From positions 640,444 to 672,443 of the forward strand of contig PQXB01000001.1 of NCBI GenBank assembly GCA_003194425.1: a stretch of DNA of 32,000 bases. The letters are read 5' to 3'. The position numbers were made by a program, and so were the translations under genes. The first letter of the stretch is position 1. Each line of letters opens with the position of its first letter. Of this stretch, positions 1-32,000 are shown piece after piece. This DNA comes from Candidatus Methanophagaceae archaeon. GTDB taxonomy: Archaea; Halobacteriota; Syntropharchaeia; Alkanophagales; Methanospirareceae. Below the pieces are notes generated by a model. That model did not search any database. It was not told the DNA's origin and was given only the letters and a program-made list of their open reading frames with translations.

Positions 1-647
1 GCGAAATTCCGCGTGAGAGCTTCTACCCCGTCCCTTTCGTTGTTCCTGTCTCGCGTTTTGTGGAGGCGTGGAAGGGCGTGCCGCAGTTGGAACTCTCGGT
101 TCACCCGCACTGCGGTGCAGCGACTTACGTCTTCGTTGAGGACGGGCGGTTCAAGCCGATAACCGAGTTCCTGGATGTTGAGGGTTTTATGGAATTCCTG
201 AAAGAAAGAGCGGACGAGATGAGCAGCAGCGGGTCGAAGGTGAGCAAATCAGGAGTGGACAAATCAAGAGTGGACAAATCAAGAGTGGACAAATCAAGAG
301 AGGGCAAATCAAGAGTGGGTAAAATAAAAGCAGTGGCAGGGCTGGTCTCGGCGTTAAGGAAATTTGTGGACAAGGCGAAGATGCCAGAGGGCGTTGACCC
401 TTTAGGTCTGCTTGCAGGTGTGCTGAAAATAGGGAGTCGGGAGGCTCTTGCAGAGTTTCACCGCAAAGCCCTCTTCATCGGTGCAATGCACTTTCAGGAC
501 GCCTACAACTTCGACTTGGAGCGTGTCAAGCGCTGTGGAATCCACTACGCCACGCCCGACCGCCGAATAATTCCGTTCTGCTCTTACAACGCAATTCACC
601 GACCCGCAGTGGAGAAGGCTTTTTCTGTGCCTTTAAACTTTAAATAA
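1..647 (+). CDS. C-terminal part of a radical-SAM-associated protein (COG1964 / tetraether-lipid-synthase-like C-terminal region); the 5' end lies outside the window
   Basis: Frame 3 is open from nt 3 to the TAA at 645-647. The track ORF 60..647 starts only at an internal GTG. The tail looks conserved: HPHCG ... MHFQDAYNFDLERVKRCGIHYATPDRRIIPFCSYN. The family was assigned from memory of this motif and was not searched. Confidence 0.55.
   Translation, partial: EIPRESFYPVPFVVPVSRFVEAWKGVPQLELSVHPHCGAATYVFVEDGRFKPITEFLDVEGFMEFLKERADEMSSSGSKVSKSGVDKSRVDKSRVDKSREGKSRVGKIKAVAGLVSALRKFVDKAKMPEGVDPLGLLAGVLKIGSREALAEFHRKALFIGAMHFQDAYNFDLERVKRCGIHYATPDRRIIPFCSYNAIHRPAVEKAFSVPLNFK
246..320 (+). repeat. 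5 x 15-bp in-frame tandem repeat encoding (K-S-x-V/E-D/G)n
   Basis: Units aaatcaggagtggac / aaatcaagagtggac (x2) / aaatcaagagagggc / aaatcaagagtgggt are contiguous. Confidence 0.95.
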
Positions 648-697
648 AAGAAGAGCGAAAGTAAAAATGCCCTTTTCGAAGAGTAGCGTGACTTGGT

Positions 698-777
698 GAA
701 CGCGAACGGCGAACGCGACGACGAACGCGAGCGACGAACCGCGAACGACGAACGCGAGCGACGAACCGCGAACGACG
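698..777. repeat. Non-coding GC-rich tandem repeat: a 27-mer repeated twice, preceded by a degenerate copy
   Basis: nt 721-747 and 748-774 are identical (acgaacgcgagcgacgaaccgcgaacg). nt 698-720 is a degenerate copy. The sub-unit is about 13 nt, GAAC(C)GCGA..CGAC. No credible ORF covers it. Confidence 0.9.
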
Positions 778-924
778 GAGGATGAACGCTGCAGCAAACA
801 AAGGGCGACAAACGCCGTATTGTACGGTCCCTGCGGTACGCTTCTCTTAAAAACGGCAATGACCGTAGCGGCAACCACAATACGGCACAAATATTTTAGG
901 GGCAGTTAAATACGGAGAAAAGGA

Positions 925-1374
925 ATGAGTGAAGAAATAGAGCGGATAAAGGAGCGGAAGATGCGGGAAATGGAAGAGGAAATGAAAGCAAGGGTAGAAG
1001 GGGAAAAGGGGAAAAAGGGACTGCGAGGGCAGAGGCAAGGGCAGGGTCCTAAAATCGACCACACGTTGACGCTGACTGACAACAGTTTTGTAGAGACGGT
1101 GCGGAAATATCCGCTGATTGTCGTGGACTGCTGGGCGCCCTGGTGCGGTCCCTGCAAAATGGTTGCACCAGTGTTAGAGGAGTTGGCGAAGGAGTACGCG
1201 GGCAGGGTGGTCTTTGGGAAGTTGAACGTGGACGAGAACCCGAGAGTGGCGACTGAATTTGGGATAATGGCGATTCCAACGCTCTTTATTTTTAAGAACG
1301 GCGAGCCTGTGGATGTCATTCAGGGAGCGTTACCGAAGCAGCATTTGGAAGCCCGCGTAAAAGAGTGGCTGTAA
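925..1374 (+). CDS. trxA: Thioredoxin with a roughly 45-aa charged N-terminal extension
   Basis: The WAPWCGPCK active site and a thioredoxin-fold C-terminal region are present. The N-terminus is E/K/R/G-rich and low complexity. Confidence 0.9.
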   Translation: MSEEIERIKERKMREMEEEMKARVEGEKGKKGLRGQRQGQGPKIDHTLTLTDNSFVETVRKYPLIVVDCWAPWCGPCKMVAPVLEELAKEYAGRVVFGKLNVDENPRVATEFGIMAIPTLFIFKNGEPVDVIQGALPKQHLEARVKEWL

Positions 1375-1429
1375 GTAAAACTTTTAAGAAGAGTTTTATT
1401 AAAAGAATTACACTCTTTCTTAGCACAGG

Positions 1430-1463
1430 TTCTTTCTTTAGAAAGAAAGTTTGACTAAAGAAA
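1430..1463 (+). terminator. A/T palindrome plus CTAAAGAAA box downstream of trx (putative terminator and/or promoter module)
   Basis: Inverted repeat ttctttct-tt-agaaagaa at 1430-1447 is followed by agtttgactaaagaaa at 1448-1463. A second box-like copy, agttttattaaaagaa, lies at about 1392-1407. AAAACTTTT follows the trx stop directly. Confidence 0.4.
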
Positions 1464-1479
1464 AAGTGTAAAAAAAGCG

Positions 1480-3069
1480 ATGCAGAGGGGAATAGAAATA
1501 GTGCGGAGGTTTGCGGATTTTGGATTTCAAGTCCAGCCAGAAGCGGTTGAACAAGTCTCTGAACTGCTGAGTCAGCAGTCCGACGCGGAAGCCGAGAGTC
1601 TGTTTGACCTCAACAAAATCGTAGAAGGCGTGAGTAGTTCGTTGGACCCCTCGGTCTTCGTGATTTCTAGCGAGCAGGTAGCCGAATTTCTGAAGAACAA
1701 CGGAACTGCTGCTGCCGCCGCTGACGCAGTGGTAGAGGCGCCGGAAATAATTAAGTCGTTCTCGGACGACGGAAAAGGGGTGGAGCAGAAGGATTTCTTA
1801 CCGCACTTCCTTGACCGCTACGAGCGGCTGAGCAGGCTGATAAAACGAAGGCTGAACTGCGGGCAGATAAAGTCTTTGAAACTGGGTCAGGGCAGAGAGC
1901 GGGGCAGAGGTCAGGGGTGGAGGGACGAGGAGGTCTCGGTAGTGGGAATGGTCTCCTCGGTGAACCGAACTGCGAAAGGAAACCTCCGCGTAGAATTAGA
2001 AGACCCTACAGGGCGTCTCCCAGTAATTCTGCAGCCTCAAGAGGAGGTAATTCCTGACGAAATAATCGGCGTTGCCGGTTCGTTCTCGTCTGACGGCGGA
2101 TTTCTCTTTGCGAGCCGAGTAGTGCGTCCTGATGTGCCTCTGCTTTCTCCTTCTGCGACCTCGCAGTCGGCGGCGTCTCTCAAATCCAAGCCACTCTACG
2201 CGGTCTTTATTTCGGATTTGCACGTGGGCAGCAAGACATTCTTGGAAGAGTCTTGGAACAGCTTCGTGCAGTGGTTGAGAGCGGAGGCGAAGAAAATGGG
2301 GATTGCGTACTTGGTCGTCGCGGGCGACCTCGTGGACGGAATAGGCGTCTACCCGGGTCAGGAGGAAGATTTGTCAATTTTGGACATCGAGGAGCAGTAC
2401 AAAACGGTGGCGGGGTATTTTCACGACCTGCCCTCGCATTTGCACGTTGTGGTCTCGCCTGGAAATCACGACGCGGTCCGCGGTGCCGAGCCACAACCGC
2501 CTCTGCCCGCCGACCTTCAGAGACTCTTCCCGAAGAACACCTCCTTCGTGAGCAGTCCTGCGTACGTAAAACTCGGCGGTAGCAGCAACGGCGGTAGCAG
2601 CAACGGAGGGAACAGCAACGGAGGGAACAGCAACGGCGGTAGCAGCAACGGAGGGAGCAGCAGCAACGGGGGGCAGTGTAGCAGGCTTGTCCTGATTTAC
2701 CACGGGCAGTCGTACGACGATTTTATCAACTCGGTCTCGCGGCTGAGTTACTCAAAGCCCGAGGAGGTGATGCAGGAAATGCTGAGGCGGCGGCACGTCG
2801 CCCCAATTTACGGTCGCTCGGTCTCGGTCGTCCCCGACGGGCAGGACTGCGAGGTAATTGACCTAGTTCCGGATATTTTTCACTGCGGGCACACGCACAC
2901 CGTCGGAGTCTCGAAATACCGAAATGTGCTGCTCATAAATTCCGGGACTTGGCAGTCGCAGACGCCGTACCAAGAGAAGAGGGACATTAAACCTGTGCCG
3001 GGCTGTGCAACGCTCGTGGAGCTGCGTGAAATGAAGGCGAGGGTGCTGGATTTTGAAAAATGCAGCTGA
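1480..3069 (+). CDS. polB: DNA polymerase II (PolD) small subunit DP1
   Basis: Calcineurin-like phosphoesterase motifs are present: ISDLHVGS, VAGDLVDG, PGNHD, HCGHTH. An OB-fold-like middle region is also present. Size is about 529 aa including a (GGSSN)n insert. Confidence 0.9.
   Translation: MQRGIEIVRRFADFGFQVQPEAVEQVSELLSQQSDAEAESLFDLNKIVEGVSSSLDPSVFVISSEQVAEFLKNNGTAAAAADAVVEAPEIIKSFSDDGKGVEQKDFLPHFLDRYERLSRLIKRRLNCGQIKSLKLGQGRERGRGQGWRDEEVSVVGMVSSVNRTAKGNLRVELEDPTGRLPVILQPQEEVIPDEIIGVAGSFSSDGGFLFASRVVRPDVPLLSPSATSQSAASLKSKPLYAVFISDLHVGSKTFLEESWNSFVQWLRAEAKKMGIAYLVVAGDLVDGIGVYPGQEEDLSILDIEEQYKTVAGYFHDLPSHLHVVVSPGNHDAVRGAEPQPPLPADLQRLFPKNTSFVSSPAYVKLGGSSNGGSSNGGNSNGGNSNGGSSNGGSSSNGGQCSRLVLIYHGQSYDDFINSVSRLSYSKPEEVMQEMLRRRHVAPIYGRSVSVVPDGQDCEVIDLVPDIFHCGHTHTVGVSKYRNVLLINSGTWQSQTPYQEKRDIKPVPGCATLVELREMKARVLDFEKCS
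2575..2667 (+). repeat. 6 x 15-bp (last unit 18-bp) in-frame tandem repeat encoding (G-G-S/N-S-N)n inside PolD DP1
   Basis: Units ggcggtagcagcaac x2, ggagggaacagcaac x2, ggcggtagcagcaac, ggagggagcagcagcaac. Confidence 0.95.
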
Positions 3070-4052
3070 AGAAAAAGACAAACAGAGAAACAAGAAAAAG
3101 GGAAAAAGGGAGAGGACTGAGGCTCTTTGCAGTGCGAAAGGTTCTAGGAGTGCGTGGCTGGCTGTGGGAGCGGGTTTACGGTGAGTACGAGCGGTTGCTG
3201 GAGAAGGAGATCCGGGGACAGGGGAAACCCCTGCCCGAGCACGTGGCGGTGATTATGGACGGAAACAGGCGGTACGCGCGGAAAATCGGGATTTCTACCG
3301 AAGAGGGCTACCTCTACGGCGCGGGGATAACCGAGCGTGTGATTGAGTGGTGCTTTGAGGTTGGGGTGAAGCAGCTCACGATTTACGCGTTCTCAATCGA
3401 GAACTTTTCAAGGTCGGACGAGGAGAAAGAGCGGCTGTTTGCGTTGATGCGGACCGAGTTCGAGAAAATAAGCCGAGACGAGCGAGTGCATAAAAACGGC
3501 GTGCAGGTGCGGGCGATCGGAAACCCCAGTCTGCTGCCGGACTCGGTGAGAGCCGCGATAAAAACCGCAGAAGACGCAACCAAGCAGTACGAGAAGTTCA
3601 GGCTCTTCATCGCCCTCGCCTACAGCGGGCGGATGGAAATTGTGGATTCAGTTCGAATAATCGCGAACCTTGTGAAACGAGGCGTGCTCTCCGCGGAAGG
3701 TGTAAATGAGGAGACGGTCTCTCGGCATTTGTACATCAGCGAGATACAGAACGGGTCTTCTACGTCGGCGCAGCCAGCACAGCCAGTGCAGCCAGTGCAG
3801 CCAGCACAGCAGAAAGGGGCGAAAGCCGCGGTGGACTTGATAATTCGAACCGGCGGCGAGCAGCGGCTGAGCAATTTCGTGCCTTGGCAGGCGTTGGGCA
3901 ACGAGTGTGCGGCTTACTTCTGCGCCCCGTTCTGGCCCGAGTTCCGAAAAATCGACCTTCTCCGAGCGGTGAGAACCTACCAAGAGCGGGAGGAGGAGAA
4001 ACGGAAACGCACCGCCTCGAGAACGCTAAAATTAATCAAAACCTTTTCCTAA
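3060..4052 (+). CDS. uppS: Undecaprenyl-diphosphate synthase (cis-prenyltransferase, archaeal UppS)
   Basis: Motifs HVAVIMDGNRRYA and DLIIRTGGEQRLSNF are present. The start is uncertain: ATG 3060 overlaps the polB stop by 10 nt, and the conserved region starts near aa 40. Confidence 0.88.
   Translation: MQLKKKTNRETRKREKGRGLRLFAVRKVLGVRGWLWERVYGEYERLLEKEIRGQGKPLPEHVAVIMDGNRRYARKIGISTEEGYLYGAGITERVIEWCFEVGVKQLTIYAFSIENFSRSDEEKERLFALMRTEFEKISRDERVHKNGVQVRAIGNPSLLPDSVRAAIKTAEDATKQYEKFRLFIALAYSGRMEIVDSVRIIANLVKRGVLSAEGVNEETVSRHLYISEIQNGSSTSAQPAQPVQPVQPAQQKGAKAAVDLIIRTGGEQRLSNFVPWQALGNECAAYFCAPFWPEFRKIDLLRAVRTYQEREEEKRKRTASRTLKLIKTFS
3771..3812 (+). repeat. 4 x 9-bp in-frame repeat encoding (A/V-Q-P)n in UppS
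   Basis: cagccagca cagccagtg cagccagtg cagccagca cagcag, immediately upstream of the conserved DLIIRTGGE block. Confidence 0.9.
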
Positions 4053-4092
4053 AACTTTTTCTTTTTAAGAAAAACTTTACTAAAAGAAATTT
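4051..4092 (+). terminator. 42-nt stop-associated module (hairpin plus CTTTACTAAAAGAAA box), copy 1
   Basis: aaaactttttctt-ttt-aagaaaaactttactaaaagaaatt begins inside the uppS TAA. The stem is 8 bp, tttttctt/aagaaaaa, and contains T5/T6 runs. It matches 31922-31963 at 39 of 42 nt. Confidence 0.45.
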
Positions 4093-4113
4093 ATATTTTT
4101 GATCAAACTTTTC

Positions 4114-4758
4114 CTAAAAGTTTGTTTTTAAAAGTTTGTTCGCTTTTTTGACGGCGTCGACGGCGTCCTTGCCGTAGGCGTCGGCGCCGATTTCAGCAGC
4201 GTACTCAGCAGTTACCGCACCCCCGCCAACCAAAATCTTCACTGCCACGCCCTCCTGCCTGAAATATTTTATAACCTCTGCCATATATTCTCTCGTCGTG
4301 GTCAGCAGTGCGGACATTGCGAGAATGTCGGCGTCGGTCTCACGAACCGCCTCCGCATATTTTTCTTTCGCAACGTCTGTCCCGAGGTCAACGACCTCAA
4401 AGCCGTCAGAGGAGAGCATAATAGTTACAACCTCCTTTCCAATGTCGTGCACATCGCCTTTGACCGTCCCGATGACGACCTTCCTTATTTTGTCTCTCTG
4501 ATTGTACTGCCCTTCTACCTTTAACCCCGCCTGCAGTAGTGGTTTAAGAATTTCCAACGCCTTCTTCGCATTCCAGCCAGCGACCATCAGTTCGGCGTCG
4601 AAATAAATCTCTTTGTATCCTGCCCCGATTTCTCGGAGACCGCTGGTCAGTTCGCCGATGATTTTATACGGACTCGTCCCGGAGTTCAGCTTCTCCTCGC
4701 AGAACGCCTCTATTTTCCTCTTCCTTACATCCAGCAGTGCGTCAAGAATTGAGTGCAT
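4114..4758 (-). CDS. Corrinoid (cobalamin)-binding protein, MtaC/MtbC/MtmC-like
   Basis: A B12-binding cap helix bundle is followed by a Rossmann domain with the DxHxxG signature (GDVHDIGK), SALLTTT and a GGG loop. Length 214 aa. Confidence 0.8.
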   Translation of the reverse strand: MHSILDALLDVRKRKIEAFCEEKLNSGTSPYKIIGELTSGLREIGAGYKEIYFDAELMVAGWNAKKALEILKPLLQAGLKVEGQYNQRDKIRKVVIGTVKGDVHDIGKEVVTIMLSSDGFEVVDLGTDVAKEKYAEAVRETDADILAMSALLTTTREYMAEVIKYFRQEGVAVKILVGGGAVTAEYAAEIGADAYGKDAVDAVKKANKLLKTNF

Positions 4759-4881
4759 TGAATAGAAAATGTGGTAGGATTATTTATCTTTTAAGGATAA
4801 GATAAAAACGGGCGGAAGGAAAGAAGGAAAGAAGGAAAGAAGGAAAAATGAAGGAAAAATGAAAACAAGAAGAGAAATCCT

Positions 4882-5142
4882 GTGCTCTCTGCTCCTGTGC
4901 CACCAGGCTACGACGAGCCGCTCGGTTTCACCTACACAATTCCCGACTGGGGTGCGACGGGGTTCGGAAATCTGTTTTTTGTGCAACTGCTTGACGAGGA
5001 GAGCGGTGGCGAGGTCTGGGATCTCGATGCAGCGTGCTGGGCTTACAGATCGGGCGGAGCAGGAGGAGAAGCGACGCAGACGGCAGTAGAAGAGGAAGAC
5101 ATTGCAAAAGAGATAAAAGAAGCAATAAAAAAGATAAAGTAG
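4882..5142 (+). CDS. Hypothetical small acidic protein (86 aa), GTG start, abutting the thiolase gene
   Basis: Its codon pattern resembles neighbouring genes. The TAG stop lies 3 nt before the thiolase ATG. I recognise no motif. The competing frames (4859..5089 + and 4780..5337 -) look non-protein-like. Confidence 0.45.
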   Translation: MLSAPVPPGYDEPLGFTYTIPDWGATGFGNLFFVQLLDEESGGEVWDLDAACWAYRSGGAGGEATQTAVEEEDIAKEIKEAIKKIK

Positions 5143-5145
5143 AAT

Positions 5146-6480
5146 ATGAAAACCGTAAAAAAGCTCAAGCCGCTCGCGGCGGTCGTAGGCGCGGGTCGGA
5201 CGAAGTTCGGCGAACTGTGGTACAAGAACCCTGAGGAACTGCTGACTGAGGCGGGGATTCGGGCGGTGGAGTCGGTTGAACACGGGCTGAGGCGTAGAGA
5301 TATTCAAGCGTGCTACTTCGGCAGTTTCCTCTACCAAGTAACGAACAAGCTTGCACTCGTTCCGGGATATATGTCGCGGGAACTGGGGCTGAACATTCCG
5401 ATGAGCAACACCGAGGCAGCCTGCGGGTCGGGTGGCTCGGCACTCTACAACGCCTGCCTCGGCGTCAGGTCAGGGGCGTTCGAGGTCGCTCTGGTGGGGG
5501 GGTTCGAGAAAATGACAGACAGGTCGGACAAGATAATTGACGACTTAATGTTTGCGGCAGACCCGCACGAGTTCGACGCGGGCTTCACCTTCGCAGGTCT
5601 CTACGCGACGATGATGACGAGGTACATTCACGATTTCGGGGACGGGAGGGGGAAGAGCGGCGGGAACGGCAACGGGAAAGGCAGCAGCAACGGTAAATGC
5701 CGCGAAGCCCTCGCACTCGTCGCGTGCAAGAACCACCACCACGCGGTAGGCAACGAGTACGCACAGTTCAGAAAAGAGATTTCGGTGGAGGCGGTTCTCG
5801 GGTCGCCGCTGGTCGCGGACCCGATTCGGATGCTGCACTGCTCGCCGGTTTCAGACGGCGCGGTGGCACTTGTAGTAGTCCGCCCCGAGGTGGCGAAGAA
5901 CTACACCGACACGCCCGTCTACATCGTGGGAAGCCAGCAGGCAACCGACGACGTCTCAATCTGCAGCCGCGAGAGCCTCACGGGTGTCAAGGCGACACGG
6001 CTGGCAACTCAGAAGGTCTTGGCGGAGACGGGGCTGACGATGGCGGACATTCAGGTCGCCGAGGTTCACGACTGCTTCACTATCGAGGAAATCTTCTTCT
6101 TGGAAGACTCGGGGTTCTGCGAGCGGGGAGAAGGCTGGAAAGTCGTTTACGAGAGCTGCGCGTCGTCCTCGTCGTCCTCGTCGTCCTTCAAGGGCTTGAG
6201 GCACATTCCTTACCGAAATGCAGGAAACAACGAGCTTGTGGTCAACGCAGGCGGCGGCTTGAAAGCAGACGGCCACCCGGTTGGGGCTACAGGGGTCAGG
6301 CAGGCTTACGAGTGCTTCAAGCAACTGCGGGGCGAGGCAGGCGGGAACCAAGTTGAAGTTGAGGAAGGCGGAGGAGGGGGGCTCAACACGGCTTTGTGCC
6401 ACAACATCGGAGGGACAGGCGGAATCGCTACGGTTCATATTTTAGTGCGGGAGTTAGAAGTTAGAGGAAAGAATTTTTAA
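5146..6480 (+). CDS. Thiolase-family protein (archaeal acetyl-CoA acetyltransferase / SCP-x-type thiolase)
   Basis: Active-site Cys context NTEAACGSGGSA is present, with C-terminal motifs GGGLKADGHPVGATG and CHNIGGTGG. The protein carries G/N-rich and poly-Ser inserts. Confidence 0.85.
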   Translation: MKTVKKLKPLAAVVGAGRTKFGELWYKNPEELLTEAGIRAVESVEHGLRRRDIQACYFGSFLYQVTNKLALVPGYMSRELGLNIPMSNTEAACGSGGSALYNACLGVRSGAFEVALVGGFEKMTDRSDKIIDDLMFAADPHEFDAGFTFAGLYATMMTRYIHDFGDGRGKSGGNGNGKGSSNGKCREALALVACKNHHHAVGNEYAQFRKEISVEAVLGSPLVADPIRMLHCSPVSDGAVALVVVRPEVAKNYTDTPVYIVGSQQATDDVSICSRESLTGVKATRLATQKVLAETGLTMADIQVAEVHDCFTIEEIFFLEDSGFCERGEGWKVVYESCASSSSSSSSFKGLRHIPYRNAGNNELVVNAGGGLKADGHPVGATGVRQAYECFKQLRGEAGGNQVEVEEGGGGGLNTALCHNIGGTGGIATVHILVRELEVRGKNF

Positions 6481-7542
6481 ATGAGAAGAATAGCGTTTTA
6501 CGGCAAGGGAGGGGTGGGGAAATCCACAGTCGGCACGAACATCGCAGCGGCGCTGGCAGAGCAGGGCCTCTCGGTGCTGGTGATTGGCTGCGACCCGAAG
6601 CACGACTGCACGAGAAACCTGCGAGGCGAGGTTGAAATTCCGACAATTCTCGACTTGTCGCGAGAGAAAGGCATCGAGCGGCTTGGTCTTGAGGGGCTCG
6701 TCGGCGAGGCAGGAGGAGCAGGAGGAGCAGGAGGAGCAGGAGGAGCAGGAGGAGCAGGAGGAGCAGAGGGAGGGAGCAGGGTCAGGCTCGACGAGGTCGT
6801 CTACAAGGGTTACAGGGGCGTCTTTTGCGCGGAGTGTGGCGGTCCGAGGCCGGGAATTGGCTGCGCTGGGAGGGGAGTCATCGTTGCGATCGAACTTCTT
6901 AAGCGGCTGAACGCGTTTGAGGAGTTGGAGCCGAAGCCGGAGGTGGTGATTTACGATGTGCCGGGGGATGTGGTCTGCGGCGGGTTTGCGATGCCGCTGC
7001 GGGGCAGTCTGGCCGACGAGGTTTTTGTCGTAACCTCCGCAGACTACCTCGCCCTCTACGCCGCAAACAACATCTGCCGCGGGATAAAAGAGTTCGCATC
7101 CAAAGGCGGAACTCCGTTGGGTGGCTTCGTCTACAATGTCAGGGGCGTGCTTGACGACGAGGCGGTGGTTCGCGGGTTTGCTGAACGGGTCGGGTCGCAG
7201 GTTCTTGGCTGCATTCCCAACGCACACCAAATCGCCGAAGCCGAAATTGAGGGCAGGACTGTGATTGAACACGCACCCGAGAGCGAGGTTGCCGACCTGT
7301 TCCGTGAGTTGGCGCTGCGGCTCTACAACAGCAGGGAAGTCTCTGTTCCCGAGCCGCTGCCCGCAGACGAAATGGTTAGGGTCGGGCAGGAAATCAGGAA
7401 GAGGGCGAGAGAGCGGTCGAGCGAGCGGTCGAGAGAGCGGTCGAGCGAGCGGTCGAGAGAGCGGACGAGAGAGCGGTCGAGCGAGCGGTCGAGCGGGAAG
7501 TGGCAGGACGAAAAAAGCGGAAAAAAATCGAAAATTATTTAA
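6481..7542 (+). CDS. NifH/BchL-family ATPase Fe-S protein (NflH-like; candidate CfbC)
   Basis: P-loop GKGGVGKST is present, together with the cluster cysteines in CAGRG and DVVCGGFAMP. The ATG directly follows the thiolase TAA. The gene carries two tandem-repeat inserts. Confidence 0.85.
   Translation: MRRIAFYGKGGVGKSTVGTNIAAALAEQGLSVLVIGCDPKHDCTRNLRGEVEIPTILDLSREKGIERLGLEGLVGEAGGAGGAGGAGGAGGAGGAEGGSRVRLDEVVYKGYRGVFCAECGGPRPGIGCAGRGVIVAIELLKRLNAFEELEPKPEVVIYDVPGDVVCGGFAMPLRGSLADEVFVVTSADYLALYAANNICRGIKEFASKGGTPLGGFVYNVRGVLDDEAVVRGFAERVGSQVLGCIPNAHQIAEAEIEGRTVIEHAPESEVADLFRELALRLYNSREVSVPEPLPADEMVRVGQEIRKRARERSSERSRERSSERSRERTRERSSERSSGKWQDEKSGKKSKII
6709..6771 (+). repeat. 7 x 9-bp in-frame repeat (gcaggagga) encoding (A-G-G)n in the NifH-like protein
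   Basis: Six perfect units plus one variant (gcagaggga). Confidence 0.95.
7411..7494 (+). repeat. 7 x 12-bp in-frame repeat encoding (E-R-S/T-S/R)n at the C-terminus of the NifH-like protein
   Basis: Units gagcggtcgagc and gagcggtcgaga alternate; one unit is gagcggacgaga. Confidence 0.95.
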
Positions 7543-7576
7543 GGCGTTTGCTCTGTTTAGACTACAAAAAAACAGG

Positions 7577-8023
7577 GTGAGAAAATTGACAAAAGAGGAA
7601 AAGAAAGCGGTAGAAGGAGTGGAGGGTGTGGCTGTCGTTTTGATCGGGCACGGTAGCAAGCTGCCGTACAGTAAGGAGGTGTTGGAGGAGTTTGGAAGGG
7701 GAGTTGAGAAGCGGGGGCTGTTTAAAGCGGTGAAAGTGGCTTTTATGCAGTTGAACTCGCCGAGCATTGAGGAGGCGTTGCGAGGTCTTGCCGAAAGCGG
7801 ACTGAAAAATATTGTGGCACTGCCGGTCTTTTTGGCGGACGGAGCGCACACGACCGAGGACATTCCAGAGAAGTTGAAAGAAGCTTTCGAGGGCGAGTGG
7901 GCGGAGGTAGGAAAAGGCGTGAAACTGACTTACGCAAAGCCAATCGGAGCGGACGAGCGGGTCGTGGACATTCTGCTGGACCGAGCAAAAGAGGCGGTAG
8001 AAGAGAGTAGTGAGAAGGATTAA
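7577..8023 (+). CDS. cbiX: Small sirohydrochlorin chelatase, CbiX(S) type (Co or Ni chelatase; CfbA candidate)
   Basis: Motifs VVLIGHGS ... LPVFLADGAHT are present and the single-domain size is right. The track ORF 7265..8023 has an N-terminal part that overlaps the nifH-like gene and is repeat-derived. I place the start at in-frame GTG 7577; TTG 7586 is an alternative. Confidence 0.78.
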   Translation: MRKLTKEEKKAVEGVEGVAVVLIGHGSKLPYSKEVLEEFGRGVEKRGLFKAVKVAFMQLNSPSIEEALRGLAESGLKNIVALPVFLADGAHTTEDIPEKLKEAFEGEWAEVGKGVKLTYAKPIGADERVVDILLDRAKEAVEESSEKD

Positions 8024-8093
8024 AAGAAAAAAAAGTTCTCTCTCTCGCCTTTCCGCCCCTTAAATTTTTAGAGTCGGAGGAAAGAAGAAAAGA

Positions 8094-9188
8094 GTGTCGT
8101 GGCTCGTTGCGAAACTGTTACTACTTTTTGTGCTGCTCCTTCTCTCCGGCTTCTTCTCCGGCTCGGAGACCGCGTTGGTTAGGATCGGGAAGGTAAAAGC
8201 GCGGGCGTTGCTGAAGCGCGGCGTGAAAGGGGCAGAGACGATTGACAAATTTGTGAGCGAGCCCGAGACGATGCTCACGACCGTTCTTATCGGGAACAAT
8301 GTCGTAAATATCGCAGCCTCGGCACTCGCGACTTCAATCGCGATTGACTTTTTTGGCAGTTACGGAGCGGCGGTTGCGACGGGCGTGATGACTTTTTTAA
8401 TTCTCACTTTCGCAGAAATAATGCCCAAGACGATTGCAGTGCACCACGCCGAGCGGATTTCGCTACTCATTTCAAAGCCGATGGGAATTTTGACTGCGGT
8501 CTTTCAGCCGCTCATAAAAGCCACTTCCCTGGTCACTGGTGCGGTTACCGCTGCTTTAGAGCGGCTTTTTGGCGTAAAACTCTCTCGGCAGAGGCGGTTA
8601 ATGACCGAGGAGGAGGTGGAGACGATGTTGGAGATTGGCGAGGAGGAGGGGGCGATTGAGGAGGACGAGAAGGAAATGATGAAGGGTGTGTTGAGGCTTG
8701 ATGAGGTAGTGGTAAAGAATGTAATGGTGCCGCGGGAGGAGATGGTTTGCCTGGAGGCCAGTCAGCCCGTGAGTGCAGCGTTGGAAATAATAAAGACCAG
8801 CGGCTACTCCAGAATTCCTGTTTTAGATTCAAATTTAACTCTTAATCTAAATCAGTATTTAAATCTAAATTTGAAGAGCTCAAAAGAGACAAGAGGCAAA
8901 GTTGTGGGCGTCTTGTACGCCAAGGATTTACTAATTCGGGTGGCTGGGAAGGGGGAGAGTGCGAAGGAACCGCTGAGAAAGTTTATGAAGACGCCTTATT
9001 TCGTGCCTGAGTCAAAGCGGGTGGACGACCTTCTCGCAGAGTTTCAGAAGGGCAAGTTCCACCTCGCGATTGTAGTAGACGAGGAGGGGAGGACGAAGGG
9101 TTTGGTAAGTTTGGAGGACCTTTTGGAGGTGATTGTGGGCAGTATTTATGACGAATACGACACGATAAAGACAAGAGAAAAACGATGA
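8094..9188 (+). CDS. CNNM/CorB-type membrane protein (DUF21 transmembrane domain plus CBS pair)
   Basis: The hydrophobic N-terminal DUF21-like region has four predicted TM segments, followed by two CBS-like modules (VMVPREEMV..., GLVSLEDLLE). GTG start. An AT-rich insert encodes SNLTLNLNQYLNLNLKSS. Confidence 0.8.
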   Translation: MSWLVAKLLLLFVLLLLSGFFSGSETALVRIGKVKARALLKRGVKGAETIDKFVSEPETMLTTVLIGNNVVNIAASALATSIAIDFFGSYGAAVATGVMTFLILTFAEIMPKTIAVHHAERISLLISKPMGILTAVFQPLIKATSLVTGAVTAALERLFGVKLSRQRRLMTEEEVETMLEIGEEEGAIEEDEKEMMKGVLRLDEVVVKNVMVPREEMVCLEASQPVSAALEIIKTSGYSRIPVLDSNLTLNLNQYLNLNLKSSKETRGKVVGVLYAKDLLIRVAGKGESAKEPLRKFMKTPYFVPESKRVDDLLAEFQKGKFHLAIVVDEEGRTKGLVSLEDLLEVIVGSIYDEYDTIKTREKR

Positions 9189-10474
9189 AAGAATACGAAG
9201 TGAGGTGCATAAAATGTGGTGCGAGGTTCGCCAAAGAAGAGGTTGTTTACACTTGCAGGCACTGCGGTGGTCTGCTTGAGATAAAATACGACTACTCGGA
9301 AATTGACGCAGAGCGGGTGGTCAAGGGAGCGGTTAGGGGAGTCGAGGGAAAAGCAAGCGAGGGAAAAGCAAGAAGAGGTGTGTGGCGGTTTCGGGAGTTG
9401 CTGCCCTTCGCTGAGGAGACGGCGCCAGTAACGATAAACGAGGGCGAGACGCCGTTGTACAGGTGCGAGAGGCTTGCAGAGTTCGTTGGTCTTGAAACAG
9501 GGGAGTTGTGGGTAAAGCACGAGGGGCTGAACCCCTCGGGGTCGTTCAAAGACCGTGGAATGACGGTTGGCGTAACAAAAGCGGTGGAGCTGGGCGTCAG
9601 GGGCGTGGCGTGTGCGTCTACGGGGAACACCTCGGCGTCGCTTGCGATTTTCGCTGCGAGAGCCGGTCTTCCGTGCTACGTTCTGCTGCCGAGGGGAAAA
9701 GTGGCGTTGGGCAAGGTAGCACAGGCGGTAATTCACGGTGCAAGGGTCTTCTCGCTGCGGGGGAATTTTGACGACGCTCTGCGGGTCGTTCGGGCGTTGT
9801 GCGAGGAGGAGCGGCTTTACCTGTTGAACTCGGTGAACCCTTACAGGCTGGAGGGGCAGAAGACGCTCGCGTTCGAAGTCGCCGAGGCGTTCGGCTGGCA
9901 GGCTCCGGACCGTGTTGTTCTGCCTGTCGGGAACGCGGGGAACATTAGTGCGATTTTCAAGGGCTTCGTGGAGTTGAAGCGGCTCGGAATTACTGACTCG
10001 GTGCCGAAAATGACGGGCATTCAGGCGGAGGGTGCGAAGCCTGTGGTTCGGGCGTTCAAGGAGGGAAGGGCGGAAATTGTCCCAGAAGAGAAGCCAGAGA
10101 CGATTGCGTCTGCGATTAGAATCGGCGACCCTGTGAATGCGGCGAAGGCGTTGCAGGCGATTCGAGACTCGGACGGCGTCGCAGAAGCGGTAACCGACGA
10201 AGAAATAACAGAGGCACAGGTCGCGTTGGCGAGACTTGAGGGAATTGGCGTGGAGCCTGCGAGTGCTGCTTCGGTCGCGGGGCTGAAGAAGCTGGTTGCG
10301 GAGGGTGAAGGCGAGATTGAAGAGGGCGAAATTGAAAAGGGCGAGAGGGTCGTCTGCGTTACTACTGGGCATCTGCTGAAGGACCCGGAACGCGTGATAA
10401 AAATATGCGAGGTGCCGACCGAGGTGGACGCGGAAGTGGATGCGGTGCGGCGGCAGCTGTTGAAGGGGGTGTAA
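9185..10474 (+). CDS. thrC: Threonine synthase
   Basis: N-terminal zinc ribbon CxxC...CxxC is present, and the PLP lysine motif NPSGSFKDRG. The ATGA overlaps the upstream stop. Confidence 0.9.
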   Translation: MKEYEVRCIKCGARFAKEEVVYTCRHCGGLLEIKYDYSEIDAERVVKGAVRGVEGKASEGKARRGVWRFRELLPFAEETAPVTINEGETPLYRCERLAEFVGLETGELWVKHEGLNPSGSFKDRGMTVGVTKAVELGVRGVACASTGNTSASLAIFAARAGLPCYVLLPRGKVALGKVAQAVIHGARVFSLRGNFDDALRVVRALCEEERLYLLNSVNPYRLEGQKTLAFEVAEAFGWQAPDRVVLPVGNAGNISAIFKGFVELKRLGITDSVPKMTGIQAEGAKPVVRAFKEGRAEIVPEEKPETIASAIRIGDPVNAAKALQAIRDSDGVAEAVTDEEITEAQVALARLEGIGVEPASAASVAGLKKLVAEGEGEIEEGEIEKGERVVCVTTGHLLKDPERVIKICEVPTEVDAEVDAVRRQLLKGV

Positions 10475-10488
10475 AAAAAGAGGAGTAA

Positions 10489-11661
10489 ATGAAAAGGAGA
10501 GTACGGGCGTCGGCTCCTGCGAAGGTAATTCTGTTTGGAGAGCATTTTGTGGTGTTCGGTAAGCGGGCGTTAGCAACTGCCGTAAACCGACGGCTCGTGG
10601 TTGAGGTCTCTGAAAAGGACGGAAATGGAAGAAGCGGAAAAGGGGGGTACCACATAAAAATCGAGAACATTCCTACTTTCGGCTTGGAGGTGGACTTGTT
10701 CAGAGGAGAAAAAGGAGAAAAAGGAGAAGAAGGAGAAGAAGGAGGAAGGGGGGAGGCATTGCCGTACAAAGACTACGGCGAAGCGACAAAAGCGATCGCG
10801 TACGTCAAGGAGTCGATAAAATATCTTGAGGAGAGCTACGGAATAAATCGGGAAGGAGGAGGAGTAGAAATAGAAATAAAGTCTGAAATACCGCTCTCTG
10901 CGGGGTTGGGCTCGTCTGCAGCGACTTGTGTTGCAACAGTCGCGGCGCTGAAAGAGTTTTTTGGTTGGGGCGTGGGGGGAGGAGAAGGGGATTTAGAAGC
11001 GGATTTAGAAACGGATTTAGAAGCGGTAAGAGAGGACGCACACCGTGTTGAGCTCGCAGTTCAAGGTGCTGCCAGCCCTGTTGACACTGCGATTTCAACC
11101 TACGGCGGGTCGGTTCTGGTGGAGCAGGGGGAGGTGAAGCGACTGCGTTTGGCTGGGCTAACAGGTCTAAATCTGCTTGTGGGCTGCGTTGGCTGCCTGC
11201 CGTTGAGCAGGGGTACTTCTGATTTTGGTTTAAAGACAAAGAAGATTGTAGAGCAGGTGAAGGCACGAAAAGAGACTTTTAAGCGGATTTTTGATTCTCT
11301 ACTCGAGGCTTCGGAAGAGACGACGGCAGAGGCGGTTGCGGCGTTGAGAGAGCGGAATTTCGTGAGGCTCGGTGCGCTGATGAACATAAATCACGGCTTG
11401 CTGGACGCGATTGGCGTGGTTCCGAGACGGCTGAGCGAGCTCGCTAAGGTCTCACAAGAGTTGGGTGCGTTGGGCGCTAAAGTTACAGGAGCTGGCGGTT
11501 TGGACGAAATGGGCGGCGTAGGCTCTGTTTTGGTACTGCCTGGAGCGGTAGGGAGGGGTAAAATAAAAACTGCGATGGAAATTGCAGGTGCGCTCGTTTT
11601 GGATGTGAAGACAGGCGGAGAGGGGCTGAAAATAGAAGAAAAATTTGATTACAATTCGTAA
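10489..11661 (+). CDS. mvk: Mevalonate kinase
   Basis: Motif APAKVILFGEHFVV and the GHMP motif PLSAGLGSSAA are present, with a C-terminal KVTGAGG. Confidence 0.9.
   Translation: MKRRVRASAPAKVILFGEHFVVFGKRALATAVNRRLVVEVSEKDGNGRSGKGGYHIKIENIPTFGLEVDLFRGEKGEKGEEGEEGGRGEALPYKDYGEATKAIAYVKESIKYLEESYGINREGGGVEIEIKSEIPLSAGLGSSAATCVATVAALKEFFGWGVGGGEGDLEADLETDLEAVREDAHRVELAVQGAASPVDTAISTYGGSVLVEQGEVKRLRLAGLTGLNLLVGCVGCLPLSRGTSDFGLKTKKIVEQVKARKETFKRIFDSLLEASEETTAEAVAALRERNFVRLGALMNINHGLLDAIGVVPRRLSELAKVSQELGALGAKVTGAGGLDEMGGVGSVLVLPGAVGRGKIKTAMEIAGALVLDVKTGGEGLKIEEKFDYNS
10705..10749 (+). repeat. 5 x 9-bp purine repeat encoding (G-E-K/E)n in mevalonate kinase
   Basis: ggagaaaaa x2, ggagaagaa x2, ggaggaagg. 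Confidence 0.9.
10990..11025 (+). repeat. 3 x 12-bp repeat encoding (D-L-E-A/T)3 in mevalonate kinase
   Basis: gatttagaagcg gatttagaaacg gatttagaagcg. Confidence 0.95.
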
Positions 11662-11714
11662 TTCATTTTTTATCTTTACGAAATAATGAAAAAAAGACGA
11701 GAGAAGAGGGACGA

Positions 11715-13112
11715 ATGCGGATAGAAAGAGCGCGAGGTACGAGGGATTTTCTGCCTGCCGAGATGAGAAAGAGGCGGGAAATGGAAGACCTGATGCGTGA
11801 GACTGCGGAGCGGTGGGGCTACGGAGAGGTGAGGACGCCCACTTTTGAACTCGCTGAACTCTTTACGCTCAAGTCCGGCGAGGAGGTGCTGAAGGAAATG
11901 TACGAGTTCAGGGACAAAGGCGGGCGGCACTTGGCACTGCGACCCGAACTCACGGCGCCTGTGGTAAGAATGTTTGTGAACGAGTTAAAGATGTTGCCGA
12001 AGCCGACGAAGGTTTACTACTTCGGGAACTGCTTCAGGTACGAGGAGCCGCAGCGAGCCCGCTACCGCGAGTTCTGGCAGTTCGGCGCCGAAATCATCGG
12101 GTCCGACCGTCCCGAGGCTCAGGCGGAAATTATCGCTCTCACGTCGGAAATCCTGAAGTCGTTGGGCGTGAGCAAAGAGGCAGAACTTCAGGTGGGGCAG
12201 GTGGGCTTGCTGCGAGGACTACTGCGAGGGGCGGGGCTTGAAGAAGGCAAAATAAACAAGGTGATGCGGCTGTTAGACAAGGGCAAGAGAGAAGAGGTTG
12301 CAGAGGTTTTGAGCGAGGCTGGGGAGGCGGGAGAGAAGCAGGAGTTGGCAGGGGATTTGACGCACCTGACAGGTTTGAGAGGCGAGGAGGCTTTGAAGGA
12401 GGCACGCAGAATTGTCCTTTCAGAAAGCGGTAGTGCGAGCGGTAGTGCGAGCGGTAGTGCGAGTGGCAGTGCGTTGAAGGAGTTGGAGGAGTTAGAGGAG
12501 CTGTTGCGGCTCCTTGATTTTTACGAGGTCCGCTACACTTTAAATCTGGGAATTGCACGGGGCTTGGACTACTACACAGGAATGGTCTTTGAAATCTACG
12601 AAGCGGGAGGCAGGCAGGGCAAGTTGGGAGCACAGAGCCAAATCTGCGGTGGTGGCTCCTACCAGCTGGCGGCTCTCTTCGGTGGTGGCGAGGTCGCTTC
12701 TACGGGTTTTGCTTTCGGGTTTGACCGACTGGTGGAAATGTTCAGTCCAGAAAAGGAGGGCGAGGATTTAAGGAGGTCGAAGGTGGTGGTGGTGCCGATT
12801 CGCGAGAGAACAGCAACCGTAGGCGGAGACAGAGACGGCGAGGTGCTCAAAACCGCGATAAAAATAGCCTCCCGACTGAGAGAGTTCGTCCCCACTTACT
12901 TGGATGTGATGGGCAGGAATGTCGGTGCTCAAATGTCTTACGCCAATTCCACCGCCGCTTCGTTCGCCGTGCTCGTGGGCAGGGAAGAAGTGCGGGAAGG
13001 GAAAGTGACATTGAAAAATCTTGAGACAGGGGAGCAGGAGAGCAGGAGCGTTCGTCAGGCTATTTCCTTGCTGTCTTCTTCGCTGTCCTCGCCAAGTCGC
13101 AGAAATACTTAA
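11715..13112 (+). CDS. hisS: Histidine--tRNA ligase
   Basis: Class II motifs are present: LRPELTAPV and FRYEEPQRARYREFWQFG. A C-terminal anticodon-binding region is present. The last 53 nt overlap the convergent aldolase gene. Confidence 0.9.
   Translation: MRIERARGTRDFLPAEMRKRREMEDLMRETAERWGYGEVRTPTFELAELFTLKSGEEVLKEMYEFRDKGGRHLALRPELTAPVVRMFVNELKMLPKPTKVYYFGNCFRYEEPQRARYREFWQFGAEIIGSDRPEAQAEIIALTSEILKSLGVSKEAELQVGQVGLLRGLLRGAGLEEGKINKVMRLLDKGKREEVAEVLSEAGEAGEKQELAGDLTHLTGLRGEEALKEARRIVLSESGSASGSASGSASGSALKELEELEELLRLLDFYEVRYTLNLGIARGLDYYTGMVFEIYEAGGRQGKLGAQSQICGGGSYQLAALFGGGEVASTGFAFGFDRLVEMFSPEKEGEDLRRSKVVVVPIRERTATVGGDRDGEVLKTAIKIASRLREFVPTYLDVMGRNVGAQMSYANSTAASFAVLVGREEVREGKVTLKNLETGEQESRSVRQAISLLSSSLSSPSRRNT
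12426..12473 (+). repeat. 4 x 12-bp repeat encoding (S-G-S-A)4 in HisRS
   Basis: agcggtagtgcg x3, then agtggcagtgcg. Confidence 0.95.
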
Positions 13113-13668
13113 CCGTGCAGGCGTGTTCGACCGAGCTGAGAATCACGAACGCCTCGTCCACCGTCGCCCCGCGAGCGAAGGTGCCGTGACCCCGAACCAC
13201 GAGACCCTTGTGATCGCGGAGAGCGCGGGCGGCGTTTCTCGCCAACTCGTCCGACCCGATTCCGCCAGTTACGACCGGGATTTCGTGCAGAAAATAAACG
13301 CTCTCCGAATCTTCAGGCACAATTTCCCCCTCCTCCTCTCCAGCCTCCCCCTCCTCCTCCCCAGCCTCGCAGCAGAGCAGCGAGAGCACCACCGCGAACC
13401 GCGAGTGCCCGTGCAAAACCGCGAGTGCCGAGGTCTGCTTGTAAATCGCACGGTGAACGTTCACTTCTGACGAGGCAATTACATCAAGTTCGTCCGGCGT
13501 GGCAGCGTCCACGGGGACAGAAACAATCTGCCCCTCAAGTTCGTCAAGCAGGCTTCCGGTCGTGCTGATTAGCATTTGGTCGCCCACTCGCTTGCTAACA
13601 TTCCCGAAATGCGAGTGCACCAACCTCGACTCCACCATTTTCCTGCCGTATTTTATCAGTTCTTGCAT
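13060..13668 (-). CDS. Class II aldolase/adducin-family protein (FucA / ribulose-5-P epimerase-like)
   Basis: The conserved region starts at MQELIKYG (ATG, complement of 13666-13668), with HSHFGNVS and HGHS...RGHG zinc-ligand-type motifs. The upstream 115 codons of track ORF 13060..14013 run antisense through prs and the poly-purine spacer and are rejected. Confidence 0.75.
   Translation of the reverse strand: MQELIKYGRKMVESRLVHSHFGNVSKRVGDQMLISTTGSLLDELEGQIVSVPVDAATPDELDVIASSEVNVHRAIYKQTSALAVLHGHSRFAVVLSLLCCEAGEEEGEAGEEEGEIVPEDSESVYFLHEIPVVTGGIGSDELARNAARALRDHKGLVVRGHGTFARGATVDEAFVILSSVEHACTVKYFCDLARTAKKTARK
13326..13367 (-). repeat. 2 x 21-bp repeat encoding (A-G-E-E-E-G-E)2 in the aldolase-family protein
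   Basis: ccccctcctcctctccagcct / ccccctcctcctccccagcct on the plus strand, with one mismatch. Confidence 0.9.
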
Positions 13669-13738
13669 TTTATCATCGTTATTAATTTTTAAAAAAAGAA
13701 GGGACAGAAAAAAGAAAAAGAAAAAGAAAAGGAAAGAA

Positions 13739-14704
13739 ATGAAAATAGTTGCAGGAATCTCGGCACGGGTTTTGGCAGCGAGAATTGCAACCGCAGTGGG
13801 AGGGGGCTGCAAAGTTGCCGCCTGCGAGTTCAAGCGGTTTCCTGACGGAGAATTGTACACGAGGGTGGCGGACGACTTAAAAGGCGAGGAAGTGGTCGTC
13901 GTGCAGAGCGTCAGAACCGACTCCGACTTGGTCTGCCTCTTGCAACTGCTCGACGCCGTGGGAGGAGGAGAAGGAGGAGGAGGAGAAGAAGCGAGCAGAA
14001 TAAGAGTTGTCATTCCTTATTTGGGCTACGCAAGGCAGGACAAGCGGTTTAAGCCCGGCGAAGCAGTCTCTTCAAGGGCAGTTGCGAGGAGCATTAGCGC
14101 TGCTGCTGGTGCTGGCGTAGTTGAAGAGATTTTAGTGGTTAATCCGCACAACAGTGGCGTCTTGCGGTATTTCGACGCAAAGACGACCGAGTTGGACGCC
14201 TCTCCACTGCTCGGCGGTTTTGTGGCGAAGAAGGAAGAGGAAGAGGAGGGGGAGGAGGTGGAGAAGGAGGAGGTGGAGGAGAAGACGAGGAAAAGGTCGT
14301 TGGGAGAAGTAGTTGTGGGACCAGACGAAGGAGCGGCGGGGTTGGCGAAGGTGGTTGCGGCTCCCTACGGCTTAGACTACGATGTCTTGGAGAAGCGGAG
14401 GATTAGCGGTGCGGAAGTAGAAATAAAGCCGAAGGAGCTGAGCGTGGCAGGCAGAAATGTCGTCATCGTGGACGACATAATCTCCACAGGAGGCACAATC
14501 GCAGAAGCCGCGACTCTACTAAAAGCACAGGGAGCGAACGAAATCTCTGTTGCCTGCGTGCACGGTGTTTTTGAAAATGTGCCGAACGCAGTCCCGCGAA
14601 TGCTCCGCGCGGGCGTCAAAGAAATTGTCGCAACCGACACGATTGAATCAGAGTTCAGCAGAATAAGCGTAGCGAGGCTGGTTGCGGAGGCGTTAAAAAT
14701 TTGA
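13739..14704 (+). CDS. prs: Ribose-phosphate pyrophosphokinase (PRPP synthetase)
   Basis: The conserved N-terminus starts at MKIVAG (ATG 13739). The PRPP-binding loop NVVIVDDIISTGGT is present. Two purine-rich E/G inserts are present. Confidence 0.9.
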   Translation: MKIVAGISARVLAARIATAVGGGCKVAACEFKRFPDGELYTRVADDLKGEEVVVVQSVRTDSDLVCLLQLLDAVGGGEGGGGEEASRIRVVIPYLGYARQDKRFKPGEAVSSRAVARSISAAAGAGVVEEILVVNPHNSGVLRYFDAKTTELDASPLLGGFVAKKEEEEEGEEVEKEEVEEKTRKRSLGEVVVGPDEGAAGLAKVVAAPYGLDYDVLEKRRISGAEVEIKPKELSVAGRNVVIVDDIISTGGTIAEAATLLKAQGANEISVACVHGVFENVPNAVPRMLRAGVKEIVATDTIESEFSRISVARLVAEALKI

Positions 14705-14715
14705 CCGCCTTACCT

Positions 14716-15219
14716 TTACATTTTGCTGTCCTCCCCCTCACCCAAACACTGCATAAAAACACCTTCAGGCTTGTCCTTCACGGTTTGGTAGACGATAAAA
14801 GTCTCGGTCCGCTCGACAGCGCCGAAAGAGTGCATTTCCCTCAAGAACACCGTCATTTCGTCCTTGCTCCCGAAGAGGAGTTCGAGGAAGAAGTCGAACC
14901 TGCCGAAGAGGAGTTGAATTTTTCTCACATTTTTGCTGCTCCTCAAGAACGCCACGAGCTCGTTTCTCAACCGCTCCTCGGGCTTCGCGATGAGCAGGAC
15001 ATAAGCGTTGAAAGAAAAACCGAGCTTTTCAGCGTCCAAACACGCTGAAAAACCTCTTACAACGCCTGCTTCTGACAGCCGTCTCACGCGTTCAAAAGCC
15101 ACTTGTCGACTTACTCCGCACCGTCGCCCGAGTTCCGAGTAGGAGAGCCTGCCGTTCTCGAGCAACCCCCTCAAAATGCATTTGTCCTTCTCCTTCAGTT
15201 TCATTTCGTCGTTTGTCAA
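14716..15219 (-). CDS. Lrp/AsnC-family transcriptional regulator
   Basis: The HTH segment is LSYSELGRRCGVSRQVAFERVRRLSEAGVV, followed by a RAM-like C-terminal domain. The start is TTG 15219 or ATG 15204. Confidence 0.85.
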   Translation of the reverse strand: MTNDEMKLKEKDKCILRGLLENGRLSYSELGRRCGVSRQVAFERVRRLSEAGVVRGFSACLDAEKLGFSFNAYVLLIAKPEERLRNELVAFLRSSKNVRKIQLLFGRFDFFLELLFGSKDEMTVFLREMHSFGAVERTETFIVYQTVKDKPEGVFMQCLGEGEDSKM

Positions 15220-15234
15220 ATTTAGGTTTAAAGA

Positions 15235-15245
15235 TTTTTATAAAA
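15235..15245. promoter_or_regulatory. Near-palindromic TATA-like box in the 53-nt divergent lrp/pckG spacer
   Basis: tttttataaaa lies 28-38 nt from the pckG ATG and 31-41 nt from the lrp ATG 15204. A second box, ttttatattttt, lies at 15253-15264. Confidence 0.35.
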
Positions 15246-15272
15246 GGTCGTGTTTTATATTTTTGACGCAAG

Positions 15273-17144
15273 ATGAAAACTGAAAGAGACGAAAAAAGAT
15301 TGGAGAGGCTAAAAGAGAGATTAGGAGAAGGAGTAGGGGCAGAGAACTACCGGAAACTCAGCAAAATCGCTAACCCAGAGCTGCACCTGTTCGTCGCCAA
15401 GTACGTTGAACTCTGCGACCCGGAGAAGGTCTTCGTCTGCACTGACGCGCCCGCAGACATTCAGTACGTCAGGCGAGAGGCAGTAAGAGCGGGCGAGGAG
15501 CAGGAACTTGCGACGCCAGGACACACGGTTCATTTCGACGGCTACTACGACCAAGCACGGGACAAGAAGAACACCAAGTTCCTTCTGCCCGAAGGCGTTG
15601 ATTTGGGTCCCGGCATAAACGCGACGGAACGGGAGGCGGGGCTCGCTGAGATTCACGAAATCCTGCGAGGAATTATGCAGGGGAAGCAGTTGTTCGTGCG
15701 GTTCTTCTGTTTGGGTCCGCTAAAATCCGAGTTCTCAATTCCCGCGGTTCAACTCACCGACTCCGCTTACGTCGCCCACTCCGAGGATTTGTTGTACAGG
15801 CAGGGCTACGAGGAGTTCGTGCGGTTGGGGGAGAGGGCACGGTTCTTCAAGTTCGTGCATTCTGCGGGCGAGTTGGACGGGCGGAAGACCTCCAAGAACA
15901 TCGAGAAACGCAGGGTTTTCATCGACCTTGAGGACGAGACGGTTTTTAGCGCGAACACGCAGTACGGGGGGAACACGATTGGACTGAAGAAGTTGGCGAT
16001 GCGGCCGGCGATAAAAAGGGCGTCAAGAGAGGGCTGGCTGACCGAGCATATGTTTATTATGGGCGTGCACGGTCCTTCGGGGCGCGTAACTTATTTCACG
16101 GGTGCGTTTCCCTCACTCTGCGGCAAGACCTCCACTTCAATGCTGCCCGGCGAGACGATTGTCGGTGACGACATCGCTTACCTCAGGAGCAGGGACGGAG
16201 AGGTGCGTGCGGTAAATCCTGAGAAGGGCGTCTTTGGGATAATTCAAGGCGTGAACTCGGAGGACGACCCGCTGATTTGGAGGACGCTGCACAGCCCGGG
16301 CGAGATTATTTTCTCAAATGTGTTGGTCACTGAGGAGGGGGGCGTTCACTGGATTGGGAAGGACGAAGAGGAGCCAAAATCTGGATTTCACCACTCTGGC
16401 GAGTGGAAGCCGGGAAAGCTCGACGACGAGGGGTTTGAAATCTCGCTCTCGCATCCAAACGCCAGGTTCACGCTTGACCTCCAGCTGCTCGAGAATGTGG
16501 ACCCTGCGCTCAACGACCCCGAGGGCGTGGCGGTAGGGGGAATAATTTACGGCGGCAGGGACTCGGACACGAAGGTGCCGGTTGAGCGGTCGTTCGACTG
16601 GGTGCACGGCGTCGTCACGATGGGTGCTGCGCTGGAGTCCGAGACGACGGCAGCGACGCTTGGAAAAGAGGGGGTGCGGAAAATTAATCCGATGTCAAAC
16701 CTTGACTTCCTCTCGATTCCGCTCGGCAAATATATTAAAAATCATTTGGAGTTCGGTGCAGGGTTGGAGAACCCGCCGCCGATTTTCTCGGTGAATTATT
16801 TCCTGCGAGACCGCAACCGCGAGGGTAAATTCACGAACGAGAAAGCCGACAAGGCGGTCTGGCTGAAATGGATGGAGTTGAGTTCGCACGGCGAGGTTGA
16901 GGCGCTGGAAACGCCTACGGGGCTCGTCCCGAAATACGAGGACCTCAAGCGGCTGTTCAGAGCGGTGCTTGGCAAGGAATATTCCAAGGAGGACTACGCT
17001 CGACAGTTCACGGTCCGAGTCGCCGAGAATTTAGCCAAAATCAAGCGGGTGGTGGAGTTCTACAAGACGAAAGTTCCTGACACGCCGAAGGTCGTGTTTG
17101 AGGTTCTGGAGGAGCAGAGGCGGAGGCTGAAGTCTTCTCTTTAA
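15273..17144 (+). CDS. pckG: Phosphoenolpyruvate carboxykinase (GTP)
   Basis: The kinase-1a motif FPSLCGKTS is present, and collinear conserved blocks run through the full 623-aa length. No repeat insert. Confidence 0.92.
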   Translation: MKTERDEKRLERLKERLGEGVGAENYRKLSKIANPELHLFVAKYVELCDPEKVFVCTDAPADIQYVRREAVRAGEEQELATPGHTVHFDGYYDQARDKKNTKFLLPEGVDLGPGINATEREAGLAEIHEILRGIMQGKQLFVRFFCLGPLKSEFSIPAVQLTDSAYVAHSEDLLYRQGYEEFVRLGERARFFKFVHSAGELDGRKTSKNIEKRRVFIDLEDETVFSANTQYGGNTIGLKKLAMRPAIKRASREGWLTEHMFIMGVHGPSGRVTYFTGAFPSLCGKTSTSMLPGETIVGDDIAYLRSRDGEVRAVNPEKGVFGIIQGVNSEDDPLIWRTLHSPGEIIFSNVLVTEEGGVHWIGKDEEEPKSGFHHSGEWKPGKLDDEGFEISLSHPNARFTLDLQLLENVDPALNDPEGVAVGGIIYGGRDSDTKVPVERSFDWVHGVVTMGAALESETTAATLGKEGVRKINPMSNLDFLSIPLGKYIKNHLEFGAGLENPPPIFSVNYFLRDRNREGKFTNEKADKAVWLKWMELSSHGEVEALETPTGLVPKYEDLKRLFRAVLGKEYSKEDYARQFTVRVAENLAKIKRVVEFYKTKVPDTPKVVFEVLEEQRRRLKSSL

Positions 17145-17162
17145 ACCTTTCTTTAAGAACCA

Positions 17163-17192
17163 TTCTTTAAAAAGAAAGCTTTGCTAAAGAAA
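17163..17192 (+). terminator. A/T palindrome plus CTTTGCTAAAGAAA box downstream of pckG and upstream of porG
   Basis: ttcttt-aa-aaagaa at 17163-17176 is followed by aaagctttgctaaagaaa at 17175-17192. Confidence 0.4.
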
Positions 17193-17218
17193 GAAGAGGA
17201 AAGGCAGAAGAGGGAAAA

Positions 17219-17803
17219 ATGTTGGAAATTTGTGTTTACGGGCGGGGAGGGCAGGGCGGAGTTACGTTGGCGGAGTTGGTCGCACACGCAGCCATCTCGG
17301 AGGGCAAGCACGCCCAATCAATGCCCTCGTTCGGTCCCGAGCGGCGAGGAGCGCCGGTTCTCGCGTTCCTGCGTGTTAGCGGGCAAGAGGAGGGGCGGAT
17401 AAAAATACGGGCAGAGGTCGTAGAGCCGGACGTTTTGGTCGTTCTTGACCCGGGGTTACTTCAGGTCGGCAGTGTCGTCTCGCGTCTAAAGAAAAGCGGA
17501 ACAGCGGTGGTCAACACGAAGAAGACGCACGAGGCGATGAAATCCAAGTTTGAGGGAGAGGGAGGAGGGGGAGAGGGCGTGAAAAGAGTAGCAAAAGTAG
17601 CGACAGTGGACGCGATGGGAATTGCAAGGGCGGTTCTGGGACTGCCGATTGTAAATACGACGATGATTGGGGCGTTGGTGAAGGCGACGGGGGTCGTTGA
17701 GTTGGCGTCGCTGGAGGAGCCGATGCAGGAGCGGTTCGGGAAGGTTGCAGCGAAGAACGTTGCAGCGATGAAAAAGGCATACGAGGAGACGGAGGTGAGT
17801 TAA
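17219..17803 (+). CDS. porG: 2-oxoacid:ferredoxin oxidoreductase gamma subunit (Por/Vor type)
   Basis: N-terminal YGRGGQGGVT motif and gamma-subunit length. There is an EGEGGGGEG insert. Confidence 0.85.
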   Translation: MLEICVYGRGGQGGVTLAELVAHAAISEGKHAQSMPSFGPERRGAPVLAFLRVSGQEEGRIKIRAEVVEPDVLVVLDPGLLQVGSVVSRLKKSGTAVVNTKKTHEAMKSKFEGEGGGGEGVKRVAKVATVDAMGIARAVLGLPIVNTTMIGALVKATGVVELASLEEPMQERFGKVAAKNVAAMKKAYEETEVS

Positions 17804-17804
17804 A

Positions 17805-18095
17805 ATGAGTGGAGGAGAATTAGGTTGGAGGGATTTGGAGGTTGGTTTCGTGGTTACCGAGCCTGGCAACGCTGCGGCGTACAAGACTGGCGACTGGCGG
17901 TCGGAGAAGCCGGTGCGAGAGAATGAGAAGTGCATAAAATGCGGGATTTGTTTCATTTACTGCCCCGAGGCGTGCATTGAGGAGACCGAGGACGGGTTTT
18001 TTGAGGCGAACCTGTTTTACTGTAAGGGCTGTGGGATTTGTGCGCACGAGTGCCCGAGAGCGGTGATAACGATGGTTGAGGAGGCGGAGGAGTAA
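17805..18095 (+). CDS. porD: 2-oxoacid:ferredoxin oxidoreductase delta subunit (2x[4Fe-4S] ferredoxin-like)
   Basis: Two cluster motifs are present: CIKCGICFIYCP and CKGCGICAHECP. It starts 1 nt after the porG stop. Confidence 0.85.
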   Translation: MSGGELGWRDLEVGFVVTEPGNAAAYKTGDWRSEKPVRENEKCIKCGICFIYCPEACIEETEDGFFEANLFYCKGCGICAHECPRAVITMVEEAEE

Positions 18096-18124
18096 GAGAA
18101 AGCGGAAATTTGAGGAGGGTTAAG

Positions 18125-18340
18125 ATGGGTGGGCGGGGTTTAAAAGAAGAGGAGGCGAAAAGAGTGGAAGTCTCGAACGAGGACACCTACGAGAGCGTGC
18201 TGGAGAGACTGGGGATAAATCCGGTGGAGGTGGTCGTGCTTCGCGACGGCAAGCCGGTGCCGGAGGACGAGAAAGTAGTTGTTAGTGGGAAAAAGGGAGA
18301 GGTAAAAATAAAGATCGTCAGAATTGTGTCCGGCGGGTAA
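18125..18340 (+). CDS. ThiS/MoaD/SAMP-like beta-grasp protein with a C-terminal Gly-Gly
   Basis: The 71-aa product ends ...IVRIVSGG then stop. The internal pattern LGINPVEVVVLRDGKPV...V is typical of the family. gaggaggg lies 7 nt upstream of ATG 18125; the track ORF starts at TTG 18110. Confidence 0.55.
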   Translation: MGGRGLKEEEAKRVEVSNEDTYESVLERLGINPVEVVVLRDGKPVPEDEKVVVSGKKGEVKIKIVRIVSGG

Positions 18341-18373
18341 AAAGTAAAGAAAAGAAGAAAGGGGAGGGATAAA

Positions 18374-19894
18374 ATGGGGGGCAACCTTTTGAAGGGCTTG
18401 GCGGTCTTGGGTGTGGTTCTGTTCTTAGCGATGCTCGTAAGTTGCGTGGTGCCTTGTGTTGCGGTTAATGGAGAATTGGGTGAGAAGAAAATGAAGGAGC
18501 CGTCAAGCACTCTGACGCTGACCGTCCTGAACGAGACGACCGCATTCGGAGAGTGGCGCATTTTTTATCCCTGCGAGCACGCAGGGGTGGGAGCGGGACA
18601 CCTGCGGTTTGCACACGAACTGCTTGAAAATAACAGAGAGGGCGTTGAGAAGGGAATGGAAGACCTCTTCTTGCAGGATGTTGAGGCGGTACAAATCGCA
18701 AAAGAGGACGAGACCCTCGTCGTTCGATTCAATCTTAAAGCAGACTACACAAACGGTTTTGCGACAGGAAAGTACAAATCCAGCTACGAACTTGCCGAAT
18801 ATTCGCCGACTTTTGTAAGTGTTTTAAAGATTGTGCTGCCTCAAGAAAAGAGAGTAGTAAGCGTGAACCCAGGACCAAACGAGTTCAAAGTGAGTGAGAA
18901 GGAGAATGAACTGGTGTATTTTGACTACAATTGGATTTACCCGTTGGAAATCGGCTACGCGGAAAAATCGGGTGCTGGTGTGCCTAAAATCGGAAAAGAG
19001 TGGAAGTTGCCGAAACTCCCTTCTTCTGCCGATATTCTTGGTGGAGAGGAAGAGGAGGGTTTTAGAGAAATACCTGGAAATGATTATTCACGCTTTGCGG
19101 GACCTGGTCTTTGGGTTGGCACTGGGACAGACTCGGTTCCTGGGACTTCTAAAACCGCAAAGGGGGTTGCAAACGAGTACAAGCCGTGGTTGTATTTGTG
19201 GAGTTCAATCCTTGATCAATGCCCGGATGCTGTCTTTTATCGTGTTGTCAAAGGATATGATGTTTATGCGGGATTTGATGCATTTTTGATACAATATTTT
19301 GCATATTGGGAGTGCCAAGATTGTGTCCCTGGGCACGACCACGATTATGAGCCAATCTTCGTCTGGGTGAAAAATATTGGGAAAAGACCTTACAGGGTGG
19401 CTTACGACCACTGGGATTTGTCAAATTGCCACACGCACGAGATACACAGAAACAAATCTTATCTCTGGTCTTCTACCTCAGACGGCGTGTATGAAGTCCC
19501 TGAAGGCACGCACACAAACGAGAAGGCTTACTACCCCTTCGGGAACGCGTCTTACAACGGCGATGATTTTGGCGCCGAGTTAATTCTTCATACTCTTCCT
19601 GCCTCGCTCCAAAACAACTGGGACGTGAATCATGTCAGGCTCGGAATAACAAACTGCTGGCACACTTTCGATACTGATATCACTGGTTCAAACTGTGGCG
19701 ATTATTCATTAGCGCCTCTAAACGATAATGAATTGATAACAGCATATCGTCTCGAACTGGATGAGATTGACATAATTTGGTGTCTCTGCGGTATCGAGGC
19801 GTTTAAATACGATGTCTCAGACCTTTTGAGTGGGTCTTCTGGGAAGACCACTACCACAGAGACCACGAATTCCCCTCGCTCTCTGCGGCGATAA
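18374..19894 (+). CDS. Secreted/anchored protein of unknown function with an NLP/Vps62-like GHDHDYE motif; probably the N-terminal part of one larger gene
   Basis: N-terminal hydrophobic signal or anchor LAVLGVVLFLAMLVSC. The body is W/H/C/D-rich. The frame ends in a low-complexity tail while frame 1 is already open from 19807. Confidence 0.6.
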   Translation: MGGNLLKGLAVLGVVLFLAMLVSCVVPCVAVNGELGEKKMKEPSSTLTLTVLNETTAFGEWRIFYPCEHAGVGAGHLRFAHELLENNREGVEKGMEDLFLQDVEAVQIAKEDETLVVRFNLKADYTNGFATGKYKSSYELAEYSPTFVSVLKIVLPQEKRVVSVNPGPNEFKVSEKENELVYFDYNWIYPLEIGYAEKSGAGVPKIGKEWKLPKLPSSADILGGEEEEGFREIPGNDYSRFAGPGLWVGTGTDSVPGTSKTAKGVANEYKPWLYLWSSILDQCPDAVFYRVVKGYDVYAGFDAFLIQYFAYWECQDCVPGHDHDYEPIFVWVKNIGKRPYRVAYDHWDLSNCHTHEIHRNKSYLWSSTSDGVYEVPEGTHTNEKAYYPFGNASYNGDDFGAELILHTLPASLQNNWDVNHVRLGITNCWHTFDTDITGSNCGDYSLAPLNDNELITAYRLELDEIDIIWCLCGIEAFKYDVSDLLSGSSGKTTTTETTNSPRSLRR

Positions 19895-19905
19895 ATTCGG
19901 CGGTA

Positions 19906-22629
19906 GTGAACGGCGGAGGTGAAGAACTGACAGTAGAAGTCTCGGTGCTTTACGACAATACAGCCGCGGGCGGGTCATCAGGGAACGCGCTCACGGGTTT
20001 GTGGAAGGACAGGTTCTCTGCCGCGGTAGACGGCGAGTTAATCGGAAGTCCGCGGAGTGTGACCGAAACCGCTGCCGGTCGCTACACCGTGAAATTCGAT
20101 CTCTGTGGGACGAGTCCAGGCACCTACACCTTGGCGTTGAATGTAGCAGACAATTTGAATCACAACTTCGCGGTTGACGACGAAACAATTCTTGTCCAAA
20201 ACAGCCTGCCGACTGCGGATTTCTACTTCTCGCCTTCGCTTCCTTTTGTGGGTGCAGTAGTGAGATTTGACGCTTCAAGTTCCGAAGATTTTGACGGTTC
20301 TATCGTCTCTTACGAGTGGGAGTTCGGTGATGAAAAAAAGGGAACAGGAGTGCTTGTAACACACTCGTACTCGGAGCCGGGTAGTTACGCGGTGTCTTTG
20401 AAGGTAACAGACGACGACGGCGCCACCGACAGAACAACAAAAACGATTGCGGTTAGCGAAGTTTCAAATGTTATTTATGTTCCTGATAACTACGCAACGA
20501 TTCGAGCCGCGGTGTACGCTGCAAATGCAGGGAACACAATCATCGTCCGCGATGGCACCTACACCGAGAATGTGAGGATAGGCAAGCGTTTAACCGTTAG
20601 GTCAGAGAACGGTTCTGAGAGAACGACTGTTCAAGCTTGGTCTTCAGACGACCATGTCTTTGAGGTTGCCGCGGATTTCGTGAACATCTCAGGATTCACT
20701 GTAGTCGGGACAACTGACTATGCTGCTGGAATACTCCTTAAATACACGGATTACTGTAATATCTCTAACAACAACTGCTCTTACAACTCTCGTGGCATTT
20801 ACCTCGAGTGGGGTTCAAACAACAACAGCGTCTCGAACAACACCTGCTCTTTCAACGAAGACTGCGGCATCTCCCTCTGGTTTTCACCCAACAACAGCAT
20901 CTCAGACAACACCTGCTCTTTCAACAACACCTGCTCTTTCAACGGCCTGGGTATCTTCTTGTATGGGTCAACCAACAACGACCTAACAAACAACAACTGC
21001 TCTTTCAACGAATACCGCGGCATCTCCCTCCACTCAACCAACAACACTTTAAGGAACAACCGAATGTCCTACAACCGCTACAACTTCGATGCCTGGGGCG
21101 GCGCCTGGGCCGTGGAGAACGATGTAGACACGAGCAACCTCGTTGACGGAAGACCGATTTACTACCTCATCGGCGCTTCCGACGCTGTTATCGATGCAGA
21201 GACAAATGCAGGCACGGTCTACTGCATTGACTGCGAGAATATAACTGTAAAAGACCTGACACTCACGAACAACAGCAAAGGCATCTATTTCTTTAACACC
21301 ACGAACTCAAGAATACAGAACAACAACTGCTCTTTCAACGGCTACGGCATCCAGCTCTACGACTCAGACAGCAACAGCATCTCTAACAACAACTGTTCTT
21401 ACAACTACTTTAGTGGCATCGTACTCTGGCGTTCAACCACCAACAGCATCGCCAACAACACCTGCTCTTACAACGAGCATGGTGATGGAATCTTGCTCTA
21501 CTATTCGGACGACAGCAGCATAACAAACAACACCTGCTCTTACAACGAGTATGGTGATGGCATCGTCCTCGAGGATTCAAAAGGCAACAGCATCGTCAAT
21601 AACACATGCTCTCACAACTACGACTATGGCATCGTCCTCGAGCGTTCAACCGGCAACAACATCTACCTGAACAATTTCATCAAAAACACAGTTAGTGCTC
21701 TTTCTTGGGGACGCAACACCTGGGACACACTCACAAAACAAACCTACAGCTACAAAGGAAAAACCTACACCAACTATTTAGGCAACTACTGGGACGACTA
21801 CGAGGGAAGCGACGCGGACGGAGACGGAATCGGTGAGACTGCTTACCGTATAGACTACGATGATAAAGACAAATATCCGTTGATGGAGCGGTGGGAGATT
21901 TACTTTGAAGAAGAGAACAAACCGCCGGTAGCGGAGTTCAGCTACTCGCCGGAGGAGCCGGAGGAAAAAGAGGAGGTGAGATTTAACGGCACTGCCTCTT
22001 ACGACGAAGACGGAGCGGTAGAGGGTTACGAGTGGGAGTTCGGGGACGGAGAGAGCGCGGCGGCAGGAGAAGAAGTGGCACACGCTTACCGCGCTGCGGG
22101 GAGCTACGAGGTGAATTTAACGGTAACAGACGAAGACGGAGCGAAGAACAGAACGGCAAAAGTAGTGAGGGTAAGAGAGGAAGCGAAGCCGACGGTCTCG
22201 ATTGCAACAGACAAGCGGGAGTACACCGCAGGCGAAGAGATGCAAATAAACCTAACGATTGCGAATCCGACGGAGGAGTGGCAGCCTGTTATTTTCGCCT
22301 GGTGCCTTGACCTGCCGGACTACCACTTTCAATACTGGCTAATGAAAGAATCGCTTTACCTGCCGCCAGGGTACGAGGAGAAGTTCGCGATTCCGCTTAA
22401 GGTCGGCGACTACGGGTTCGAGTTCAACGCATCGTGGTTCGTCGCTCTTTACAACACGACGACATTTGAGGTTATTTCGGAAGACACAGCGGACTGGCGG
22501 TTCATGTCAGGGACAGGTAAGACGGCGGAAGGAGAAAGGATGCCGGAAGCAAAAGAGATGGTAGAGGAAATGAAGAAGACAATAGAGACAAATTTGACGG
22601 TTCTCAGTGAGATTTTTGTAGAAGCATAG
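19906..22629 (+). CDS. Surface protein with PKD domain, NosD-like parallel beta-helix (PbH1) repeats, second PKD domain and an Ig-like C-terminal domain
   Basis: The PKD signatures are YEWEFGDEKKG...SYAVSLKVTDDDGATD and YEWEFGDGES...YEVNLTVTDEDGAKN. There are at least 12 NNxCSxNxxxGIxL repeats. It has no signal peptide of its own. Its frame is open upstream to 19807. Confidence 0.8.
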   Translation: MNGGGEELTVEVSVLYDNTAAGGSSGNALTGLWKDRFSAAVDGELIGSPRSVTETAAGRYTVKFDLCGTSPGTYTLALNVADNLNHNFAVDDETILVQNSLPTADFYFSPSLPFVGAVVRFDASSSEDFDGSIVSYEWEFGDEKKGTGVLVTHSYSEPGSYAVSLKVTDDDGATDRTTKTIAVSEVSNVIYVPDNYATIRAAVYAANAGNTIIVRDGTYTENVRIGKRLTVRSENGSERTTVQAWSSDDHVFEVAADFVNISGFTVVGTTDYAAGILLKYTDYCNISNNNCSYNSRGIYLEWGSNNNSVSNNTCSFNEDCGISLWFSPNNSISDNTCSFNNTCSFNGLGIFLYGSTNNDLTNNNCSFNEYRGISLHSTNNTLRNNRMSYNRYNFDAWGGAWAVENDVDTSNLVDGRPIYYLIGASDAVIDAETNAGTVYCIDCENITVKDLTLTNNSKGIYFFNTTNSRIQNNNCSFNGYGIQLYDSDSNSISNNNCSYNYFSGIVLWRSTTNSIANNTCSYNEHGDGILLYYSDDSSITNNTCSYNEYGDGIVLEDSKGNSIVNNTCSHNYDYGIVLERSTGNNIYLNNFIKNTVSALSWGRNTWDTLTKQTYSYKGKTYTNYLGNYWDDYEGSDADGDGIGETAYRIDYDDKDKYPLMERWEIYFEEENKPPVAEFSYSPEEPEEKEEVRFNGTASYDEDGAVEGYEWEFGDGESAAAGEEVAHAYRAAGSYEVNLTVTDEDGAKNRTAKVVRVREEAKPTVSIATDKREYTAGEEMQINLTIANPTEEWQPVIFAWCLDLPDYHFQYWLMKESLYLPPGYEEKFAIPLKVGDYGFEFNASWFVALYNTTTFEVISEDTADWRFMSGTGKTAEGERMPEAKEMVEEMKKTIETNLTVLSEIFVEA
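20716..21690 (+). repeat. Coding PbH1 (beta-helix) repeat array with DNA-level identity between units
   Basis: Recurrent strings aacaacaactgctctttcaacg and aacaacacctgctcttacaacga. There is an exact 18-bp tandem duplication aacacctgctctttcaac at 20908-20943. Confidence 0.85.
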
Positions 22630-22640
22630 GTTTTTCTTAT

Positions 22641-22658
22641 CTTTTCTAAAAAGAAAAG
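22641..22658 (+). terminator. A/T hairpin downstream of the surface-protein gene
   Basis: cttttct-aaaa-agaaaag, a 7-bp stem preceded by a tttttctt run. Confidence 0.4.
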
Positions 22659-22671
22659 GTGTAAAGAGAAA

Positions 22672-24108
22672 ATGTCACACGAAATAAACACAAATGTAAG
22701 TCCAGGTGAAGGCATAGTACAAAAGGCGAAGAGAGCGAAGACCGCAGCGATTAAATTGGCGAACGCGACTGCGGACGAGAAGAACGAGGCACTGCTCGGA
22801 ATCGCGGATTCGATTGAAAAAAACCGAGACCAAATTCTCGCAGCAAACAAGAAGGATCTTGAAGTCGCCACGGGCTTAACAGAGGCAGGAAAAATGTCCA
22901 AAGCCCTGCTCGACAGACTAAAGTTGGACGACGCCAAAATAGACGAGATTGTGAGGAGCGTGCGGGATGTGGCGAGGTTAGAAGACCCGGTTGGGAAGAC
23001 GCTCTCCGCGATTGAGTTGGACGAGGGTTTGGAACTCTTTCAGGTCTCCTGCCCAATCGGCGTAATCGGAGCGGTCTTCGAGTCGAGACCGGATGTTTTG
23101 GTGCAGATTTCCTCGCTCTGCCTGAAGACAGGCAACGCGGTGCTGCTGAAAGGCGGGTCCGAAGCACGCAACTCGAACGAGGCTCTCTTTGAGGTGGTGC
23201 GAGAAGCGTCGGTGTCGAACGGGAACGGGTCGGAAGGGGTTGGTGGAGTTCCGGACGGCTGGGTTCAACTGCTCGAGACGCGGGAGGAGGTTGGAGAAAT
23301 GTTAAAGTTGAGCGACTACATTGACCTGCTGGTGCCGCGGGGGAGTGAGGAGTTTGTGAAGTTTATTCAGAACAACACCAACATTATGGTTTTGGGGCAT
23401 TCAGAGGGCGTGTGCAGTGTTTTCGTTGACCGCGACGCGGACTTGAAAATGGCGGAGGAGGTTTGCTACGACTCCAAAGTTCAGTACCCCGCGGTCTGCA
23501 ACGCTGCGGAGACACTGCTCGTGGATTCCGCGGTTGCGAGCGAGTTCCTCCCCCGAATGGTTGAGCGGTTCCTTGAGGCAGGGGTCGAGGTCAGGGGCTG
23601 TTCAAGAACGCTTGGCTTTTTTGACGGGGCGGGAGACGGGGAGGGAGACGGAAAGGGAGACGGGAAGGAAAAAGGGAAGGAAAAAGGGAAGGAAAAGTTG
23701 AAGCCCGCGTCCGAAGAGGACTGGCGGACCGAGTACAACGATTTAATCATTTCTGTCAGGGTAGTAGACGGCGTGGACGAGGCAGTCGCTCACATCAACC
23801 GCTACGGCTCGGGACACACCGACGCGATCGTGACCGAGAACAAGGAGACCGCACTCAAGTTCCTGCGGTTCGTTGACTCCTCCTCGGTGATGCAGAACGC
23901 CTCAACGCGGTTCAGCGACGGGTTCAGGTACGGCAAGGGCGCCGAAGTCGGAATCAGCACGAACAAGGTGCACGCACGCGGGCCCGTCGGGTTGGAGGGG
24001 CTGGTAATTTACAAGTATTTGCTGCTCGGCAAAGGGCACGCAGTCGCACCCTACACAGGCTCTAACGCTAAACCGTTCTCGCACAAACCGCTCTCGAAAA
24101 GTTTTTAG
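22672..24108 (+). CDS. proA: Gamma-glutamyl phosphate reductase
   Basis: The aldehyde-dehydrogenase-type catalytic Cys context is GHSEGVCSVFVD. C-terminal NASTRFSDGFRYGKGAEVGISTNKVHARGPVGLEGL is present. It carries a (GDGx)(EKGK) repeat insert. Confidence 0.9.
   Translation: MSHEINTNVSPGEGIVQKAKRAKTAAIKLANATADEKNEALLGIADSIEKNRDQILAANKKDLEVATGLTEAGKMSKALLDRLKLDDAKIDEIVRSVRDVARLEDPVGKTLSAIELDEGLELFQVSCPIGVIGAVFESRPDVLVQISSLCLKTGNAVLLKGGSEARNSNEALFEVVREASVSNGNGSEGVGGVPDGWVQLLETREEVGEMLKLSDYIDLLVPRGSEEFVKFIQNNTNIMVLGHSEGVCSVFVDRDADLKMAEEVCYDSKVQYPAVCNAAETLLVDSAVASEFLPRMVERFLEAGVEVRGCSRTLGFFDGAGDGEGDGKGDGKEKGKEKGKEKLKPASEEDWRTEYNDLIISVRVVDGVDEAVAHINRYGSGHTDAIVTENKETALKFLRFVDSSSVMQNASTRFSDGFRYGKGAEVGISTNKVHARGPVGLEGLVIYKYLLLGKGHAVAPYTGSNAKPFSHKPLSKSF
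23632..23697 (+). repeat. 5.5 x 12-bp purine repeat encoding GDGEGDGKGDGKEKGKEKGKEK in ProA
   Basis: ggagacggggag ggagacggaaag ggagacgggaag gaaaaagggaag gaaaaagggaag gaaaag. Confidence 0.9.
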
Positions 24109-24110
24109 GA

Positions 24111-24130
24111 AAATTTAGTAAAGCTTTCTC
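24111..24130 (-). terminator. CTTTACTAAA box on the minus strand directly after the aconitase stop
   Basis: The reverse complement reads gagaaagctttactaaattt, nearly identical to gaaagctttgctaaag at 17174-17189. Confidence 0.35.
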
Positions 24131-24132
24131 TG

Positions 24133-26106
24133 TCAAAGGAAAGTTTGCAGCAAGCAGCCTGCGAGGACAATTTGGCGTTGCCTCTCGGTGAGTTCGCAGC
24201 CGACCTCGAACTCCAGCCCTCTCGTGCAGTCCCTCACACTCAGCTTCTCGTTCCTTGCTAACCGCTCTCTTACACTCGGAATCTCAAGTTCGTCCCCCTC
24301 GTGCAGTGCCTCGTAGTCGGCTGCCGAGCGGAAGGAGAGCGGTAGAATTCCGAAATTGACGAGGTTCGCAGCGTGAATTCGCTCGAACGACTTCGCAAGC
24401 ACCGCCTTCACACCCAAGAAAGCGGGGCACAACGCCGCGTGTTCTCTTGACGAGCCCTGACCGTAGCTCTCGCCTGCTACGATGAAGTTGTGCTTCCCTG
24501 CGTTCTTGTTGCCGAGTGCGCGTTTGTAGAAGTCGCTGTCCAGCGGTTCAAAGACGAACTCGGCGTATTTCGGGATGTTTGACCTGTATTTCATTCTGCT
24601 GCCCGCGGGCATAATGTGGTCGGTCGTGATTTTGTCGCCGACCTTGATTGCGACCGCTCCAGAGAGGGTCTCGGGCAGCGGCGAAGTCGTGGGTGGCTCG
24701 CCGATGTTCGGTCCTCTGTAAATCTGAACAGCGTTGGAAATGCTGGTGTTGGAAGGCTGCAGAATCAGGCTGTCGTCGGTGTAAAATCTCTCGGGCATCT
24801 TTACCTGCGGGCACTCAATTCCCAAGTCCAAACTTCGCGGGTCGGTAATTTTCCCGACGACGGCTGTCGCCGCAGCGGTCTCCGGGCTGACCAAGAAGAC
24901 CTTCGCGGTCTTTGTCCCAGACCGCCCCTCAAAGTTCCGGTTGCTCGTCCGCACCGAGACCGCGTCCGTTGCGGGTGCGTAGCAGTTCCCGATGCAGAAC
25001 CCGCAAGAGCACTCTGCGAGCCTCGCGCCCGCGGAGACGAGGTCTGCCAACGCCCCGTTCCGGCAAATTTCCGCAAGCACCTGCCTTGACCCCGGAGCGA
25101 CCACAAGTTCCACTTCAGGACTCACTTTCCGCCCCCGCAAAATCCGTGCAACGGTCGTCAGGTCTTTGTAGGACGAGTTGGTGCAACTCCCGATGCAGAC
25201 CTGACTTACTTCAACCCCCTCCGCCTCCAACTCCCGCACTGTTTTGACATTTCCGGGGCTGTGCGGGCACGCAGCGAGCGGAACAACCTCGCTCAAGTCA
25301 ATTTCGACCACCGCCTCGTACTCGGATTCGGCGCCCTCGTCCGCCCTCAGCTCAACCCAGTCCGCCGCCCGACCTTGAGCGGTCAGGAACTCCAGCGTCC
25401 TCTCGTCGCTTGGAAAGACCGAGGTAGTAACGCCGCACTCCGCACCCATATTTGCGACCGTCGCACGCTCGGGGACTGAGAGCGTCTTCACTCCCTCACC
25501 ACCGTACTCAAAGACGCAGCCTACGTTCCCCTTCGTCCCGAACCGCTCGAGAACCGTCAGTGCAACGTCCTTCGCAGTCGCCCAAGCCCGCAACGCCCCG
25601 CTCAACTCCACCCGCACCACTCTCGGGCACGCGAGGTAGAACGGACCGCCAGCCAACGCAACTGCAACGTCCAGCCCACCCGCACCGACCGCGAACATTC
25701 CCAGCCCCCCGCAAGTCGGCGTGTGGCTGTCCGAACCCAGCAGTGTCTTCCCTGGCTTCCCGAACCGCTCGAGGTGGACTTGGTGGCAAATCCCGTTCCC
25801 TGCCTTCGAGAAGAGCAGCCCGTACTTCGCCGCAACGCTCCGCAAGTAGCGGTGGTCGTCCGCGTTCTCGAACCCCGCCTGCACGGTGTTGTGGTCAACG
25901 TAACTCACCGAGAGCTCGGTCTTCACACGCTCAAGTTCAACGCCCAACGCCACCAAAGCCTCGAACTGCAAGTAAGCCAGCGTCCCTGTTGCGTCCTGCG
26001 TCAAGGTCTGGTCGATTTTAATCGCAACCTCCTCTCTCGGCTCCAGTCCTGACCCGCCCTCTACTAAATGCCCCTCCAAAATCTTCCGCGTTATGCTTTT
26101 TCGCAT
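24133..26106 (-). CDS. Aconitate hydratase, short fused type of about 650 aa (Aquifex/archaeal-type putative aconitase)
   Basis: Aconitase-family motifs GSDSHT, IGSCTNSS and the swivel-domain GESYGQGSSREHAA occur in one polypeptide. No repeat insert. Confidence 0.85.
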   Translation of the reverse strand: MRKSITRKILEGHLVEGGSGLEPREEVAIKIDQTLTQDATGTLAYLQFEALVALGVELERVKTELSVSYVDHNTVQAGFENADDHRYLRSVAAKYGLLFSKAGNGICHQVHLERFGKPGKTLLGSDSHTPTCGGLGMFAVGAGGLDVAVALAGGPFYLACPRVVRVELSGALRAWATAKDVALTVLERFGTKGNVGCVFEYGGEGVKTLSVPERATVANMGAECGVTTSVFPSDERTLEFLTAQGRAADWVELRADEGAESEYEAVVEIDLSEVVPLAACPHSPGNVKTVRELEAEGVEVSQVCIGSCTNSSYKDLTTVARILRGRKVSPEVELVVAPGSRQVLAEICRNGALADLVSAGARLAECSCGFCIGNCYAPATDAVSVRTSNRNFEGRSGTKTAKVFLVSPETAAATAVVGKITDPRSLDLGIECPQVKMPERFYTDDSLILQPSNTSISNAVQIYRGPNIGEPPTTSPLPETLSGAVAIKVGDKITTDHIMPAGSRMKYRSNIPKYAEFVFEPLDSDFYKRALGNKNAGKHNFIVAGESYGQGSSREHAALCPAFLGVKAVLAKSFERIHAANLVNFGILPLSFRSAADYEALHEGDELEIPSVRERLARNEKLSVRDCTRGLEFEVGCELTERQRQIVLAGCLLQTFL

Positions 26107-26333
26107 TGCAACTATAATGTTGGTAACGCTATTTTTTTAACAATCCTCGTTATTTCGCCAGCTCAAAGAGAATCTCCCGCTGCCGCTTGTGATTTCAAAC
26201 TGACTGGGGTGAGTGCTTGTTAGAGATTTGCACGCCCTTGGCACGCCCTTGGAACAATTTTAACTCCGACGGCTTTACCAACGCCTCCGTAAAGAACTTC
26301 TCGCCCCTCCTCAGTTCTCTAACCCAACCAATC

Positions 26334-26378
26334 GAGCCCTTAATCTCCGAGCCCTTAATCTCCAAGCCCTTAATCTCT
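26334..26378 (-). repeat. 3 x 15-bp tandem repeat spanning the archaeosortase stop codon
   Basis: Plus strand reads gagcccttaatctcc x2 then aagcccttaatctct. On the gene strand each unit carries an in-frame TAA. Confidence 0.95.
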
Positions 26379-27296
26379 CCGCAGCCCGCAGCCGAGGCAC
26401 CTGCTGCAGACCGCGAGCAGAAGAAGAGCGACCGCGAAGAGCAGCAGGCTGGAGTAGTCGTGAAAGTACTGCATTGCCACTTCGCCGCCGTAGCGGTCCG
26501 CGATGAGAAGCAGTGCGACGAGCCGCGTAACATTTGCAAAGAGTGCGATCGGGAACGCTGCGGAGAAGAGAACCGCCTTTCTGTAAAAACTTGGCGGGCG
26601 GCATTTGAGGAGGTAAGCGAGGACTGCCGCCACAGCCAAGAGCGAAATGAGCGTGTGCATTCCGCTGCACGGCACACCGATTACAAAAACCTCCCCGCTG
26701 CCGAGTTGGATTTCCGCTCCTACTGTTTTGATTGGGACGCCCAGCGCTCCGAGAGCCAGCGAAGTGTAGCGGGCTGAGAAGGACTGGAGAAGGGTAGTAA
26801 CGCGGGGCAGGAAAGGTAGCGGAATTCCAAAGACGAGGAAGCAGACTGGGAAGAGGAGTGTCCGCATCGCCGCCGCTCCGCAGAAGTAGAGAACCAAGCC
26901 ACTTAAGACGAGCAGGAACGAGAGCGCCAAGCCAAACTGCGCCCTCCAGAAGAAGCAGACCGCGTAAACGAGCAAGCCCGCTGCGAGCACGAGCAGCCCG
27001 CCTCCTCCTCTTCCTCCTCCTCTTCCTCCTCCTCTTCCTCCTCTTCCTCCTCCTCCCTCGCCCGCTGTCCTAACCTTGAAGAGTTCGTCTCTCTTCGTCC
27101 AAGCGACGAACCCGGAGATTAGCGGGACAAGAAAACCGTGCGAGTACGCAGGGTCGCCCAGCCAAGCACCTGCCAGCCAAACGAAAGTGCGGTAGTAAAG
27201 AAGGAGAAGCAAAAGGAGGAGAAGCAAAATAAACAAAAGACTAACAACTAACACCGCACTTATGCAAGCCGATTTTGTCTCCCTCTTGGCTGACAT
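26370..27296 (-). CDS. Exosortase/archaeosortase-family (EpsH-type) transpeptidase
   Basis: It is polytopic, with the N-terminal YSHGFLVPL motif, the catalytic-type Cys in GVPCSGMHT, Arg in FANVTRL and a C-terminal His (FHDYSS). It has a poly-Leu stretch and a (G3-4R)n insert. Confidence 0.75.
   Translation of the reverse strand: MSAKRETKSACISAVLVVSLLFILLLLLLLLLLYYRTFVWLAGAWLGDPAYSHGFLVPLISGFVAWTKRDELFKVRTAGEGGGGRGGRGGGRGGGRGGGGLLVLAAGLLVYAVCFFWRAQFGLALSFLLVLSGLVLYFCGAAAMRTLLFPVCFLVFGIPLPFLPRVTTLLQSFSARYTSLALGALGVPIKTVGAEIQLGSGEVFVIGVPCSGMHTLISLLAVAAVLAYLLKCRPPSFYRKAVLFSAAFPIALFANVTRLVALLLIADRYGGEVAMQYFHDYSSLLLFAVALLLLAVCSRCLGCGLRRD
27001..27057 (-). repeat. About 4.5 x 12-bp repeat encoding GGGGRGGRGGGRGGGRGGGG in the archaeosortase
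   Basis: Plus strand reads cctcctcctctt x3, cctcctctt, cctcctcctccctcg. Confidence 0.9.
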
Positions 27297-27301
27297 CTTT
27301 C

Positions 27302-28210
27302 CTACCGCACGATTTTTGTTATGTTTATTTCGACAATGTCCTCCGCACCCCTGCTCTTCAACTTCGGAATCAAAATATTCACCTCCCCCTTGCTCACCAC
27401 CGTCTCCACCGCGTAGTAGTTCTGCTCCTGCCCCTGCTCGTAAAGTTTGGAGACGGTCGGCTTCTTCATCGCCGGCAGCACCGAGACCACCTCTCTCAAC
27501 CGCCCCTCCGCGACATTCATCGTGAGCAACACCTTTCCCCGCGCTTCTACAACGCCAGAGAGCAGTGTCCGAATCTCCTCAATCTCCCGCCTCTTCTCTG
27601 CGTCGCCGTGCCACGAATTCTTGTTCGCGATTAATTTCGTGGACGACTCCAGAATCGTCTCAATTATCCGCCAGTTGTTCTTCTGCAGCGTCTCGCCTGT
27701 CTCGGTCAGCTCGACAATTCCGTCCATCATATCTTTCGCCTCGGTAGCGCCGTAGGAGAAAAATATCTGCACAGGAATTCCGAGTTGATCGAAGAAGGAT
27801 TTTGTGAGGTTCGGGTACTCGGTGCTGATTTTGCTCTGTGGCGGTAGGTCTTTTGCGGATTTTATCTCTTTACCTCCTCGGTCGTCGGCTCGGTCTTCCT
27901 GCACCGCGAGGACGATTTTCACGCTGCCTTCTTTCTCCGCGATTTTGCTGTAACTCAGGTCTGCCACCTCAACCACCTCCGCTCCCCGCTCCTCTACCCA
28001 GTCCTTACCAGTTATCCCAAGATCAAAATACCCCTGCTCAACGAACTCTGGAATCTCCTGCGGTCGCAAAATCTTCACCTTCCCCACCCGAGGGTCGTCA
28101 ATTCTCGGGCTGTACTCACGGCTTGTTACTTTTACTTCCAAGTCCGCCTGCTTGAGCAAGCGCAGGGTCTGGGCTTCTAAACTGCCTTTCGGAATTGCTA
28201 CGCTTAACAT
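27302..28210 (-). CDS. hisG: ATP phosphoribosyltransferase (long form with C-terminal regulatory domain)
   Basis: The N-terminus LSVAIPKGSLEAQTLRLLKQADL and a length of 302 aa fit; collinear HisG-like blocks are present. Confidence 0.88.
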   Translation of the reverse strand: MLSVAIPKGSLEAQTLRLLKQADLEVKVTSREYSPRIDDPRVGKVKILRPQEIPEFVEQGYFDLGITGKDWVEERGAEVVEVADLSYSKIAEKEGSVKIVLAVQEDRADDRGGKEIKSAKDLPPQSKISTEYPNLTKSFFDQLGIPVQIFFSYGATEAKDMMDGIVELTETGETLQKNNWRIIETILESSTKLIANKNSWHGDAEKRREIEEIRTLLSGVVEARGKVLLTMNVAEGRLREVVSVLPAMKKPTVSKLYEQGQEQNYYAVETVVSKGEVNILIPKLKSRGAEDIVEINITKIVR

Positions 28211-28244
28211 TTTTGCACCTCTTTCTAATTTCCAATTTACAAAA

Positions 28245-29615
28245 GTGAACGAGAAGACTAAAAGGTTTGTGCGGCGGAAATTTGGCGAGTACTACGAGAG
28301 AGCAGGGGTAAGAGGAAAGGAGAAGGAAAAGGACAAGGAGAAGGAAAAGGACAAGGTCAAGGTCCCGAGGGATTTCTGGAGGAGGGAGTGGGGCTTTGTT
28401 CTTTTTGACTCGCATTTTCCTGCGAGGCTCGTGATGAGGCGGCACAAAGCCTTCGCCACCCGCGAGGAGTTGGCGAACTACCTCAGGCGGAACGCCCCTG
28501 CCCACGCCTACTACTCGACCGCACTCTACAAAAATCCCGCAGCGGCGAAAATGTCGGACAAAGGCTGGCTTGGGGCGGACTTGATTTTTGACCTTGACGC
28601 CGACCACCTCGTGAGCGAGGCAGAGCTTCCGAAATTCTCTTACGAGGACTTGCTGAGGCTCGTGAAGAGAGAGACAGAGAAACTGCTTGATTTTTTGGTC
28701 AGCGATTTTGGATTTCGCGAGGAGGAGGTAGAACTGGTCTTTTCAGGCTCACGGGGCTACCACCTGCACGTCAGGTCCGACGAGGTGCGGGGGCTTGGGA
28801 GCCGTGAGCGGCGGGAGATCGTGGATTATGTGGGGGCGACTGGGCTGGAGATTGACAGATTTCTGGAGAATCGGACGGTTAGTGGCGGAGAATTTAGAAG
28901 TGGTGAAGAGCTCAGGAGGTGCCGCTACTGCAACAAAATCACGAGGAGGCTTGCGTGCCCCGTTTGCGGAAGGGAGACCGCGATTTTAACTTCGAAAGGA
29001 AGAGGGAGAGGAGGCAGTCTGAGAATCTCAAACCTTGACGGGTGGGGCAAGCGGCTTCTCAGAGGCTTGACTGAGTTTCTTCACGAAATCGCGGGGCAGG
29101 GGGAAGAGGAGAGTCTGAAGGAGCTAAAAAGCGTACTTGGGGTCGGGGAGGGAGACGGGGTTGGAGAGGGAGAAAAGCGGGTGAGGGAAATGTTGAAAAT
29201 CGCGAAGGACGAGGCAGCGGTTGAAAGAATTGGCAGGGGGCTGCTTGACCAAATTCCAGGATTTTCCAAGTCTGTTTGGCGAGAGATTCTGTCTAAAGTA
29301 GCGGTGCGTTTGGAGAAGAGCGAATCCGACGCTCCTGTTACCGCGGACACGAAGCGGCTAATTCGACTGCCCGGCTCGCTGCACGGGAAATCGAGTTTGG
29401 TAGTGGAGCCGCTGGGAATTGCGGAACTCAAGGATTTTGAGCCTTTGGAGGACGCGGTTGCGTTCGGGGGTTCGCCGGTTGAGGTGAGGGCTCTTCGCAA
29501 GGCGGCGGTAAAAATGAAGGGGGAGCGGTACGAAGTGAAGGAGGGCGAGGTTGCGGTGGTGCCTGAGTGTGCGGCACTTTATTTTTTCTGCAGAGGTGCT
29601 GCGGAAATTCTTTAA
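28245..29615 (+). CDS. priS: DNA primase small (catalytic) subunit PriS
   Basis: Catalytic motifs LIFDLDADH and SGSRGYHLHV are present, plus a Zn knuckle CRYC...CPVC. The start is uncertain. Track ORF 28152 would overlap the hisG start; in-frame GTG 28245 or GTG 28269 are more likely. Confidence 0.85.
   Translation: MNEKTKRFVRRKFGEYYERAGVRGKEKEKDKEKEKDKVKVPRDFWRREWGFVLFDSHFPARLVMRRHKAFATREELANYLRRNAPAHAYYSTALYKNPAAAKMSDKGWLGADLIFDLDADHLVSEAELPKFSYEDLLRLVKRETEKLLDFLVSDFGFREEEVELVFSGSRGYHLHVRSDEVRGLGSRERREIVDYVGATGLEIDRFLENRTVSGGEFRSGEELRRCRYCNKITRRLACPVCGRETAILTSKGRGRGGSLRISNLDGWGKRLLRGLTEFLHEIAGQGEEESLKELKSVLGVGEGDGVGEGEKRVREMLKIAKDEAAVERIGRGLLDQIPGFSKSVWREILSKVAVRLEKSESDAPVTADTKRLIRLPGSLHGKSSLVVEPLGIAELKDFEPLEDAVAFGGSPVEVRALRKAAVKMKGERYEVKEGEVAVVPECAALYFFCRGAAEIL
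28317..28364 (+). repeat. 2 x 18-bp plus 2 x 6-bp repeat encoding KEKEKDKEKEKDKVKV in PriS
   Basis: aaggagaaggaaaaggac x2, then aaggtc x2. Confidence 0.95.
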
Positions 29616-29657
29616 AATTATTTCTTTTGTAAGGTTTACTTTTGTAAAGAAAAGTTT

Positions 29658-30413
29658 ATGGACACCGAGCGGCTCTGGGAGATTTTGTACAAGGAGAGGA
29701 ACACGGCGACACTGCAGGAATTGCCACGAAACTTCTGCGCGGAAGTGCGTGAATATTTAAAGAGGTTGGAAGAGGAACGAAGGGAAGCAGAGCGAGGGGA
29801 AACAGAGCGAGGGGAAGCAGAGCGAGAGAACGCGGACGAAAGGCGGCGAGGGCTCGTGGAAGACGAGCTGAGGAATGCTAGGATGAAAGTGGAGGACATA
29901 ATTCGGAGACGCGTAGGAAAAATAGTGAAGCTCGCTAGTTCGGGCGTGAGCGTTAGGACGCCGTCTAAAGGAATGTTAGAGGAAGAGAGAGCGATTTTTG
30001 AGGGGGTGAAGAGCCACGTAGAAGCGGGCAGAGAGCGGATTTTTGCGTTAATTTCGGGCGCTGGGGGAGGGGAAGAGGAGGTAAAAAGAGGCGGAAAAAA
30101 GAGAGAAGCGGCAGAAGTAGCAAGTCCTGAAGTAGCAAGCCCTGACCCTCCCACAAGAGACAAAAAAGGGAAAAAAGACGAAGAAGAGAGTGAAGAAGAG
30201 AGTAAGGAAGAGTTTCAGGTAGTTCGAGCGTTAGAAGACCTGCCCACTTTTATGGGCATTGACGGCAGGATTTATAAAGTGAAAAAAGAAGATGTTCTTA
30301 CGCTGCCCAAGACCAACGCTGAAATATTGTGCAACCGCGGAGTCGCAGTGCGGTTGAGAGGAAGGGGGAGGGTAGAAAGAAAAGGAGAAACAGAAACAAA
30401 AACAGAAAAATGA
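29658..30413 (+). CDS. GINS complex subunit, Gins51 (Gins15) type
   Basis: The N-terminal A-domain pattern is LWEILYKER...[19 protein letters not shown]. The C-terminal B-domain is [37 protein letters not shown]. The position directly after priS is a known conserved linkage. It carries three repeat inserts. Confidence 0.7.
29784..29828 (+). repeat. 3 x 15-bp repeat encoding (E-A/T-E-R-G/E)3 in GINS
   Basis: gaagcagagcgaggg gaaacagagcgaggg gaagcagagcgagag. Further repeats occur at 30114-30143 (2 x 15 bp, EVASP) and 30180-30203 (2 x 12 bp, EEES). Confidence 0.95.
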
Positions 30414-30688
30414 AAATGCCGAAACGACAGAGGGTGCACTGCCCGTTCTGTGGCAGGCACACCGTGCACGAGGTAGAAAAGGTAAAGAAGGGACGACCGT
30501 CTTCGCTGACCTGGATTGTGGGGCAGAAGAAGCGCAGGTCAGGGCTTGGCAACGCAGGGAAGTTCTCGAAGGTTCCCGGCGGCGACAAGCCGACAAAAAA
30601 GGTCTTTCTCAGGTACAAATGCACCGAATGCAAGAAGTCGCACCAACGAGCAGGCTTTAGAGTCTCCAAACTTGAACTCGTGGAGTGA
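30410..30688 (+). CDS. rpl44e: Ribosomal protein L44e (eL42)
   Basis: Sequence [22 protein letters not shown]...YKCTECKK is a zinc-ribbon r-protein. The ATG overlaps the GINS TGA (ATGA). The longer track ORF 30329 is rejected. Confidence 0.9.
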
Positions 30689-30702
30689 GGTGAAAACGGA
30701 AA

Positions 30703-30888
30703 ATGAAAAAAGAGAGAAAAACGAGGAGTAAATTCTTGGTTGTAAAATGTAGCGACTGCGAGAACGAGCAGGTTGTCTTTGACCACGCCTCAACGCTTGT
30801 GAAGTGCAATGTCTGCGGTAGGACTTTGGTTGAGCCGCGAGGCGGGAAAGCAGAGACAACGGGCAGGGTAATTAAGGTGCTTGAGTGA
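30703..30888 (+). CDS. rps27e: Ribosomal protein S27e (eS27)
   Basis: FLVVKCSDCENEQVVFDHASTLVKCNVCG is a C4 zinc ribbon; 61 aa. Confidence 0.9.
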   Translation: MKKERKTRSKFLVVKCSDCENEQVVFDHASTLVKCNVCGRTLVEPRGGKAETTGRVIKVLE

Positions 30889-30909
30889 GACAACCTTCAG
30901 GCAGTTATG

Positions 30910-31044
30910 TCAGCCTGCTTTAACCTCAACCTTTAACGCCTCACTGTAGCCTGCAATTGCTTCTCTGACGTTTCTTACCGCCTCTTCCCAGGTCTCCCCT
31001 GAGAGGCGCCCATTTGCTCTTCTCCTTTTTACAAAAACATTTCG
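30910..31044 (-). pseudogene. Truncated HicB/UPF0150-like antitoxin remnant (C-terminal half only, no start codon)
   Basis: The minus-strand frame reads RNVFVKRRRANGRLSGETWEEAVRNVREAIAGYSEALKVEVKAG then stop. GET-x-EEA-xxN-xx-EAI is the HicB N-domain signature (E. coli HicB has QGETVAEAMEAAKDAL). It is bounded upstream by a TAA with no ATG/GTG/TTG. This explains a GC-rich island in an AT-rich spacer. Confidence 0.4.
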
Positions 31045-31141
31045 TTAAGAAAGCGTTAAGAAAGAAAACTTTACCAAAGAAAAAAATAGAAATAGAAACA
31101 GTTTTTCAAAAAATTTAAAGAGAGAAAGATAAGAGAAAAAG

Positions 31142-31936
31142 ATGAGAGAGGAGTGGCCGGAGAGGGGGGAGTTGGTAGTTTGCACGGCGGAAGCGCTTAG
31201 GCCGTTTGGGGTCTTCGTTAGGCTTGAGGAGTACGAGGGGAAAGAGGGGTTGATTCACATTTCTGAGGTTACCACGGGCTGGGTGAGGCATTTGCGGGAC
31301 TACGTGCGGGAGGGGCAGAAGGTGGTCTGCAAGGTGCTGCAGGTGGACGCGCAGCGGGGGCACATTGACCTCTCGCTAAAGAAGGTGAAAGAGGGGCAGA
31401 AAAAGGAGCGGATAACAGAATGGAAGCAGGACAAGAAAGCCGAGAAGTGGCTCTCGCTCGCTCTTTCTGACACGGCACCCAGCAGCACAGAAGAGTTCAA
31501 GAGGATCGAGGCGAAGTTGTCGGAGGCTTACGGGAGTTTGTACAACGCGTTTGAGGAGGTTGTAAAGACTGGCAAAGAAGCACTGACCTGTCTTGGCGTA
31601 GCGGAGGAGTACGCAGAGGCGGTTCACGAGGTTGCGGTCGCAAATATGAAACTGCCTTCGGTGCAGATTCTCGGGTTTTTGGAACTGACCTGTCCTCTGC
31701 CCGACGGTGTAGAGAAGATAAAAGAAGCGTTGAGGGCTGCAGAGGCAGTAAAGGGGGCAAAGAAAGAGGCTGAGTTGGAGTGTCTCTACCTTGGGGCGCC
31801 GAAGTACAAAATGCGTGTCGTCGCGTCAGACTACAAGACCGCGGAAAGCGTTTTAAGTGCCGCGTCGGAGGCTGCTCTTGAAGTGATTAAGAAAAATAGC
31901 GGCTGGGGGCGGTTCTACCGCAAAACTTTTTCTTAA
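31142..31936 (+). CDS. eif2a: Translation initiation factor 2 subunit alpha (aIF2-alpha)
   Basis: The N-terminal S1 domain is GELVVCTAEALRPFGVFVRLEEYEGKEGLIHISEV, followed by helical and alpha-beta domains. It sits downstream of L44e/S27e. Confidence 0.9.
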   Translation: MREEWPERGELVVCTAEALRPFGVFVRLEEYEGKEGLIHISEVTTGWVRHLRDYVREGQKVVCKVLQVDAQRGHIDLSLKKVKEGQKKERITEWKQDKKAEKWLSLALSDTAPSSTEEFKRIEAKLSEAYGSLYNAFEEVVKTGKEALTCLGVAEEYAEAVHEVAVANMKLPSVQILGFLELTCPLPDGVEKIKEALRAAEAVKGAKKEAELECLYLGAPKYKMRVVASDYKTAESVLSAASEAALEVIKKNSGWGRFYRKTFS

Positions 31937-31963
31937 AAAGAAAAACTTTACTAAAAGAAATTG
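31922..31963 (+). terminator. 42-nt stop-associated module, copy 2
   Basis: aaaactttttctt-aaa-aagaaaaactttactaaaagaaatt spans the eIF2a TAA. It is identical to 4051-4092 except for the 3-nt loop (aaa versus ttt). A further hairpin ctttct-ttttg-agaaag lies at 31978-31994. Confidence 0.45.
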
Positions 31964-32000
31964 CGAAAATGGTAAAACTTTCTTTTTGAGAAAGGTTTCT

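Follow-up and report, generated by a model that had tools for sequence, protein, structure and literature searches.

In-frame tandem repeats in housekeeping genes of an ANME-1 GB37 chromosome, probably reflecting frequent short tandem duplication filtered by selection

The closest analogue of the repeats described here is the amino-acid tandem repeats (aaTRs) of Borgs, which are extrachromosomal elements of Methanoperedens (Schoelmerich et al. 2023, PMC9879509). The tandem-repeat content of the host Methanoperedens is at most 0.01% (PMC9879509). Low-complexity regions (LCRs) of prokaryotes arise via proliferation of short repeats, which is mainly attributed to replication slippage, and housekeeping and essential families were mostly found without any LCR in a survey (Persi et al. 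2023, PMC10120016). A preliminary description of the present DNA knew of no general account of in-frame repeats in archaea. This needs to be qualified because Borgs carry the same kind of repeats (PMC9879509); for a cellular chromosome such repeats are not known to have been described.

The window, that is, the whole stretch of 32,000 nucleotides analysed, comes from the chromosome of the ANME-1 GB37/ex4572-4 lineage, the genome of which has a GC content of 54%. Arrays were called with Tandem Repeats Finder (TRF) at a main cut-off of score >=50 and a looser cut-off of score >=39. At the main cut-off the window held 28 arrays (8.75 per 10 kb). The period was divisible by 3 in all 24 coding arrays and ranged from 9 to 24 bp, apart from one native beta-helix repeat of 72 bp, whereas intergenic and boundary arrays were free of this limit, with periods of 11, 13, 14 and 19 also present. 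Per bp, array density was about 3 times higher in intergenic than in coding DNA. Genes with at least one coding array numbered 16 of 31 at score >=50 and 18 of 31 at score >=39; the earlier count was at least 17 of about 31. A TRF array was found at essentially every repeat listed in the preliminary description, its gene identities were confirmed by Pfam, and the genes it gave as repeat-free (PEPCK, aconitase, HisG, PorD and the ribosomal proteins) yielded only chance-level 2-copy matches. The arrays in metabolic, tRNA-synthetase and surface-protein genes were as follows, with alleles found in other strains and positions relative to solved structures.

245..318, plus strand: radical-SAM protein (domains Zn_ribbon_HMPTM/Radical_SAM; whole gene visible in L091), (KSRVD)n in the C-terminal part, 15-bp x 4.9, TRF score 127; L091 allele -15 bp
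3771..3810, plus strand: UppS (cis-prenyltransferase), (QP[A/V])n, 9-bp x 4.4 (TRF); about 26 residues added where 6z1n_A runs from residue 202 to 207; allele +9 bp
5661..5683, plus strand: thiolase, GNGNGKG insert, 12-bp x 1.9, TRF score 39; 18-residue insertion vs 6esq_A
6161..6187, plus strand: thiolase, poly-Ser, perfect 9-bp x 3, TRF score 54, pyrimidine-rich exception; 13-residue insertion vs 6esq_A
6709..6766, plus strand: NifH-like protein, (AGG)n, perfect 9-bp x 6.4, TRF score 116; gap vs 9fmg_D; predicted by AlphaFold2 (AF2) to be coil, pLDDT 27-43; alleles -18, -9, +15 bp
7406..7493, plus strand: NifH-like protein, (RERS/SERS)n extending the C-terminal tail, 12-bp x 7.3, TRF score 148; alleles -24, +12 bp
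9343..9372, plus strand: ThrC, (EGKAS)2, N-terminal extension preceding the part aligned to 2zsj_A, perfect 15-bp x 2, TRF score 60
10310..10344, plus strand: ThrC, (GEIEE/K), 15-bp x 2.3 (TRF); 7-residue insertion vs 2zsj_A
10704..10744, plus strand: mevalonate kinase, (GEK/GEE)n, 9-bp x 4.6, TRF score 68; region unaligned to 6mde_A; allele +9 bp
10983..11026, plus strand: mevalonate kinase, (DLEA/T)n, 12-bp x 3.7, TRF score 74; 13-residue gap vs 6mde_A; alleles -12 bp
12426..12473, plus strand: HisRS, (SGSA)n in the insertion domain, 12-bp x 4, TRF score 82; gapped vs 1wu7_A; -12 bp in L082
13325..13368, minus strand: class II aldolase, (EAGEEEG)2, 21-bp x 2.1, TRF score 81; purine fraction 0.91 on the minus (sense) strand; allele -21 bp
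13961..13985, plus strand: Prs, GGA-type (GGGEGGGGE) in an N-domain loop (TRF); gap of about 6 residues vs 1u9y_A; alleles +9, +12 bp
14232..14281, plus strand: Prs, acidic array in the inter-domain linker, 15-bp x 3.3, TRF score 65; about 24 residues where 1u9y_A runs from residue 153 to 157
17555..17577, plus strand: PorG, (GEGGGGEG), 9-bp x 2.7, TRF score 32
20906..20943, plus strand: NosD/PKD surface protein, (NTCSFN), perfect 18-bp x 2.1, TRF score 76; -18 bp in L084
23623..23696, plus strand: ProA, (GDGE/GDGK/EKGK)n, 12/24-bp arrays, TRF scores 64-76; gapped vs 1vlu_A; in 11 strains, alleles of -24 and -36 bp
27001..27056, minus strand: archaeosortase, (GGGR)n in a loop, its sense (minus) strand made up wholly of purines, 12-bp x 4.7, TRF score 98; 6 alleles among 11 genomes (0, -3, -9, -15, -21, -33 bp)
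27197..27229, minus strand: archaeosortase, poly-Leu near the hydrophobic N-terminus, 15-bp x 2.2, TRF score 59, pyrimidine-rich exception; no length variation among 10 strains

Three replication proteins, PolD DP1, PriS and GINS51, also carried arrays.

1894..1923, plus strand: PolD DP1, proto-array (RGQ[G/A]) in the linker that precedes the OB fold, copy number 1-3 or more depending on the strain; +48 bp, i.e. four extra 12-bp units, at the (RGQ)n site of L091
2581..2662, plus strand: PolD DP1, (GGSSN)n inside the phosphodiesterase domain, 15-bp x 5.5, TRF score 122; between residues 405 and 407 of 6knb_A
28313..28362, plus strand: PriS, (KEKEKD)n, N-terminal extension preceding residue 27 of 1zt2_A, 18-bp x 2.5-2.8, TRF score 81; alleles +18, +36 bp
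29139..29173, plus strand: PriS, (GVGEGD)2, 18-bp x 1.9, TRF score 56; within query segment 202-361, unaligned to 1zt2_A
29778..29826, plus strand: GINS51, (RGEAE)n, 15-bp x 3.3, TRF score 84; alleles +15, +30 bp
30073..30212, plus strand: GINS51, cluster of three arrays (TRF: 13-bp, 15-bp (EVASP)2, 12-bp (EEES)n) upstream of Gins51_C (Pfam match at aa 188-232); alleles +15, +15, -30 bp
30374..30408, plus strand: GINS51, C-terminus array, 6/18-bp (TRF); allele -6 bp

PolD DP1 sequences from seven assemblies were 99-100% identical save for (RGQx)1-3 and (GGSSN)2-6. The DP1 OB-PDE linker was seen to be length-variable in all lineages. Intergenic arrays were found at the following positions.

698..777, no strand: period 13/27, about 3 copies, TRF score 132; L091 allele -27 bp
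4815..4877, no strand: purine-rich array (GAAGGAAA), period 8/19 (TRF); +39 bp in L091
13709..13735, no strand: (AAAAAG)n upstream of Prs (TRF); alleles -11, -5, +1 bp, i.e. non-3n changes
26230..26377, no strand: two arrays between aconitase and archaeosortase (TRF: 11-bp x 2.1 and 15-bp x 3); alleles -11 bp, and -2, +3, +8, +13 bp

A chance origin of these arrays is excluded, since the codon-shuffled controls and about 70 comparison loci lay far below the density of the window. Shuffling the codons of the genes left 3.4 +/- 0.6 arrays at score >=50 against 28 observed, and those left were mostly the intergenic ones, which were not shuffled. The comparison loci (>=6 kb each, around the same PEPCK gene of other ANME-1, other archaea and bacteria) did not exceed about 4 arrays per 10 kb and had a median of 0, and a high density was not found anywhere in this set of about 1 Mb, high-GC loci included. 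Strain-level relatives of the window had 10-11 arrays per 10 kb, and the flanks, 9-10 kb past each window end, had 11 and 8. The excess over comparable archaeal loci expected from the preliminary description was thus confirmed (8.75 vs a median of 0 per 10 kb).

The inserts are absent from orthologues in the alignments of the NifH-like protein, PolD DP1 and PorG, which show that insertion of the arrays is specific to this lineage. In all other ANME-1 the NifH-like orthologue measures 290-310 aa and lacks residues at both array sites, and neither the (GGSSN)n nor the (RGQ)n block occurs in any other PolD DP1 orthologue aligned, from ANME-1 to Methanohalophilus. Even the weak PorG case proved to be a real, lineage-specific insertion of 11 residues that 7 of the 8 other ANME-1 PorG shown lack. 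In ten comparisons with solved structures the arrays fell in gaps, at loops, linkers or termini, and AF2 predicted well-folded cores with the arrays as coils of low confidence; in PolD DP1, for example, the predicted pLDDT is <50 at residues 370-397, between strands 361-365 and 402-407. Among array residues G, E, S, N and K are over-represented and Y, I, F, C and V strongly under-represented; W and H are absent.

That the expansions are recent or ongoing, as had been proposed, was borne out by 19 loci from independent assemblies with a substitution divergence of about 1% where measured, among which 20 of the 33 coding arrays varied in length. Length differences between strains were a multiple of 3 in 45/45 coding cases and in 3/18 intergenic ones. 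Between assemblies 97-99% identical, coding indels lay almost only in arrays and consisted of whole units. L091 differed by 0.93% substitutions yet had 15 indels, of which 14 were in or at arrays, and one was a +48-bp expansion at a site without a detectable array in the window. Several arrays had the same allele in many strains and some were monomorphic. Outside arrays the pooled pN/pS was 0.16-0.41; these somewhat high values could reflect a contribution of relaxed selection or the usual short-divergence effect.

The purine-rich sense strand noted earlier is real, with a purine fraction of 0.76 in arrays vs 0.57 in the gene background, minus-strand genes included; the thiolase poly-Ser, UppS QPA and archaeosortase poly-Leu arrays are exceptions. 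However, it stems for the most part from the codons that encode the tolerated amino acids and is not an independent nucleotide-level signal. Amino-acid choice accounts for about three quarters of the excess, and when each unit was counted once the synonymous-site purine fraction was 0.66 vs 0.57 (n=65, p=0.087, not significant), although Gly and Ala codons in arrays favour purine endings when all copies are counted. Unusual purine loading does not distinguish the ANME-1 GB37 lineage.

Taken together, each proposed test that was run came out favourable and the earlier reading is supported. The explanation we favour, with a probability of about 0.7, is a lineage-specific, genome-wide excess of short, slippage-type tandem duplication, from which genes keep only in-frame, hydrophilic, surface-tolerated inserts; its genome-wide extent is extrapolated from the approximately 51 kb examined. 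Short tandem duplications (units mostly 6-27 bp) would arise everywhere in the DNA of this lineage at an unusually high rate, and the arrays would then gain and lose whole units, also at an unusually high rate. In intergenic DNA every unit length and length change persists, and arrays are roughly threefold denser. Within genes, selection leaves only frame-preserving units, and these only at the loops, linkers between domains and termini of otherwise conserved folds, where they encode hydrophilic peptides that are flexible (Gly, Glu, Ser, Lys, Asn); sense-strand purine richness mainly follows from their codons. As a result, about half of the housekeeping proteins would gain disordered excursions from variable-number in-frame repeats, the remainder of each protein staying under purifying selection. 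The pattern itself shows the selection filter. Gain and loss of whole units is the signature of slippage, and the most likely route would be replication slippage or misaligned repair at microhomologies, but similar patterns would be expected from slippage, unequal recombination and a dedicated repeat-adding activity. Archaeal PolB and PolD slip in vitro, as mentioned in PMC9879509 (Castillo-Lizardo 2014, cited therein).

It is highly improbable that the arrays are short-read assembly artefacts or ordinary variable linkers common to other archaea. Tandem repeats are a known cause of assembly error (PMC6868369), but arrays recur at the same sites in the 19 loci, which come from MEGAHIT, SPAdes, JGI and Logan assemblies of different samples; arrays in genes always preserve the frame, comparison loci assembled in the same ways are almost array-free, and the 25-90 bp of the arrays is judged to be below typical short-read length (assumed, not actual, read lengths). 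Length does vary in all lineages at certain sites, for example at the DP1 OB-PDE linker, yet the arrays themselves are missing from orthologues and solved homologues. Retention of the arrays as adaptive disordered regions is possible but unlikely. They would be useful flexible, charged loops with copy number as an adaptive tuning knob, perhaps serving as solubility/anti-aggregation 'bristles', as interaction motifs or in activity tuning. The composition is strongly non-random (G/E/S/K/N), but a tolerance filter by itself would yield the same, and the same enzymes work without inserts in all other ANME-1. Arrays occur in many proteins of a single functional module (PolD DP1, PriS, GINS51), some are monomorphic across 10 or more strains, and the Borg authors argued for a function of the analogous aaTRs (PMC9879509); on the other hand, many different alleles exist among close strains, units at different loci are unrelated in sequence, and the process also acts in intergenic DNA, more densely and without frame constraint.

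A specific repeat-generating activity instead of generic slippage, for instance a Borg-like or mobile-element polymerase or integrase, or a transcription/R-loop-linked process on purine-rich sense strands, seems quite unlikely. It would accord with the Borg parallels (frame preservation in ORFs, unique units, rapid turnover, coding-strand purine (A) bias, anaerobic methanotroph hosts) and with most intergenic arrays, as the strands were read, being rich in purines on the strand that their neighbouring gene occupies. The purine endings of Gly and Ala array codons also fit when all copies are counted, whereas per unit the synonymous-site excess is not significant and amino-acid choice explains most of the bias. 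Furthermore, pyrimidine-rich arrays occur, and a candidate enzyme was not found within the window.

Compared with known systems, the GB37 arrays resemble bacterial variable-number tandem repeats and contingency loci in whole-unit gain and loss by slippage and in strain polymorphism. Contingency loci are frame-shifting or promoter repeats that switch surface or virulence genes (phase variation), whereas GB37 coding arrays all preserve the frame and belong to genes of metabolism and replication. In the eukaryote Plasmodium the genome is extremely AT-rich and the inserts are rich in Asn and Lys; by contrast, GB37 has 54% GC, Gly/Glu/Ser/Lys-rich inserts and 9-24 bp units still clear at the DNA level. 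The inserts of Plasmodium falciparum are, like those of GB37, lineage-specific, hydrophilic and length-polymorphic in surface loops of conserved enzymes (PMC3140889, PMC3749963); they occur across much of the proteome and are thought to be slippage-born. In contrast to the LCR survey (Persi et al. 2023), housekeeping families are the main carriers in the GB37 window. Like Borg aaTRs, the GB37 arrays are near-perfect nucleotide tandem repeats with units unique to each locus and unit lengths always divisible by 3 in ORFs but not in intergenic DNA; copy number changes fast within populations, the coding strand is purine-biased, bulky or reactive residues are avoided in the encoded peptides, which are disordered, and the host is an anaerobic methanotrophic archaeon. 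The bias is towards G+A in GB37 and towards A in Borgs, and GB37 arrays are shorter and less perfect: perfect repeats of >=3 copies and >=50 nt, a criterion adopted as Borg-like, cover 0.18% of bases vs 0.62% reported (PMC9879509), which is indicative only as the thresholds of the Borg paper may differ. Borg aaTRs lie mostly in extracellular, membrane or hypothetical proteins, whereas the GB37 repeats are on a cellular chromosome and in core enzymes. In ANME-1 GB37, loop-adding in-frame repeats occur in about half of the housekeeping genes, among them genes for subunits of DNA polymerase, primase and GINS.

Tandem Repeats Finder (TRF) detected arrays at essentially every position where the preliminary description had reported in-frame repeats. 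After overlapping TRF rows were merged, 28 arrays with a score of at least 50 were obtained, corresponding to 8.75 per 10 kb. The period was divisible by 3 in all 24 coding arrays at this score (9, 12, 15, 18, 21 and 24 bp, and 72 bp in one native beta-helix repeat). Such arrays occur in 16 of the 31 genes, and in 18 of 31 when arrays with a score of at least 39 were counted, which agrees with the earlier estimate that more than half of the genes are affected. The intergenic part, which makes up 5.4% of the window, has about three times the array density of the coding part, and the periods in intergenic and boundary arrays are unconstrained (11, 13, 14 and 19, and also 6, 15 and 27 bp). The consensus units in the TRF table differ at every locus. 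The 72-bp array at 21364-21663 lies inside the NosD/Beta_helix Pfam matches (residues 437-634) and was left out of the phenomenon as a folded repeat domain. The remaining arrays are located outside Pfam domains or interrupt them, and therefore belong to no structural repeat-domain family such as beta-helix or PKD. When codons were shuffled within each gene, with codon usage and amino-acid composition kept and intergenic DNA left unshuffled, 3.4 ± 0.6 arrays at a score of at least 50 were obtained, mostly in the unshuffled intergenic DNA, compared with the 28 observed.

Gene identities were derived from Pfam matches. The partial ORF at the left end encodes the C-terminus of a radical-SAM protein; the other identified products are thioredoxin, the PolD small subunit DP1, UppS, a B12-binding protein, thiolase, a NifH-like protein adjoining a CbiX-like protein, CNNM, ThrC, mevalonate kinase (Mvk), HisRS, class II aldolase, Prs, AsnC, PEPCK, PorG and PorD, SAMP2, a NosD/PKD surface protein, ProA, aconitase, archaeosortase, HisG, PriS and GINS51, with L44e, S27e and eIF2-alpha at the right end. 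Scans for tRNA genes and Rfam families in the window returned nothing. The NifH-like protein has 9fmg_D as its best PDB match, and its gene is directly followed by that of a small CbiX/CbiK-type chelatase of 148 aa (6481-8023 for the pair); the pairing suggests the coenzyme F430 biosynthesis proteins CfbC and CfbA and not a nitrogenase. The PriS ORF was called mechanically from a TTG at 28152 and overlaps HisG, while the 456-aa product in other assemblies fits a start at 28245 (affected stretch 28152-28244). Two long ORFs on the minus strand, 6454-7863 (469 aa) and 9146-10576 (476 aa), face the NifH-like and ThrC genes and might be mistaken for genes in annotation; neither has a Pfam match, and they were not accepted as genes but regarded as probable by-products of the skewed composition of the sense strand.

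The window is almost certainly part of the GB37 chromosome. Its PEPCK, DP1, Mvk and GINS proteins match PXF514xx entries exactly (locus tags C4B55_; 'Candidatus Methanophagaceae archaeon'), and its PEPCK is identical in 'ANME-1 cluster archaeon ex4572_4'. GB37 (PQXB01) was obtained from a 37 °C Guaymas Basin enrichment culture and comprises 1.53 Mb in 4 contigs, and both ex4572-4 and GB37 have been placed in Methanophagaceae gen. nov. 3 (Chadwick et al.). An ANME-1c (Methanospirareceae) identity, to which one source label pointed, is not supported: DP1 proteins carrying the Methanospirareceae label share only 55-56% identity, and the published placement differs. The single-copy core genes in the window (HisRS, PolD DP1, PriS, GINS, L44e, S27e and eIF2a) and the synteny of AsnC-PEPCK-PorG-PorD with other ANME-1 argue against an extrachromosomal element; together with the 1.19-Mb contig of an ANME-1 MAG, they speak against a location on a Borg, an extrachromosomal element of Methanoperedens. 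As these four genes are the only syntenic stretch around PEPCK in other ANME-1, orthologues of the repeat genes were gathered by protein searches and PDB alignments.

The encoded segments are lineage-specific insertions, as the preliminary description had proposed: they are absent from orthologues of the NifH-like protein, DP1 and PorG and fall in gaps relative to solved structures. The NifH-like protein has 290-310 aa in all other ANME-1 and 335-362 aa in the GB37/ex4572-4 lineage; its (AGG)n array occupies an alignment position where no other sequence has residues, and its (RERSSE)n array extends the C-terminal tail. In DP1, none of the other orthologues examined (ANME-1, Alkanophaga, Syntropharchaeales, Methanoperedens and Methanohalophilus) has the 34-residue (GGSSN)n block or the (RGQ)n block. 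The weak PorG array lies within an 11-residue insert that is missing from seven of the eight other ANME-1 orthologues shown, the eighth being gapped differently. Mapping onto solved structures placed the arrays in alignment gaps in ten comparisons:

Positions of the arrays relative to solved structures
NifH-like protein, (AGG)n array: gap relative to 9fmg_D
HisRS, insertion-domain array: gap relative to 1wu7
Prs, loop and inter-domain linker arrays: gaps relative to 1u9y
DP1, (GGSSN)n array: between residues 405 and 407 of 6knb_A
Mvk, arrays: gaps relative to 6mde
ProA, arrays: gaps relative to 1vlu
PriS, arrays: gaps relative to 1zt2
UppS, array: between residues 202 and 207 of 6z1n
ThrC, arrays: gaps relative to 2zsj
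Thiolase, arrays: gaps relative to 6esq

The NifH-like protein and DP1 were also modelled with AlphaFold2 using 51-sequence alignments. Both cores were predicted with confidence (NifH-like, pTM 0.75; DP1, pTM 0.78 and mean pLDDT 84), and residues 77-97 of the NifH-like protein and 370-397 of DP1 were predicted as coils with pLDDT below 50, the latter joining two adjacent beta-strands. The C-terminal array of the NifH-like protein was modelled as a low-confidence helical extension. In these two modelled proteins, the encoded repeats are thus predicted to form intrinsically disordered regions, as do the amino-acid tandem repeats (aaTRs) of Borgs. Some Pfam domains are split by the inserts into two matched stretches, for example in the NifH-like protein (6481-7542) and thiolase (5146-6480), and several of these proteins have no Pfam match at all in precomputed annotations of the public collection, such as HisRS, Prs and PriS in the locus L081; the repeats therefore degrade automated annotation.

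Change at the arrays was suggested to be recent or ongoing, and this could be followed in 19 loci of the lineage from independent assemblies (MEGAHIT, SPAdes, JGI and Logan), which were found by exact-protein look-ups. Ten of these loci were tested for identity to the window and gave about 97-99% over long aligned segments with gaps counted, and synonymous divergence to six strains tested was 0.8-2.0%. Across the 19 loci, 20 of 33 coding arrays were length-polymorphic, with substitutions at about 1% where measured. In the relative L091, which differs from the window by 0.93% substitutions, 14 of 15 indels lie in or at arrays. Base-level alignment located the coding indels almost exclusively within arrays, as whole units (NifH-like -9, -18, -12 and -24; Mvk -12; HisRS -12; aldolase -21; Prs +9 and +12; ProA -24; archaeosortase -3 and -33; GINS +15; NosD -18). 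Most of the coding changes correspond to one or more units of 9, 12, 15, 18, 21 or 24 bp, as expected of slippage-type variable-number tandem repeats of the mini- or microsatellite kind. All 45 non-zero coding length differences were multiples of 3, compared with only 3 of 18 in intergenic DNA (-11, -5, -2, +1, +8, +13 and others). The largest number of alleles at any array, 6 in 11 genomes, occurs at archaeosortase (GGGR)n, and in seven assemblies PolD DP1 is 99-100% identical apart from (RGQ[A/G])1-3 and (GGSSN)2-6. L091 is also 48 bp longer, by four 12-bp units, at a point where the copies in the window are too few for TRF to call an array, and arrays are thus seen being born.

Outside the arrays, pooled pN/pS between strains was 0.16-0.41 at a pS of about 0.8-2.0%. 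Judged from these sequence comparisons, the array-carrying genes are functional and under purifying selection, and the somewhat high pN/pS is compatible with short divergence times or some relaxation. Other differences between the strains were also noted. A 4.3-kb two-gene cassette (18339-22650) is present in the window and L084 and missing from most strain-level relatives, in which ProA comes directly after SAMP2. One product, of 506 aa, is hydrophobic at its N-terminus and matches no Pfam family, and the other is a 907-aa NosD/beta-helix/PKD surface protein; in L084 the two have 629 and 783 aa. The cassette looks like a surface-protein island that varies between strains. The window, where the PorG stop and PorD start are adjacent, and L088 lack an AT-rich spacer of 43 bp between these two genes (17792-17805); 11 other strains have it, and L082 and L095 have a 143-bp spacer variant and a 227-aa PorG.

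The array density was compared with that of 80 loci around the repeat-free PEPCK gene of other genomes (other ANME-1, Hadesarchaea, Methanocellaceae and bacteria). The roughly 70 loci of at least 6 kb had a median of 0 and a maximum of about 4 arrays per 10 kb, well below the window, and strain-level relatives of the window had 10-11. Flanks read from the relatives contained 11 arrays per 10 kb in 9.1 kb upstream and 8 per 10 kb in 10 kb downstream, so the high density extends over a minimum of about 51 kb and probably over the whole genome. The L091 upstream region has a 9-bp array of 15.6 copies and a perfect 21-bp array of 4 copies, and beyond the right end of the window, at about 15-18.7 kb in L092-L097, the lengths of Pus10 (469/473 aa) and a ThrRS-like protein (672/678/680 aa) vary between strains; these observations indicate that the phenomenon continues beyond the window. 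The GC content is 54% (GC3 about 0.71), compared with 42-46% (GC3 about 0.45-0.50) in the closest other ANME-1, with which PEPCK protein identity is 80% despite the GC difference. This large compositional shift of the lineage coincides with the repeat phenomenon. High GC was rejected as a sufficient cause, because four comparison loci with 54-56% GC (L035, L059, L062 and L077) hold only 0-0.7 arrays per 10 kb.

The array codons are enriched in Gly (2.4-fold), Glu (2.1-fold) and Ser (1.9-fold), and also in Asn and Lys; Trp and His are missing, and Tyr, Ile, Phe, Cys and Val are strongly depleted. The purine richness of the sense strand noted in the preliminary description is real (0.76 in arrays and 0.57 in the surrounding genes), but it is mostly explained by amino-acid choice: the array amino acids with background codon usage would give 0.71, which accounts for about three quarters of the excess. 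It holds on whichever strand the gene lies (0.91 in the minus-strand aldolase and 1.0 in archaeosortase), so the bias follows the coding strand and not simply one DNA strand; the exceptions are the thiolase poly-Ser, UppS QPA and archaeosortase poly-Leu arrays. When every copy was counted, Gly and Ala codons preferred purine endings (Gly GGR 82% against 51%). The purine fraction at four-fold sites was 0.66 against 0.57 (n = 65, p = 0.087) when each array contributed a single unit, and a nucleotide-level preference beyond amino acids was not demonstrated at this p value. Unusual purine loading was also rejected as a lineage-specific cause, as the repeat-free PEPCK has 0.567, equal to the mean of 79 orthologues (0.567 ± 0.010).

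The best explanation, to which we assign a probability of about 0.7, is a lineage-raised rate of slippage or misaligned repair followed by selective filtering in genes. Tandem duplications arise in every sequence class, and in genes only those that preserve the frame, are hydrophilic and are located in loops or at termini persist, with whole units gained and lost on a timescale of about 1% sequence divergence. This much can be read from the pattern of the arrays, from which we infer that the process may be slippage or misaligned repair at microhomologies, raised in the GB37/ex4572-4 lineage. Yeast rad27 (FEN1) has a duplication mutator phenotype. Archaeal PolB and PolD are cited as slipping in vitro (in PMC9879509). 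In view of both, lagging-strand or flap processing that is defective or otherwise peculiar, or PolD itself, would be a reasonable suspect.

Selection for the disordered regions as adaptive features is improbable as the main cause; the intergenic arrays, with their unconstrained periods, speak against it. Even less probable is that repeats are formed by a dedicated activity, or by one linked to transcription, such as has been discussed for Borgs; the coding-strand bias might be related to it, most of that bias being amino-acid choice. An assembly artefact or an ancient linker is hardly credible: the arrays, no more than 25-90 bp in length, recur whichever assembler or sample was used, which makes an artefact untenable, and the linker reading is contradicted as well. 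Three replisome components in the window carry polymorphic inserts, namely DP1 (1480-3069), PriS (28245-29615) and GINS51 (29658-30413). A bolder reading, which we consider doubtful, is that GB37 runs a Borg-like repeat-forming process chromosome-wide, continuously writing disordered segments into the replisome (PolD DP1, PriS and GINS) and core metabolism. If this is true, replication or repair would have to be altered specifically in this lineage, or there would have to be an activity that adds repeats, common to anaerobic methanotrophs and the extrachromosomal elements they carry; the process would then be something other than ordinary background slippage. Replication fidelity and repeat formation could in turn be affected by the inserts in the PolD proofreading subunit, primase and GINS.

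Copy-number polymorphism is live in essential enzymes of the GB37/ex4572-4 lineage, a natural experiment on the extent of loop insertion that conserved folds tolerate. The lineage, which originates from enrichment at 37 °C and has sister lineages poor in arrays as a reference, offers a tractable system for studying the control of tandem-duplication rates in archaea with PolD replisomes. Population studies of ANME-1 could use the arrays directly as strain markers (variable-number tandem repeats). As a practical warning, orthologue length filters, HMM domain calls and MAG polishing can be misled in this lineage.

It has been reported that housekeeping and essential families of archaea and bacteria are mostly without low-complexity regions (Persi et al., PMC10120016), and a tree-of-life survey of short tandem repeats found the lowest density in archaea. 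ANME-1 comparative papers and a 2026 paper on ANME-1 variable hotspots make no mention of these repeats, and no prior description in ANME-1 or cellular archaeal chromosomes was found in the literature outside subscription-only sources, which include the original GB37 genome paper. The earlier statement that no general description is known in archaea has to be qualified, because a precedent exists in Borgs; with this qualification and that on purine bias, the interpretation in the preliminary description is supported.

Like the inserts of Plasmodium, those described here are lineage-specific, hydrophilic and located in loops of conserved housekeeping enzymes; unlike them (Asn/Lys-rich, at extreme AT), they occur in DNA of 54% GC with a GC3 of about 0.7, and the arrays are enriched in G, E and S. 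They differ from phase-variable contingency loci in that all coding changes (45/45) are multiples of 3 and the carriers are housekeeping genes. The closest likeness is to the Borg aaTRs, which are disordered and turn over rapidly, with units that are unique, have lengths divisible by 3 only inside ORFs and are biased towards purine (A) on the coding strand (Schoelmerich et al. 2023, PMC9879509). In the window, too, unit length is divisible by 3 in ORFs but not consistently in intergenic DNA, copy number varies between close relatives, units are near-identical, and unit sequences are unique per locus, indicating independent origin. Unlike the Borg aaTRs, the arrays are on a cellular chromosome and not on a giant linear extrachromosomal element of Methanoperedens, and aaTR-type repeats are virtually absent from the Borg host chromosome (PMC9879509). 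Perfect repeats of at least 3 copies make up 0.84% of the window and 0.11% of 1.04 Mb of controls. With a minimum of 50 nt added, the values are 0.18% and 0.06%; by these thresholds, assumed to resemble those of the Borg paper and possibly different from them, the window lies between Borgs (0.62%) and Methanoperedens (at most 0.01%) (PMC9879509). A phenomenon presented as a hallmark of Borgs is therefore now seen on a cellular archaeal chromosome, where essential enzymes carry the repeats at high density. Slippage-type, in-frame, variable-number repeats that form disordered segments are known; what is new is their pervasiveness in the core genes of such a chromosome. The pattern is robust and unusual and reaches the replisome itself, while the underlying kind of process is a known one.

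Follow-up and report, generated by a model that had tools for sequence, protein, structure and literature searches.

A short palindromic module recurs at gene ends in an uncultured methane-oxidising archaeon of the Methanophagales (ANME-1), where it is probably (at roughly 0.55) a copy-and-paste insert of a small lineage-specific family that would act as a combined terminator and promoter cassette. The family comprises about 4-5 near-identical copies plus degenerate relatives, a size that rests on an incomplete metagenome scan in which one copy-bearing contig (L004) was missed. Two of the copies, S1 and S2, lie in the window, the 32,000-nt stretch of DNA analysed here (Table 1). If this reading is true, the module would clearly exemplify, in an archaeon, how a complete terminator and promoter unit is copied to new places and splits ancestral operons; it would also serve as a candidate strong promoter and terminator for use in an organism without a genetic system. 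What the comparisons below describe is a modest, lineage-restricted repeat of putative function.

Table 1. Module copies, relatives and neighbouring features in the window.
Feature	Position	Strand	Remark
Degenerate copy TAAgTAAAACTTTTAAGAAGAGTTTTATTAAAAGAATT	1372..1410	+	Begins at thioredoxin stop codon
Weak relative: hairpin ttctttcTTTAgaaagaa then aGTTTGACTAAAG	1430..1459	+	Ends 19-20 nt before PolD small-subunit ATG (1480)
UppS gene	3060-4052	+	
Degenerate 'B' hairpin word atcaaaaccttttccTAAaac	4036..4055	+	Encodes UppS K-T-F-S-stop; left direct repeat of 65-nt unit
65-nt unit (module + TTTATATTTTTGATC + half of B)	4048..4112	+	Tandem duplicate in strains L010, L011, L017
Module copy S1	4051..4091	+	Between convergent UppS and B12-binding protein genes
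T5-C-T5, candidate double U-tract terminator	4056..4066	+	Directly after UppS stop codon (4050-4052)
S1 perfect palindrome core	4056..4074		Arms 4056-4063 and 4067-4074; loop TTT 4064-4066
A-rich arm AAGAAAAA (BRE-like) then CTTTACTAAAAG (TATA-like)	4067..4086	+	In S1
'B' hairpin caaacttttCCTaaaagtttg, 9-bp arms	4104..4124		Loop region gives B12-protein stop 4114-4116, minus strand
B12-binding protein gene	4114-4758	-	
Weak relative: TTCTTTaaaaAGAAAG then CTTTGCTAAAG	17163..17191	+	Ends 29 nt before POR gamma ATG (17219)
Weak relative GAGAAAGCTTTACTAAATTTTCC	24109..24146	-	24-nt spacer, convergent aldehyde dehydrogenase and aconitase genes
Inverted family member, ~80% similar	29616..29657	-	Fills PriS-Gins51 spacer
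Module copy S2	31922..31962	+	At eIF2α stop, 55 nt before Nop10 start codon
S2 perfect palindrome core	31927..31945		Loop AAA 31935-31937
Second hairpin aaactttctttttgagaaaggttt	31972..32000	+	Matches ancestral 31-nt eIF2α-Nop10 spacer of relatives; presumed Nop10 leader

The first-pass annotation had described two stretches sharing 39 of 42 positions and differing in their hairpin loops alone. Both stretches are present, with loops flanked by perfect 8-bp arms (TTTTTCTT/AAGAAAAA), and over 41 nt the difference is indeed confined to the 3-nt loop, TTT in S1 and AAA in S2 (38/41 positions identical). The 42nd base also differs (t vs g), so that the longer count is 38/42. Counting the window and the strain contigs, 12 sequences have S1 at the UppS/B12 locus, and two of the contigs hold two copies there. 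The Nop10 start codon that follows S2 falls just beyond the end of the window.

Intergenic DNA in the window is built of few words (AAACTTT, AAAGAAA, CTTTCTT) and weak look-alikes are frequent, as would be expected if S1 and S2 resembled each other by coincidence or by convergence of generic A/T-rich archaeal terminators and promoters. Such an origin is scarcely credible, however. When the 3.2 kb of A/T-rich islands were simulated 40 times with an order-2 Markov model, the top-scoring 41-mer pair had 25-29 matches, compared with the 38 observed, and 100 whole-window shuffles gave no match like that of S1 and S2; chance or low complexity as its source is excluded by the composition-matched simulation. 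Moreover, four loci share 40-85 nt of identity with sharp borders, and relatives have empty sites. By these comparisons, the module copies share descent and are not convergent.

The search for further copies proposed on first pass placed near-identical ones at gene ends, in both orientations relative to genes, at a minimum of four unrelated loci (at least UppS/B12-protein, S1; eIF2α/Nop10, S2; zinc-finger/rpS8e, S3; and tRNA-Arg/ValRS, S4). Together with the sharp borders and tandem duplicates, these copies uphold the proposal of a discrete element beyond a generic oligo-T terminator. A pattern scan of the metagenome returned 10 contigs, all on the four loci, and strain contigs confirm each locus; the roughly 100 kb of source-lineage DNA examined yielded no additional strong copy. 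Shared sequence amounts to 40-41 nt for S1/S2 and S2/S3 and to about 85 nt for S1/S4. Measured from the ATG, S2 spans -95 to -55 and S3 -70 to -30. The element is inverted with respect to its flanking genes at S4 and in the PriS-Gins51 spacer, and ANME-1 relatives retain the same motif and hairpin in the latter. Hairpin enrichment in the A/T islands is modest (5 observed vs 1.8 ± 1.3 expected). A viral origin was considered and rejected: four matches to the 19-nt core in A/T-rich phage contigs were without the left arm, are attributed to chance and served as a control. Plasmid and phage BLAST searches with the 91-nt S1 region, run with the low-complexity filter on, gave no match, and no tRNA or tmRNA was found in the window.

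Evidence that the module is an insert comes from gene order in relatives. In three ANME-1 relatives whose S8e is 82-85% identical, only 3-8 nt (ccgTAAaaaATG) separate the zinc-finger stop from the S8e ATG and the module is absent, whereas in the source lineage this gap is 70 nt and holds the module with A-runs on both flanks. Set against the empty site, these A-runs could reflect a 4-nt duplication or microhomology. Where eIF2α is 63-67% identical, relatives likewise have a 31-nt eIF2α-Nop10 spacer without the module, compared with 80 nt here. Because these relatives have no module and shorter gaps, the module is a lineage-specific insertion between gene pairs that nearly abut elsewhere, and the empty sites document the event behind both putative operon splits (zinc-finger/S8e and eIF2α/Nop10). 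Within the species, empty sites were not found, nor was a donor of the 26-nt tail of the S3 insert in the window or the other loci examined; apart from its palindrome, the module has no terminal inverted repeats.

On the plus strand the module is ordered as a TAA stop, AAC, T5-C-T5, AAGAAAAA, CTTTACTAAAAG and AAA, and its stems contain 11% G+C. The T5-C-T5 half lies right after the stop codon at S1, S3 and in the L025 form of S2, and two runs of at least four T follow the stop shortly at S1, S3, S4 and in that same form of S2. In Methanococcus, at least two U4-tracts are associated with high termination efficacy and aCPSF1 binding (PMC8716108). The T5-C-T5 half would be a double U-tract terminator for the gene ending at the left border of the module, and the minus strand, which likewise has T4 and T5 tracts, may allow it to serve convergent genes as well. 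Two T4 tracts after the stop codon are also seen in several other genes of the window. The form of S2 present in the window has its T5 tract within the final codons of eIF2α, an awkward position for a terminator.

The A-rich arm and the TATA-like box would together form a BRE/TATA promoter for the downstream gene, with transcription starting about 22 nt downstream; the identical 20 nt (AAGAAAAA + CTTTACTAAAAG) are found in S2 at 31938-31957. The box has a C in its middle, unlike the TTTAAAA/TTTATA-type boxes before most other genes in the window, and its direction is ambiguous because it is quasi-palindromic. A motif of the form CTTT(A/G)(A)C(T/C)AAA(A)G, following a purine-rich run, precedes the start codons of PolD, POR, S8e and Nop10 at distances of 19, 29, 36 and 59 nt, respectively. 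These spacings would be compatible with the archaeal arrangement of a purine-rich BRE and an A/T-rich 8-nt box some 22-27 nt ahead of a transcription start, and the 19-nt spacing at PolD fits a leaderless start. At S3, the inserted segment carries its own GAGGG Shine-Dalgarno-like box. A terminator placed before S8e-AspRS and Nop10, which are essential and were once co-transcribed, would presumably be harmful unless a promoter were included. The module would then split old operons while giving S8e-AspRS and Nop10-PAC2 promoters of their own. This combination, put forward on first pass, fits the anatomy and the insertion sites, and both roles are inferred from sequence resemblance in very A/T-rich DNA.

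It is possible, if rather unlikely, that the module is instead a selfish or neutral palindromic mini-repeat of the REP, MITE or Correia-like kind, spreading via recombination or template switching and having no regulatory role, in which case the T-tracts and TATA-likeness would be by-products of A/T-rich composition. Copies lie both ways round and also between convergent genes that need no promoter, and on the plus strand two of the four lack a gene that a promoter could drive (S1, between convergent genes, and S4, facing a convergent tRNA). Copy number is polymorphic, a recombinant contig is present, strains L003 and L029 tolerate point changes in the TATA-like box, and gene ends (KTFS-stop, KTNF-stop, KSF-stop) merely run into repeats. 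A neutral T5-C-T5 element should nevertheless be costly directly before essential genes once coupled in translation or transcription, where two of the insertions are found; relatives maintain the geometry of motif and hairpin ahead of Gins51, where changes in the stem are compensatory; and the family is very small for a proliferating element.

Known repeats offer partial parallels to a terminator and promoter cassette of this kind. Like the REP/BIME and REPIN sequences (PMC3184786), the module is a short imperfect intergenic palindrome, found near gene 3' ends, often just past stop codons and in either orientation, with clusters or tandem arrays, rearrangement sites and links to termination or mRNA ends. 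REPs are rich in G+C, occur in tens to hundreds of copies per genome and owe their mobility to RAYT transposases (PMC3184786), whereas the module has A/T stems with 11% G+C in place of a G+C-rich stem with a GTAG-type head, about 4-5 strict copies rather than tens to hundreds (in an incomplete scan), an archaeal host and no known transposase link. It shares with Correia elements and MITEs (PMC3575422, PMC3184786) the character of a small non-autonomous insert with promoter- and terminator-like signals that can extend or truncate neighbouring frames, together with empty sites in ANME-1 relatives at S3 and S2 and the possible 4-nt A-run duplication at S3. MITEs span about 100-400 bp and have terminal inverted repeats and clear target-site duplications (PMC3575422, PMC3184786); the module is unlike them in being a 41-65-nt central palindrome with no separate termini.

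The putative mobile promoters surveyed by Matus-Garcia, Nijveen and van Passel (2012) had to span at least 50 nt at 80% identity or more and to lie between -150 and -50 relative to start codons; a rewiring of transcription is proposed for them, and the survey reported no sharing between Archaea and Bacteria (PMC3575422). They too are highly similar non-coding stretches beside unrelated genes of one genome, with no tie to a known mobile element. The module differs from them in its length (41 nt, or 85 nt for S1/S4), in beginning at stop codons and in having a terminator-like half; in addition, half of its copies are without a downstream gene, and S1 and S4 are not both upstream of genes. With aCPSF1-dependent U-tract terminators (PMC8716108) it shares two runs of at least four U just past the stop and no requirement for a hairpin. 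Unlike ordinary archaeal terminators, it is sequence-identical between loci and fused to a complementary A-rich arm.

A third reading, in which the module faces the other way, is distinctly improbable. It would be a leaderless-type promoter directed leftward (a TATA-like CTTTTAGTAAAG, a 23-nt hairpin and the start), similar to that of Gins51, and would drive ValRS at S4 and, at S1-S3, produce RNAs antisense to the 3' ends of UppS, eIF2α and the zinc-finger gene, unless those copies are dead. Reverse-complemented, the module matches the PriS-Gins51 spacer at about 80% identity, and in that spacer both the source lineage and the relatives L030 and L031 have TTTT(A)GTAAAG, 21-23 nt ahead of the Gins51 ATG. 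The left border of the module also falls exactly where a start codon would be, and ValRS is the target of that direction at S4. In the leftward direction, however, the upstream AAATTTC is not BRE-like, whereas the rightward one has AAGAAAAA; transcription from three of the four strong copies would run antisense into the 3' ends of genes, and S8e and Nop10 would be left promoterless after insertion.

The hairpin itself changes in a distinctive manner. At the eIF2α locus, strains carry either loop, and some (L025 and L028) have TTT with perfect 13-bp arms. Compared with the window, these two differ at 6/980 flanking bases and at 5/14 in the left half of the module, and replacing the left arm and loop with the reverse complement of the loop and right arm yields exactly their sequence. 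As one template switch accounts for all five differences, the loop does flip, in agreement with the earlier suggestion that the palindrome core can do so; the TTT form is a templated rewrite of the AAA form. Comparison of the strains thus establishes that the hairpin mutates by quasipalindrome template switching, by which the loop is turned into its complement and the arms are made perfect. Quasipalindrome template-switch mutation is documented (PMC7202029), as is short-range template switching (PMC9435742), and the clustered, simultaneous changes that perfect an inverted repeat and invert its loop are alike in both settings. Unlike the literature cases, that seen here is a natural polymorphism in an archaeal population in which loop flip, stem perfection and a shift of the stop codon occur in one step; the likeness is one of mechanism, not of element class.

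The TTT/AAA difference between S1 and S2 is the trace of a single switch of this kind, limited to the perfect 8-bp arms. Inversion of the whole 27-nt palindrome was rejected, since its two flanking C's would then be G's, and the perfect 8+3+8 core is the only part that can have switched. Template switching, and not selection for an RNA hairpin, probably maintains the exact complementarity between the T-rich and A-rich halves and perhaps gave rise to it. Larger rearrangements also occur: Tandem Repeats Finder reported the duplicated unit with a period of 65, 2.2 copies and 97% matches, and one contig (L019) joins the S1 and S4 copies, which may reflect recombination or an assembly join.

Across the family, the inverted repeat of 8-13 bp keeps a fixed 3-nt spacer and shows five covarying pairs, with a C·C mismatch conserved outside the core. 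Selection on the stem had been offered on first pass as one explanation, but such covariation may also arise through template switching in the absence of selection and does not by itself establish it. Folds of 86-96-nt contexts reach about -12 to -16 kcal/mol at 37 °C, somewhat better than shuffles (z = -1.4 to -3.8). With A/U stems and these modest z-scores, a stable RNA hairpin terminator of the bacterial type is unlikely. The folds and covarying pairs could also suit an operator or nucleoid-associated site to which a dimeric protein binds, or an RNA hairpin in a 3' UTR or 5' leader, acting in stability or ribosomal-protein feedback, which would imply a small translation regulon of S8e, Nop10, eIF2α and ValRS. 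Neighbouring genes are enriched for translation functions, and a near-identical stretch resides in a Micrarchaeota 16S rRNA insertion. Nonetheless, such a role is very doubtful: 8-bp A/U stems are weak, template switching alone predicts the covariation, the loop may be TTT or AAA while the C·C mismatch is kept outside the core, UppS/B12 and POR/PolD misfit a single regulon, and Rfam families gave just sub-threshold chance matches (about 20 bits vs cut-offs of 55-100).

The Micrarchaeota stretch matches over 42 nt, with one 8-nt indel, and lies in a 54-nt insertion in an apical loop of the 16S rRNA gene of two MAGs. A scan of a genome collection with the 23-mer core returned these two 16S sequences alone and did not recover the source species. 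An unlikely reading of this match is that the module is a roughly 45-nt archaeal hairpin insert entering very different targets and lineages, which in ANME-1 would have split operons through the terminator and promoter it brought and may spread by templated (template-switch) insertion at A-rich sites and not by a transposase. Were the ANME-1 and Micrarchaeota stretches homologous, they would constitute a cross-phylum miniature mobile element of a kind undescribed in archaea.

Readings as dif, ORB or att sites were dropped, as the element is multi-copy, A/T-only and unlike their consensus sequences. Rickettsia palindromic elements (RPEs) enter genes in frame, so that additional peptide segments are translated from them; they and the module are alike in that palindromic repeats join reading frames, although the module supplies just the last 3-4 codons and the stop. 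The shared K-T-F-S-stop ending of UppS and eIF2α had been ascribed to the module reaching into both coding sequences. This holds for eIF2α, whose tail is encoded within S2 and whose TAA stop (31934-31936) takes two of the AAA loop bases; in L025 and L028, the eIF2α TAA falls four codons earlier and the K-T-F-S tail is missing. It does not hold for UppS, whose TAA overlaps just the first two module bases and whose K-T-F-S codons (4038-4049) belong to a related hairpin word (aaaaccttttccTAA) immediately upstream of the module. Further 'B' hairpin copies flank the module at S4. For ANME-1 annotation, the module accounts for recurrent contig breaks at this spot, for variable spacer lengths and, in part, for odd shared C-terminal tails such as K-T-F-S.

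The module belongs to a small family of palindromic cassettes, specific to its lineage, that have been inserted in the genome of an ANME-1 archaeon. Its two window copies were read directly, S1 as AAAACTTTTTCTT-TTT-AAGAAAAACTTTACTAAAAGAAATT and S2 as the same sequence with AAA replacing TTT. The first-pass annotation had reported 39 of 42 shared positions with only the loop changed; the loop is indeed the sole difference across 41 positions, but base 42 also differs, giving 38 of 42. A search of the window allowing any loop returned exactly these two sites, with zero expected from whole-window shuffles. Because the window's spacers are very A/T-rich (G+C overall, 53%), a stricter null was simulated with an order-2 Markov chain from the 55 A/T-rich islands, which total 3.2 kb. 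The S1/S2 match is real: 38 matches were observed, and the best simulated 41-mer pair reached 25-29 in 40 simulations. The K-T-F-S ends of UppS and eIF2α had likewise been attributed to the module. This holds for eIF2α, whose tail lies inside S2 and whose TAA stop (31934-31936) uses two of the AAA loop bases, but not for UppS, where the stop (4050-4052) precedes the module and the tail is encoded by the preceding word aaaaccttttccTAA. Similar short tails precede the stop in several unrelated proteins (KTFS in UppS and eIF2α, KTNF in the B12-binding protein, SKSF in aldehyde dehydrogenase, KLSF in aconitase), the last codons of which run into AAAAC/GTTTT-type hairpin words, and the loop of the "B" hairpin beside S1 is a source of stop codons on both strands.

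Features of the module family and its surroundings (window coordinates unless a contig is named; window gene assignments confirmed by Pfam)
Feature	Coordinates	Strand or orientation	Context
Module copy S1	4051-4091		UppS / B12-binding protein; metagenome scan
Module copy S2	31922-31962		eIF2α / Nop10; metagenome scan
Module copy S3			between HVO_2753-type zinc-finger gene and rpS8e; metagenome scan
Module copy S4		inverted relative to both genes	between tRNA-Arg and ValRS; metagenome scan
Weaker relatives			before PolD; before POR; upstream of eIF2α; after thioredoxin
Weaker relative			between aldehyde dehydrogenase and aconitase
Weaker relative		inverted	PriS-Gins51 spacer
PriS-Gins51 spacer element	29616-29657; L030 3775-3816; L031 8833-8874
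PolD small subunit	1480-3069		Pfam
UppS	3060-4052	+	Pfam
B12-binding protein	4114-4758	-	Pfam
POR gamma	17219-17803		Pfam
PriS	28152-29615		Pfam
Gins51	29658-30413		Pfam
eIF2α	31142-31936		Pfam
Similar-tail gene ends	4038-4052, 4114-4140 (-), 24094-24108, 24133-24147 (-), 31922-31936
In-frame 9-15-nt tandem repeats	225-329, 2559-2677, 6707-6772, 7376-7519, 12414-12473		within genes
16S rRNA insertion	L008 4503-4560 (DATDZF010000004.1); L007 7945-7996 (JBFYLP010000005.1)		site GCGAA|GGC, Rfam SSU model position ~670

Ten contigs matched TTTTTNTTNNNAAGAAAAACTTTANTAAAAG in a metagenome scan, at four loci, S1-S4. S1 lies between convergent genes, given the opposite strands of UppS and the B12-binding protein gene; at S3 the module begins at the zinc-finger stop codon (ccgTAAAAC…), with the S8e ATG 36 nt past …CTAAAAG. 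As ten matches fall on only four loci, the strict family appears nearly saturated at about 4-5 copies, a soft estimate because at least one known contig (L004) escaped the scan. An nhmmer profile over all collected sequences found no further strong copy; it did recover weaker relatives of like layout, in which T-rich and A-rich arms stand on either side of a short loop, followed by CTTT(A/G)(A)C(T/C)AAA(A)G. On contigs carrying an identical eIF2α, Nop10 starts 81 nt past the eIF2α stop. The nearest eIF2α homologues of other lineages are 60-67% identical, those named being Methanophagales/ANME-1; an identical S8e protein is labelled Methanophagales, and mcrA is present on one contig of the source species.

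The module is an insertion. In three ANME-1 relatives (S8e 82-85% identical) 3-8 nt separate the zinc-finger stop from the S8e start (…ccgTAAaaaATG…); in the source lineage this gap is 70 nt, comprising the module and a 26-nt tail with a GAGGG box. A-runs on both flanks of this insert are compatible with a 4-nt duplication or microhomology. Relatives with 63-67% identical eIF2α have a 31-nt eIF2α-Nop10 spacer (gcaaactttctttaaaagtaaaaaaggttttATG) without the module, the counterpart of the second hairpin in the 80-nt spacer of the window. Because their eIF2α ends …Y-R-N-L-S-stop (aatctttcttag), the T-rich left arm of S2 seems to derive from, or to have recombined with, the former end of the gene. 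No empty site within the source species occurred among the strain contigs compared. Near-identical copies at four loci, with tandem duplicates, bear out the earlier proposal of a discrete element beyond a generic terminator; the observation holds and shows more structure than a terminator look-alike would. Its closest known kinds are putative mobile promoters and small repeats of the REP/Correia type, the module not fully fitting the definition of either.

That the palindrome core can flip, as had also been proposed, is seen at S2 itself, where both loops occur. Strains L025 and L028 carry cgcTAAAGTTTTTCTTTTTAAGAAAAACTTTA, in which 13-bp arms pair perfectly around a TTT loop, and the window and eight other contigs carry cgcAAAACTTTTTCTTAAAAAGAAAAACTTTA. 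The two forms differ at five positions in the 14-nt left half, against six in the flanking 980 nt. Replacing the window's left arm and loop with the reverse complement of its loop and right arm yields exactly the L025 form; the opposite derivation requires several events. The strain difference is of the kind characteristic of quasipalindrome template switching (PMC7202029; PMC9435742). The L025-type switch loses the loop-borne eIF2α stop and gains a TAA four codons upstream, so that eIF2α remains closed. The loop-only difference between S1 and S2 would be the outcome expected of a switch that stayed within the perfect 8-bp arms; since the flanking C's are unchanged, an inversion of 27 nt is excluded.

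Selection on the stem was the other explanation first offered. In an alignment of 12 family members the 13-pair geometry is retained and five pairs are changed on both sides, among them those of CTT/AAG, which read TGC/GCA ahead of Gins51 in relatives. Covariation scores 0.256, compared with 0.155 for shuffles and no more than 0.124 when the register is slid, and 11 of the 12 sequences retain a C·C mismatch immediately beside the core. The RNA folds only modestly better than shuffles, with A/U-only stems. Template switching alone restores complementarity; we therefore take the palindrome to be, at least in part, what mutation has made of a T-rich terminator beside an A-rich BRE, and no proof of a selected RNA or DNA structure. 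The PriS-Gins51 spacer element may be the ancestral source of the module. Across ANME-1 lineages this spacer keeps TTTT(A)GTAAAG and a 7-bp hairpin (3-5-nt loop) 21-23 nt before the Gins51 ATG, with compensatory stem changes.

In function, the module is best read, with a probability of roughly 0.55, as a combined terminator and promoter. Its left half consists of TAA followed by T5-C-T5; in Methanococcus, at least two U4-tracts before the 3' end mark efficient aCPSF1-bound terminators, a hairpin being unneeded (PMC8716108). Two T4 tracts also follow the stop in several other genes of the window, and the module's minus strand has T4 and T5 runs that would suit convergent genes. In the right half a purine-rich run leads into CTTTACTAAAAG, the end of which lies 19 nt (a leaderless geometry), 29, 36 and 59 nt before the ATG of PolD, POR, S8e and Nop10, respectively, with a Shine-Dalgarno-like GAGGG between motif and ATG at S8e. 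S8e-AspRS and Nop10-PAC2 were once coupled to the upstream gene, and a terminator inserted before them should be harmful unless it brought a promoter, an inference that favours the combined reading. The main rival is a neutral or selfish repeat. Against a terminator-promoter unit, S1 and S4 have no gene to drive on the plus strand, the module lies in reverse orientation at S4 and ahead of Gins51, its quasi-palindromic box is atypical relative to the TTTAAAA/TTTATA boxes of other genes, and at S2 the T5 tract of the window form falls within the last eIF2α codons. The TATA-like box varies in single strains: CTTTAC to CATTTC in the S2 copy of L003 (10805-10812; two changes) and TTTACT to TTTAAT in L029.

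The 23-mer core has its only matches among 185,579 species genomes in two Micrarchaeota MAGs, both carrying GCGAAACTTTTTCTTTTTAGGAAAAAAAGAAAAACTTTACTAAAAGAAAAAGCGCG as a 54-nt insertion in a 16S rRNA apical loop. The insertion and the S3 copy share 42 identical nt with one 8-nt indel, left arm and C·C mismatch included; chance phage matches lack the left arm. Hairpin constraint makes the match less surprising, as does the reuse of the CTTTTTCTTT/AAAGAAAAAG arms in a second insertion within this rRNA; its chance probability is estimated at roughly 0.001-0.01. It may reflect coincidence or a shared origin.

Insertion, loop flipping by template switching and tandem duplication are documented, and recombination is possible. 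In three strains a 65-nt unit at S1 is tandemly duplicated (period 65, 97% matches), with the direct repeat AAAC(C)TTTTCCTAAAA at its borders, and several contigs end within the module. On L019/L029 (Ga0116200_10022240; 2952-3036) the B12 side of S1 is joined to the ValRS side of S4 through ~85 nt common to both, with private substitutions in the module; this may reflect a real recombination or, with lower probability, a join made in assembly. The genome also has many in-frame tandem repeats with strain-variable protein lengths, in keeping with a background prone to slippage and suggesting frequent replication slippage. Orthologue lengths vary by strain, for example, in the PolD small subunit (513-546 aa) and a ParA/ArsA-like protein (334-353 aa). 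Where the B12-binding protein gene and an 86-aa ORF diverge, the promoter region (4741-4884) has 8-nt repeats (ggaaagaa) and a ~34-nt unit (ataagataaaaacgggcggaaggaaaga), duplicated in L010 and L014 and single in the window. A 4.4-kb segment (18338-22705), encoding a 506-aa ORF without Pfam match and a 907-aa NosD/beta-helix/PKD surface protein, is missing from strains L001-L006, and identity to other strains falls to 90% in the adjoining Fer4-SAMP2 segment (17792-18338), compared with 99% elsewhere.
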